A stretch of DNA of 64,000 bases from an uncultured Nitrososphaeraceae archaeon (GCA_963779615.1 CAVZZA010000004.1:224001-288000), one strand, 5' to 3'; counted from the first letter of the stretch, positions 1-64,000 are shown. Numbers and translations are program-made. The notes: generated by a model from the letters alone, not told the origin.

Positions 1-634
1 ATTTGTCAAAGAATACCAATTTCCATTGATTGTCAAGCCATGTGAAGGTTTTGGATCAAAGCTTTTCTTTATTGTTAATGATAATGACGATTTGGATTAT
101 GCAATTTCATCCATTCAAAGGCACGGATGGAGACCCCTAATGCAAAAATACTTGAGGGATGACAACAAAGAATTCACAACGGGTATCACAATAAACAGGG
201 ATGGACTGGAAATCATGTCATCAATAGTAATAAAAAAAATATTAAAACACGGTCAAACATACAAAGCCATAATAGATAACTATCCAGAAATAAAAGAGAC
301 ATCAGAGGAAACCGCAAAAAAAATTGGAGGAATTGGGGCAATAAACATCCAGTTGCGGGTTGATGATGATGATGATGGCAAAGCAAAAATAATTGAAATC
401 AACCCAAGGTTTTCTGCTACCTGCCCTCTTAGAACTGTCGCTGGGATCAACGAACCTGATATAGTGATGAGAAACACTTTGTTTGGGGAAAATATAAGAA
501 CTATGGACTATCGGTCTTTGATTTGCCTCCGCTATTGGAACGAAACCTATGTGGATTTGGAAAGGTTTAAGAAAATCAAATCTTCCGACGAAAAAATAAA
601 AAGTTTGAAATCAACCATTATAGACTATTTTTAA
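1..634 (+). CDS. ATP-grasp domain protein (carbamoyl-phosphate-synthase-large-subunit-like), 5' part outside the window
   Basis: IVKP..GFGS, INIQLR and IIEINPRFS are ATP-grasp motifs; the frame is open from the window start. Confidence 0.75.
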   Translation, partial: FVKEYQFPLIVKPCEGFGSKLFFIVNDNDDLDYAISSIQRHGWRPLMQKYLRDDNKEFTTGITINRDGLEIMSSIVIKKILKHGQTYKAIIDNYPEIKETSEETAKKIGGIGAINIQLRVDDDDDGKAKIIEINPRFSATCPLRTVAGINEPDIVMRNTLFGENIRTMDYRSLICLRYWNETYVDLERFKKIKSSDEKIKSLKSTIIDYF

Positions 635-650
635 AACTATTTTTATTGAT

Positions 651-1298
651 TCACCATTTTGTCGTTCTTACTACCTCAAAACATTCCGCATACTTGCAAT
701 TCATCTGGTAACCCCTGTAAGCAGCTCTCCCTGTTATTGCATCTATCCATATTGGTCCACACCTTATTTGTTGAGAATCAAAACAGTCCAGAGCAGCTTT
801 TTTAATTTCAATATAATCCGTCATGTCAACAAATAATTGAGATCGGAATGATTGTTCGGTCACTCCACCAGGGATTGTCGTTTCATACATGTACAAATCC
901 AAGGTGTCTCTTCCTGCCGAAATAACCGATTGGGTAAGAATTTGATGATCCTGATGTGAATCGCCAATCCATTGAGTGAACACTGCCTTTGGTTTATACA
1001 TGGAAATATACTTGTCGATTACTCCCACTAACTTCCTGCTGTGAATCATTTCATCAGGGGATAAATCCAGAAAATCCGGAGGGGAGCATCCCATTACTTT
1101 AGATGACCTTATGGCCTCCATCTTTCTCTCCTCTTTCTTATCCATTTCTGTAAAGTTTGGCAGTACTGCAATCACCATTTTTACGCTAAACCCTATTCGG
1201 GACAACTTGGCAATGGTCCCTGCCATCCCAATTTCCAGATCGTCAGGATGGGCCCCGAAAACCAAAATATTCCCTTGCTGGGTGTTGTCATTAACCAT
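651..1298 (-). CDS. PIG-L/LmbE family N-acetylglucosaminyl deacetylase
   Basis: GAHPDDLE and DSHQDH metal-binding motifs. Confidence 0.9.
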   Translation of the reverse strand: MVNDNTQQGNILVFGAHPDDLEIGMAGTIAKLSRIGFSVKMVIAVLPNFTEMDKKEERKMEAIRSSKVMGCSPPDFLDLSPDEMIHSRKLVGVIDKYISMYKPKAVFTQWIGDSHQDHQILTQSVISAGRDTLDLYMYETTIPGGVTEQSFRSQLFVDMTDYIEIKKAALDCFDSQQIRCGPIWIDAITGRAAYRGYQMNCKYAECFEVVRTTKW

Positions 1299-1324
1299 AT
1301 ATTATCATCATCTCGCAGTACTGA

Positions 1325-2287
1325 TTACACAGCTTTGTTTTTTAGAGCTTTAGGTTCATATTTTTCCCGCATTTGAATATACTCCCTATAGTCCTCATCT
1401 ATCTCTGTTGCCGCCTGCAGTATTTTGCTTTTTATGGCATTGGATGAGTTGATGAACATCTTTGTGTCTTTTGGAAGGCAGTGTCCCCCTATGCCGTCTC
1501 TTGGCTCCAGGACATTCACATTCCACTTTGTGTTGAGCGAATCGCGCAGCTCCGCAAAGCTGATGTTGGTTGACTTGCAGTAAAGGTACAGCTCTTCTGC
1601 AAATGCGATTTGAAGGTACCTGTGGGAATTTTCAATGATTTTGGTAAGCTCTGCCACCTCTATCGAGGAGACGGGATGCATCGGTATTGACAGCGCTTGT
1701 GCTTGGGGGTTTGTTGTGGTTAATGTGGATGATGAGGCAGAGGTATCCTTGTCCCCGCTGATTTTTCCATCATAAAACATTAGGCCCTCCTGCAGGCAGC
1801 ATTTGCTTACGCCGCCCAAAATGCGCAGTTGGTTGACCCCGTGCTCCTGCTCCTCAAGTGCATACCACCTGTGTGGAGCGTGTACAACGTGAAGCCTGTG
1901 GTCCAGTTTCTCAAACACCTTTTGGGACGTTCCCTTTGGTATGGTGCTTTCTATTGATATTAGTGCCCCTGATTTGGCTTCCCTTGATATTTTTTCAACG
2001 ACTGACATGAGCCCATTCACCTGTGGGGAGAACATGTCATCCGGCACATGTGTTGACACGCATATGATCAACACGTCAAAATCATTGAAGGTGCTGGCTT
2101 TTTTGATACCAAAATTTGATTCGGCGGTTGTCATGGCCTTTTCACTTATGTCATATCCATAAGCGTCAAAACCCTTTTCTTTTACGTATTTTGCGACAGG
2201 AAGGCCTAGTTGACCCAGTCCGATAACGACTACTTTATGGGTTATTTCGTGTTTAACTATATTGCTTTTCTTATTTTTAGGGTACAA
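1325..2287 (-). CDS. UDP-glucose/GDP-mannose/UDP-ManNAc dehydrogenase family protein, apparently lacking the C-terminal UDP-binding domain
   Basis: Rossmann GLGQLGLP, ESTIPKGT, ELTKIIENS and catalytic GIGGHCLPKD; only 320 aa. Confidence 0.8.
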   Translation of the reverse strand: MYPKNKKSNIVKHEITHKVVVIGLGQLGLPVAKYVKEKGFDAYGYDISEKAMTTAESNFGIKKASTFNDFDVLIICVSTHVPDDMFSPQVNGLMSVVEKISREAKSGALISIESTIPKGTSQKVFEKLDHRLHVVHAPHRWYALEEQEHGVNQLRILGGVSKCCLQEGLMFYDGKISGDKDTSASSSTLTTTNPQAQALSIPMHPVSSIEVAELTKIIENSHRYLQIAFAEELYLYCKSTNISFAELRDSLNTKWNVNVLEPRDGIGGHCLPKDTKMFINSSNAIKSKILQAATEIDEDYREYIQMREKYEPKALKNKAV

Positions 2288-2424
2288 ATATGCTTTTAGA
2301 CTCTTTCTAAGTTATTAAAGAATTAAGATAGACTTGTTCGAAATTAAATAACCTTATAATTTTATATAAATTTTTTTCCTTTGTTAATACACCATGATTT
2401 TTTATCCCCATCTCTTCAAATTTT

Positions 2425-3570
2425 ATGGTAAAAAGTTATATATCACGGTTAAGGTCAAATTATTTAGTGCTTAATAATCTAAGAAATAAATTTGATCCAA
2501 TATTAGAAAAGGTAGGTGTAGGATTTGCAAATTTAGGTTATGGACCTAATTTCTGGACATGGCTAGGTTTAATTTTATCAATTATATCCGCTATTATGTT
2601 TTCGCTACATTCACCTTCAGTAGGAGCAAATTGGTATACTGCGACATTCCTTGGAGGTTTATTTTTAATAGTAGCAGGCTTTTTTGATGCAATAGACGGA
2701 ACAGTAGCAAGGGTAACCAAAAGAACGTCTGCATTAGGCTCTTTTTTAGATTCCATAATAGATAAAGTATCTGAAATAGTTATTTTTATAGGCATTTTAA
2801 TAGGTAATTTTACCAATCCAGTTTTAGTACTGGTTACATTATCACTTTCCATTCTAGTAAGCTATACCAGAGCACGAGCAGAATCAATGGGGATAGACCT
2901 TAAAGGAAAAGGGATTGCAGAAAGAGCCGAAAGGATTTTGATTTTGTCGATTCTGGCATTTATTCCATTTCAAGACAATATATCAGTAGCCTTATGGATA
3001 ATATCAATTCTGGCAGTCATAACAATCCTGGAAAGGTTAAAGATAGTATCAGCAGTGTTTGGCGCTTCACTTTTTTCAGTGGAATCATTTAGCCAAATAT
3101 TCAAGAGAGATAGTAGCATGGCAGGTTCAAACTATTCAACAACAGGACGTCAAGATACAACAAAAGTTGATAGTGACAAACCATCATCATCATCATCGTC
3201 CAGATTATCGGATAGTGTAAGGGAGATATTACATAAGCCTGACACCAAAAAGAATGAAAAACTAGAAGAATCCAAACCATATAAAACTGAAAAGGCAAGC
3301 TTTTTGGACAAAACCGATCCTAATGAAATGGGAAGAAATACAGAGCAAATAATATCTGAACTGGAAAACGAAGATAAAAAATTTATGAGTAAAAAACCAC
3401 CATCATCCTCCGCTTCAACAACAGATTCCGCTTCAACAACATCTCCCCCTAAGCCTGAAAATAAAAATGACAAACCAACCGCCTCCACCACCACCACGGA
3501 TCCAACATCAGACCCTGAAAACAACGAGGCAAACGAAAACACCAAAAAATCAGATTCAAGCTCCCCATAA
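2425..3570 (+). CDS. CDP-alcohol phosphatidyltransferase (archaetidylinositol phosphate synthase-like) with a long low-complexity C-terminal tail
   Basis: DAIDGTVAR...G.FLDSIIDK signature, SYTRARAES and TM helices; the true start may be slightly downstream. Confidence 0.85.
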   Translation: MVKSYISRLRSNYLVLNNLRNKFDPILEKVGVGFANLGYGPNFWTWLGLILSIISAIMFSLHSPSVGANWYTATFLGGLFLIVAGFFDAIDGTVARVTKRTSALGSFLDSIIDKVSEIVIFIGILIGNFTNPVLVLVTLSLSILVSYTRARAESMGIDLKGKGIAERAERILILSILAFIPFQDNISVALWIISILAVITILERLKIVSAVFGASLFSVESFSQIFKRDSSMAGSNYSTTGRQDTTKVDSDKPSSSSSSRLSDSVREILHKPDTKKNEKLEESKPYKTEKASFLDKTDPNEMGRNTEQIISELENEDKKFMSKKPPSSSASTTDSASTTSPPKPENKNDKPTASTTTTDPTSDPENNEANENTKKSDSSSP

Positions 3571-3741
3571 TATTGCGAATAGGCCATTACTTTTTATTAT
3601 TTCATCATTCGATTTTTAGATTGTAACATTTGATTGCTAAAAAAGATGAATCAAGCAATTATTAAAAATAAATGCATGAACAAATGAACAAATAAATAAT
3701 AATTTATAAAATTAAATTTTAAGACTATGGAATGAGATTTC

Positions 3742-4029
3742 TTAACCTAACTTTCCTGAATTTCTTCTATCATTTTCCGAACGTACTTTCACTATACCTC
3801 TGTGTACCGCGCAAGATACACAATAAAACTTTACATCAGTTGATGGTGCAATATATGCCCCCTGCAATTTTAATTCTTTTGCAAGAGTTGGTTCCACTAA
3901 AGTAATTCTGCCGGTAATTTTCTTTGCTTTATCCCTAGGCACCATTGCGCCGCATTGACTACAATGAACAGTTCCTGAACTTCCCTTTCCGCCTTTGGTT
4001 CTACCCCTACTAGTTCTTTTTTTAGGCAT
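3742..4029 (-). CDS. rps26e: 30S ribosomal protein S26e
   Basis: MPKKR..RGR, CSQCG..VPRDKA and YCVSCAVH zinc finger. Confidence 0.95.
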   Translation of the reverse strand: MPKKRTSRGRTKGGKGSSGTVHCSQCGAMVPRDKAKKITGRITLVEPTLAKELKLQGAYIAPSTDVKFYCVSCAVHRGIVKVRSENDRRNSGKLG

Positions 4030-4546
4030 CCATTAGTTACGAGACTATTTCTATCCTTTAAATCTTATGATAACCTTATTATAGGATTGTTAAAAACAAT
4101 TTATTTAGGCAGATTATTGTAACAATTAGCATTGTATCCCGTGCCACTATGCATATCCAATGCACGAATGGACAAATTCCTGAATGCGAACATACTTAAT
4201 TTGATATTGCAAATTAGCATCAATTAAAAATAACCACAGCACGCAGATGAAATTATAGTTGTAATATATCTTTTCAGTTGTAAAAATTTGTTATCCATTT
4301 TATCGTGTAATCGACCCACATAATTCAGGCATTTATTTTTAGTATCAAAAAAAATTTCCTGTTACCTTTTGTTTTGGTGCATTCTTCACGTTCGGTTGGT
4401 TTTTGGCAAGAATATTGGATGATACCCTACGAAAAATAACCGGATTAAACTCCCACATTACCATTATTCAAAATATGGCCTGCTAATAAAGACAATAAAA
4501 AAAACAAACTTTATTAAATTACCTTAATTTAACAAAGATTTACAGA

Positions 4547-5551
4547 ATGCGAATTGCTTTATCAGGATTTACCGGAAAGGATTCAACAGTTTTATCCCAG
4601 TTAATCAAATCATTAGACGAGTCCCATATTCAAACATTAATGATGAACAACTCAAATCAGGAAATAGCAAAAGATGTCGATCTTGTGTTAGTTCCCGGAG
4701 GTGACAGAGGAATTTTAAACTACTTTCATAAAGTAACTGTTGAATCGGCGCCAGTTTTAGGTATTTATGAATCAAACTCCACAGGTTTTCTTGCGCAAAT
4801 TGATGCAAAAGGCATTGATTCAATCAAGGACAAACTAAAGTCTGGAAATTATGAAATAAGAGAGGAGGAAAGAGTAGCCGTAAATGTCGATAATAAAGAT
4901 GTAGAGCCGGTATTAAACGATGTCGCAATTTTTTCGAATAAAAGTGCTGTTTTGATGGAGCATTTCCTACGGATAAACAATAAGGACATTTGGCATGATA
5001 ACAGTGATGGAGTTATTATAGCAACCCCTATAGGTTCAACAGCATATGCAATGTCAGCAGGGGGGCCGATGGTATTGCAGAATTCTCATGTTTTCGTCGC
5101 TATTTCCGTGAATTCTTTAGATAACACCAGAAGGCCACTTATTGTTTCCAGTGATAGCTTTATTGAAATAGCTGACATAACATCAAGTCACCATTGCGAG
5201 GTGATTTTGGACGGTACCTTCAGGATAAAAATTACTGATAAACTGCAATGTCACAAACATGAATTTCCAGCCAAGCTCGTTACCTTAGATAACAATTATT
5301 CAGCAACAAACATCATTGAAAAAAAAGTCAAATACGCTGAAGACCTGCTGAAAATGCCACCCAGTGCAAAATTGATTTTAAAAACTTTGGAATATGAAGG
5401 CACAATGACCCAAAAAGATCTGATCAACAAGACAATGCTGCCTGAAAGAACAATAAGACTGTCGTTATCTCATTTACTAAATCGAGGATATGTAAAAAAA
5501 AAAATATCCCTGAGAGACGCCAGACAAAAAATATACGAGTTAAAAATTTAA
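4547..5551 (+). CDS. NAD(+) kinase family protein with C-terminal winged helix-turn-helix
   Basis: GGDRG (GGDGT-like), LNDV and DGVIIATPIGSTAYAMSAGGP; C-terminal PPSAKLILKTL...LPERTIRLSLSHL wHTH. Confidence 0.85.
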   Translation: MRIALSGFTGKDSTVLSQLIKSLDESHIQTLMMNNSNQEIAKDVDLVLVPGGDRGILNYFHKVTVESAPVLGIYESNSTGFLAQIDAKGIDSIKDKLKSGNYEIREEERVAVNVDNKDVEPVLNDVAIFSNKSAVLMEHFLRINNKDIWHDNSDGVIIATPIGSTAYAMSAGGPMVLQNSHVFVAISVNSLDNTRRPLIVSSDSFIEIADITSSHHCEVILDGTFRIKITDKLQCHKHEFPAKLVTLDNNYSATNIIEKKVKYAEDLLKMPPSAKLILKTLEYEGTMTQKDLINKTMLPERTIRLSLSHLLNRGYVKKKISLRDARQKIYELKI

Positions 5552-7212
5552 CTGCTGCTTTTTTTCAATTTGTCTTTTATTGAGGCCTTGATGAAATACT
5601 CAAAAGACGGCTCAGGTTTGCCTGGCCTGCTATGAAATTCTCCATGATATTGAATTCCGAAATAAAAACTATGATCAGGTATTTCCAATATCTCAATCCT
5701 TTTTTTGTGATCCGAGGACCCGGTAAATCTCATACCATATTTTTCAAACAGTTCCCTATACTCTTGATTGAATTCATACCTATGTCGGTGCCTTCGCTTG
5801 ATTGAGGCCTTATTATATAGCCCAAATGCAACAGAATCTGAATCTATTTCGATTTTGTGCAGCCCCAACCTCATTGTCCCTCCATAGTTTTTCAACTGTT
5901 CTTGTTCTGGCATATACACTACCACGGGATTTTTTGTATTTTGGTTTATTTCAGTGGTGTTGGCATCAGATAGATTACAAATATTCCTTGCAAAGGCAAC
6001 TATTGCCAATTGAAATCCAAAACATATTCCCAGGTAGGGTATATTGTTTTGCCGGGCATAGTTTGACGCATTTATTATACCTTCACTTCCCCTGCTCCCA
6101 AAGCCACCAGGTATTAATATCCCATCGTAGGTATCAAGTGATTTTAACCTTTTGCTTAAAGGGGGGGAGCCAGTTGTTCCACCCTGCTCATTAGGTTTTA
6201 CCTCTAATCTTTCAGAGTCTATCCATTCAATTTGTATTTCTTTTCCAAATTTCGCACCAGAGTGTAATAGAGCTTGGTATACACTAACATAGCTATCCCT
6301 TAGATCAACATATTTCCCGATTATTGCGATTTTTATAGATCCCTTAAAGGCGGTGTATGTTTTGGATATTTGTTTCCAACTTGAGATATTTGGTTTGGTT
6401 GTCAAATTTAATTTTTTTAGAATCACCTTTGTAATTCCTTGCTCATAGAGAACTTCGGGAACAGAATAAATTGATGGCATGTCGTGACAGGACATTACAG
6501 ATTCGGGAGAGATATTTGCGAAAAGAGATAATTTTCGGATTGTTTCGGGTGTCAGCTGTGTTTTACATCTGACAGCCAACAGATCTGGTTGAATACCTAT
6601 TCTACGCAACTCTTGCACACTATGTTGTGTTGGTTTGGTTTTTTGCTCTCCAACAGTATCCAAAACAGGTGCCAAGGTTACATGTATAAAAAATGAATTT
6701 GAATTCTCGTCTTCCAGTTTCATTTGTCTTATTGCCTCCAAAAATGGTAAACTTTCAATATCGCCAACAGTGCCTCCACACTCTACGACCAATACATGTA
6801 GTTGTTCCTTTCTTGATATTTCTCTTAATTGGTTTTTAATTTCATCGGTTATGTGAGGGATTATTTGAACGCACTGGCCCAGATATTTACCCTCTCTTTC
6901 AGATTTGATCACATTTGAAAAAATTCTTCCTGTAGTGATATTGTGTCCTGAGGTTAAGTTTATGTCCAGAAAACGTTCATAGTTTCCAACATCCATATCA
7001 CACTCACCGCCATCATCAGTAACAAATACCTCCCCATGTGTAAGTGGATTCATTGTTCCTGCGTCATAATTGACATATGGGTCGATTTTAACACATGATA
7101 CCTTTAGTCCGCACAGTTGTAACAGTTTTGCAGTTGAAGAAGTTACAATCCCCTTCCCTAAACCAGACATTACACCACCTGTGACAAATATAAATTTTGG
7201 AGGAATAACCAT
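5548..7212 (-). CDS. pyrG: CTP synthase
   Basis: KFIFVTGGVMSGLGKG, GGTVGDIES, GICFG and RHRHRYE; start placed at ATG 7212 by homology. Confidence 0.97.
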   Translation of the reverse strand: MVIPPKFIFVTGGVMSGLGKGIVTSSTAKLLQLCGLKVSCVKIDPYVNYDAGTMNPLTHGEVFVTDDGGECDMDVGNYERFLDINLTSGHNITTGRIFSNVIKSEREGKYLGQCVQIIPHITDEIKNQLREISRKEQLHVLVVECGGTVGDIESLPFLEAIRQMKLEDENSNSFFIHVTLAPVLDTVGEQKTKPTQHSVQELRRIGIQPDLLAVRCKTQLTPETIRKLSLFANISPESVMSCHDMPSIYSVPEVLYEQGITKVILKKLNLTTKPNISSWKQISKTYTAFKGSIKIAIIGKYVDLRDSYVSVYQALLHSGAKFGKEIQIEWIDSERLEVKPNEQGGTTGSPPLSKRLKSLDTYDGILIPGGFGSRGSEGIINASNYARQNNIPYLGICFGFQLAIVAFARNICNLSDANTTEINQNTKNPVVVYMPEQEQLKNYGGTMRLGLHKIEIDSDSVAFGLYNKASIKRRHRHRYEFNQEYRELFEKYGMRFTGSSDHKKRIEILEIPDHSFYFGIQYHGEFHSRPGKPEPSFEYFIKASIKDKLKKSSS

Positions 7213-7618
7213 AACTTTATAGAAAAGGTAAATCAAGTTATCTATAATTAAGTGTTTTTTATTAAAAATCAGTTTAAGACTCAATTGACATTGTGCTGCC
7301 GCAATCACACATGTTTTTTAAACCCTATGCAAGTAAACGAATTGGGGATTGAAAAGGACGATAACAGCATATGTGTGCTGCTAGTGCTACCTAATTAATC
7401 AAAACGGTCCTAAACACAATAATTCACCATCACACACCCAATCTGTTTTTACAACATATAAACAATGTTTTGACTGACCCACAACAAATCAAACCAGAAC
7501 GTTTTCCTTGGTTGTTCTCACTCATCCTTCACAAAGGTCTGCAAATTACTGTCTCACCATAACAAATGAAAAAATAAAGGTTTTTGTATTCCCTTTTATA
7601 TAGAATATTATTCATATA

Positions 7619-8014
7619 ATGAATTCTTCAAAAAGTGATGACAGTGATTCTGATAACAAAGATATTAATGTAAAAGGGAAAGGCGCATTAGATATGCTAC
7701 ACAAGGATATTTCAAGAGAAAATGAAAAAAACATGAATTTGAAAATTTCAGACATCTATGGAGTCGACTATGATGAAGCAAATGAGATCCATACAAATTA
7801 CCATACTCTTAGAATACAAAACCTTATAAAAAAATCAGAAATTTTGTTTAAAATGAGTCCAGCATTAGAGAACCTTTTTGATATTACAAATTTATCCTCA
7901 AAAGTCGTCACAGGCGAGATAACAGAAAACAGTTGTTTGGACATATTAATTAACACGGTCAAAAATCACACAGAATACAAAAAAAAGGACAGATACATCA
8001 ATTTTTACAGCTAA
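7619..8014 (+). CDS. hypothetical protein
   Basis: 131-aa ORF with an AT-rich TATA-like upstream region, co-oriented with trpC; no motif recognised. Confidence 0.55.
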   Translation: MNSSKSDDSDSDNKDINVKGKGALDMLHKDISRENEKNMNLKISDIYGVDYDEANEIHTNYHTLRIQNLIKKSEILFKMSPALENLFDITNLSSKVVTGEITENSCLDILINTVKNHTEYKKKDRYINFYS

Positions 8015-8043
8015 CCTAGAGTTTCCATGCAAGGCACGTCTTT

Positions 8044-8943
8044 ATGTCAAACGAATTCGGGAAAGAAAACTATGAAACTGCATTTAAATTTAAATATGGT
8101 GTAAAAAATAATTTGAAATTCTTTGATAACAAGTCCGTATTAAAAACGCTTGTTGACAATTCGTTTAAAGCTATTGACAATGGTTTTTATGATTTGAAAA
8201 ATGGCCCTAATTTCTATAATCACACAAAAATTAACCTGAAACAAAAAATAATCCACTGCACACACGTCCCCTTAATAACGGAATTAAAGTTTGCGTCACC
8301 CTCCAAAGGTACTATGTTAGATTCAGGTAAAGTAAGTGTGGAGACTGTAGTAACAGAAATGGAAAAAGCGCACTCGTCTGGAATTTCAATATTGACACAG
8401 CCTTTTCTTTTCAATGGATCCATAGGCCATATTCTAAGGGCTCGAAAAAAAACTATTTTGCCAATACTAATGAAGGACATTATCGTAAGCGATGTGCAAA
8501 TTACCACAGCAAAGGAAATAGGGGCGGATTGCATCCTATTGATTAAAACGATTTTTGACAAGGACATGACAGAGGGCAGTTTAGAGAAATTTAGCGCACA
8601 TGCAAAAAAAATAGGATTGCAAGTAATAGTTGAAACTCATTCCGTGAATGAATTCAAGGAGGCTGTTGAATTGAATAATGCGGGAGAAAAAATGTTTGAC
8701 ATTATTGGAATCAATAACAGGAATTTGGACACATTAAAAATTGACTTGGACGCAACCAAGACAATTCTTTCATCCTGCGAAAAGCATGGAAATTTGGTTC
8801 TGTCAGAGAGTGGAATATACTCAAAAAAAGATATTCTGTATTTGAAGGAATCCGGGGCTGATGCATTTTTAATTGGCACAAGCCTTATGGAAAACATCAC
8901 CGACCTGGAAAAAGAAATTAATGAATTGTATATGGCCTACTGA
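8044..8943 (+). CDS. trpC: indole-3-glycerol phosphate synthase
   Basis: [27 protein letters not shown] and LSESGI. Confidence 0.95.
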
Positions 8944-8998
8944 AAAAATAACAGGTAAATTATTAAGTAACAGTAATCAATTTTATTTAAATTATCCA

Positions 8999-10207
8999 AT
9001 GAAACAGAGCAATATAGGAAAGTTCGGCATCTTTGGAGGAAGACATGTTCCAGAAACTTTAATTCCAGCTTTAGATGAATTAGAATACAATTACCAAAAA
9101 CTAAGAAAAAATAAACAGTTTCAAAAAGAATTGACCCATTTATTACAAAATTATGCCGGAAGGCCAACACCTCTATATTATGCCAAAAATTTAACTAACT
9201 ACCTAAAAGGCCCAAAAATATTTTTGAAAAGAGAGGATCTTTTACACAGTGGGGCCCACAAAATCAACAACACCCTTGGTCAAGCTTTACTTGCCCACAA
9301 AATGGGAAAAAAGAGAATTATAGCAGAAACAGGCGCAGGACAGCATGGCGTGGCAACAGCAATGGCCTCGGCATTATTTGGCTTAGAAACAGAAATCTAC
9401 ATGGGCGCTAAAGATGTGGAAAGACAACAATCAAACGTTTTTAGGATGAGGCTGCTTAACGCAAAGGTTCATCCTGTTACGTCCGGCTCAATGACACTAA
9501 AAGATTCGGTAAATGAGGCATTACGTGATTGGATAACAAACGTAAAAACCACGCACTATTTGATAGGCACAGTTATGGGCCCACATCCATTCCCTACAAT
9601 AGTAAGGGACTTTCAAAGTGTCATAGGGATGGAAATAAAAGAGCAAATAATTCAGGAAACCGGAGCGTTGCCAGATTCCGTTATTGCGTGTGTTGGTGGC
9701 GGGAGCAATGCGATAGGGACATTTTTTCCATTTTTAAACGATGACAAGGTAGAGCTTTATGGTATTGAGGCCGGGGGAAAAGGAATGGCATCAGGCCATC
9801 ACGCCGCAACACTGTCCAAAGGCAAAATCGGCATTCTCCACGGAATGAAAAGTTATTTTCTCCAAGACAAAAACGGACAAATAAAAGAAGCGCACAGTAT
9901 CTCTGCAGGGCTTGACTATCCTGGGGTTGGGCCTGAGCATGCCTACCTTAAAGACAGCAAAAGAGTAAAATACTCTGTCGTTACTGACGATGAGGCATTA
10001 AAAGCATTTTTACTTTTATCCAAATTAGAGGGAATAATACCTGCTTTAGAGTCCTCTCATGCCATAGCTTACCTAGCGAAGCATTCAAAAAAGTTTTCCA
10101 GAGATACCTCTGTTGTGGTTACCATTTCTGGAAGAGGCGATAAGGATCTTCAAATAGTTAGGGAAAAAATCGATGAAAAAACAAAAAGTGAAACGAAAGA
10201 TGTATGA
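8999..10207 (+). CDS. trpB: tryptophan synthase beta chain
   Basis: [15 protein letters not shown] (PLP lysine), AETGAGQHG and [13 protein letters not shown]; start placed at ATG 8999. Confidence 0.97.
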
Positions 10208-11034
10208 GAAGAATGAATGAAAAAAACAAAGTGAAATCCCTGTTTGAAAGCCTTTCTAAAAAAGGAGAAAAAGCATTGATTTGCTACATTGTAGGGGGAT
10301 ACCCAGATGTAGAAACGTCTAAGGAAATCATAAAAACCCTAATAGATTCGGGTGCAGATATCATTGAAATAGGCATACCCTTTTCAGATCCTATGGCAGA
10401 TGGGCCCATCATTCAAAGCGCGTTAATAAAATCACTAGCAAAAGGAACAACGCCACTAGTATGCTTTAACATTGTAAGGGAATTAAGGAAAACCTACAGC
10501 AATACACCTTTTCTTTTCATGACATATTCAAACATTGTGTTTTCAAATAATTTGAACAATTTTTTAAAAGCCGCAAAAAAAAGTGACATAGACGGATTTA
10601 TCATACCGGATTTGAACATTGAGGATTCTCAAGACTACATCAACATTACAAAAAAATTAGGGTTGGCAACAATATTCTTGTGTGCCCCCAATACAAGTAA
10701 TAAGAGATTGGTTGAAATAGCATCAACCTCCTCTGGATTTGTGTATATGGTTTCAGTTTTTGGCATTACCGGATCAAGAAACAAATTTGAAAAATATACT
10801 TTTGAGGCAATATCTACAACCAGGGAAATTACCAACAGATGCAAAATTCCCCTTGCTGTTGGCTTTGGAATAAGCAGCCCCAGTGATGGAAAAAAAATGC
10901 TAAAATCAGGCGCAGATGGAATAATTGTGGGAAGTTCCTTAATGAAAATAATCATGGAGAATGAAAAAGACAAAGACAAAATGTTGTTGCTTTTGAGTAA
11001 CTTTACAAAGGATTTAAAGAAAATATGTAGATAG
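10204..11034 (+). CDS. trpA: tryptophan synthase alpha chain
   Basis: [17 protein letters not shown] and VGFGIS; ATGA overlap with trpB. Confidence 0.97.
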
Positions 11035-11071
11035 TTTTTTTATCAGGTATCGGCGGCGGTTTTTTAACAAG

Positions 11072-11881
11072 ATGAACGAAAAAGAGTTAAAGGATAGATT
11101 TATCGACTTTCTTAAAAACAATAACAGTCATAATTTTTTTCCAAAATGCGACGTTACCCCAAACAACATCATAGAAATAAGGAATGAGGGGTTGAACAAA
11201 AAATTCGACTTTATTTTGGCAATGATTAAACCAAAGGACCTGAATACGAAAAAAATTAGAAACAAATCTATTGAAATTGATGCGGATCTGAAAGGTATTT
11301 TTTTTAGAAACCAATTGCTCAAGTCCATTTCAGAAAAATACAAAATAAAAATACAAAATTTAATTATCTACCCCATTGAAATCAAATCAGACAAAGACAA
11401 ACTTGATGAACGGCTAGCAAATCAAATCATTGAAGCAATTTTAATTTTTGGCCGTTCAATCGTAATTTTAGACAATGACCATGCCACCAAAATAAAAAAA
11501 AACGGACTTAGCAAGATAGTGCCGTCAACGATAATTGGATATTCCAATGAAAAAAAAACATTTTTTTTACAGAATAACTACAATAGGATATATTCAGATA
11601 GTCTTCTTAACATTGATAAAATCAACCTCATTAAAACACTTGAAAATTCTAAAGTAGATGTCAATTATAATGATCTGCACAGAAACTTGAGGAATATTCA
11701 GAATATAAACCAAAAATTGATTTATAACAAGATTTTCAACAACGACATATCTTTGTTTGATGACGAAATTCAATTTATAAAAAACTTTTCAAACATCAAC
11801 CAAAAGATTTCCCTGAAAAAGGAAATAATAAGGCTAGTGAAGGAATCAAAAAACTACAAAATTACCGAATTTATCAGTTAA
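11072..11881 (+). CDS. hypothetical protein, possible PD-(D/E)XK nuclease-like fold
   Basis: KFDFIL ... IEIKSDKDKLDERLANQ resembles the E-x-K motif of sce7726-like PD-(D/E)XK proteins. Confidence 0.5.
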   Translation: MNEKELKDRFIDFLKNNNSHNFFPKCDVTPNNIIEIRNEGLNKKFDFILAMIKPKDLNTKKIRNKSIEIDADLKGIFFRNQLLKSISEKYKIKIQNLIIYPIEIKSDKDKLDERLANQIIEAILIFGRSIVILDNDHATKIKKNGLSKIVPSTIIGYSNEKKTFFLQNNYNRIYSDSLLNIDKINLIKTLENSKVDVNYNDLHRNLRNIQNINQKLIYNKIFNNDISLFDDEIQFIKNFSNINQKISLKKEIIRLVKESKNYKITEFIS

Positions 11882-12233
11882 CCGTTACTAAACCAGTTTC
11901 ATCATTAGCATAGCCAAGAAAATTTATCCTAATTATATGGATTTTCCCCCTTCCAACTGGAAAAGTGATTTCCAAATCATCCAACCTGTCAGATGTTTCC
12001 TGTCCTTCTATTTTTTTGATAACTACATGAATAGTCTCATGAGAAATTACCCTTTCAATTAAAGATTCAATATGACCAAAGCTGTCTAGTCCATTCATCT
12101 CCGAGAACTTGGACTTTACAAGCATTAACGAATATCCTATCAGCTTGTTTTGGGAATATTCTGGGTTATCATATGTGCAGTATTCCTGAGACTCATCAAA
12201 AGAACATGCAACAAAAACATCTATTATCCCCAC
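11874..12233 (-). CDS. small hypothetical protein with HExxH zinc-metallopeptidase motif
   Basis: VISHETIHVVI. Confidence 0.55.
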   Translation of the reverse strand: MGIIDVFVACSFDESQEYCTYDNPEYSQNKLIGYSLMLVKSKFSEMNGLDSFGHIESLIERVISHETIHVVIKKIEGQETSDRLDDLEITFPVGRGKIHIIRINFLGYANDETGLVTVN

Positions 12234-12336
12234 AGAATATTTTTACAAATTCTAATAAAAAAAATTTACGCAACAACAATGCGGGCAAATAAATAAGTAT
12301 GGATTATATCAAACTGACCATTTTAGATATTTAGTT

Positions 12337-14289
12337 ATGCGGATTTTACAATTACATGTTGATTATGTAGAATATTATCCGATTAGTAAAGAAATTAACG
12401 AAGCTGAGTCTGAGACGATTAAGGAAAAAAAGAGAATTGAAGACACAGTCGTCATTTTGATGTCTATTGAAAAGAATGACAACAATGAATCAATAATCAA
12501 GGACCTGGTCAATGAAGTTAAAACATATCTTGACAAAATTAAATGTGGTTCAATTTTACTGTACCCTTATTCTCACTTAAGTTCTAATCTGGAAACACCC
12601 AGTGAGGCCTATAGCGTGTTATTGAAAATAGAGAAAAATTTTAAGGAAAACTTGGGTGACGAAAAGGTTTTTAGGGCTCCCTTTGGCTGGACAAAAGAAC
12701 TAAATCTAAAAATCAAAGGACACCCATTGGCTGAAAACTCTAAAGCCTTTACAAGGAAAGAGGAAGGGAAAGGGGAGGAGAAGGAAGATGCAAACAACAA
12801 ACTGATTGATAAGAATGAAGATAGTGCATCATCATCAACAACATCATCCACAGTATCTACTGCACTAACTGCTGAAAATTCACTAAAGTCTTATTGGTAT
12901 GTTTTAGATACTCAAGGAAATTTGATCCCTTACGCAGACTATGCTTTTCAAAAAAGTGAAGAAAATTTAAAAATGCTATTTAACTATGAGCTGTCTAAGA
13001 AAAGGGTTGTTGATGAGCAACCACCTCATGTTAAACTAATGAAAAAACTAGGGATAGCGGATTATGAACCCGCCTCTGACCCAGGCAACATGAGATTTTA
13101 TCCAAAAGGCAGATTGATAAAGTCTCTTTTGGAACAATTTATAACAACAAAAGTCTCACAATATGGCGGACTTGAGGTTGAGACACCCATCATGTATGAC
13201 TCCCATCATCCCTCCATGGAAAGTTACTTTAACAGGTTTCCAGCAAGGCAATACAACCTCAAGTCAGATCAAAAGGAACTTTTCCTTCGTTTTGCTGCTT
13301 GTTTTGGCCAATTCTTAATGGCAAAAGACCTTCAGATTTCATATAAAAACTTACCATTAAAACTGTATGAGCTTACGAGATACAGTTTTAGAAGGGAGAA
13401 AAGCGGAGAGCTCGTTGGCTTGAGAAGGCTGAGGGCATTTAGTATGCCGGATTGTCATGCCTTTTGCAAAGATATGGAACAATCAAAAGCTGAATTTATG
13501 AAAAGAATAGCCCTTTCCATATCAGTTATTGAAGAAACTGGGCTTTCTCTGTCTGAAGATCTAGAGATGGCAATCAGATTTACAGAGGATTTTTATCTAG
13601 ACAACAAGGATTTTATAAAACAGATTTCCCTTAAAATAAAAAAACCGATATTGGTAGAAATGTGGAAAGAAAAATTCTTTTACTTTATACTAAAATGGGA
13701 ATTTAATTACATAGACAATTTAGGAAAAGCATCTGCACTGTCTACAGACCAAATTGATGTAGAAAATGCATTGCGGTACGGAATTACGTTTATAGATGAG
13801 AATGGCGACAAGAAACATCCCATAATTTTGCACAACTCTCCTAGTGGAGCTATAGAAAGGGTGATTTTTGCATTGCTGGAGAAATCATCCAAAATGATGA
13901 AACAGGGAAAAATACCGTTTTTACCGCTATGGTTAATGAATACCCAAATTCGGTTAATTCCAGTAAATACGAATTTTATCTCAAAATGCATGGAAATCAG
14001 CAACTATCTCAAAGAGAACAGAATTCGTGTTGACATAGATGACAGAGATGAATCGCTGTCTAAACGCATAAGGGAGGCTGAAATGGAGTGGATTCACTAT
14101 ATTGCCATAATTGGCGAAAAAGAAAGATCCGGAAATGTTGTTTCTATTCGAGATAGGCTTGATAAAACTAATTATGAGTTAACAAATGAGGAGATAAAGG
14201 AAAAGATAGGCAGCAAAGTCAAAGACAAGCCCTTTATGCCCCTAAATCTACCTGATTTATTGTCATTGCGACCTAAAATAATGACTTGA
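12337..14289 (+). CDS. thrS: threonine--tRNA ligase (archaeal type with N-terminal editing domain)
   Basis: MRILQLHVDY, YPYSHLS, RAPFGW and GHPLAE editing domain; FRREKSGELVGLRRLRAFSMPDCH and HNSPSGAIER. Confidence 0.97.
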   Translation: MRILQLHVDYVEYYPISKEINEAESETIKEKKRIEDTVVILMSIEKNDNNESIIKDLVNEVKTYLDKIKCGSILLYPYSHLSSNLETPSEAYSVLLKIEKNFKENLGDEKVFRAPFGWTKELNLKIKGHPLAENSKAFTRKEEGKGEEKEDANNKLIDKNEDSASSSTTSSTVSTALTAENSLKSYWYVLDTQGNLIPYADYAFQKSEENLKMLFNYELSKKRVVDEQPPHVKLMKKLGIADYEPASDPGNMRFYPKGRLIKSLLEQFITTKVSQYGGLEVETPIMYDSHHPSMESYFNRFPARQYNLKSDQKELFLRFAACFGQFLMAKDLQISYKNLPLKLYELTRYSFRREKSGELVGLRRLRAFSMPDCHAFCKDMEQSKAEFMKRIALSISVIEETGLSLSEDLEMAIRFTEDFYLDNKDFIKQISLKIKKPILVEMWKEKFFYFILKWEFNYIDNLGKASALSTDQIDVENALRYGITFIDENGDKKHPIILHNSPSGAIERVIFALLEKSSKMMKQGKIPFLPLWLMNTQIRLIPVNTNFISKCMEISNYLKENRIRVDIDDRDESLSKRIREAEMEWIHYIAIIGEKERSGNVVSIRDRLDKTNYELTNEEIKEKIGSKVKDKPFMPLNLPDLLSLRPKIMT

Positions 14290-14320
14290 ACAATACCATT
14301 TAACTGCATGTTAAGCACGG

Positions 14321-15304
14321 TTAGTTTTTAATGAATTTGTGCGTGAGAATTCTCATAAGGGTTTGGGTGGCTAGGGTGCCTTCCCTATAGTCATTATTTT
14401 TCAATCCGGTTTCTACAAAATCAAGCCCAGTCAGATTAGACGAATCATCAATGTTATTGATTATTTCAATTATTTGAAATGGGTTTAATCCAAATGGTTC
14501 AGGGGTTCCAGTGCAAGGAACATATGAAATATCATAAACGTCTATATCAAATGAGATGTAAACACTCCTATTCTCGGTTTTTTCCTTTATTCCGTTTAGC
14601 ACGGTGGCAAATGAATTATGGCAGTCCCAAGCATCAAAAGTCATAATGCCGTTTTTGGATGCAAAGTCGTTCTCATTTTTGTCGGCCTGCCTAATTCCTA
14701 TTTGAACAAGATCTGAACCTTTCAGGTATCCCTCCGTTATTAAATGATAAAATGGAGTGGTATGACAGATTTTCATTCCATTGTAAGTTGGCTTTAAATC
14801 TCGGTGAGCATCAAAATGCAGCAATACGGGATTCTTTTTTGAAAACTCTTTAAATACGGAGTAAGTGATTGTGTGTTCTCCCCCCAGAAGGACAGGAGTT
14901 TTTTTTAAGCTCATCAATATAGACATTATTTCAGAAATTTGACTGTCAAACTCACCCCAGAATAACTCTATATCCTTTTTTTTGCTATCAGGATTAGGAA
15001 CATCATTAGATAATAGTAGATCACCCAAATCAAATACGAGAGACCTTTCAAAAATTTCGAGATTTTTTTCAAAAACGAGCGTTTCTATTTGATTTGCAGA
15101 TGTTTTTCTGATAGCTTCCGGACCGGAAGAAGCAGTTTTACCAAATGTGGTGGTTATGTCGATAGGAAGGCCGACAATGTTTATATTTGAATCCTGGAAA
15201 GAGACAGGTTTTGGAATGTCACAAAAACTACATCCGGAATTTGTATCTTCTGGTTTAACAAAAAAACCTTCCAAGGACGATAAATTTTTCAAAGTCATAG
15301 CCAT
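14321..15304 (-). CDS. speB: agmatinase / arginase-family ureohydrolase
   Basis: GGEHTIT, FDAHRD, SFDIDVYD and GTPEPFGL. Confidence 0.85.
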   Translation of the reverse strand: MAMTLKNLSSLEGFFVKPEDTNSGCSFCDIPKPVSFQDSNINIVGLPIDITTTFGKTASSGPEAIRKTSANQIETLVFEKNLEIFERSLVFDLGDLLLSNDVPNPDSKKKDIELFWGEFDSQISEIMSILMSLKKTPVLLGGEHTITYSVFKEFSKKNPVLLHFDAHRDLKPTYNGMKICHTTPFYHLITEGYLKGSDLVQIGIRQADKNENDFASKNGIMTFDAWDCHNSFATVLNGIKEKTENRSVYISFDIDVYDISYVPCTGTPEPFGLNPFQIIEIINNIDDSSNLTGLDFVETGLKNNDYREGTLATQTLMRILTHKFIKN

Positions 15305-15332
15305 TAACCGTAATAATAATTTTTAAATCATC

Positions 15333-18056
15333 TTAATTCCAGAATAACTCATCTAAATTTGCTTGCCGTGGCTTTCCAATTATTGATTTGAAATTTAAAT
15401 TTAAGGATGAAAGAATTTGATCAAATGTTGATTCCATGGCCTCTAGATATTTTTCAGTGTCAATGTCATTTTGGTTGGCTAATGCCACAGGTTTAACGCC
15501 ATCAAGAGTCCTGGTCTTCACATATGAAATAATATCTCCTGCCTTTACCTGTTTACCTATTTCAACCAATTGATTTGCCGCTTTTATATGCTGGGGAATA
15601 CCCTTTATATTTTCAAAATCTTTTTCCTTGCCATCCAAAGAGGGGGATTTATCATACCGCCTCTCAGTTGTTTTGATGCCATAACTACTTGGCGCCTTGT
15701 TAATCATAACGTTAAAGCTTAATTCCTCCAAGGAAATTCTTTTTTTTTCCAAGTTTTCTGCAATTGATTGGACTATTTTTTTTATCTTTTCCTTTGCTTT
15801 CTCAAAATCTTTTTCTGAAAATATTTCTTTGAGGACATTCAAAATTTCATAGAAAGCTTGCCTTATTATTGGAGGTGTATGAGATTTTTTTCCAGTTAAT
15901 CCTTTAACATCGACAGTCCCATCCTCCAATACACCTAGGTAGTTCTTTTTTAAGTCGCTAAAAACTACGTATCGATATCGTTTATCTATTTCTAAATCTA
16001 TGCCTAATTCTTTTTTAGACCAGGAAGAAATTCCATCTAATCCTTCCTTGGAAGGATTCTTTAGGAACAGAGAATCCGTATCACCATAAACAACCTCAAT
16101 TTTTTCTTCATTGCATTTTTCAATAGTTTTTGTTGTGGTTATCCTTCCAACCGCCGCGGTAGCCTCAGCTACAGGTAAACAATAGAGAGGAAATATTTCG
16201 GCACCCATAACTCCATACGTAGCATTTAAAATGACCTTTATAGCCTGACTGATCACACTGTAAAGTTGTTTATCCTCTTTACCCAAAGAATTATCCTTTG
16301 ACAGAAATTTATAATAATTAACTCGCAGATCCCTTAAGGTTCCTATCAATATTGAGGTCATTCCTTGTTTTTCCTTGCAAACCCAGTGGTTTGTTTGCTC
16401 AATATGTGTCAACGGATCGTTCCTGCAGTTTTCATGGGGACAATTGACTGTTTCATAAGATAGATTGTGAACTTTAATTATGCTGGGATACAGACTAGCA
16501 AAATCTACAACTATGACATTGAAATGAATGCCTAAAACTGGCTCAACTACCAAACCCCCTCTATACTTTTTTTCTTTTATAATAGCAACTGTAGACGATG
16601 TTCCTTTTTTTTGTAATTCATCCTTGCGAGGAATAATGATGTTTTGCTGTCTATGCTCAAAAAACATCATAGATCTGATCCATTGATTTACCCCGAACCT
16701 AGTTATATCTTCTATAGACATTCTGGATATTCTGGAAATGATAATTAACAATTTCATAAGCAAATTGTCATTAAAGGACGTCAATCGAAAAGTCAGATCT
16801 GCATCTTTGAGGCAATACTCGGCTAGTTTTTCTAATGGGAGATCACCTATGCTTTCATCAAAGTCTATTTTTGAATCATTTAAAAGCGCTTCGCATATTG
16901 CGTTTAGAGTAAATTCAGAGTATTTATGACTAAAAGCATAATTCTGCACAGATTTGTTTTGAAATGTCCTGAATAAATCGATATGAATGCCATGTTTCAA
17001 AGAAACGGGGTCCGCCTGAATACCCCTTTTGATAAAAGAGTCTTTTTTAACCAAAATAGGCACCAATTCTTTACTAATAGGTTTTTTGTGCAATGGATCT
17101 ATTGACGGGTCTTGAGATCTAGCATATAAATAAGGTAAATCAAAATCATCACCATTAAAAGTTAAAAGAATTGGATAATTTTGAATTACAGTAAAAACTT
17201 TTTGTATCATATCCTTTTCGCTATCACACAATTCGACGGTTGCTGCGTCTAGTTTGGAGGGATCAAAATTTGGATCTTTTTTTAAAACGAATACCTTCCT
17301 GAATCCATCGGATGCCGATAAACCCACTGCGGTAATTACTTTGTCGTGATCTCTAGCTGTTGGCATCCTTCCCTCTTCAGAGTCCACTTCTATATCTAAA
17401 GAAATTCTTTTGATGTCGGGAATAGGTTGGTTTAATAACCTTGACCATTTTAACAGAAACTCATCGTATTCATTACTGTTTGACTCTTTTTTTTTAAAAC
17501 TAGGTTTAATAAGATTATCCAGATATTTGTCAACTTTCTCAGGAATTGGAAATTCATGAAAAACCAAATTATTGCCCACCCTGTTATAAAATGCTCCTGG
17601 AATTAGACCCAAATCGAACAAATAACTTTCATGGTATTTAATATCAGCTTCCCAAGAAGTAACCTTTTCCCTAAAACTATTATCTGTTCCACCAATAGAA
17701 AGAGGGTCGGGGGCAATTATTTTAAAAACTGATATTTCCCTGTCTACAATATCATCCATTTTTTTTATTTTTTCTAGTTTAAATCTGTGTGACTCTTTGC
17801 TAACTATTGTTCTAACCTGGTCAGCATAGAGTTCCTTTACAAAGCAATAAGGTTGATGTTTATTAACATGATTTTCAATAAAGGATTCACTCCAAAAGTA
17901 TATTTGAGAATCTTCTGGATTGTAAAATTTTAAGAATACTGATTTTTTCTCCCCTATGTAAACAGAAGAAAGTAACAATGATGGAACATTTTCTGGAAGT
18001 TTTTTTTGATAATAATTATTTTTTTCCTCCAGAGACAAGTCGGATTTTATCACCAT
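15333..18056 (-). CDS. polB: family B DNA polymerase (PolB1 type)
   Basis: Exonuclease DIEVD and FNGDDFD; polymerase DFASLYPSII, KVILNATYG, YGDTDS and KKNY. Confidence 0.97.
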   Translation of the reverse strand: MVIKSDLSLEEKNNYYQKKLPENVPSLLLSSVYIGEKKSVFLKFYNPEDSQIYFWSESFIENHVNKHQPYCFVKELYADQVRTIVSKESHRFKLEKIKKMDDIVDREISVFKIIAPDPLSIGGTDNSFREKVTSWEADIKYHESYLFDLGLIPGAFYNRVGNNLVFHEFPIPEKVDKYLDNLIKPSFKKKESNSNEYDEFLLKWSRLLNQPIPDIKRISLDIEVDSEEGRMPTARDHDKVITAVGLSASDGFRKVFVLKKDPNFDPSKLDAATVELCDSEKDMIQKVFTVIQNYPILLTFNGDDFDLPYLYARSQDPSIDPLHKKPISKELVPILVKKDSFIKRGIQADPVSLKHGIHIDLFRTFQNKSVQNYAFSHKYSEFTLNAICEALLNDSKIDFDESIGDLPLEKLAEYCLKDADLTFRLTSFNDNLLMKLLIIISRISRMSIEDITRFGVNQWIRSMMFFEHRQQNIIIPRKDELQKKGTSSTVAIIKEKKYRGGLVVEPVLGIHFNVIVVDFASLYPSIIKVHNLSYETVNCPHENCRNDPLTHIEQTNHWVCKEKQGMTSILIGTLRDLRVNYYKFLSKDNSLGKEDKQLYSVISQAIKVILNATYGVMGAEIFPLYCLPVAEATAAVGRITTTKTIEKCNEEKIEVVYGDTDSLFLKNPSKEGLDGISSWSKKELGIDLEIDKRYRYVVFSDLKKNYLGVLEDGTVDVKGLTGKKSHTPPIIRQAFYEILNVLKEIFSEKDFEKAKEKIKKIVQSIAENLEKKRISLEELSFNVMINKAPSSYGIKTTERRYDKSPSLDGKEKDFENIKGIPQHIKAANQLVEIGKQVKAGDIISYVKTRTLDGVKPVALANQNDIDTEKYLEAMESTFDQILSSLNLNFKSIIGKPRQANLDELFWN

Positions 18057-18532
18057 ATTTTTATTTCATTCATCCTTTTAAAAATTAATGACTTGATTTT
18101 TTGGAAAAGCCGCCGAATTCAAAATGCCCAAAAACATCAAGATTGCTGTCATGACAAGGTTATTTTTGAAAAGGTTAATGCATTATGATTCAAAGACTCT
18201 AAGGTGCAAAAGGATATTCCTATAATGTTGTCCAGGTGAGACAAATTGTTAAATTTGTATTGTCCATAACCACACAGCAAAATAAAAACAAGAAGAATTA
18301 GATTTAAAAAATTAGTGTTTAGTTTTCGCTATCCTATCAAAGATTGTAAGCAATGGATATACGAACTTAAAATAAAGAAAAAGATAAAATATTTCAGTAG
18401 GATGCACAAGTGTAATTACTTTTAAAATGTCAATAAAAGGGAAGCTCATTTAAACATCGTCAAGAGGGAGGCAAGAAGCCTTGGATAAAGGGATATGTAC
18501 TGCGTTTTTGCAGTTTTGTATGATTTTAAAGG

Positions 18533-18552
18533 GTAAAAATAAGATTTATATT
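18533..18552 (+). promoter_or_regulatory. probable rRNA operon promoter (BRE + TATA)
   Basis: Purine-rich run followed by TTTATA at 18545-18550, about 25 nt before a structured GC-richer leader. Confidence 0.45.
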
Positions 18553-18921
18553 GACAGCCACGCCACGAGTAATAGAACGCGTCCAAGACAAAAGGCGGCG
18601 TCGGTGATGAAGTTGGCTTGTGCCATAATGTGATTTACTGACCTCCAGATGCGCTCGTTACATTACCGATTAACATCATAATATTAAAAACAGTGGAATG
18701 ATGGATGGGGATTCGATCAGCACATCGGAACTGACTTGATAGATCGAATCTGACATGGGAAGATCAGATAGACATTGAAAAAGATTTATTATAATAGCAC
18801 AAAAGGCATTATAAGCAGAATTTGTGTTTCTGTAATGACATGTGATATGGTATAATGCTTAAGAAAACTAAAAAATAGACAAGTATAGTAAAGTTTTTCT
18901 TTCTTTTTCGATCGTACTCTC

Positions 18922-19003
18922 TTTCTCTGCTTCTGCACACCTGCCGTTGCCTGCTTTTCCAAAGAAAAAAACGGGCATGCCGGTAGTGGCAGATGCAGAG
19001 AAA
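18922..19003 (+). other. long imperfect hairpin in the rRNA 5' external transcribed spacer
   Basis: TTTCTCTGC.TCTGC...CTGCCG..GCCTG pairs with CGGGC..CGGTAG..GCAGA.GCAGAGAAA. Confidence 0.6.
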
Positions 19004-19254
19004 AAACTCAATAAGCGTTCTTTTGTGTTGATCATTGCCATTTCTTTTTTCCTCGCGTTCATCCCGCAACTGGGGGGCAAAGGGGGGAAGAGGAACAGGG
19101 AGTGAGAGACCAAAACTACGTATACTAAAGCAAAAGTCAACCGATAGGTAATAAATAATGCATGTGTGTGTTTTGTGATGTTTTGTCATGAAAGCAAAGC
19201 AAAGCAAAATGCATGTGTGTGTTTATCATCTATGTTTTCATTATTATTTTTTTG

Positions 19255-20724
<1,470 letters not shown>

Positions 20725-21377
20725 AGTTATCATCTTGCAACACAGAGCATAAGACAAAAAGAGAAAAATGGGTGAAGAGGGAGGAAAACTCAACTAACCA
20801 ACCAACTTACTTGTTTCCTTGAAGTTTTTGGATGCTTTATATGGTTTTATGTGCGTTGCAAACGCGGAAACTGCTGATGATGTCTGTGCAAGTATTATGA
20901 TGAACAGCAATATTACGCTCTGTGAGAGAATATACGACATATGGTCTCAGAGAGCAGTTAATTAATATTAAATGTCTATCTGGTATTTTTGCATGCATAA
21001 AGTCAAGTCAGTATTACCGAACAAAAAAAACCACTGAATTAGTAAATAAAAAAAAACGGATGCAATTCTTTGTCACAAAACTGAGGAGTTGGGGAGACAA
21101 AGGATGAAGTTGGCGTAGCAGAGTACCCTACATAAAATGTAGTGGTGCTGCCTGCGATGATGCCGTGTATAGGATCAAACCATTAAAAAACATAACAAAT
21201 ACATTAGAATATATTAAAATCATAATGATTCACGTAAAAATGAAATAGTGAATAATTAACAAAATAATGTATATCTGGTTGTAGCGCAGTGTAATATATT
21301 AAAAACATACCAAGTTTTATTCTAAAAAAATAGAAATAAATTAGTTATTACCATCAATAGAAAATAAAACTGGAGCT

Positions 21378-24332
<2,955 letters not shown>

Positions 24333-24541
24333 GTTGACAAAACAAAACCGACAGACAGAAAAAAAGGATAAAGGCTAAAACTAAATATACGCATATTTTG
24401 TTAAACTCATCATTTCATGCGTAAAGAGTCATTTAGTTTATCGATATGTATCTGATTATTGTTATGTAGTATGTTTTAATGGATATTGATCATAAAATTT
24501 AAGTATAGCCCATATTATCTATCAAGAGTATAACTATTAGA

Positions 24542-25360
24542 ATGAGTTTGGTTTCGGATGAAGAAAGAAACGAGACAATGGATTTTATAAATATATTAGG
24601 ATATAGCATACGATATATCAAAATAGACAAAACAAATTCAAATGAAACCATAATTCTGCTTCATGGTATTGGAGCTTCTGCAGAACGATGGTCAGAATTA
24701 TTTCCTTTACTAGATGATTATAACGTAATTATACCAGACATCATTGGTTTTGGTTACAGTGAAAAGCCAAGGATAGAATACAACATAGATTTATTTGTAA
24801 GGTTTTTGGATGAATTGTTTCTAAAATTTGAAGTCAAAAACCCTATAATGGTAGGCTCCTCTTTTGGAGGTCAACTGATTTTAGAGTATCATTTTAGGCA
24901 TAAAGACTTTTTTAAGAAAATGATCCTGGTGTCCCCGGCCGGCACACAAGAGAGGCCGACACTGGCGTTAAGGCAATACACCTACTCATCTTTATACCCA
25001 ACCAGGGAAAATACCGAAAGAGCTTTTAAAATGATGTCACATAACAATCATCAAGTAAAAGAATCAACAATAAAGGATTTTATAAACAGGATGAAGCAAC
25101 CCAATGCAAAACACTCATTTGTATCAACACTTTTAGCACTGAGAAAAAATAGTGATTTGCAAGACAGCTTGAAAGAAATCAAAATTCCCACTTTGGTGAT
25201 ATGGGGAGAAAACGACACCACTATTCCGGTAGAGAACATAGAGTACTTTAGAGGCATTCCTTTTGTAAAAACACGTATTATGGAGGGTTGCGGTCATGTA
25301 CCTTTTGTTGAAAACCCTCTTGAATTTTACAAAATAGTGAAAAAATTTATCGAATCCTAA
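24542..25360 (+). CDS. alpha/beta-fold hydrolase (candidate PHA depolymerase/oligomer hydrolase)
   Basis: LHGIGAS oxyanion loop, GSSFGG nucleophile elbow, WGENDTTIP and GHVP; adjacent to the pha genes. Confidence 0.85.
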   Translation: MSLVSDEERNETMDFINILGYSIRYIKIDKTNSNETIILLHGIGASAERWSELFPLLDDYNVIIPDIIGFGYSEKPRIEYNIDLFVRFLDELFLKFEVKNPIMVGSSFGGQLILEYHFRHKDFFKKMILVSPAGTQERPTLALRQYTYSSLYPTRENTERAFKMMSHNNHQVKESTIKDFINRMKQPNAKHSFVSTLLALRKNSDLQDSLKEIKIPTLVIWGENDTTIPVENIEYFRGIPFVKTRIMEGCGHVPFVENPLEFYKIVKKFIES

Positions 25361-25416
25361 TTTTTAACATAAATATTATATTCAACATTAAAATATTATC
25401 GAATCAAATCACTTCT

Positions 25417-25719
25417 ATGAGCAACGAGAATGAAGAAAATAAAGATAATTTAGATTTTAAGAAATCAATTGAAAAAGCTGCGGAATTCCAGCAGGATTTA
25501 TTGCGACAGTTCTCCACAATTCAATACAATGCATTTCAGAATATGTTTTCATCTCTACAAGGGTTTACGAATTATAATGCCATGTTTAAAACTACTGTAC
25601 AAACGGGTGGGAGAATCTCAATCCCCGAAGCAGAAAGAAATGCTTTGGGAATTGAGGAGGGTGACCTAGTTCAAGTTATAATTATACCACTAACAAGGAA
25701 AAAGAAAAGCACTGGTTAA
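25417..25719 (+). CDS. AbrB/SpoVT-domain regulator resembling haloarchaeal granule-associated PhaR
   Basis: C-terminal FKTTVQTGGRISIPEAERNALGIEEGDLVQV AbrB domain after a Gln/Phe-rich helical N-terminus; convergent with phaC. Confidence 0.75.
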   Translation: MSNENEENKDNLDFKKSIEKAAEFQQDLLRQFSTIQYNAFQNMFSSLQGFTNYNAMFKTTVQTGGRISIPEAERNALGIEEGDLVQVIIIPLTRKKKSTG

Positions 25720-25732
25720 AACAATAAATCTA

Positions 25733-26818
25733 TTAATGTGTTTGAATCCATTTTCCAATTTTTGGCAAAACATTTTTTTGCGAAAAATTGCTAGCAATCA
25801 ACCCTACATGCCCTGTAGGAAATTTCATTAAACTTTTGTCTGAACTTGAAATTAGGTTGTTCAGAGAGCTACTGCTGTCTGAAGTTACCAGATGGTCAAA
25901 TTCAGCCACTACATTAAGAACGGGAACCTTAATGTTTGATAAATTTATCTTGTTTTCGCCCACAATCATCTTGTTTTTTGAAAAAAGATTTCGCTGATAG
26001 ATATCCTTTACCCATTGCCTGAATGTTTCCCCAGCAATAGGAGGTGTATCATATAGCCACTTCTCTATTCTTAAAAAATTTTGGACAAAGCTTTCATCTT
26101 CAAAGTTGTTAAATAAATTAAAGTATTTGTTTACACCTTGCTTGAACGGCTTTAGTGATGCATAAACCAGATATAAGAGTTCATATGGAAAATTTTCATG
26201 ATAGGATAGTATTTTATCAATATCCATATGTTCAGCCATGTTTTTTATTACGGACCTATCTTTCTCGGAGTCAACAATGGGTGCAATGGTAATTAAACTT
26301 CTAACGTTTTTTTGATACAATGAAGTGTACATCAAGGACATTGTACCCCCCATGCAATATCCCTGTAATGAAATCTGATCGACGTTTTCTATATTTTTTA
26401 TGTATTCCACACAATCATAGATAAATAAATTAACATAGTCATCAACAGTGATGTATTTATCCAGTCTTGATGGTGGCTTCCAGTCAATTAAATAAACATT
26501 CATACCCTGTTCCAGCAGGTTCCTTATCCAACTTTTATCGTTCTGCAAATCCAAAATATATGATTTATTTATTAATGCATAAACAATCAAAACAGGATAC
26601 TTGGAAGTTTGTTTTTTTAGTGGTTTGTAATGTAATAAACGAAAGAGGGTTGTTTCTTTTATTACCTCATATTCACTTTCACCTGTCTTGATTTTGTCTA
26701 TATTTGACAATAATTTTTTGATTTCTTTTAATTTTGAGAGGTTGTCGGGATTCTTTATAAATGTAAAATAATCATTTACTAAATAATTAAATAACGAATT
26801 ACTCATTGTTTTTCTCAT
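25733..26818 (-). CDS. phaC: class III poly(3-hydroxyalkanoate) synthase subunit PhaC
   Basis: PVLIVYALINKSYILDL, lipase box GYCMGG, DHLV and TGHVGL. Confidence 0.95.
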   Translation of the reverse strand: MRKTMSNSLFNYLVNDYFTFIKNPDNLSKLKEIKKLLSNIDKIKTGESEYEVIKETTLFRLLHYKPLKKQTSKYPVLIVYALINKSYILDLQNDKSWIRNLLEQGMNVYLIDWKPPSRLDKYITVDDYVNLFIYDCVEYIKNIENVDQISLQGYCMGGTMSLMYTSLYQKNVRSLITIAPIVDSEKDRSVIKNMAEHMDIDKILSYHENFPYELLYLVYASLKPFKQGVNKYFNLFNNFEDESFVQNFLRIEKWLYDTPPIAGETFRQWVKDIYQRNLFSKNKMIVGENKINLSNIKVPVLNVVAEFDHLVTSDSSSSLNNLISSSDKSLMKFPTGHVGLIASNFSQKNVLPKIGKWIQTH

Positions 26819-27389
26819 TTAATTTTTTTTTGATCTCCAGTGATATTTTTTTGATTTCATAAAGATTATAAAACAACAGGTCTTTTTCTTCTTTTGATAG
26901 CTGCTGTTGCTGTTGTTGTGACTTGAATAAAACGGAATTTGAATCATAAATTTTTTGGTAACTTTTAATCACGTCAATGCTGGAATTCAACAAGTTATTA
27001 TAATTGATTGAAAAGTCTGTTGATTGCAACATTGATGAAAACACATCTTCAAAGGTATTTATGATTATTTTTCTGATCTCATCGGGATTTTTTTCAGCTA
27101 TGGCAGATGATACCTTGTTTACGGCCAACAGGTAAGCATTTATCATACGTGAAAAGTATAAATTAAGAAATGACTGATATCTCAATAACAAATCACCGTG
27201 TTCTTTCAGTGTGTTTAAGTTAAGGTTTGGATCATTCATTAAAGAAGTAAATGGCCCCAACGCTGTAAGGCTATTTAATTCTGCTAACTGTTTTATAAAA
27301 TTTTCAAATATAGATTGAAATCCTATCCCTTCAGACAGAGTGCTTTTATTGTTTTTTTCCTCCCCACTATTGTTATTTTCTAATTGCAA
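26799..27389 (-). CDS. phaE: class III PHA synthase subunit PhaE
   Basis: Overlaps the phaC start, helical, with a C-terminal SKEEKDLLFYNLYEIKK PhaE-like motif. Confidence 0.75.
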   Translation of the reverse strand: MQLENNNSGEEKNNKSTLSEGIGFQSIFENFIKQLAELNSLTALGPFTSLMNDPNLNLNTLKEHGDLLLRYQSFLNLYFSRMINAYLLAVNKVSSAIAEKNPDEIRKIIINTFEDVFSSMLQSTDFSINYNNLLNSSIDVIKSYQKIYDSNSVLFKSQQQQQQLSKEEKDLLFYNLYEIKKISLEIKKKLNEKNNE

Positions 27390-27942
27390 ATAATTGATTC
27401 ACCTCGGATTCGAAACTCTTGTAATTGTAATAATTTTCATTCACAATATTACTCTTTACTTTTTGCTATTATTAACTTTTTTTAATGGTAATGGACTATT
27501 GAAATACATTGCCATTTAATAAACTTAAAAATCAATTATTTAGGGTAAATTTTTCTATCAAATGGCAATTTTTAATATTTTTAATGCAGCAGGACAATTC
27601 CCAAAACACTTGGTAAAAAGGTATGGAAACACCCATTGCCAGATACATAATTGAAATTGAATTATCAAACGCTTCTTTCCTCAATGTTTAAGGATCATTA
27701 GAAATATCCGCCCAACCAGAAAAGCCTAATCCTAACAACCACTCACTATATCAAAAGATAGCGCTGAAGAATGCTATAATGGGTAATGTACATTCTTTAT
27801 ACAGAACGGTTGTATATGGCCTAAAGCGCATTATATATCAATTCAGTTAATCCAACACCATCATAATAAGAGACAAAGGCTAAAAGAACTAATCCCGTTT
27901 TAACCCAACAATTTTATAAGGTAATTTTACCAAGAGGTCTGG

Positions 27943-28031
27943 GGGTCCGTAGCTCAGCATGGATAGAGCGCCTGCCTTCTATCTTTAAGGGAGACAGCCG
28001 GAAGTCGAGGGATCGAAGCCCTCCGGGCCCG
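27943..28031 (+). tRNA. tRNA-Arg(TCT) with 14-nt intron (27982-27995) at canonical position 37/38
   Basis: Acceptor GGGTCCG/CGGGCCC, anticodon TCT at 27978-27980, bulge-helix-bulge (CTTC/GGAG helix flanked by 3-nt bulges), T-stem GAGGG/CCCTC; TTTATAA box about 30 nt upstream. Confidence 0.92.
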
Positions 28032-28100
28032 TTAACCATATGGGTTCAAATAATTTTTCATTTCCAATAACCAGTGAAGGGAAAGGAAGGAGATCAAACA

Positions 28101-29409
28101 ATGCCTGCTAGGTTAACAACAACTATCACAAACATAGAGAAGAAGGTAAAGAATCAGGTCAACAGACAACTGATAGAGGAATTCTTTCAGTATCTGACCA
28201 CCACTATCGACACGTCAGAAAGCTACCAAAATGGGCTTCTCAAGGTTTTGATAAGGTATGCAGAACACCTCGGTCCAGAGGTCACCTTTTATCAGATTCA
28301 GGAAAAGCAGCCGGTGCTAGGGTTCCTGGACTCAAAAAGGAAGACAGAGAGGGAAGACCCAGACAGGAAATGGATTACAACATGGAATGACTACTTGTGG
28401 AGGATAAAGTACTTTTTCAGGTGGTTATACAATGCCAAGGAAAAGGGTCTCAATACAGAGTCGTACGACAGTTGGGTCACACCATCTTTTATAAATATAA
28501 AGATGAAGTTAACAAAGAGGCTAAGCCCATATCTTGAGACGGAGATCTGGGATAGGGGCGACCTCTTCACAATAATAAGGTATGAGCCACATAAAAGAAA
28601 CAAGGCTGTGCTAGCCCTGCTTTGGGACTTGGATGCAAGGCCTCATGAGGTGACTTTGCTTAAAATCAAACACATACAGCCTGAAGGAGAGGTATGGCGA
28701 AGGCGAGATACCCCATGAGGCAAAAACGGGAAGCGGGCCTTTGCTGCTCACTTTTTCGTTTCCCTATGTGAGGGATTGGCTTAATGAGCATCCCTTTAAA
28801 AACTCGCCTGATGCTGCCCTGATTTGCAGTCTTTTAACCGGAAGGCCGATTAGACCAGACCAAATCAACGAGATCATGAAACAGCTCAAAAATAGGATAA
28901 TCCGTTTGCTTGGAGCATCAGAGATAGCTGAACAAGACGAAATTGACAAACTACAATACTTGCTAAAGACAAAGAAATGGAACCCCTATTGCATAAGGCA
29001 TTCGGCAATAACAGCCGATTCAGATCATCTACCAGATTATGCCCTAAAGAAGAAGGCGAGGTGGTCCATGAACTCAAAACAAGGCGCCCGCTACATCAAG
29101 AAAAGGATGGGCAACGAGCTCAAGGCCAAGATTCTTGAGTACAACGGAATCTCCATCGAGCCATTAAAAAGGCAAAAGCCGAGTGTTCTGGATTGTCCCC
29201 GGTGTGCGCTCGTTAACGCGGTGGATAACAAGTATTGTTCCAAGTGCAGCTATCCATTGACGCCTGAAGCCTATGACCAAATAAAACAAGGCGAAGAAGA
29301 ACGGTTTAAAGATTTAGAAAAAAAGTTAGTAAAAGACATGGAGAACAAGTTCCAGCAAATTCTATTGAAGGTTAATGTGGAGAAGCTGAAGGAAAGGGGA
29401 GTAGATTGA
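28101..29409 (+). pseudogene. tyrosine integrase (family A) with C-terminal zinc ribbon, split by one frameshift near 28677
   Basis: DARPHE (catalytic R), KTGSG, NPYCIRHSAIT, ARY and CPRC/CSKC; the two ORFs join in frame if one base is removed, so the break may be a sequencing error. Confidence 0.85.
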
Positions 29410-29723
29410 TGATGTAGTCTTAGAAATAGCACCTGTAATCCGGTCCTATTAGATAACACAGGGCATTGGCTTCTTTGGTATCTATTACAATAGATTTATA
29501 TGACGGTGTATGTATCTTATATATAAACCTTTTTATTTACGTTAGTTGCAACTATAACATCAGATGAGTTTAAATTTAAACTGTATCAGCACTTTGGCAT
29601 GTTTTTATAAAAAGAAAAAAGGCATCCATCCACAGTAACTGGGCAATATTATATCGGGACCTGTTGGCAAAAGATTCGTACCCTCAAGCTAACAGATCAC
29701 CAAGTCCAAAGGTTCAGAAAACC

Positions 29724-29921
29724 ATGAACCCAAACTACATTACCACTAACCGCTATAAAACCTGTACTGGTTTGGACTGTAACAATGTTGCTCCACACTA
29801 CCTTAAGATAATTTATACAAACTGCTCAGGCTGGTTTTGTGACGCCTGCAAAAAGGACTTGGAAGAAAATGGTTTGGTGGAATCCGGCTCCGGTTCCCCA
29901 CAGAATGGATCTGACTTTTAG
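29724..29921 (+). CDS. small zinc-finger protein
   Basis: CTGLDC...GWFCDAC. Confidence 0.55.
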   Translation: MNPNYITTNRYKTCTGLDCNNVAPHYLKIIYTNCSGWFCDACKKDLEENGLVESGSGSPQNGSDF

Positions 29922-30057
29922 TGGCCATCTCTGTTGTTACCGCCTTTAACGGCACTATTGAATACACTGTCTTTATTTTTTACTACAAGAGATACAAGAC
30001 ACTGGTCTTCAACTATCATTTCAACCTAATCAAAACTTTGGCGATAGGGAAGGGGCT

Positions 30058-31138
30058 TTGAATTCTAATAATTCTTCTGACGCTGATGCATATAAAACAA
30101 AAAAGAATGTACCTTTACCCCTTTTAAAAAGTGCACCAAATGGTGAATTGGTCCATAGTAACAAGCATAGGAGGTATGTAAAAAGATATCAGGTCAAAGA
30201 ATTAGCTGAAAAGAATTATGTAGAAAATGGCATGGGCATAACTTTCAAGGACATGATGACCAAATTTGGGGTCAGCAAATCAAAGGCCCAAAGGAAACTA
30301 AAGCATTTTTTGGGTGAAGGGCTTCTTTTTACGGCTGACAAACTCACAAAAGGAAGGGATTCATCTCAAAGGCATCAAACGTGAAAAATCCACAAAGATA
30401 TTACCTAACTGAGCTGAAAGACAAAGATAATTGAAAGCAGAAAAAACAATGTCCAAAAAGACACCACGGTGGATATGGTCTCAGAAATAGGCATTCAAAA
30501 GGCACACAACTTCCGCGAGTTGCTAACGCAACTCGCTCTCTATCTGCTATATATCCACAAACTGCAGCTTATGGACTTCCATACCCAGGGAAAACTATGA
30601 ACTCATAGGCTGGGCGTTATAAGGGAACCGCCAAGGCCATCACAGAGAGGATAGGCATTCATACTGTGGAGTTTCACATTCACCCTAACGGCAGTGTGAT
30701 GGTTTACGTTAGCTGCAGCAACAGGCCTTTTAGGCTCCATGATGAGCAGGATGTTTTGGATATCCTTTTCTTTCTCGGTAGGGTGGAAGATAGACTTAGG
30801 ATTACTGTTGTCGGATGTAAGGGACAATGTTATTCCGCCTGTAAGAAGGTGGATTCTAAAGGCTTGTGACGTCAGCAAGGATGTTGAGATATGACAGCGT
30901 TGCACAAATAACATTGCCGGACATACAAATTCCGTTGTTTGAAAAGGCCCTAAGGGGCTATGTAAAACCCATAGGGGACAAAGTCTTTTACCGAGTTGAG
31001 TATGCCCTTACACCCAATAAGCCAGTAGAAGAGGCTTTAAAGAAACTAAGAAAAGATGTTATAGATAGACAAAGACTCCTTATCGTTGTAGCCCTAGTTC
31101 CTAATCCTTTGTTTTTCCTTGAATACGGTGTATGGTGA
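30058..31138 (+). pseudogene. element backbone protein with N-terminal HTH (possible replication/regulatory protein), fragmented by several frameshifts
   Basis: Collinear ORFs 30058-30384, 30666-30869 and 30866-31138; ITFKDMMTKFGVSKSKAQRKLK is HTH-like. Confidence 0.5.
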
Positions 31139-31402
31139 TGGATGTTGTGGCCGCCATTACCTCCTGTACAATGGGCCGCCACCTGCAGACATCAATAAAA
31201 TGGTTCTTGGTATTAGAAACAATGCCATTGGAGTAATCCTACTGTAGCAAATCTAAAAGTCCACTTTTTAAGTCGTTGTTTGCGGACATACCTCTGTTAT
31301 GCAGTATAGTGTAGTCTTCTCTTCCGCCTTCGTCGATCTCCTTTCCCAGTGTTACAAAACCCTCTGTTCCAGTGCCCTCATGTTGCTCAGTCTTGTCTAT
31401 TC

Positions 31403-32866
31403 TTAAGTTTGACCAGATACAACGTCATCTCGTTTCTGTTCAGAGCCAAATTTGTGGAAATCGCCAGCAGCGGCTAGACGTTTAAAGCCATCAAATGCCG
31501 CATACTTGTAGGCCATTGTGTATGTCGGAGTTGCAAACGTCAGGTTGTTAAACATGTCGATTGTCCCTGAATTGTGAATCGTGGCCTGCCCGAGGGCGAT
31601 GATCTCTGACGCGATGTCGCCGAGGATATGAACTCCGAGCAAGCACCGGTTGTGACGATGAAACACCAGTTTCAGAATGCCGTCGGTGTCTCCCGAGATG
31701 GCGCCGCGGGGGATTGCTCCAAAACTGCAACGCCCGACTTCGTAATCGATCCCTTGCTCCTTCGCATCATCTTCAGTCAATCCGACTCCAGCCACCTCCG
31801 GCACTGAATAAACTGCCGACACGGGTAACGGGTCTAACTTCTCCTTGAAGCCTAGGCCCAATGCATGACATGCAGCTACCCGACCTTGCTCCGTCGAGAC
31901 CGATGCTAGCGAAGGACCTATTACATCGCCAGCAGCGTAGACTCCACCGACACTAGTCTGGAAATGATTGGATACTTCAACTACTCCTCGATCTTTCAGT
32001 TTTACTCCGGCCGCCTCAAGACCGAGGCCTTCCGTGTTAACCGTTCGACCAGTCGCAAACAGCACGATATCCGGACTCAACACCTCGCCAGTTTCCAAAG
32101 TGACTTGTAGTTCGCCATCAACCCGGCCGGCGGTGCGCACTCCTGTGCCGAGCACTACCCTCATCCGCTGTTTTTCGAATACCCCGCACAACAAACGCGA
32201 CATCTCGCTATCCATTGTGCTCAGCAGACGGTATCCAGACTGAACCACGGTCACTGGGATCCCAAAGGCAGTAAAAATTGAAGCAAACTCACAACCGATC
32301 GAGCCGCCTCCAACGACCAAGACGCTCTTGGGAATGCGTTTAAGATTTGGCAGCTCTTCCGAGTCAAAAATGTCAGGATCGTCAAACTGGATGTTCGCTG
32401 GATGAAATGGGCGCGACCCCGTTGCTATCAGAACACTCTCTGCTGTGAAAACGCTTTCGGTTTCTGAGCCTTCATTGGGGGTGACCATTACCTTACGGTT
32501 TGGTCCCAAACGCGCCGAGCCAAAGATAACATCTACCCCTAACCTGTCCACAAAGACAGAGCGGGTAAAGGTCTGCAATGCAGAGCAAACCTCCCTTGTC
32601 CGTGCACGCATGAGATCCACTGCCATGCCTATGTCTGGTTGCGCAGTCAGTCCATAAAGGGCCCGGTGGCGAAAACCCGTAAGATGCAGGGCCGCCTCGC
32701 GGAGGGTCTTGGTTGGCCCACCGCCAGTCGTGACAACAAGGCCACCTAAGACTTTGCGCTCTATGACTAATGTTCGTTTTCCGGCGAATGCGGCAAACTC
32801 CGCCGCGCCCTGCCCCGCCGGGCCGCCGCCAATCACAATGAGGTCATAGTGACGGGTGTCCCTCAC
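31403..32866 (-). CDS. sthA: soluble pyridine nucleotide transhydrogenase-like flavoprotein (SthA/dihydrolipoamide dehydrogenase family)
   Basis: YDLIVIGGGPAGQGAA, GGPTKTLREAA (no redox-active CxxxxC), GGGSIGCEFASIF, YAAGDVIG and YKYAAFDG; GTG start at 32866 overlaps the upstream TGA. Confidence 0.8.
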   Translation of the reverse strand: MRDTRHYDLIVIGGGPAGQGAAEFAAFAGKRTLVIERKVLGGLVVTTGGGPTKTLREAALHLTGFRHRALYGLTAQPDIGMAVDLMRARTREVCSALQTFTRSVFVDRLGVDVIFGSARLGPNRKVMVTPNEGSETESVFTAESVLIATGSRPFHPANIQFDDPDIFDSEELPNLKRIPKSVLVVGGGSIGCEFASIFTAFGIPVTVVQSGYRLLSTMDSEMSRLLCGVFEKQRMRVVLGTGVRTAGRVDGELQVTLETGEVLSPDIVLFATGRTVNTEGLGLEAAGVKLKDRGVVEVSNHFQTSVGGVYAAGDVIGPSLASVSTEQGRVAACHALGLGFKEKLDPLPVSAVYSVPEVAGVGLTEDDAKEQGIDYEVGRCSFGAIPRGAISGDTDGILKLVFHRHNRCLLGVHILGDIASEIIALGQATIHNSGTIDMFNNLTFATPTYTMAYKYAAFDGFKRLAAAGDFHKFGSEQKRDDVVSGQT

Positions 32867-33049
32867 GGCTTGGGTTGTTCCGCCAACTGCTTCTTGCACC
32901 ATTTCGCATAGGCGATGATGGCTAATATGCATTTCATGGCGAATGCGGCAAACTCATCCGGGCCGCCGCCGCCAATCACAATGAGGTCATAGTGACGGGT
33001 GTCCCTCACGGCTTGGGTTGTTCCGCCAACTGCTTCTTGCACCATTTCG
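32820..33049. repeat. tandem duplication (about 90 bp) of the transporter-stop/sthA-start junction
   Basis: GCCGCCGCCAATCACAATGAGG...CTTCTTGCACCATTTCG occurs at about 32822-32907 and about 32964-33049. Confidence 0.85.
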
Positions 33050-33866
33050 AATAGAGAATGGTCGCGACAATAGATACAATTAGGTAAATCACAATCACAT
33101 CAATGGTTACTGCAGCTGGGAAATTTATTGCCGCTATGAGCGTAGCTATCCCCATTTGACGTTGGGAAGAGGCCATTGCCAGAACTGCACGATCCCCAAA
33201 TGCCGGCCCGCCCAATAAATGTCCAGCTGCCAATGACACCGCAGCCAACACAAAGATCACTATGTAGGACAATACACCGGCTTCCATAATACCATTCAAA
33301 TTCAGCACCAGCAAAGCGAGCAAGGCTGCCATGGTCACCTTACCTACAACGGCGTTTATCGATTTACTAAAACGTTCGGCCCATCGCGGTGCAAAGCGCC
33401 GAATAATTGCACCTAGTATCAACGGGATGAGAATGGTCTTTGCAATGATCTTAACTACTTCAATTGGTGGGACGCTAGCATCATGAGCCAGAGGAAGAGC
33501 CGTCAGAATGGTCAAGGAAACAGGAACGGTAACCACGCTTATCAGCGACATGCCAATTAACAGGGAATACGCATATGCTGGGTTTGCCCCCCTAGCCTCC
33601 ATTTTGAAGGGCAAAGTTATCGCAATGGGCGAGATCGACAAGAGTATCACCGCAGTTTTCACGCCAACAGGTAGCGGCACTAAAATTAGTATCACTGCAG
33701 TCACTACTGGGACCACAACGTACATAGCAAGAAACGTACGAGCGAACAGGCCAGGACGACGAAAAAGGAAAGACAGCTCAAACCGTGTAGCTCCAAAACC
33801 CAGGTTTAGAGCAGATGTGAATAATGTTGCCTGCAGCAAGATGAGAATTAATTGCTCTACGGTCAT
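33006..33866 (-). CDS. bile acid:sodium symporter (BASS/SBF) family transporter
   Basis: About 9 TM helices; RRPGLFARTFLAMYVVVP and GHLLGGP..DRAVLAMASSQR. Confidence 0.8.
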   Translation of the reverse strand: MTVEQLILILLQATLFTSALNLGFGATRFELSFLFRRPGLFARTFLAMYVVVPVVTAVILILVPLPVGVKTAVILLSISPIAITLPFKMEARGANPAYAYSLLIGMSLISVVTVPVSLTILTALPLAHDASVPPIEVVKIIAKTILIPLILGAIIRRFAPRWAERFSKSINAVVGKVTMAALLALLVLNLNGIMEAGVLSYIVIFVLAAVSLAAGHLLGGPAFGDRAVLAMASSQRQMGIATLIAAINFPAAVTIDVIVIYLIVSIVATILYSKWCKKQLAEQPKP

Positions 33867-33912
33867 CTACTTCACTACATATTGGCCAAGTTGAGCCAGA
33901 GCTGCTCTTCAG

Positions 33913-35247
33913 TTAGGTGTCTAAATCTGCCAGCCAACGTAAGGCACGTATGCCTGGCATGAAACAATATTCACCGCCGCGTGTGACGACGAACCGAGGC
34001 AGACTCTGGAAGCTCTTTCGGACTGGCTTGCTTGGGACGATGAACTTGCCCGAGCCATCGTTGGCTCCTGAAATGGGGTCTTTGTCGTTGCCTGACCCAA
34101 TAAACACGCCGTTGTTCACCCACTCTGCCTGGACAAACTCGAACTGCCGGCGAAGGTGCGCGCCTATGAAGACGAAAATTAATCCCCGATCTGCCCCATC
34201 ATCCTCCAACACCCCCTCCGGCAGAGGGGGGCCGTAACGGGTGCCGCGCCGAATCATCCTGTGGAGACTAACTTTGGTGGTGTCTCCGAGCGTGTCTCGT
34301 GGATTCATCCGCCGAATGTGTGATCCGGATGGTGTGCTGAATCCTCTCGGATCCTTGTCTTGAAAAAGAAAATTGTTGTTGCGTTTAGGGTCGGCTCCAA
34401 GTTCGGGGTCATCACGTTCTGGGCAGAGGGCTAAGGGGGCTCCACTTCTCCAGCGTCCCATCATCTTGGCGGCCTTCAGTTCCTCTTCCTCAGGGTTTGA
34501 GGAAATTGTCTTCAGGTATTTCCTGAAATCGGCCACGCGCTGGTGGAGTTTTCGGAACACAACGTAGGTTCCGTTTCGGCCGAGTGCGTCTGGTTTCGGC
34601 ATATCAGGAAATCCTGCCAGTCTCATCGGGGTAGCCTAATACGAATTCTCCAGCCTTGAGAGGGGGGTCCCTGGGGTTGGTGCCTGGAATTCCACTCCCC
34701 TCTATTGCAGGATGACTGATGCCGTCTCTAAAGCCAAAGGGCTCCTTTTCGGTTGGCAGCGCGTAGCAATCCTGACGCCAGATGGGTTTGATACCCTGCA
34801 ATCCATGGTATGCTTTCCTGGCACGCTCCATTACTGACTCAAGTTTCTGCTCGTTTGGAGATAGGGCAGTCAGGACAACATGAACGTCTTTTGTCCCGAG
34901 TGGTTTCTCCCAATTCTCCGGAGAGCTTTCTCCAGTGTCCCCTAGTTCATTTGCCCGTGAAGCCATCCCCTGACTGAAATTCAGGTGGGAAACTGTCCAG
35001 TGATTCTGGAGGAACACCCAGGGCCTTAAGGCCTTGGAATCTCAAGGAAACGCTTACCCAAGCATCGCCTGCTGGGCTTGTCTGATGCCCGACGGACGCC
35101 ACAACCCTACTCAGCCTCTCCATCAGATCTCGTCCCGCCTTACGGTCATCTATGCGTAATAGGATGTATGTTGCCACATAAGGTGTTGGGTCGGGGAGAA
35201 AGAACCCCGCTCTGTATGTCGTCCAATTCGAGCGTGGCCTTTGACAT
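33913..35247 (-). pseudogene. DyP-type (dye-decolorizing) peroxidase, split by several frameshifts
   Basis: LELDDIQSGVL start, EPFGFRDGISHP (GxxDG), NGTYVVFRKLHQ, GSHIRRMNPRD, IRRG and FEFVQAEW. Confidence 0.88.
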
Positions 35248-35505
35248 CTCAGTCAACTCTTCCCACTAGTCCCTGACTTTTTAGAGATATTGGCTAAGAC
35301 TTAGCTGAATAGATTCTTCCATAATCGTCGTAGTCTTGAGTCACCGCCAAACGTGTAGGCCCAAATGGTGGCGTCTGCTATCAAAATGTCCGGCTTCATC
35401 CGAGTAACTCCAATAAACATACATGCTGATGCGGCGATGATCGCAATCTCGTTTGCGTGGTGCTGTAGTCATCTCAGTCATGGTCTTGCACTCCTTTGAC
35501 CTGTT

Positions 35506-36002
35506 TTATTGCATTTGATCCAGCATGTTGCTGAATGCATTGCGAACTTTCAATGCCTTTTTGATCTCCTCGACCGTAACACCAGGATAACCCTCGAATT
35601 GGATAGAAGCTCTCTACACCGCGTTGTCCGCCAGAAACTTCCTGTATGCCTCCGGGTCGGCTGCACTGGCAGCGTGGTCGTCAGGAAATCCCTCTAGATC
35701 CGGGAAGAACCCTGCAACCCCGGATTCAGCAAAGATCCTGGCAGCGTCATCAATGTACCTGTCCATGATCCGTGTCGAACGAAGCGTAGTAGATAAATCG
35801 TGTGTCATTGTCGAAGAGAATCCACCGTGCGTAGTGTAGCGTAAGCGGCCTTAACAGTCTTGTCTGTACCTCTTCCCACGGCAAATTCAGCTCGCTTAGA
35901 GGCGTTATCGCGAATTTTCTGACCTCTGCCAGGCTTTACCTTTGCAACAAAGGTGAAGTGTTGATTGTAGATAAGGTAATTGTTTCTTGCATATTGTAAC
36001 AT
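35506..36002 (-). pseudogene. conserved hypothetical DyP-partner protein, frameshifted
   Basis: Joined frames read TLHYARWILFDNDTRF...FDTDMDRYIDDA...LEGFP...YPGVTVEEIKKALKVRNAFSNMLDQMQ; lies upstream of and co-oriented with dyp. Confidence 0.6.
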
Positions 36003-36526
36003 AATGAAAGTATATATTATTAAACTTTTAAGATAATGCAAAAAACCATCAATTAGTTAAATAAGTTAACTTGCTCCAGAAAGAACCATTTTCAACAGAG
36101 AATACTGTTTTAGATATCATCATAGATACTTGCAGTTTAGTAACAATAAGGAGGTTGAGATTTGATTTTAGGCATAGATGGACCTTGCGATCTTTGCCTA
36201 ATCCAAATCTTTGTGGACGTCAGGTTCTGAAATGTTACTCCACAAAAAGAGTTACACTGTATGAGTGTATCGTTTATACTTGAGCCTGTACGTGTCACTT
36301 CTAAGAGTGAGAAAGCCCTTGAGTAAGAGCGGAATTATTAGCTTTGTCCAGGGATTAACTAAACTGATGTATGTATTTTCTGCAAAATGAGAAACAATCA
36401 GCAATAATAAATAATAGATCTGTCTGTATTGACAAATGAATAAACATGATCATGAACAAGCAGTGAGAGGAATATCTGGAGTATTATGCCTTCGAGCAGT
36501 TACTCGGCGATAGTAGGAGTAGGCCC

Positions 36527-37685
36527 ATGTCAGACCATTTCTCCGGACCCCGAGCGATCGCAGGTCCGGCCGGCGATATCACTGATCTTTATGCATTCCC
36601 CAGCCCAGAGCGTCCGGGTCACCTCGTGCTCGTGCTAGACGTGATGCCAGACGCCCGCCTAGACTCGCACTTCTCAGAAGCGATTGTCTATCGTTTGCGG
36701 CTTCGGCGAGTCACCATCGGGGGAACCGGGGCAGCCACAGCCTTCCCCTTCGCTGGCGAGGACCAAGAGGTGGTCTTCAGCTGCCACTTTGAGCCTCCGC
36801 GGCAAGGCGAAGTAGGGATGGCCCAGACGCAGGAAGGCTGGTGCGTGGCGCCGTCCGGCGAGACGATACGCTTCCGCGTTCACGACGAGAAAGGTGCAAG
36901 TAGCGATGGCCTGCGCATCTATGCCGGCCTCAGAGCTGACCCATTCTTTATGGACCCGCAGGCGATCTTAGAGTCGCAAAAGACTGGGCGGCTTGCCCTT
37001 AAGAAGGTCGGAAACAATGCCTTGATCGGGCTCAACGTTCTGAGCATCGTCATAGAGGCTGACTGCCAACCGTGGCTGCGCGACGGTCGTGGGCCACTGT
37101 TAGCGGTGGTCAGCGAGACTGTAGTCGCCGGCAAGCTCCCTGTCCGCATCGATCGGGTCGGCCGCCCAGAGATCAAGAACATGATCTTGGGGTTGAAGGA
37201 GTTTGACCAAGTCAACCGCGACTTGGAGGTGCGCGACCTCTACAATCTCGAAGACGCCTTCCACATGAGCAAGGTCTACGGTGGCGTTTATCGCGCTCGG
37301 ATGCATGCCAACCTGGCCAGTTACGATCGCTGGGATGGTAAGACCGACTGGCCTCTTGACCCTGATGGCGCCCACCCCCTGACTGAGTCTGCTTCTCTCC
37401 GACTACCTGGTCGTCGACGTCACAAAGCCGTATGCCGACGATAGCTTCTTCGAAATCGAGCAGGCTACCCTCAATAGGCGGACCCACCAAACGTGTGGTG
37501 GACGCTCACTCAACGACGACTTTGTAGACAAACTGCTCACGCTGCTTGTTAACGCCGGCAAAGGGGCACCTGTGAGTGACGGCGTGGACCGGCCGGCGAC
37601 GCCAGTCTCCAATGTCTTCCCGTACCAGGCGCCGCCAAATTCTATACCGCCGGCTAACCCCGCGCGGCCGGTCATTGAGACGTAG
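36527..37685 (+). pseudogene. DUF4331-like protein, one frameshift near 37388
   Basis: MSDHFSGP...DITDLYAF, YAGLRADPFF and DRVGRPEI; in the shifted frame GGRSLNDDFVD...FPY. Confidence 0.75.
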
Positions 37686-37696
37686 GGGGAGAGTGC

Positions 37697-38017
37697 TTCC
37701 TGGTCCATCTTTGCCGGAAGGAGTATTGGAGGATGACGGAACGGAGCGAGGACTGATGTTTGTCTTTATAGGTACAAGTATTAGTCGGCAGTTCGAGTTT
37801 GTCCAGGCAGAGTGGGTGAACAACGGTATATTTATTGGATCAGGTGGTGACAAAGACCCTACTGCAGGAGCCAACGATGACACAGGAAAGTTTATCGTCC
37901 CACGCAAACCAATCCGAAAAAGCTTCCAGAACCGGCCTCGGTTCGTCGTCAGGCGGTGAATATTGTTTCATGCCAGGCATACGTGCCTTACGTTGGCTGG
38001 CAGATTTAGACACCTGA
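37697..38017 (+). repeat. inverted second copy of the DyP peroxidase 3' end
   Basis: Encodes LPEGVLEDDG...FEFVQAEWVNNG...GGEYCFMPGIRALRWLADLDT; reverse complement of about 33913-34230, with the last about 60 bp identical. Confidence 0.9.
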
Positions 38018-38149
38018 CGGAAAGCCAGACGGCTCCAAATTTGACCGGACCAGTTCAACTTATTTACTTCTGCCAACCTTGCGATAAAACTAATTGACGA
38101 GATTTTCAGATTATCTCCTTTGATAATCCAAGGTAGAGTCATGATACTC

Positions 38150-38570
38150 AGTATTCACCTATCCTTCTTGTGATTTCTTCCACATCGCTTTCCAGCTGGA
38201 ACTTGGCAGAGTTTGGCCGACCAATATCCTCCGCAGTCTCAACGAGGGTTTGGTCCAGATTCCTAAGTTCCCCTGCCTGCTCTATAATTCTGTGAATGTC
38301 CTTTATGATTGCATGGCCCTCTATCTTTATCCGGCTATAAAGGCACTAGCAAGAAGGGACACCATCGCCAAGCTCATTCATACATTGCATATTGGCGTAT
38401 CTGAAGGCGGAGGCACCTATATCAAGACCAGCAGGACAACCTTTCTGCCTATCTTAAAGCATCTGACAGTTTTCCCACTTCCTTTCCAAGCTTAATCTTC
38501 TGCTCATGCAGGCCCCAGCGTGATTATTGAACAGGTCAACCTTTTTCCTCAATTCCAAAAGATGCTGTGT
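38150..38570 (-). pseudogene. degraded copy of the HTH/coiled-coil island gene
   Basis: The minus strand gives ...AEDIGRPNSAKFQLESDVEEITRRIGEY, matching AADIGRLNSTKFQLERDVDELTRKIGDY of 42842-43447. Confidence 0.7.
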
Positions 38571-38947
38571 TTCTAGCAGTTCCATTACGTCTTGTTTAAT
38601 CTCCCTCTTTTTTATACAATATTAAAAATTGTTAATACTGATTCTTTAACTGTCAGTGTGTCAATAATTTTTGATTTTAACGTAAATAGAAGGAACACAA
38701 ATTATGGCAGGTTCCTATCTAGCCATCGAACAGAAACTGGCGGTCTTATATCAAAAAGCATTGTTGCTGTACATGACATTGACCACCGAAGTGACCGCCT
38801 AACCTTCCAACGAGACTATTTATACCTAATCCAGATGAAAGCGTTACACCCAAGGTTTGTTGTAGGTTAACGCTAGGTCACAAATTTGAAAGAAAGGTTA
38901 TTGGGATTATGGATTTGTCTATAGGGCATGTCTATAAAAATACACTA

Positions 38948-41064
38948 GGCGGGCCTTCCATAGGCGTTGGTTACTGTGCATGTGATCGCTTGGTAGGGAC
39001 TGGCTATTGTGTCACTGCATCCTTCAGATAATGTCGATGTGAGGGACGCTATCACTGAGACAGTGTTGTCGCCATTGTTTGCCACAAACATAAAGCCGTT
39101 GTCTTCATTAAAGACGGCAGGTCATGGGTCTAGGAAAAACACCTGTATGCGGTTGTTTTGGGTGTCTGCCACATACACGTTGCCCGTTGTAGGGTTCACA
39201 GCAACGCCTATTGGACTACTGAACTGGCCGTCTCCTGTACCGAAAGTCCCAAACTTTGTGATGAACGCACCGCTGGAATCAAACACCTGGATTCTGTTGT
39301 TGCCGTTTTCTGCCACATACACGTTGCCCGATGCCGGGTTCACGGCAATGCTTTCTGGAAAACTAAACTGGCCGTCGCCCGAGCCGCCTGACCCAAACTT
39401 TGTGATGAACGCACCGCTGCTGGCGTCAAACACTTGGATGCGGCTGTTGGAATCATCTGTCACATACACGTTGCCAGTTGCCGGGTTTACCGCAACACCT
39501 ACTGGACCATCAAACTGGCCGTCTCCTGTAACCGAAGGAGCCGAACTTTGTGATGAAGGTGCCGTTGCTGTCAAACACCTGGATTCTGTTGTTGCCTGTG
39601 TCTGCCACAAACACGTTGCCCGTCGAGGGATTTACGGCAACGCCTAATGGAAAACTAAACTGGCCGTCGCCCGAGCCGCCTGACCCAAACTTTGTGATGA
39701 AGGTGCCAGCGGAGTCAAACACTTGGATGCGGCTGTTGGCCTGGTCTACAACGTACACGCTGCCCGTTAACGGGTTCACGGCAATGCCTACTGGACCAAA
39801 AAACTGGCCGTCGCCCGAGCCGCCTGACCCAAACTTTGTGATGAAGGTGCCGTTGCTGTCAAATACCTGGATTCTGTTGTTTTGGGTGTCTGCCACATAC
39901 ACGTTGCCCGTTGTAGGGTTCACGGCAACGCCTGTTGGAAGTATAAACTGGCTGTCGGCGGAGCCAAGGGACCCCCACTTGCTCAGAAACAGATACTCCT
40001 TTACCAAAAACTCGTTTGTGACGTTGCACTCCCTGCCCTCACCGGCCGTTTCGATAGTGCCGCTGCAGTCTGCGCTAAAGTTCCTCACGACCTTCAGCGG
40101 CGATGAGGCGCTGTCCTGGAAGTCCTCCGACACGTTGTAGTCTACCGACATTGAGCGTAACGTTAGTGCCGACCTCGGAGCCGGCAAACGATGCGGGGCT
40201 TGGATTGCCGTTACCTGGGGCTCCAGTCACTAGCATTGTAAAATCTGATGGAGGTGGGCATGTGAAAGCCGTCAGGGCATGTTATGTTCTTTGTGACCAA
40301 GAGGAAGCCTGTTTGGGGTGTTGGTGATGGAGTTGGTGTTGGTGATAATACCTCCAGAAGGTTGCTGCTGCTGAATGTTTTTGCTCTGGTCGTTAAAGCC
40401 TGAGGCAGTGTTGTCCTTGCCCTCTACCTGTTGGCCTTCGTTTGCATGCTTGCACTCTGGAGACCTGTAGCATAGGTTGTCCTGACCTAGATATTGAGTT
40501 GTGCGATCTGGAATCTGCGTTTACGTCCTTGTGGAGGCTGCCTTTGTAGTCTTTGGTGATTTTGTTATCGTCATCAGATGTCACTACCAACGACAGCGTA
40601 GGATTGCACTGGAGCCATATTATGCCCTGTGACAAGCAAGGACGATAACGCGGAAATTATTAAGAGACACCATAAAATGTTCATATATGAGGTATTGTCA
40701 GGTTTTCAGTTTATATGGAATAGGGCTTTTAAAAGCTGCAATCTCATTTTGTGTTTATTGTCCTACAAAAAACAGCATAACACTGAAACTGAACAATGCA
40801 CACGAAATGTTTGCTTCATCCATTCTTTAGGGCAATGTTGAAGTTAAAACGGCAATTGTCTAGAAAGAATAATAAAATAATTGTAAAAAAATGGGCTGGG
40901 CGGGCCTTCCATAGGCGTTGGTTACTGTGCATGTGATCGCTTGGTAGGGACTGGCTATTGTGTCACTGCATCCTTCAGATAATGTCGATGTGAGGGACGC
41001 TATCACTGAGACAGTGTTGTCGCCATTGTTTGCCACAAACATAAAGCCGTTGTCTTCATTAAAG
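38948..41064. repeat. two essentially identical direct repeats of about 165 bp (38948-39113 and 40899-41064) encoding an orphan YVTN blade plus Ig-closing strand
   Basis: GGCGGGCCTTCCATAGGCGTTGG...GTCTTCATTAAAG in both places; translates on the minus strand to FNEDNGFMFVANNGDNTVSVIA...TCTVTNAYGRPA. Confidence 0.9.
39122..40684 (-). pseudogene. secreted modular NHL-repeat (6-blade) protein, copy 1, frameshifted
   Basis: Start MNILWC at 40684, KITKDYK module, Ig-like domain and six GVAVNP..GNVYVAD..N.RIQVFD repeats across ORFs 40393-40635, 39510-40187 and 39122-39610. Confidence 0.85.
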
Positions 41065-41072
41065 GCGTCAGG

Positions 41073-42644
41073 TCAGGGGTCCAGGAAAAACACCTGGATT
41101 CTGTGGTTGAACGCGTCTGCCACATACACATTGCCTGTGGTGGGGTTGACGGCAACGCTTGTTGGACTACTAAACTGGCCGTCGCCGGAGCCGCCCGACC
41201 CAAACTTTGTTATGAAGTTGCCAGCGCTGTCAAACACCTGTATGCGGTTGTTGCCGGTGTCTGCCACAAACACGTTGCCCGAGGTGGGGTCGACGGCAAC
41301 GCCTCTTGGATTGCTAAACTGGCCGTCGCCGGAGCCGGCGGACCCAAACTTTGTTATGAAGTTGCCAGCGCTGTCAAACACCTGGATTCTGTTGTTGGAA
41401 AAGTCTGACACGTACACGTTGCCCGAGGTGGGGTCGACGGTAAGGCCTGCCGTACCGCCAAGAAACTGGCCGTTACCAGAGCCTGTACCTCCAAACATTG
41501 TTAGGAGGTTGCCAGCGCTGTCAAACACCTGGATTCTGTTGTTGCCCGTGTCCGTCACATACACGTTGCCAGTTGTGGGGTTGAAGGCAACGGCAACCGG
41601 AGTATTAAACGATCCCAAAATCGTTATGAACGTTCCGGTACTGTCAAACACTTGGACGCGGTTGTTGAAGGTATCCGCCACGTACACGTTGCCCGTCGAG
41701 GGGTTCACGGCAACGCCAAACGGAAAACTGAACTGGCCGTTACCAGAGCCGGCGGATCCAAAACTTGTTATAAAGTTGCCATTGCCGTCAAACACCTGGA
41801 TTCTGTTGTTGTTGGTGTCTGCCACATACACATTGCCAGTGGTTGGGTTCACTGCAACGCCAAACGGAACATTAAAAGTTCCGTTGTCAATGGTGCCAAA
41901 GGTTCCAAACTTGCTCAAAAACAGGTACTCCTTTACAATAAACTCGTTTGTCACGTTGCACTCCCTGCTTTCACCTGCCGTGTCTATGGTGCCCCTACAT
42001 CCCTCGCTAAAGTTTCTCACAACCTTCAGCGGCGATGAGGCGCTGTCCTCAAAGTCCTCGGTGACGTTGAAGTCCCCGACATTCAGGGTGACGTTGGTGC
42101 CCAACTCGGAGCCGGCAAATGTAGCGGGATTGGGGTTTCCGTTGCCAGGCGTTCCGGTGACACGCATTGTAAAGTCGGATGGCGATGGGCAGTCAAAGCC
42201 GTCGGGACAGGTTACGTTCTTTGTGACCAGTAGGGTGCCTGTTTGAGGTGTCGGTGTCGGAGTTGTTCCGCTTCCCGGTGTTTGTGGTGACGGTGTTGTT
42301 GACCCGGCGGGCAGCTGCTGTTGCTGCTGCTGTTCAGTGTTTTTGCTCTGGTCATTGAAGCCTGAGGCCGCATTGTCCCTGCCCTCTGTCTGCTCACCTT
42401 CGTTTGCCTGCCTGCAACCGTCATCCCCATAGCAAAAATTGTCCTGGTCCAAATGCTGGTTGGTTTTTTCGGACTTTGAGTCCATGTCCTTGTGTATGCT
42501 GTCCTTGTAGTCCTTGGTGATTTTGGGACCGTCATCATTGTCACTGCCAGTGGCGGCATAAGACTGGACTGGAGCCAAGTTTGGCCCTGTAACGAATAAA
42601 GACGCTAATGCGGCTATTACAAGGAGACACTGCAAAATACTCAT
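41073..42644 (-). CDS. secreted modular protein: signal peptide, conserved Cys/Gln/Asn module, P/T linker, Ig-like domain, 6 NHL repeats (beta-propeller)
   Basis: Hydrophobic N-terminus; NQHLDQDNFCYGDDGCRQANEG..G.DNAASGFNDQS; six NHL repeats. Confidence 0.9.
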   Translation of the reverse strand: MSILQCLLVIAALASLFVTGPNLAPVQSYAATGSDNDDGPKITKDYKDSIHKDMDSKSEKTNQHLDQDNFCYGDDGCRQANEGEQTEGRDNAASGFNDQSKNTEQQQQQQLPAGSTTPSPQTPGSGTTPTPTPQTGTLLVTKNVTCPDGFDCPSPSDFTMRVTGTPGNGNPNPATFAGSELGTNVTLNVGDFNVTEDFEDSASSPLKVVRNFSEGCRGTIDTAGESRECNVTNEFIVKEYLFLSKFGTFGTIDNGTFNVPFGVAVNPTTGNVYVADTNNNRIQVFDGNGNFITSFGSAGSGNGQFSFPFGVAVNPSTGNVYVADTFNNRVQVFDSTGTFITILGSFNTPVAVAFNPTTGNVYVTDTGNNRIQVFDSAGNLLTMFGGTGSGNGQFLGGTAGLTVDPTSGNVYVSDFSNNRIQVFDSAGNFITKFGSAGSGDGQFSNPRGVAVDPTSGNVFVADTGNNRIQVFDSAGNFITKFGSGGSGDGQFSSPTSVAVNPTTGNVYVADAFNHRIQVFFLDP

Positions 42645-42841
42645 ATATGAAAGACTGTCGAGTTTTCAATTTATGAAATAGGGCAATAGACACTGCAATT
42701 TTCTTTTGCAACTGTTAAACTATAAAAATGAGGATGACACTGACACTGAACATGGCAGAGGAAATGTTTACGGTGTCTCTTCAATTTCTATGATGTCCCA
42801 TTCAGCCGTCCTTGACAAACGTCAACTCATGACAGTACCCT

Positions 42842-43447
42842 TTAACACTGTCTTGCTTGACGGCTCCTTTCCAAAAGCATGTCATCATAGTCGCCTATCT
42901 TTCTTGTCAGTTCGTCCACATCCCTTTCCAGCTGGAACTTTGTAGAGTTTAGCCTTCCAATATCCGCTGCTACTGCATAAAGTTCGCAGTTTAGGCTCTT
43001 GAGTTTTCCTTCCATCTGGACAATGTTTATAATGTCTTGTTTGTTTCCAAGGCCTTCACTCTTTAGACCATGGTAGAGGTGCTCCAGAAGATGAATGTCA
43101 TCCCCCATCTCATTATAGATGGTTATCAATTTATCCAGGTTTAACAGCCGTAGATAATCAGAATACATGCCCAAAACCTCATCTGCTTCCATGTCCAAGG
43201 TAATGGCAACATCCACCAAGTTCTTGCCTTCTTTAAAAAGCCTGAAGGCTCTGGAGTATAATGATTTACCACTGCCTTGACAATCAAAATCCTCTCCGGT
43301 GTGTTTTCTTATTATTGTTCCAATGTCTTTTAATGAGATATGGACCACCTGAGCTATATGCCTTGTAGACTTGCCGGCCTCTGCCAGCTGGATGACCAGT
43401 CTCTCTTTTTCCTCTCGCTTGAGAATCACTTTAGTACAAGTATGCAT
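42842..43447 (-). CDS. HTH + coiled-coil island protein
   Basis: KERLVIQLAEAGKSTRHIAQVVHISLKDIG HTH, a second HTH-like RAFRLFKEGKNLVDVAITLD, and a C-terminal heptad region. Confidence 0.75.
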   Translation of the reverse strand: MHTCTKVILKREEKERLVIQLAEAGKSTRHIAQVVHISLKDIGTIIRKHTGEDFDCQGSGKSLYSRAFRLFKEGKNLVDVAITLDMEADEVLGMYSDYLRLLNLDKLITIYNEMGDDIHLLEHLYHGLKSEGLGNKQDIINIVQMEGKLKSLNCELYAVAADIGRLNSTKFQLERDVDELTRKIGDYDDMLLERSRQARQC

Positions 43448-43822
43448 ATGGCCAATGAAAATAAAAGGCCCTTGATTCCCTGATTTTTAACCCCTTTTTA
43501 TGACGCAGTTGAAGGCTCTATAACATCTGATGGTAGAATTACAATGACTTAGGTAAGATATGCAAAGCCGCATTCAAGCAAAACAATCAAACAATAAAAC
43601 ATGTAGGTTTCAGCATCACTAGCAGTCACTGCCAATATCAAGTATATGGATATCCCACTTCCAAGGATTCGAGGAATACATCAATCGCAGGGATGGTCAA
43701 TAAAAAAATATAAGCAATAACTTTACAGTTCCCATGTACATGCCAGAGTCGAAGCCCTCCGGGCCCGTTACGATAATGGCTCTTTTAAATGGGTTCTACG
43801 AAAATAAGGTGTAAAGAATAAA

Positions 43823-44648
43823 GTGGTAGAAAACAATAATCAGGAACTGGACCCATGGTCACTGTATTTGTACGCGATGAAATCGCCAGTGACAAGGGAA
43901 AAGTACCAAAAGAGGCTCGAAAAGTTCTTTGACTTTGTGAATATAGAAGGAAAAACCGTGAAGGAGAAGAGCAGTGTTTTTGTTGATTTGGCAAGGAAAG
44001 AGGGCAATGGATGGATATTCAACCAGGTGTTAAGGTTTATGCAATTTCAACTGGAGCGCTTCAACAGAAAAGAGATTACGGGCTCAACAATAAGAAATTA
44101 CCTTAAGAGCATAAAGTTGTTTTGCGAGCTGGCTGATTTTTCCATTCCATGGAAAAAAATCACTAGGGGGCTACCCAAGGCAAAAAACTATTCAGACGAC
44201 CGTATACCAACAATAGATGAAATAAGGAAACTTTTGGAATATCCAGACAGAAGGTTGAAATCCATAATCATCACCATGGCTTCGTCAGGTATACGACTTG
44301 GTGCGTGGGAGTATTTGAGGTGGGGGAATATCAAACCGATAGAAAGAGAATGAAAGGTTGTTGCTGCCAAAATCATTGTTTATTCTGGAGAGGAGGAAGA
44401 GTACTTTTCCTTTATCTCCAAAGAAGCATTTCTTTCTCTGAAAGATTGGATGAACTATAGGGATTTTTCAGGAGAGTTGATAGACGAAAACAGCTGGGTA
44501 ATGCGACACTTGTGGGATACACAGGTTGCTCAAGGAAGGGGGTTTGTGACAAAGCCTAATAAACTTGCAACAATAGGAATAAAAAAACTAATCAACAGAG
44601 CAATATGGGCCTAGGGTTTGAGAAAGAAGTTAGAAAATAAAAAAAGAG
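43823..44648 (+). pseudogene. tyrosine integrase (family B), inactivated by in-frame stops and truncated
   Basis: MASSGIRLGAWEYLRWG (catalytic R); the frame continues past TGA 44351 (KVVAAKIIVYSGEEEEYFSFIS...) and TAG near 44612, then is lost. Confidence 0.85.
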
Positions 44649-45017
44649 TATTATTAAATTGTGGAGGAAATTTTAAAGAAATTTATCCGATAGGCGATAG
44701 TTTGGTTTTACGATTTTACTGTACTCCTGATGATAAAATTGTAGAATTAAAATGCGTGAAAGTTATATTGAATAAGAAATCGAACGTCTGGTTCAACAAA
44801 TAGGCATATCTTTAGAAGAATTTAAAACTCTATGTAGAAAAGCAAGAAAACATCAATTCACGGTTAATTAAAGAATAGTTAAAATTTTACCACCCATTCT
44901 TGAACACCAAAAATAACACCCTAGAAGTGAACAGAACCTATTTTCAATTATTTACAATAAAATCAAAGTATGTTGACAACTAGATATATCCTGCTACCTA
45001 TAGAATCAATTTTAGTT

Positions 45018-45665
45018 ATGAATAAAAGAATTATCTATTCATTGGTTATAATCGTTATAGCAATATCATTATCTACTTTACTACCAAATTTCAATCCAAT
45101 ACAACAACCACCACTATATGCCGCAAGTCCCAATACTTCGGATTTGAAGCAGGACGTCAAACAAAACATGAATCAGGACAATCTCTGTAACAAACCTGAT
45201 GAATGCAACCAGGCTAGTGAAGGCCAACAAATACAGGGCAATGATAATTCAGCAGCTGGTTTTACTGACCAGAGCACAACCATTAGTCCAGGCAATACCA
45301 CTGGTTCAGCGCCATCGACTACAACTCAAGTGGCTCAGGGGCAGGCAGGGCCACAGGGAATTCCGGGACCGGCAGGGCCCCCTCGAACTGCTGTTGTGAC
45401 TGAAAGGGCAAGCACCGGAACAATCATTCTACCTGGCACAATAGGGTTTGCTGAGGCATCATGCAACCCTGGCGAAATATCTACGGGTGGGGGATACAGA
45501 TTTACACCTTCAGGTGTAGGGGTAACCCCTCCCTATGTTTCTGGCTCTAAAGCATTGACAGATATTTCGGGGAATAATTTGGGATGGGAAATTGATGCCT
45601 TCAACCCGGGTACATCTAATACGGATATTGTCGCATTTGCAGAATGCCTAAAGTTAGTGCCCTAG
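45018..45665 (+). CDS. secreted protein with the conserved Cys/Gln/Asn module, short collagen-like repeat and small C-terminal disulfide domain
   Basis: Signal peptide; QNMNQDNLCNKPDECNQASEGQQIQGNDNSAAGFTDQS; GQAGPQGIPGPAGPP; ASCNPGEISTGGG...AFAEC. Confidence 0.8.
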   Translation: MNKRIIYSLVIIVIAISLSTLLPNFNPIQQPPLYAASPNTSDLKQDVKQNMNQDNLCNKPDECNQASEGQQIQGNDNSAAGFTDQSTTISPGNTTGSAPSTTTQVAQGQAGPQGIPGPAGPPRTAVVTERASTGTIILPGTIGFAEASCNPGEISTGGGYRFTPSGVGVTPPYVSGSKALTDISGNNLGWEIDAFNPGTSNTDIVAFAECLKLVP

Positions 45666-45961
45666 GAACAGAGGATTGCGAGAAAAATCCTTTTTTATTA
45701 AGCAAAGCAAAGAAAACCTTTGTTAAATCCATTTCATATAATTCTACTTGCCATAAAGTGGCCTTCCATAACTATACCCCTCAATGGTTTTCTGCTGTTT
45801 GGACCATTCCTTTACTGAAGGCTCATCGGCAGGTTTTCCCTTGGGCCCTCTTTTCACAATCGCAATCATGGCCATAACCTCAAAGCTGTATGGTATTTGT
45901 AAATCGGCCCTGTTTTAGGATACACAACAATTCTGAAAAACATTTAACCTCTATTTTGGCT

Positions 45962-46531
45962 TCAGTGGTTTTTGTAGTATTTTCTTTTGGTTTCGTCCAG
46001 TTCCGTGTCGTAATACTTTTTTAAGTCGATTAGAGTGTCTATGTCGTACTCTAATTGGGCTTTCTCTTGCTTTAGATTTTTCATGTTTAGCGCCAAATCA
46101 ATAGCATGGTTCAAATCCTTCACCTTTATTTTGTTTCCGTCCAGAAAATCAAACAGTTTCAAATATGTCCCAAGGTTATTCCTGTTTTCCATCAAGACAC
46201 GAGACGCCATTCCCATGTTCCATAATAACAGGTAGTCAGAGCGGATTTTCAGTGCCTGGTCTGTTGTCAAATCAAGTTCAATGGCCACCTGGACAACGGG
46301 TTTGTCCTCCAGAAATAGCTTGAATGCCTGTGACGAAATGGACAAGGGTTTATTCTTTTGGTCACCTTGCTCCTGCTCTTCTTTAGCCTCGGCAGTAAGT
46401 TTCTGCCTGTTTTTCTTGACGATGGTGTTCGAGACATGGGCCATCTTTGAAATCTCCCTTGTTGTGTGACCTTTTTTCAGCAAGTCAATAACCATATTTT
46501 CTTTGTCTTTTGCGGATGGTACCGACATCAA
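45962..46531 (-). CDS. HTH + coiled-coil island protein (paralog of 42842-43447)
   Basis: KENMVIDLLKKGHTTREISKMAHVS and QAFKLFLEDKPVVQVAIELDL. Confidence 0.75.
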   Translation of the reverse strand: MMSVPSAKDKENMVIDLLKKGHTTREISKMAHVSNTIVKKNRQKLTAEAKEEQEQGDQKNKPLSISSQAFKLFLEDKPVVQVAIELDLTTDQALKIRSDYLLLWNMGMASRVLMENRNNLGTYLKLFDFLDGNKIKVKDLNHAIDLALNMKNLKQEKAQLEYDIDTLIDLKKYYDTELDETKRKYYKNH

Positions 46532-47360
46532 CCGATATTGTTATCGGGTTTCTTTTAAGCAAATGAATTTTGATACCGTGATACAGCCTTTTCTTGGACG
46601 CTATCCCTGTTACCGCATTTTTCACCTGTTACATATGTCGTTTTTTATGTTGCTTTTTGGTGTGGGGCAACATATTGTCTAGCGGCATATTAAAGCAATA
46701 ACATATGCCAAAATTTTCCACCAAATACCGTTACGATTGTTGGCGGTGTTCCAACAAAGGTTGCTTATGAGTAAAGCCACAGTTTTCCTATTGCGTCAGA
46801 CACCAAGGCAGGGGCCAAATAGCGTGTCGGGTCATGGATGCCCGAGACAGGCCAAAAAGAACACGACAAGGTCCACTATTCACTCCTCAATAGATGTTCC
46901 ACCGATTTGCATGCAACCAAGCCGGAAAATCGCCCCCATTCCCATACCACCGGGCTTGAGTCCCGTAATCTCCATGAAAGTCTTCCTTTTCCCAGGGAGA
47001 TGGGATGACACAGTTGCCTACCACCACGCCTGCGCCGTTGTCATCCATGGATATCCTTTATTCTCTATCGCCACACTTCTTAGATCAACACTCCTGTGGT
47101 CGTTATCCTTTGCGTCATCCTCTTCGGCCTTTGTGTTGTCCCCTTGTCCGTAACGCATTCACCGCAGCCAAAAAGCGTCAATGTTGCCCCATAGCCCAAA
47201 CCAAGAGCCTTGTACCTAAATCATATAAATTTGGAGGGCTGCCCCCATCATGAAAGATAATGGAATGGGGACCCTATCTCCTAAGGATAAAACAAAAACG
47301 AAAAGCCCAAAAAAGGGGGTTTGAGAATAACTGGGAATTTTTCTCATCAAAGGCGACAGG

Positions 47361-48614
47361 TTAGGGGTCCAGGAAGAACACTTGGATTCTGTTGTTGAAA
47401 GTGTCTGCCACATACACGCTGCCCGTTGTCGAGTTCACGGCAACGCCTATTGGACCATCAAACCGGCCGTCTCCTGTTCCGAATGTCCCAAACTTTGTGA
47501 TGAAGATGCCGGTGCTGGCGTCAAACACCTGGATTCTGTCGTTGCCGGTGTCTGCCACGTACACGCTGCCGGTTGTCGGGTTCACGGCAACGCCTGTTGC
47601 AAAACTAAGTTGGCCGTCTCCTGAGCCGCCGGTTCCAAACTTTGTGATGAAGGTGCCGGTGCTGTCAAACACTTGGACGCGGCTGTTGGCCTGGTCTACA
47701 ACATACACGTTGCCCGTTACCGGGTTCACGGCAACGCCTACTGGACCAAGAAATTGGCCGTCGCCGGAGCCGCCTGACCCAAACTTTGTGATGAAGGTGC
47801 CGCTGGAGTCAAACACCTGGATTCTGTTGTTTTGGCTGTCTGCCACGTACACGCTGCCCGTCGAGGGGTTCACTGCAACGCCTGTTGGAAGTCTAAACTG
47901 GCCGTCGCCGTTGCCTATAGAGCCCCACTTGCCCAGAAACAGGTAATCCTTCGACACAAACTCGTTTGTGACGTTGCACTCCCTGCCTCCACCGACTGTT
48001 TTGATGGTGCCGCTACATCCCTCGGAAAAGTCTCACAGCCTTCAATGGCGACGACGCGCTGTCCTCAAAGTCCTCCGACACATTGTAATCGCCGAGATTG
48101 AGCGTGACGGTGGTGCCCTCCTCGGAGCCGGCAAACGAAGCTGGACTTGGGTTCCCGTTGCCCTAGGTTCCGGTGACACGCATCGTAAAGTCGGACGGTG
48201 GTGGGCATGAGAAGCCGTCAGGGCATGTGACGTTCTTTGTGACAAGGAGGGTGCCTGTTTGTTGAGGTGTTGAGGGTGGTAGATTGGACACACCAGCAGG
48301 CTGTGACTGCTGAACGTTTTTGCTTGGGTCATTGAATCCCTTTGCATCATTGTCTTTGCCCACTATCTGTTGACCTTGGTTGGCCTGTTCACAATCGTCG
48401 ACCCTGTAGCAGAGGTTGTCCTGGCCAAATGCTGGTTTGTGCTATCGGACTTGGAGTCTACATCTTTTCTAATGCTGCTCTTGTAGTCCTTGGTGATTTT
48501 GTAGTCACCATTGTCACCAGGCTCAGCGTTTGCTTGAACTGGGACCATATTCGGCCCCGTGACCAACAAGGACGCTAACGCGGACAATACCAACAGACAC
48601 TGTAAAATGTTCAT
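47361..48614 (-). pseudogene. secreted modular NHL-repeat protein, copy 3 (only 4 blades), frameshifted
   Basis: Collinear ORFs 48363-48614, 48163-48363 and 47361-47957 with the same architecture as 41073-42644. Confidence 0.85.
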
Positions 48615-48949
48615 ATATGAAAGACTGTCAAGTTTTCAGTTTATATGAAATAGGGTTTTTAAAACTGCAATCTATTTTTGTGTTTATCGTCCTGCAAAAA
48701 CAGCATAACACTGACACAGAACATATCAAGGGAAATGTGTACTCTATTCATTCTTTGAGACTTGACAATTAAAGCGGCCCCAAAATAACTTTTGTCCATG
48801 GACAAGGACCTTGACAACTGCTGAGGTGGCCACCTGCCTTTACCAAGATGCAACCATGTTTGCAAAGCCTATACTCAGTCACAGGTTTTGATTGAAAGGT
48901 TATGTGGATTATGGGTTTGGCTATAGAGGCATGACCATGTAACAATACA

Positions 48950-51115
48950 CTAGGCAGCCCTTCCGTAGGCGTTGGTTATCGTGCATGTGGCTGATTGACC
49001 TCCATTATCTATCGTACCAGTGCAACCAGCAGAATATATCATTGTGAGGGGCACTATCACCGAGACGGTGCCATCAGCAAAGTTTGCCACGTACAGGAGC
49101 CCGTTGTCGGGGTTGAAGGCGACGCCGGATGGCTGGTTTCCCACGGGTATTGGGGTCCCTACGACGGTATTTGTTGCGCCGTCGATTACCGAGACACTGT
49201 CGCTGCCGGAGCTTGTCACATACAGGAGCCCGTTGTCTGGGTTGAAGGCAATATTGATTGGTTGAAAGCCCACTTGTATTGTGGCCACCACGGTGTTTGT
49301 CGATGGGTTTATCACCGAGACGGTCCTGCCGCCACTGTTTGCCACGTACATGAACCCGTTAGCGGGGTTGAAGGCAACACCATCTGGAAAACCGCCAACG
49401 GGTATTGTGGCCACCACGGTGTTTGTCGATGGGTTTATCGCCGAGACGCTCCCGTCATCCGCGTTTGCCACGTACAGGAGCCTGTTGGCGGGATTTAAGG
49501 CAATACCACCTGGAAAGTCACCCACGCGTATTGTGCCCACCACGGTGTTTGTCGAGGGGTTTATCGCCGAGACGGTGTTGCTAAGAACGTTTGTCACGTA
49601 CAGGAGCCTGTTGTCGGTGTTGAAGGCAATACCATCTGGTAGAGAGCCCACTTGTATTGTGGCCACCACGGTGTTTGTCGATGGGTTTATCACCGAGACG
49701 GTGTCGCTGACAGAGTTTGTCACGTACAGGAGCCTGTTGTCGGGGCTGAAGGCGACGCCCCGAGGACCAGAGCCCACGGGTATGGTGGCCACCACGGTGT
49801 TTGTCGATGGGTCTATTGCCGAGACGTTGTTGCTGCCAAAGTTTACCACGTACAGGAGCCTGTTGTCGGTGTTGACGGCTATACCAAGTGGTTGAAATCC
49901 CACGGGTATGGTGTCAATGACAAAACCTTGGGGTGCATCAGTCTCACTTACATTGTAGGTGACGGGGAAAGGAGGGTTTATCGTCAGGGGAGTGCCGCTC
50001 TCAGAGCCGCTGAAGGGAATGGAGGAGCCGTTGCCTGTGGTTGCCGTAATGGTGAATTTATCTGCCGTGGGGCAGGGAACAGCAGAAGAGGAATCAAAGT
50101 TGCACTCCACATTCTTGTTGACAGTCAGGGCACTTGTAATTAGTGTCGCTGTGTTGGTAATGGTGCATGTCAGGTCCTGGCCGGCGGTTATAGTGCCTGA
50201 GCAGTCCCCGGCGGTTGTGGTTTCAAACTCGACATCTTCAGAGGCTGGGGTGGTCTCCGTTATTTCGTAGGTGACGGGGAAAGGCGGGTTTATAGTCAGG
50301 GGTGTGCCGCTCTCAGAGCCGCTAAAGGTGTACGAGGAGCCGTTGCCTATGGTTGCGGTGATGTTGAAGTCGCCTGCAGTAGGGCAGGGAACAGCGGTAA
50401 AGTCACACTCCACATGCTTGGTTACGGCTAAGATACTGGTACGTAGTGTCGCTGTGTTGGTTATGGTGCATGTCAGGTCCTGGCCCGAGGTTATAGTGCC
50501 TGAGCAGTCACCTGTGGTTGTGGTTTCAAACTCAACGTCATCGGAGTCTGGGGTGGTCTCCGTTATTTCGTAGGTGACGGGAAAAGGCGGGTTTATAGTC
50601 AGGGGAGTGCCGCTCTCAGAGCCGCTGAAGGTGTACGAGGAACCGTTGCCTGTGGTTGCCGTAATGGTGAATTTATCTGCCGTGGGGCATGGGACCGCAG
50701 TAAAATCGCACTCCACGTGTTTGATTACGGTTATGGTGCTTGGTGGAGTGACGGGTGGAGTGACGGGTGGTGGAGTTGCTGATATGCCAAGGTTTTGCTG
50801 GTTTTCAATGCTTTTGCCTTGGTCATTCAAGCCTAAAGCTGCATTGTCCCTGCCCTTTATCTGCTGGCCTTCATTGGCCTGCTCGCAACCGTCACCCCAG
50901 TAGCAGAGGTTGTCCTGGCTCGAATGCTGGTTGGTTCTTTCTGACTTGGAGTCTATGTCTTTGTGTATGCTGTCCTTGTAGTCCTTGGTGGTTTTATGGT
51001 CGCCACTGTCGCCATCAGCTGCAGCGGCAAAAGATTGGACTGGAGAAAGGTTTGGCCCTGTGGCCATCAAAGATGTTAACGTGGATAACATCAGTAAACC
51101 CCATAAAATGTTCAT
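48950..51115 (-). CDS. secreted modular protein: conserved module, 3 Ig-like repeats, YVTN-type 7-blade beta-propeller
   Basis: Signal peptide; NQHSSQDNLCYWGDGCEQANEGQQ; repeated V.K.VEC...TCTITNT domains; seven (I/V)A(F/V/L)N...LYV.N....VS.I...T..VV.TI.VG repeats. Confidence 0.9.
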   Translation of the reverse strand: MNILWGLLMLSTLTSLMATGPNLSPVQSFAAAADGDSGDHKTTKDYKDSIHKDIDSKSERTNQHSSQDNLCYWGDGCEQANEGQQIKGRDNAALGLNDQGKSIENQQNLGISATPPPVTPPVTPPSTITVIKHVECDFTAVPCPTADKFTITATTGNGSSYTFSGSESGTPLTINPPFPVTYEITETTPDSDDVEFETTTTGDCSGTITSGQDLTCTITNTATLRTSILAVTKHVECDFTAVPCPTAGDFNITATIGNGSSYTFSGSESGTPLTINPPFPVTYEITETTPASEDVEFETTTAGDCSGTITAGQDLTCTITNTATLITSALTVNKNVECNFDSSSAVPCPTADKFTITATTGNGSSIPFSGSESGTPLTINPPFPVTYNVSETDAPQGFVIDTIPVGFQPLGIAVNTDNRLLYVVNFGSNNVSAIDPSTNTVVATIPVGSGPRGVAFSPDNRLLYVTNSVSDTVSVINPSTNTVVATIQVGSLPDGIAFNTDNRLLYVTNVLSNTVSAINPSTNTVVGTIRVGDFPGGIALNPANRLLYVANADDGSVSAINPSTNTVVATIPVGGFPDGVAFNPANGFMYVANSGGRTVSVINPSTNTVVATIQVGFQPINIAFNPDNGLLYVTSSGSDSVSVIDGATNTVVGTPIPVGNQPSGVAFNPDNGLLYVANFADGTVSVIVPLTMIYSAGCTGTIDNGGQSATCTITNAYGRAA

Positions 51116-51309
51116 ATGTGAAAGACTGTCAAGTTTTCAATTTATGAAATAGGGCATCATTAACTGCAATTTTCTTTTGCGTCTATCAACCTGTAAAAAT
51201 GAGGATAACACTCTCACTAAACATGACAAAGGAAATGTTTACGGTGTCTCTTCAATTTCTATGATGCCCCATTCAGCCGTCCTTGAGAACCATCAACCTC
51301 TTGGCAGCA

Positions 51310-51560
51310 CCTTAAAACTGTCTTGCCTGCCGGCTCCTTTCCAAAATCATGGCATTAAATTCACCTATCCTTCTTGTGGGCTCCTCCACATCCCTCGCAG
51401 GATTGGACTTGAAAAAGTTTGGCCCGTCAATCTCATCATCTGCCGTTTTAAAGTTCGCAGTTTAGAGTTTTTAAAGGTGCAAGAAATCGACCATTATAAC
51501 CCATTGTTACAACCTAGATGTGATTACTACATATGTTGTTTTGTGTTGTTTTTGGTAGAG
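51310..51560 (-). pseudogene. internally deleted remnant of the HTH/coiled-coil gene (3' end fused to its upstream region)
   Basis: 51310-51465 matches 42842-43000; 51466-51560 matches the upstream region of the 57851-58186 paralog (58211-58310). Confidence 0.65.
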
Positions 51561-52478
51561 AATACTGCAAATGAAACGCAGGGGCACATTGAGTGATTTC
51601 TTGATGTGAAAACTATCAAATAAAAGGATTTACCACAATACTTCTTTATGCCTCATTTTCTTTTTCAGCCCGACCCAATTGATGAAGTGAAATTCATGCC
51701 CGTCAGGATAGACATACACAAAGGAGTTGCCAAGATAGTGGATGAGGAGATTCACCATGACTTTGAGACAAACAACACGTAGTGCGTGGTGATTGGAAAT
51801 GACAGGAAGGAAGTGCTTGCCACATTGCAGGATGGGTTTGCCAGCCAGTACAAAAGGTATGGCAAACTTGAGGAGAAGGGCATCCCAGTGATGGCTTAGG
51901 AGACAAGGCAGGCGTGGAAAAGGATACAGGGGCTTATTTTAAGGAAATAGGCAAAGAAGGCCTGTGCATGTTGCAAGCCCGATTCCGAAAGCACCCGAAT
52001 TGTTCAAAGATGCATGTTGGCCCTGAAAACAACCATACTTATAATGCCAATGGCAAAACAATAGGGGAGGAGAAGACACGCAATACATAGTTTGCAATGT
52101 CTTTATTTTGTCAGTAAAAACATACGGACTCTGGCTCGCTGCATAAAGAGGTTGTTTTTTAGAATTTTTCATGGTTGATTCTTTTTCAGATATGCTTAAG
52201 ACAGTAAAATCCATGCAGGAATCCCCATGTTTTCCACCCAACATGTTACTTCATATAATAACCATGTCAGTCATTAACCGGAATATGGTCTGCCTTTTCC
52301 CGGGCTTGGCAAGCAAAATTTATTCATGTAGTTAATCCAGGTAACTCAACCCGCTGAACGCCATGTTTTCGGGTCCGCCAATTCCGGCAATTGTCATAGG
52401 CTGGATTTTACCACAACGGCAAATATTGAAGAAACGGGGAAACTCCAATCAGAATCCGCAAGTTTGAACCAGTCAAAC

Positions 52479-53153
52479 CTATGTAACAAGATTACTAACC
52501 GTGCAGGTCTGACTCTCTCCAGCTTTTATGCTACCGTGAAATGCTTTAGCACCAAGAGCATCTTGGATACAATCTCCGGATACCTCTATAAAGATCCTAA
52601 ATGGAGGGCCAGATTCCATGAAACTGTACGAACCTTCGGGTACTGTGACTTTGGTGCAGTCTTCACTACCGGGAAATTCGGAAGGGCTGGCACCCTCGGA
52701 AGTGAATGTGAATGTAAAGTCAGAAGGCCTCACATCAAATGGGGAATTAACTTGTTTACATACGTTAAGGGTTCCTGTTGTTGGTGTTGGTGTAGTTCCG
52801 TTTCCGTTGTTTCGGGTGCCGCCTGCTGCCCCTAATGAGGATAGCGCGAGGTTGTCGCTTTGGTCATTGAACCCCTTTGCATCGTTGTCCTTGCCCACTG
52901 TCTGCTGGCCCTCATTGGCCTGCTGGCAGTCCTCGTCGCCCCTGTAGCAGAAGTTGTCCTGGTCGTGGTGTTGGCTTGCGCTCTTTTTGTCTGATTCAGA
53001 TCTTGCTGTTATTGAGGATTTAAAGTCCTTGGTTTTTTTGTGGTCGTCGTTATTGTCCCTGTCTGCATATGACTGCATCGGGATAACGCTCGTGCCGAGA
53101 ACCAGTGTTGCCGTGATTATGGCCACTAGTAAAATGCTTTTTGCGTTGTTCAA
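52479..53153 (-). CDS. secreted protein with the conserved Cys/Gln/Asn module and a single Ig-like domain
   Basis: Signal peptide; SQHHDQDNFCYRGDEDCQQANEGQQTVGKDNDAKGFNDQS; GTLNVCK...TCTVSN. Confidence 0.82.
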   Translation of the reverse strand: MNNAKSILLVAIITATLVLGTSVIPMQSYADRDNNDDHKKTKDFKSSITARSESDKKSASQHHDQDNFCYRGDEDCQQANEGQQTVGKDNDAKGFNDQSDNLALSSLGAAGGTRNNGNGTTPTPTTGTLNVCKQVNSPFDVRPSDFTFTFTSEGASPSEFPGSEDCTKVTVPEGSYSFMESGPPFRIFIEVSGDCIQDALGAKAFHGSIKAGESQTCTVSNLVT

Positions 53154-53486
53154 ATATAGAATTCAGTAACTTTTTTAGACATATCTGGAGTAGGTCTTTT
53201 ATTACCTGACATTTAATCTGAATTTGTTAACCTGTAAAGATAAGCATAATCTTTACACTTTAAATTCATCGATAAATGTTTAGCATAAATTCAGTTTAAG
53301 GTTCGGGGTCTTCTTCATACTTACTTTATTGATAATGAATACCGTAGGGACTTGCATGATTTTGCACTCATGAAAAAAAGGAAATTGTATTTTATGCATT
53401 GAAAACTTTAAATCTATATCATCCATCTAGATAATAGAATCCATTTTAAAGGACCGATATCAGCACGAAGCCCTCCGGGCCCGTTA

Positions 53487-53710
53487 ACCATATGGGTTCA
53501 AATAATTTTGCATCTCTAACAACCATTGAAGGGAAAGGAAGGGGAGCAAACGACGCCTGCTAAGTTAACAGCAACCATCACAAATACATAGAGAAGAAGG
53601 TAAAGAATCAGGTTAACATACAACTGATAGGGGAATTCTTTTATTATTAGACCACCGATCGACACGTCAGAAAGATACCAAAATGGGCTGCTCAAGGTCG
53701 ATAAGACATA
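53487..53710 (+). pseudogene. 5' remnant of family-A integrase and its leader
   Basis: Aligns with 28035-28255 (ACCATATGGGTTCAAATAATTTT...GAGAAGAAGGTAAAGAATCAGG...CTCAAGG); start codon mutated and indels present. Confidence 0.85.
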
Positions 53711-54623
53711 CAGAATAGCCTTTTGGTCTTCCTTGGCCACTGAAAAACATGATGGTGCAGGGCGCTGCTGCCTCCCTTCAGCAATTTGTTGCCAACCGCA
53801 TGGTATTTCCCTCATCCGTGTTTCATGTACACCATAACCCTCACCATAACATCCCCACGCAAGTGCAAGAAGGTATTTCCCGGCTGCCTGGTCGGGTTCC
53901 GGATGACCGAGGCATGCGGAACCGGGGCAGCATGTGCCTCGGTCGCCAAAGCAAAAGTGGATGGATTTGACCCCTTCCCTTCCGTGAGCAGACACCCTTC
54001 ACGTACCCCAGGGTGAGGATGACCCGCTTTGGGGTTGCCCCATAACCATTGCTGGGGCCGAAAGGCAGGAGATGCCTCTATGCGGCACGGCATACCTTAC
54101 AAAATAAAGCAGAACCCAACCATTGTCAAGATGTTTATATATAAGTATAGGGGTGAAAGTTGTGTATTTTTATACACCGATGCCTGAGTAATTACCCATT
54201 ATGTATCTATAGCGTGAACTTATATAACGGAATACAGAGCACAGGGCAGGCATTTGCCAACCATTCGTTTGAGGATGGAAGGTTTTTCTGTTGTCACTCA
54301 CATAGCCACCTTCCCGGGGCTGGCACAGCATGTTTAGACCTGGTTCGAATACCCATCCATCACGGCGGCAGCATACATCATGACACCCTATCTTGGACCT
54401 GATACAGTTGTGGTTGTTAGACTGGTCTTTCTGCAATGCGCCATGTCGACGGTGCGGTGGCCACGTGCTTGTCGTACTGCCGCAAAAACTTGGGCAAGGC
54501 AAGCCCCCACTGGAAAGACAGTCTGCCTGCCTTCAATCAAGGTGACTGGCTCATGTCACTCCCTGGTGGTGAGCGTTATCGATAGCCCGGGCCAAATGCC
54601 CGCGGTCCCAAGGTCAAGGTCAC

Positions 54624-55391
54624 CTAAATCTGCGCCATGCCCCCATCTACGAACAGCTCAATACAGGTGATGAAACGGCTGTCGTCTGACGCGAGGAATG
54701 TGGCGGCTTTGGCTATTTCGTCGAGGCTTCCATCCGCCCCATAGGCATGGCGGACAAAAGGCCCTCCCTGAATTGCTCCTTCTGCTCGTCAGTCTCCAGC
54801 AGCAGACCATCGAAGCCTGGCGTGTCTATCGGGCCGGGACTGATGGCGTTGACGCGGATCCTGCGCTGCTTCAGATCAACCGTCCAGGTGCGAGCGAAAG
54901 AGCGCACGGCCGCCTTGGTTGCGTTGTAGACACCAAACCCTCCAACCCCCTTGGATGCGGCCACCGAGGCATTCAAAATGATGGAACCGCCGCCACCGTC
55001 GCCCCCACCCTGAAACAGCGGAAGCGCCTTTTGCACGGTGAACAAAAGCCCTTTGGCGTTGATGCCGAATGCTTTGTCAAAGTGGGCTTCCGGAGGTTTC
55101 CCCCAGTGTTGCCAATTCCCCAATGCCGGCGTTGGCGAACAGGATGTCCATGTGGCCCCTCTTCTCCCTCACAGTGGCACACAGCCTGTCAAGGTCCGCA
55201 AGGTTTGAGACGTCCCCCTGGACACCGGTGATGCCTTTGCCTATTCGCCTGACTGCCGCATCAATCTCGCCCTGGCGGCGGCCTGTGATGAAGACATGGG
55301 CGCCCTCATCCACAAACCGCTGGGCCGCGGCAAGGCCTATGCCGCTGGTTCCGCCTGTGATGATTACGACTTTCCCTTCCAGCCTTTTCAT
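54624..55391 (-). pseudogene. short-chain dehydrogenase/reductase (bacterial-like), frameshifted
   Basis: [33 protein letters not shown] and DGGMAQI across shifted frames; visibly GC-rich. Confidence 0.85.
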
Positions 55392-56032
55392 GGTATCCTA
55401 ATCGTGACGGCAGGCTTTAAGTTTGCAAAAATGAGTGAAGATGCTTTTGCTGCTGCACACACTGAGGACACCTACGAGCAGGAGGCAGACCTAATCCATT
55501 GCGAAACGATACAAGGGTCTATCACATCCATAACGCGAATGCCCCTTCGGTGGGATGGTACACAGTGTCAGATGAGGCGACCGGTCAGGTCCAAGAAGAG
55601 CATGAGCAATTACATGCCAGTCACCTGCATACCCCTGATACGGGACAAATTGCAGTGGCACAGCCTATAGGCCACAAGGCAATAGCCCACCCGACCAACT
55701 GCATAAACAGGACATGGGAAAAGGTACTTGAAAAGATTGTAAAAACTCCCCTTTAGTATGACAGTATGAGGTCGTGCATAGTGAATTTGTCCATTAATGT
55801 ATGCCTTGTAGACAAAAACGAATAGAATATGGATATTGACAAAAAAAATGCGAGAGACAAAATATTATCAATGTCATACTTTAATATTAAAAAAGTATGC
55901 ATATATTATTTATAGAAACATATACACAGAATAATACTTTTGAGGTTTTGATTGTCTTAAAGCTTGCTAAGGGATATTTCATCCATCTTTGAAATGACAT
56001 TATCAATGAATATGAAAAAATTGTTGATTCCA

Positions 56033-56716
56033 TTAACGTAAGTTTACTATTATCCAGTATATACCATAAAGTCCAAATATCATGCTCAAAATCAAAATCA
56101 ACATTTTATAATATTTTGATTTTAATATCGATATTCCTTTAAAGACAAGGTAAGAAATCAGAGTTAGCCAAGCATAGTCCATCCATATATGAAAGGAGAA
56201 AAGAGATGCTGTTCCCGATAAAATACCAAAAGAAGAAACTGAATCAGATATAAGCTTTAGACCAACTGTTAGCCACCAAGCCAAAAAGAAAGGGTTTAAG
56301 GCACTAAATATGATGCCTGATATGACTGGTCGATTTCTGTTATTGTAACTAACTTTCTGAATCTCTTTTTTATTGTTGTTGTTTAATTTTATGGCCACAT
56401 CCTTTCCTTTAATAATGTCTTTAACCTGTAGGATGGAAAACGCAACTATGGCAATACCACCAACTATTCCAATAATCTTTAGATTTCCAACACTTGTAAA
56501 GCCAGTATAGGGAATTTGAGACATACCTACAGCCAACAATATGACTAAAGGCAGTTCAACAATAGTGTGCCCAAATGCAATTTTAATCCCTGAACGAAAT
56601 CCTTCTTTACTGCCGTATATAAGATTTGCAAAGAATAATGGACCTGGTGATAGTACACCAGATAAGGATACAAGAATTACTTCTCCTGCAAATTCAAGCA
56701 TATTCATGCTTGGCAC
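56033..56716 (-). CDS. LysE family translocator
   Basis: GVLSPGPLF...G.KIAFGH and SALNPFFLAWW; about 6 TM helices. Confidence 0.85.
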   Translation of the reverse strand: MPSMNMLEFAGEVILVSLSGVLSPGPLFFANLIYGSKEGFRSGIKIAFGHTIVELPLVILLAVGMSQIPYTGFTSVGNLKIIGIVGGIAIVAFSILQVKDIIKGKDVAIKLNNNNKKEIQKVSYNNRNRPVISGIIFSALNPFFLAWWLTVGLKLISDSVSSFGILSGTASLFSFHIWMDYAWLTLISYLVFKGISILKSKYYKMLILILSMIFGLYGIYWIIVNLR

Positions 56717-57599
56717 TTATAGAATATGCGATTCCTTGGTCCTTTTATATGTATATATCTATAACTATCTAATCCTGGAAAACGTAACCATAATATGCGA
56801 TTATATTATTGCCAAAGAAACTGAAATCAAGATAAATAACTCTACGAAAGAAGGCACAATAAAAATAATTACATTGCCGTCAATCTATTGCCACAACAGA
56901 AACACTTTTAAACAAATGACAAAGCAAAATACCCTTGATTACCTCAACAATTAAGAAAACATATAAGTAAAGACCATACCCAGAGATGAATTCCATTTTC
57001 CTGTAAAGCAGCCCTCCATAACTATTTCCCCAAATGGTTTGTGCCGTTAGGGCCCCTTTTCCTGCAGGTTTTCCTTTGATCCACTTTTCACAATCGCAAT
57101 CATGGTCATAACGTCAAACCTGTTCGGAATACCAAAGTCGGCCCTTGCCATTTCATAGTCAAATCTCTGCATACATTAGGCCGCCAATCCCCCTGATGAT
57201 GCCTCCAAGGCCAGTTCTTCCCAAGTTGCCAAGTGTCATACTGGTGCGTTTTGAAGTTGGATTAACAACAACTAGTTTTCATCTTTTGTGTAATTTTATA
57301 CGGGCATCAAATAACAGTTTTTGAAATCAAAAGGTATTTTTGAATAAGAACTATTTCATGGGTGTGGGAAAGAAAAAGCTGTCAAAGATGAAGAAAAGGG
57401 ACTGCCGAAAAAGCATGACATGGATTTTCAGCACTTTAATGATATACACGATTAACTTTCTTTGCCTAAAGCACAAAAACGAGTTTGTTGTGATAAAGAA
57501 CCGGTAAGACTACAGCAACAGGGACCCATTAAAACTGTTGGAAATTTTGAGTGAAAACAACATCGACCCTGGAAATGGTGATAGAATTTATGATACAGG

Positions 57600-58186
57600 T
57601 AACCCAAATCTTCTTGCAGAAGAAGTATTAAGCGGATATTCAACAACATGCCCTTTTGATGTCGCCCAGGTTGTCCAGCAGATAGTCCCTCTCCTCTTTT
57701 ATTGATTGGATCTTCTCCTTCCGTTTGCTCTTTCGCTGTTCGTGCCTCTACGTTGATTATGCTGTCCGTTGCGTTTCTGATATCCTTGGCTCTGGTGATG
57801 TTTATTTTTATCTCTTCAAACTTTACAAACGTGGCCAAATGGTGCTTATTCTACTTTAGGATTGTGGCTGCTTTATGCATCTTCTGCAGCCTCAAAAAAT
57901 CATACAGTGTGCTCATTACCCTGTCAGTTTCCAAATCCAAATCAATGGCTACCTGAACCGGGATCCTGCCTACCAAAAACAGTTCAAACGCCTGGCATGG
58001 TATGGACTTTGCTTTTTTTCCTTTTTCTGAGCATTCATCCTTCTTACCCTCCCTGGTCACCTTTCCCCTTATCATCTTGATGTCGGAGAAGGATACATGC
58101 GCCTGCTTGGCGATTTGTGGAAACCTAACGCCTTGGTTCAGCAAGTCTATGACCAAGTTGTCTTTTTGTTGCCTGTTTAGAATCAT
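57600..58186 (-). pseudogene. HTH + coiled-coil island gene copy interrupted by a stop at 57851
   Basis: KDNLVIDLLNQGVRFPQIAKQAHVS and QAFELFLVGRIPVQVAIDLDL; continues in ORF 57452-57838. Confidence 0.7.
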
Positions 58187-58402
58187 CGTTACATGTGATA
58201 TTGATATGCCAGTTAGTTTTTAAAGATGCAAGAAATCGCCCATTATTACCATTGTTACAAAAACCAAAGCATTGTTACATGACTTGTTTTGTATGTTGTT
58301 TTTGATGAAGAGTAACACTTATTTTTAAATATATACACAAAGCAATTATTTGTTGAATTTTTTCTTTTTTTTAAAAGGTCTTTAATAAAAAAAATCTAAA
58401 TA

Positions 58403-59428
58403 ATGGAGGCTTATATAGATTTTATGATATACTTAAAGGTAGTTTTTTGTGCTTTATGTCTATTTTTTATTTTATATACTCCATTGATAACTTTTGGACA
58501 ACAGGATAACTCAACAATTGCAAACAACCCTACAACTAACACCAGCAACTCATTCGATCTGAGTGGATTGTATATCTCTGACAACCAAGATAAATATTTT
58601 CTAAGACAAGTTGGAAATTCCTTATGGTGGATTGGAACAGATAAGGATGGTTCACATGTCATAAATATTTTCAAAGGGATTAAGGATGGAAATATTATAA
58701 CAGGACAATGGATTGATTCACCACTGGGAAAAAAAATGGGTTACGGCTCATTGAACTTAATTTTGTTAGCCAATTCAACTGAAAATGTAACATTGGTAAA
58801 AGTCCCTTCTAAAGATAAATTTCCGATAAACCAACTGATAAAATTTAATCCTGAAACTCAAGTTATTCCAAAATTTATGGTTATGTTAAATGGTGTAAAT
58901 GTGGACATCCCAAGATCACCAATCCGTGACGTATTGTATGTTGGTTTAGGCGTGAAGGAAGATAGTAATACTCCATTAACCGCAACTAGGTATCTAGCAA
59001 ACAGCGATGGAAGTTCTAACATTACTTTAGACTTAAAGCTAGGACCATTTGAGCTTGACAAAAAAGATGATGGTCTTGCCATTGTGTTTATGGGGGTGAA
59101 TAAGGAAGACTCGAGAACTACTCCAATACTAATTAGTTTAGGAGAAACACTAGTCCAACTATTTGACCCCTCATTTGATTTCTACAGCCTATCTAACATG
59201 TATCAAACAAATCTGCTAATGCGTTCATTATCTCCTGGATTACTGTCTGGCGGATGCAACGGACTTGTTTTTGCAGACAAAATATTTTTACCATTTGAGG
59301 ATTTGAAAAAATCTATATCTAACGGCATTTATTCTCAAGAAAAATCCTATCTTGGGACAGAATCGCCCCCAGGATGTGGCCCGAATTCGAAATATCAAGT
59401 AAAATGGTCAGTTGTTCCAGTAGAATAA
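58403..59428 (+). CDS. secreted/surface protein of unknown function
   Basis: Signal peptide, N/T-rich linker, YFLRQVGNSLWWIG beta-rich domain and a C-terminal Cys pair. Confidence 0.7.
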   Translation: MEAYIDFMIYLKVVFCALCLFFILYTPLITFGQQDNSTIANNPTTNTSNSFDLSGLYISDNQDKYFLRQVGNSLWWIGTDKDGSHVINIFKGIKDGNIITGQWIDSPLGKKMGYGSLNLILLANSTENVTLVKVPSKDKFPINQLIKFNPETQVIPKFMVMLNGVNVDIPRSPIRDVLYVGLGVKEDSNTPLTATRYLANSDGSSNITLDLKLGPFELDKKDDGLAIVFMGVNKEDSRTTPILISLGETLVQLFDPSFDFYSLSNMYQTNLLMRSLSPGLLSGGCNGLVFADKIFLPFEDLKKSISNGIYSQEKSYLGTESPPGCGPNSKYQVKWSVVPVE

Positions 59429-60069
59429 TGATGACTATCCGAATTATTTTCCTTTTGTGTTACTGGTTTTCTAATCCAATCCACAAATAAAGATAGTTTT
59501 GGGGCTACTCAAATAATATTTTTATAAAACAATCATCTCTAAAGACATTTGAGTAGATAGATTCGTCCTAAAAATAAATTATTATAAAGGCGTCTTGGGC
59601 GAAGTTGGCTTAGTCTGGTTGAGGAACAATAAGGGATCGCAGATTCAAAACCGAACTTCTCTTTAAACAACAATAAAAGATGGTTTTTTGACTCTAGGCG
59701 CATTTATCGCAATAGGCTAAAGTTTTAAACTTGTTGCTATATATTCAATAGGTACGTTCTACCAAAATACTTCAATTTAAAAACACCACTTCTAAAATCA
59801 AAGAATCCATTTATAGGACCGATATCAGCACCAAGCCCTCCAAGCCAGTATGTATTCTAGTAACATTATTGGACAGCAGATACAAATGTCTCAAAGTTAC
59901 AATATTGATCTGATGCTACTTCTGTTGTTTTTTTAGGATAGGATTGTTATTTATATGTTTTATCTATACCATACAGGATAAGTAAAATTTCGAAAAAAAA
60001 GAGGTATACTCTCTTGCTCTTCTTCCTTACCAGTCACAAAAGACGATGTGTTAATATCCATATCGTATG

Positions 60070-60385
60070 TCTGTTAATTATCTCCCTTAGCTGTTGATTA
60101 TGTAACATATCGGTATCTTATCGCACTATCCATTGTGCCATTGCATCCTTCCGAAAAATTAGTTGGGAGGGGTGCTATCACATATACAGCGTTACCATTG
60201 CTGTTTGTCATATGCAAGTTCCCACGGTATATGTTAAAAGCAATGCCTATGGGAAATGATCCCATATATATGGTGCTGTGACAGCGATTGTTCAATGGTC
60301 GATTACAGATACGGGGTTGCTAACTTGTTTGCTACATAGGTAAATCCATTATTTGAATTAGAATCAATCTCTTGGTCCGGCTCCC
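60070..60385 (-). pseudogene. highly degraded YVTN-propeller gene 3' remnant
   Basis: GSFPIGIAFN...HMTNSNGNAVYVIAPL...SEGCNGTMD resembles the C-terminus of 48950-51115. Confidence 0.65.
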
Positions 60386-60703
60386 ACTGATGATGCATGA
60401 TTACAGGGGCTAAAGTTTCATTTTTGACGAAGGATTGGTTTACGGACTGGCGTACTACTTTAGAATAGGATATAGTTATCCATCAGGATTTTCATGTGGC
60501 TTATGTCAAACACATTAGGTTTTTCTTTGGGTCAAGAGCGCAAGCAGGAGCCACTTATTAATGAATCCTAATTTAAATCCGGAATGTGGATCATCATAAA
60601 TTATGGACTCTTTTTGCGCAGTGTTTGATTGCTACCCAATAAAGAACTATTAACTAAGATAAATACAAAATAGAATATTATCTTTTGGTATTATTTATTG
60701 AAA

Positions 60704-61180
60704 TTAATAGTCAACAACAGTTGTCATATTTAGCAAATCAGACATTATCGCGTGTGTACCTATAATGGCCCCATCAATTATATCTGAATTGTTGTATCCG
60801 GCTATCTTCAAACAAACTTCACAAATTATTACATTTCCCCCATTATCCATAAAATTTGTTACATTGTTTGTTAATGGATTTAGGCCTAAGTATTGGTGTG
60901 GATGCTTAACACCTAGTTGCACACCTTCAATGCTTAACATTAATGTGACATTATACCCGCTATTTAGCATGGTTTGAGAGTCCAATAGGGCTATAGTAGC
61001 TCTCCAAGGTTCATCACTGCTAAGGTGATACACTAACTTTGTCTCACTACCACTTGCGGTTTTAAGGGATTCTGAATACGCCTGGTGCAATTTAGGATTA
61101 TTTGCAAACATAATCGAAAAGCAAAAAGCAAAAATAATTAACATATAAATTACCTTTATTTTGGTTTTCATTTTATTCAT
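60704..61180 (-). CDS. secreted DsrE/DsrF-like family protein
   Basis: Signal peptide; LVYHLSSD, VTLMLSIEGV and VIICEVCLK. Confidence 0.75.
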   Translation of the reverse strand: MNKMKTKIKVIYMLIIFAFCFSIMFANNPKLHQAYSESLKTASGSETKLVYHLSSDEPWRATIALLDSQTMLNSGYNVTLMLSIEGVQLGVKHPHQYLGLNPLTNNVTNFMDNGGNVIICEVCLKIAGYNNSDIIDGAIIGTHAIMSDLLNMTTVVDY

Positions 61181-62023
61181 ATCCCAATTTTGGATTATTT
61201 AAGAATTTATTTGGAATTTGTCATTTAATAAAAATCAAGGGTGAAGGCTTTTAAATTAAGGAAAGCGGGAGATATCCCAAAGATACTTTCTGTTTTCTTT
61301 ATTTGCTCACGAAACGGGAAACAACATCTACACAATATGATTAGACCCGTCAAATCTTGAATTATGGATTAAGGTAATCCCCTTTGTTTTTAATAATAAT
61401 GCACATAGCATGATAGGCAGAAATTTGAGAATAAGATAACATTGTATCTAGAGTAAATCTATCATTCCATCCATCTTTGTATATAATATAGGGATTCAAA
61501 AGTTAAAATAACAAATATTATGTAATAATTACAAAAAAAATATATTTTTGTGTATATCTTTTCTGTATAGATACCAGTGGAGATAGCTTTCAGAATACCA
61601 AGGATTTAAGTAATGGTATAGATGGTTAAGCACTGAACCAAAGGATTCTAAATAAAAGATAGAAAAAGATATCTAACCTGTTAAGCAGGTCACATGGCCT
61701 TTTAAAGATGTCATAAAAGCACCTTTATCGGCCTTTAATTCTACAGGCACGCACATGAGTCATTTTTTAACGGTGAAAATGAGTCGGAAGCATGGGCCCG
61801 ATAATCCTGTATGTTTTTTTAGTTCCATTCATAAATTATACTATAAAACATGCAGCAGCAGCCTACCTCTCAAACCCCGCAACAACTTGAACACAAGATT
61901 GGCCCTCAAAATCCACATTTTCTGTTTAGATTCCACCAGACCCCCAGAAACCAAAAAAAAGATACTCACAAATTCAGGCATTTCTTGTTCATGCCTGTAC
62001 ATAAAAACGTATAGAAAAGTAGA

Positions 62024-63043
62024 ATGAATGACATGAGTGAGAAATACTTTCAACTGGCTCCTGATTTGGCAATATGCAGAATAGTCAACGGCATGTGGCA
62101 AGTTGCAGGTGGACATGGACAGATTGATCGCGAGTTGGCAGTAGAAGACATGATGCGATATCATGATGCTGGCTTTACCAGTTGGGACCTAGCCGATATT
62201 TATGGCCCGGCAGAGGATTTTGTCGGGCAGTTCAGGCGTAAGCTATTGGCGCTAAAAGGAAAAGAAGAACTCGACAGAATTCAGGCATTAACAAAATGGG
62301 TGCCACAGCCAGGAAGGATTACCCCTTCCTTCGTTAATGAAAATATAGAAAGATCACGTCGCAGGATGGGTGTTAGCTCGCTGGATTTACTTCAATTCCA
62401 CTGGTGGGATTACACCAACTCGCAATACATGGATGCCCTCAAATACCTATCCGACTTGCAGGATAAAGGGATAATCAAGCACTTGGGCCTTACAAATTTT
62501 GATACCGACCGAATGCAGATCATGATAGATTCAGGAATAAAAATTGTATCAAACCAGGTTCAATATTCAATCATAGATCGCAGACCAGAGGTAAAGTTGG
62601 CACCATTTTGCCTGAAACACAACATAAGCCTCCTTGCGTATGGAAGCATCTGTGGAGGGCTTTTGTCAGAGCGCTATCTGGGAAGAATGCAGGAACCACC
62701 TTCTGCTGAGTTAAGCACACTAAGCTTGCGAAAGTACAAGCGAATGGTAGATGCATGGGGCGGATGGAATTTGTTCCAAGGTCTTTTATCGGCTTTGGAT
62801 GTAATTGCACAAAAGTACAATGTGAGCATTGCAAATGTGGCAACCAGGTATATTCTTGACAAGCCTGCAGTAGCAGGTGTTATCATAGGTGCCAGACTTG
62901 GAATAGTTGATCACATAAGCAATAACGCGCAGGTGTTCAACCTTAGTTTGGACAAGTCAGATTGCGAAGTCATAGATTCTGCATGCACAAGGTCGAACAA
63001 CCTGTTTGAGATAATTGGGGATTGTGGTGATGAGTACAGATGA
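62024..63043 (+). CDS. aldo/keto reductase
   Basis: DLADIYG, LTKW, LDLLQFHWWD, LGLTNF and NQVQYS. Confidence 0.92.
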   Translation: MNDMSEKYFQLAPDLAICRIVNGMWQVAGGHGQIDRELAVEDMMRYHDAGFTSWDLADIYGPAEDFVGQFRRKLLALKGKEELDRIQALTKWVPQPGRITPSFVNENIERSRRRMGVSSLDLLQFHWWDYTNSQYMDALKYLSDLQDKGIIKHLGLTNFDTDRMQIMIDSGIKIVSNQVQYSIIDRRPEVKLAPFCLKHNISLLAYGSICGGLLSERYLGRMQEPPSAELSTLSLRKYKRMVDAWGGWNLFQGLLSALDVIAQKYNVSIANVATRYILDKPAVAGVIIGARLGIVDHISNNAQVFNLSLDKSDCEVIDSACTRSNNLFEIIGDCGDEYR

Positions 63044-63149
63044 TCTTTTCCCCACTGTACCTTTATTTTAAAAAAAATACTATCCAATACCCAAATCAGA
63101 AAAAAAGGATTTGGCAAAGAAGCTGTCCGTTCCCTCCTACATGCCAGAG

Positions 63150-63375
63150 TCGAAGCCCCACTTGCCCGCTAATTATATGGTTTCAAATAATTTTTAATTT
63201 CCAATGACCATAGAAAGGAAGGGGGAGGGTACAGATTATTGTCTAAAGTCACAACAATCATCACAAACATAGAGAAGAAGGTAAAGAATCAGCCAAGCAC
63301 ATACAACTGATATAACAATTCTTTCATTATCCGACCTACACCATCGACACGTCAGAAAAATATCGAAATGTTCCT
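63150..63375 (+). pseudogene. degenerate att plus 5' remnant of family-A integrase (start of a further element E5)
   Basis: TCGAAGCCCCACTTGCCCGCTA then TATATGGTTTCAAATAATTTTT...CACAAACATAGAGAAGAAGGTAAAGAATCAG...ATCGACACGTCAGAAA, matching 28013-28220. Confidence 0.8.
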
Positions 63376-63565
63376 ATAGTTAAGCACTAAATGGCATCTG
63401 GAATGAACTTCGCCTCAATCAGGACGAATGCATCCAAAACACCCAGACCTTGGTTAACAACGATCATAAACTATTCAGGCAGGCAAGCAGGCAGGCAGGC
63501 TGCCAAGGGTATAGACCACATATTAAGGATGGAAATTTATTATCTGCACTTATATCTCCTAAAAC

Positions 63566-64000
63566 ATGACCATAGCATTATTTCCAACAAACAAGCCATT
63601 ATTAATATTGGTTTCAATAGTGTTGGCAGGAGCCTTTTTATTCGGATATCCATTGCATCAAACCGTTGTAGCTATAGCACAATCACCGCAGTTACCATCA
63701 TCACTTCCACCACACACACAATCATCAGAACAACATACCCTACCTTCCAACACCTTATTTCACAACACTACTCTCACCAACATTACCAGCACCACATACA
63801 ACACTATCAACGGCACCACCATATTCAATTTACAAAGCCATCTCCTTAACTTGGTATTCAACAAAGTCCAAAATTCCATAGTTCAGATAACCTCTAAAAT
63901 ACCCTCATCGCCTCCCCCCTCATCATCCGCCCCCGACATTCCACAGCCAAACCCGCCTTCAAATACTAATCCTAATGAAGACAAAAATGCAACCGCTTTG
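63566..64000 (+). CDS. N-terminus of a probable secreted HtrA/trypsin-like (S1C) serine protease, runs off the window
   Basis: Manually translated open frame MTIALFPTNKPLLILVSIVLAGAFLFG...LVFNKVQNSIVQITS...NATAL, typical of the region preceding the GSGF motif; catalytic residues are not in the window. Confidence 0.6.
   Translation, partial: MTIALFPTNKPLLILVSIVLAGAFLFGYPLHQTVVAIAQSPQLPSSLPPHTQSSEQHTLPSNTLFHNTTLTNITSTTYNTINGTTIFNLQSHLLNLVFNKVQNSIVQITSKIPSSPPPSSSAPDIPQPNPPSNTNPNEDKNATAL

Follow-up and report, generated by a model that had tools for sequence, protein, structure and literature searches.

Organisation of the locus

The window, meaning the whole stretch of 64,000 nucleotides that was analysed, derives from an uncultured Nitrososphaeraceae archaeon and holds an intact tRNA-Arg(TCT) gene, the sole tRNA-Arg(TCT) of the genome, followed by a row of units with recurring boundaries (Table 1). 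This tRNA is the integration target; a default run of ARAGORN called no tRNA at its position, because of the intron.

Table 1. Features of the tRNA-Arg(TCT) locus, in window coordinates
Feature	Position	Strand	Remarks
tRNA-Arg(TCT)	27943-28031	+	intact, 14-nt intron; Rfam tRNA 42.5 bits; ARAGORN with introns allowed
att copy 1 (native, attL)	28013-28034	+	tRNA 3' end, running on to 28034
Unit E1	28035-43736		~15.7 kb, GC 42-52%
Integrase A1	28101-29409	+	full-length family-A pseudogene; one frameshift near 28690
E1 Pyr_redox oxidoreductase	31403-32932	-	
E1 SBF transporter	33006-33866	-	
E1 DyP fragment	34604-35017	-	
E1 DUF4331	36527-37444	+	
E1 NHL-repeat gene	38933-40812		broken
E1 NHL-repeat gene	41073-42644	-	intact
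E1 HTH protein	42842-43447	-	
P1 arm (TACATGCCAGAG) + att copy 2	43737-43770	+	
att copy 2	43749-43770	+	22/22 identical to native copy
Unit E2	43771-53436		~9.7 kb
Integrase B pseudogene	43823-44647	+	residues 1-275 of 421-aa family; 2 stops
E2 231-aa ORF	44970-45665	+	
E2 HTH_23 match	45962-46531	-	weak (E 0.007)
E2 NHL fragment	47361-47957	-	
E2 beta-propeller protein	48950-51115	-	721 aa
E2 224-aa protein	52479-53153	-	sub-threshold SpaA_2 match
P2 arm (GAATCCATTTTAAAGGACCGATATCAGCA) + att copy 3	53437-53486	+	
att copy 3	53466-53486	+	21/21 identical to native copy
Unit E3	53487-59802		~6.3 kb
Family-A leader + integrase A2 head	53487-53715	+	only residues 3-55 recognisable; 4 stops
E3 SDR	54713-55397	-	frameshifted; named from translation alone
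E3 LysE	56033-56716	-	
E3 341-aa ORF	58403-59428	+	
P2 arm + att copy 4	59803-59850	+	
att copy 4	59831-59850	+	degenerate, 15/20 versus native copy
Stretch E4	59851-63137		3.3 kb, GC ~35% (host-like)
E4 DsrE-like	60704-61180	-	
E4 aldo/keto reductase	62024-63043	+	
P1 arm + att copy 5	63138-63171	+	
att copy 5	63150-63171	+	degenerate, 17/22 versus native copy
Family-A leader + degenerate integrase A3 head	63172-63370	+	
Unit E5	from 63172		begins with A3 leader, continues beyond window end

All five att copies have the same (direct) orientation and fall within 35 kb. The att 22-mer, searched with up to 3 mismatches, gave 3 matches versus 0 in 100 shuffles, and at copy 3 the identity continues into the integrase leader (28014-28265 versus 53466-53715, 87%). 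Direct repeats of the tRNA 3' end bound the units and the tRNA itself is intact, as in tandem tRNA-integrated elements. Just before each of the four recurring copies stands one of two element-end arms: the P1 flank, TACATGCCAGAG, starts at 43737 and 63138, and the P2 flank, GAATCCATTT..AGGACCGATATCAGCA, precedes the copies at 53466 and 59831. A 21-mer of P1 arm and core has 2 exact matches and a 26-mer of P2 arm and core 2 matches, with 0 in the control for either. At four of the five att copies the next feature is a leader from one or other of two unrelated tyrosine-recombinase families, with the integrase as a pseudogene or stump; after copy 4 neither an integrase nor a familiar leader was found, and no further hidden att or arm copies turned up within the units.

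No integrase within the array is intact. A1 retains all catalytic residues (R, K, R, W, Y), B is devoid of the C-terminal catalytic part, and A2 and A3 are reduced to heads of some 50 codons, the A2 head giving way to unrelated GC-rich DNA. The initial annotation had listed the five copies of the tRNA 3' end, the two flank types, and integrases of family A at 28101, 53487 and 63172 and of family B at 43823; alignment and shuffle controls bear out the copies, and the flanks and integrases were confirmed. Its further claim, that integrity falls with distance from the tRNA, stands for the series A1, B, A2/A3 stumps, but the tRNA-proximal A1 is also broken and the copy at 59831 has no integrase. 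A simple pairing of one arm type with one integrase family was considered and rejected: P1 stands before both the B leader (P'B) and the A leader (P'A), and P2 ends both A-left and B-left units, therefore elements have also undergone deletion, swapped arms or inserted at distal att copies.

The island has a GC content of 42-52% versus 33-37% in the host. Its units measure 3-16 kb and each carry multiple genes, on both strands and with many pseudogenes among them. Apart from common gene families they are mutually unrelated; E3 includes about 1 kb of GC-rich DNA devoid of a convincing ORF. What relatives share with the island is confined to the integrase regions and leaves out the cargo, and for the E1 cargo at 32.1-38.9 kb there was no match in the 33 other genomes of the genus (E<=1e-20). 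Public read runs contain at most 0.14 of the sampled words, and contigs from four metagenome runs cover the tRNA and parts of 31.2-37.9 kb only, so the junctions, integrases and E2 lie outside this cover and the gaps carry no evidence.

Integrase families A and B

Families A and B are tyrosine recombinases, and BLASTP shows no similarity of one to the other (best E 3.6). B matches phrog_1 'integrase' at 1.3e-08, and the PHROGs match for A is weak. The two halves of A1 have no Pfam match at E<=0.01; two intact paralogues in the same genome match PF00589 at 27.6 and 26.3 bits (cut-off 27.1), and the C-terminal half of A1 aligns to the A-like paralogue with an E of 9e-28. In the family-A alignment R, K, R, W and Y, of the tyrosine-recombinase series R..K..(H/Y)xxR..(H/W)..Y, are near-invariant, and 6 of its 12 members match PF00589, weakly. 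Neither the C-terminal half of A1 nor the profile of family A found a match in sequence searches of the PDB. The AlphaFold model of one family-A integrase is mediocre (pLDDT 66, pTM 0.39); the best six rows in Foldseek with this model are all tyrosine recombinases, weak (E 0.011-0.28), with no row at E<=0.001.

Both families are specific to Nitrososphaeraceae, in the records of which family A has 123 relatives. Eighty of these were retained for locus counts, made by hand: an open frame of at least 430 aa is present in 48, and in 38 a same-strand tRNA ends within the 1.6 kb before the match, which falls in the C-terminal half of the integrase. The tRNAs concerned are Arg, Ala, Lys, Pro, Met, Ile and Val, with 5 calls that have no clear anticodon. 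In the sequence covered downstream of the family-A integrases at these 38 tRNA-linked loci, up to about 10 kb, no att repeats (18-mer, up to 3 mismatches) were found.

The same tRNA in relatives

In 14 relatives, which are distant species and not strains (flank gene 68-76% identical), the tRNA-Arg(TCT) has an A-type occupant in 2, a B-type in 6 and neither in 6, so that the site is differently filled, as the initial annotation had led one to expect; given this distance, none of them shows a true empty-site allele of the source species. Of the 7 closest relatives seen, 5 have a B-type occupant immediately next to the tRNA, and a B remnant lies distal to an A-type unit both in the source genome and in G011. 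The latter has its own four-junction array at the same tRNA, whose cores decay outward with the same gradient. The varied occupancy and the G011 array support a succession of site-specific insertions at the tRNA that moved the older units further out.

Proposed history of the array

It can be said, with a probability of roughly 0.8, that the locus is an integration hotspot where elements of two tyrosine-recombinase families inserted repeatedly at the tRNA and later decayed. In A and B elements alike attP would be laid out as P arm, core and P' leader, the core being a copy of the last 18-22 nt of tRNA-Arg and the integrase gene starting some 50-70 nt downstream of it (70 nt for A1, 52 nt for B). 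Recombination of attP with the tRNA 3' end would insert the element and regenerate the tRNA, and the displaced tRNA end would stay at the far side of the element. Repeated insertion, mostly at the live tRNA copy, would have stacked at least three units (E1, 28.03-43.75 kb; E2, 43.77-53.47 kb; E3, 53.49-59.83 kb) inward of two further, probably older scars at 59831 and 63150, and the units would have decayed once inserted.

The tandem stack of two families at one tRNA with a regenerated 3' end, as first proposed, is supported by the varied occupancy and by the parallel array of G011. The age order ascribed to it is in keeping with the outward loss of integrity and with B lying distal to A, although we infer the sequence of events, like the recombination itself, from these patterns. 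As all integrases of the stack are pseudogenes or stumps, it is presumably fixed now, unless a related integrase acts in trans; excision in cis, which had also been suggested, finds no support, as the array has no intact integrase.

Segmental duplication and homologous recombination among dispersed paralogues, with no site-specific integration, could be invoked instead due to the NHL, beta-propeller and SpaA-like genes and their flanks, which are multi-copy across the genome. It is already disfavoured and very improbable: every junction has exactly the order of arm, tRNA 3' end and integrase leader, the blocks of identity begin at the same tRNA base, and common gene families are all that the units between junctions share.

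Junctions and integrases elsewhere in the genome

Arm and core junctions occur 23 times genome-wide versus 0 in the control. Measured against the refuting condition that the initial annotation had set, att-like copies scattered independently of integrases, the outcome is mixed: the junctions are scattered, and at least 9 of the 23 are followed by integrase remnants according to our reading of the matches. Other B-like and A-like integrases of the source genome stand directly after the tRNAs Arg-TCG, Arg-GCG, Ala and Val. The truncated A head with its GC-rich package recurs at at least 6 other loci, and contig C5 has a cluster of five small integrase-less units of one or two genes.

A composite assembled elsewhere and inserted once, for example with E2 and E3 or E1 and E2 as a block between the outermost att sites, would give an order that reflects assembly in the donor and no chronology at this tRNA. 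Consistent with it, the genome has two instances of a B-type unit that leads into P2-core-P'A and a truncated A head, one in the array and one after tRNA-Arg(TCG) at C1:130154-135087, and P2-core-P'A junctions with intact integrases and no tRNA in front are known from L062, L067 and L102. We consider such an origin unlikely, since the two in-genome copies are only 73-83% alike, and the position of B directly at the tRNA in most of the closest relatives fits B first and A1 later here.

It is less likely still that the array belongs to a working integron-like or accretion-mobilisation system, in which an intact integrase elsewhere excises, shuffles and re-inserts integrase-less att-flanked units and so reassorts secreted-protein genes. 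The first three cores are still perfect direct repeats of 18-22 bp, and 38 kb upstream, at tRNA-Arg(GCG), there is an intact B-like integrase (421 aa, 73% identity to B) with a similar leader; the genome-wide junctions, the C5 cluster and the recurring A-head package point the same way. Against this, the source genome has no intact close family-A integrase, the nearest being only 29-30% identical, the copies are 73-87% alike and therefore old, and multigene units with genes on either strand and with many pseudogenes do not suit such traffic. Little credence is accordingly given to the wider idea that arm-core-leader units are substrates of a still-active genome-wide exchange, with intact tRNA-adjacent integrases moving integrase-less units in trans, and equally little to the copied truncated-head and GC-rich package and the small C5 units being among its substrates. 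If true, it would reassort the secreted NHL, beta-propeller and SpaA-like protein families and would amount to a counterpart, in archaea and anchored at tRNAs, of integron or accretion-mobilisation dynamics.

The stretch between 59.85 and 63.15 kb

How far the array extends is a separate matter from the hotspot itself. Both genes of the stretch are genus-wide: among the 33 other genomes of the genus, 26 have a match to the reductase segment (67-85% identity, hand count) and 20 to the DsrE-like gene. The two genes are unlinked and far apart in the complete genomes G012 and G015. Both look vertically inherited, and the identity ranking of the reductase looks vertical too; instead of an element, 59.85-63.15 kb may be a piece of ordinary chromosome with old att scars on either side. 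Closer relatives carry the same P1-core scar after their reductase gene: it is clearest in L043, can be recognised in L042, L044 and L045, and is weakest in L041.

Together with the host-like GC and the missing leader after the 59831 copy, these facts make it a serious though not the favoured possibility that the array is three units ending at 59850 with ordinary chromosome beyond, the P1-core scar at 63150 being a separate and much older attR that was later used by an A-type element or moved by rearrangement. However, no relative has a match to the sequence just past 59850 in the region after its tRNA, so that this sequence does not stand as old host flank, the five copies are co-oriented within 35 kb, and in five distant relatives the 20 kb around the reductase gene contain no tRNA and no A or B integrase.

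Comparison with known systems

The thaumarchaeal cryptic integrated elements (CIE; Krupovic et al. 2019, PMC6563490) are described in the parts of that survey considered here as tyrosine-recombinase elements that span 2.6-98 kb, lack signature genes, sit mostly in tRNA genes, including intron-bearing ones, and carry auxiliary and stress genes. The array is like them in having tyrosine-recombinase elements in an intron-bearing tRNA gene and differs in being stacked five junctions deep with all integrases dead. Loci where several elements, related or not, stand in tandem and neighbours exchange modules are likewise described for archaea in the sections consulted of PMC6563490 and PMC8371274; compared with those accounts, mechanism and outcome are the same and there is no difference in kind. 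What the array adds is depth, the use of one core by two families, and a parallel array in another species. It is a known route by which genomes accumulate foreign genes, and no new system or mechanism.

With integrons the array has in common ordered accessory-gene units, recombination sites between them and an adjoining integrase gene. Nevertheless, the label of an integron-like cassette archive, given at first, has to be withdrawn. Integrons have a functional head integrase and promoterless single-gene cassettes, whereas here the head integrase is frameshifted and the units bring their own, now dead, integrases and many genes on both strands. The sites appear to be direct tRNA-end copies with arms, unlike the attC hairpins of integrons, which are imperfect inverted repeats, and there is no evident common promoter. 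ICE/CIME accretion-mobilisation in Streptococcus thermophilus involves att-flanked integrase-less remnants beside an integrase-bearing element at one site; the array is different in having no functional integrase, and its mobilisation is only putative. SSV-type 'suicidal' integrases (PMC7253208) are, like those of the array, archaeal tRNA-targeting tyrosine recombinases, and their att lies within the integrase gene, which is split by it. In the array the A1 start comes about 70 nt after att, and the gene is unsplit.

The locus documents the entry of accessory DNA, including oxidoreductase, transporter and secreted-repeat-protein genes, into a soil ammonia oxidiser via one tRNA hotspot, and its fossilisation thereafter. 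The 2019 survey of the thaumarchaeal mobilome (PMC6563490) makes no mention of the genus concerned in its main text, where 'Nitrosocosmicus' does not occur; the supplementary tables, outside this search, could list tandem tRNA arrays. The definition of two Nitrososphaeraceae integrase families with their att anatomy is useful for island annotation, and both families could possibly serve as site-specific tools for archaea that have no genetics. Intact family-A relatives consist of one ORF after the tRNA, and element sizes elsewhere are about 4.8 kb in L102 and 8.8 kb in G011.

A tandem stack at tRNA-Arg(TCT)

At tRNA-Arg(TCT), decayed integrative elements form a genuine tandem stack, which belongs to a known kind of system. 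As described by Krupovic et al. 2019 (PMC6563490), 57% of thaumarchaeal integrations lie in tRNA genes, intron-bearing ones among the targets, and 'cryptic integrated elements' form the main class; the main text of that paper makes no mention of Nitrosocosmicus. A review (PMC8371274) presents tandem integration of archaeal elements at a single locus as possible, with modules exchanged between tandem neighbours, and genomic islands with integrases at their flanks are mentioned for skin Nitrosocosmicus (2026, PMC13245735), with no att analysis accompanying that mention. No account of this array was found in the literature search, which does not prove absence.

The genome under study (G000) is archaeal, 3.17 Mb in 5 contigs (C1-C5) with 36% GC, and holds a single tRNA-Arg(TCT) gene, which was overlooked by ARAGORN in default mode and called in the intron-permitting run. 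The window spans C4:224001-288000. Between 28 and 56 kb its GC content is 42-52%, while most non-rRNA DNA on either side has 31-37%. The five tRNA 3'-end copies of the initial annotation were borne out both by their alignment and by chance controls: the 22-mer at no more than 3 mismatches gave 3 matches vs 0 in 100 shuffles, while searches for P2 arm plus core (2 matches) and P1 arm plus core (2 exact matches) each gave 0 in the control. Counted from the core, the A leader and first 45-60 codons of copy 1 share 87% identity with those of copy 3 and 77% with those of copy 5. From the tRNA outward, the units separated by the junctions are about 15.7, 9.7, 6.3 and 3.3 kb long, and the fifth exceeds the window.

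Features of the tRNA-Arg(TCT) array, related loci of G000 and same-genus relatives (other G numbers). Positions are in the window unless a contig or genome is named. O, att core copying the tRNA 3' end; O*, degenerate core; P1-P3, element-end arms left of the core; P'A and P'B, family-A and family-B leaders right of it; E1-E3, units numbered outward from the tRNA
Feature	Position	Description
Archaeal rRNA operon	19255-24336	
tRNA-Arg(TCT)	27943-28031	14-nt intron; Rfam 42.5 bits; ARAGORN with introns allowed
att copy 1 (native)	28013-28034	final tRNA bases + TTA; junction at 28031, tRNA-O-P'A
att copy 2	43749-43770	tRNA strand; 22/22 identical to native; junction at 43749, P1-O-P'B
att copy 3	53466-53486	tRNA strand; 21/21; junction at 53466, P2-O-P'A
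att copy 4	59831-59850	tRNA strand; 15/20; junction at 59831, P2-O*-(unknown)
att copy 5	63150-63171	tRNA strand; 17/22; junction at 63150, P1-O*-P'A
Integrase A1	28101-29409	full length, halves in different frames
Integrase B	43823-44647	residues 1-275 of intact 421-aa paralogue; 2 stops
E1 cargo		pyridine-nucleotide disulphide oxidoreductase, SBF transporter, DyP fragment, DUF4331 protein, NHL-repeat genes (one broken, one intact), weakly HTH-like protein (E 0.007-0.008)
E2 cargo		second weakly HTH-like protein, NHL fragment, 721-aa beta-propeller protein, 224-aa protein (SpaA_2 match below threshold)
E3 cargo		about 1 kb GC-rich DNA without convincing ORF, frameshifted short-chain dehydrogenase (name taken from translation), LysE, 341-aa ORF
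Outer segment	59.85-63.15 kb	DsrE-like gene + aldo/keto reductase
Truncated-A-head package	53700-54700; C5:833483-831055; C1:186954-188268; C4:94051-95444	
Package, further loci	C1:135051-136057; C5:379325-378495; C3:440029-441186	
G010	at tRNA-Arg(TCT)	P'A + family-A integrase, no stop over 384 codons present on contig
G011	at tRNA-Arg(TCT)	P'A + family-A integrase, broken
G018, G009, G001	at tRNA-Arg(TCT)	P'B + B integrases full of stops
G016, G005	at tRNA-Arg(TCT)	P'B leader alone
G015	at tRNA-Arg(TCT)	distant B-like gene
G008, G006, G017, G012, G004, G007	at tRNA-Arg(TCT)	neither A nor B type
G011 junction 1	at tRNA	tRNA-O-P'A
G011 junction 2	+8.8 kb	P2-O*-P'A
G011 junction 3	+13.5 kb	P2-O*-P'B
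G011 junction 4	+22 kb	P3-O*-P'A

Integrases of the array

Against an intact relative, the N-terminal half of A1 aligns over residues 4-209 and the C-terminal half over residues 200-438; neither half contains a stop, and the reading frame changes near 28690, where 10 intact relatives read LLKIKHIRLKERYGEGEIP. PF00589 has only 3 matches in the whole genome and 0 inside the array, and a Pfam scan of the A1 halves alone gave no match. Family A is assigned to the tyrosine recombinases because an intact 511-aa paralogue adjoining tRNA-Val (30% identity to the A1 C-terminal half, E 9e-28) matches PF00589 with 27.6 bits (cut-off 27.1), the same profile is matched weakly by 6 of 12 family-A alignment members, the catalytic residues R, K, R, W and Y are near-invariant in the alignment, and the best six Foldseek rows for a mediocre family-A model are Cre, lambda Int (twice), archaeal Xer and Tn1549 Int (twice), with E 0.011-0.28. 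Integrase B is without the catalytic C-terminus and matches phrog_1 'integrase' (1.3e-08); its 421-aa paralogue matches PF00589 with 26.3 bits (model positions 4-168 of 172), and BLASTP found no similarity between A-like and B-like paralogues. Further outward, A2 retains residues 3-55 only, with 4 stops, A3 is more degenerate still, and no integrase-like sequence was found downstream of the att copy at 59831.

Public Nitrososphaeraceae records yielded 123 relatives of family A; among those with a name, Ca. Nitrosocosmicus MAGs come closest, consistent with the genus guessed initially. An intact family-A integrase of a relative is encoded, for instance, by the ORF at L047:3476-4795. An open frame of at least 430 aa is present in 48 of the 80 loci kept, and in 38 of the 80 a tRNA called on the same strand ends less than 1.6 kb upstream, a distance measured to a match within the integrase's C-terminal half; for most of these 38, no more than about 150 nt separate the tRNA end from the integrase ORF. 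These tRNAs comprise Arg (TCT, TCG, GCG, CCT), Ala, Lys, Pro, Met, Ile and Val, with 5 calls lacking a clear anticodon.

Occupancy of this tRNA gene in relatives

The tRNA-Arg(TCT) and its flank gene are kept in all 18 same-genus genomes drawn (flank gene identity 68-76% in the 17 matching well), and the comparison of the locus proposed in the initial annotation revealed varying occupancy downstream in 14 relatives: A-type in 2, B-type in 6, neither in 6. Only integrase regions are shared between these relatives and G000 at this locus. In 33 other genomes of the genus E1 has no match at 32.1-38.9 kb (E<=1e-20), and the four genomes matching E1 do so at 29.96-32.03 kb only. Synteny with G012, G004 and G007 picks up at C4:333.5-346 kb and the C5 start (blocks C4:333500-346398 and C5:12700-36500), which suggests that the C4 end adjoins the C5 start; since synteny resumes only there, the variable region after the tRNA may reach about 81 kb, 36 kb of it inside the window. 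In G016 (contig C69, locus L031) a homologue of window 1377-18091, upstream of the rRNA operon, is located some 2.7 kb downstream of tRNA-Arg(TCT), a rearrangement hinged at this locus.

An independent four-junction array with different cargo occupies 0 to +22 kb from the orthologous tRNA in G011 (contig C4, loci L025/L026), and the decay of its cores increases outward, as in G000.

Age order and extent of the stack

The initial annotation saw a tandem, age-ordered array, and its tandem nature stands on the att copies and integrase remnants; the age order is supported in part, with evidence both ways, and the probability that younger units lie nearer the tRNA is put at about 0.6. In its favour, core identity outward is 22/22, 21/21, 15/20 and 17/22, the integrases outward present one frameshift, a truncation with 2 stops, a 55-codon stump, none, and a degenerate stump, and the G011 array follows the same outward trend. 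Moreover, among the 7 closest relatives examined, 5 have a B-type occupant directly at the tRNA, and the B remnant is distal to an A-type unit in G000 and G011, which fits a later arrival of A at the tRNA-proximal position. A P1-core remnant homologous to the outermost scar is found behind the reductase gene in closer relatives (clearest at locus L043, recognisable at L042, L044 and L045, weakest at L041), and the scar at 63150 is, judged from sequence, old. Against the order, decay cannot rank the three inner cores, each of which is perfect, and arm types and integrase families have no one-to-one pairing, hence deletions, module swaps or distal-att insertion must also have happened. Blocks may even travel jointly, since another B-unit followed by a truncated A-unit stands after tRNA-Arg(TCG) on C1.

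The segment at 59.85-63.15 kb also tells against the order: it has host-like GC, and both its genes are genus-wide (of 33 other genomes, 26 match the reductase segment and 20 the DsrE-like gene) and unlinked in complete relatives; within 20 kb around the reductase gene in five distant relatives there was no tRNA and no A or B integrase. Five bona fide elements are considered less probable than three elements plus two old scars.

Related junctions elsewhere and mobility

The arm-core family makes up an abundant mobilome of G000 that is fossil for the most part. A search for the core 18-mer allowing up to 3 mismatches gave 20 matches genome-wide vs 0 in the control, and a stricter search for arm plus tRNA-like core gave 23 junctions vs 0 in the reversed genome, recovering 3 of 4 arm-bearing array junctions (the degenerate 63150 copy escapes). 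Among 11 P'A leaders only that of A1 is preceded by a tRNA, the other 10 having a P1, P2 or P3 arm in front or no clear arm. Scattering of att-like copies independent of integrases, which had been named as a ground for doubt, gave a mixed picture: the copies are scattered, but many of them come with integrase remnants. At least 6 other loci repeat, with 73-86% identity, a package made up of a truncated A head, GC-rich DNA and a dehydrogenase remnant. Its GC-rich DNA of about 1 kb has no convincing ORF in any of the copies and always stands behind an A head cut after about 50 codons, and the dehydrogenase remnant often comes next. At C5:512886-520560 (minus strand) five arm-core junctions are spaced 1.2-2.9 kb apart, with 1-2 small genes per interval (secreted SpaA-like proteins, kinase fragments) and with no tRNA or recognised integrase in the cluster.

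The likeness to integrons drawn initially did not hold: here a broken integrase stands at the head, and the units, delimited by direct copies of a tRNA end, are multigene with integrase remnants of their own. Barring a sequencing error at the A1 frameshift, excision in cis is ruled out by the state of the integrase genes. B-like integrases stand directly after tRNA-Arg(TCG), tRNA-Arg(GCG) and two tRNA-Ala genes. The tRNA-Arg(GCG) integrase (C4:212888-214153), intact with 421 aa and 38 kb upstream of tRNA-Arg(TCT), is from its sequence a candidate for acting in trans on the P'B junction. No intact close family-A enzyme was found in G000. Any one public sequencing run contained at most 14% of the sampled words, and metagenome contigs over the locus reach only the tRNA and some of the E1 cargo.

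Cargo

The GC-rich E1 stretches at 32200-34100 and 35500-37800 (SBF transporter, DUF4331) are 97-98% identical to contigs from four metagenome studies (soil, rhizosphere, winery), and a bacterial donor may be considered because some flanking loose ends of these contigs are strongly GC-rich. A 319-bp inverted repeat, 83% identical (33908-34226 and 37709-38022), encloses the DyP-fragment/DUF4331 segment, which could be a nested transposon-like insertion. Secreted-protein paralogues at 38933-42769, 47361-48614, 48950-51115 and 52479-53153 conserve their N-terminal region; repeat periods are 144 nt for NHL and 126 nt for beta-propeller members, SpaA-like proteins also belong to the set, and many copies of these paralogues are present on every contig of G000.
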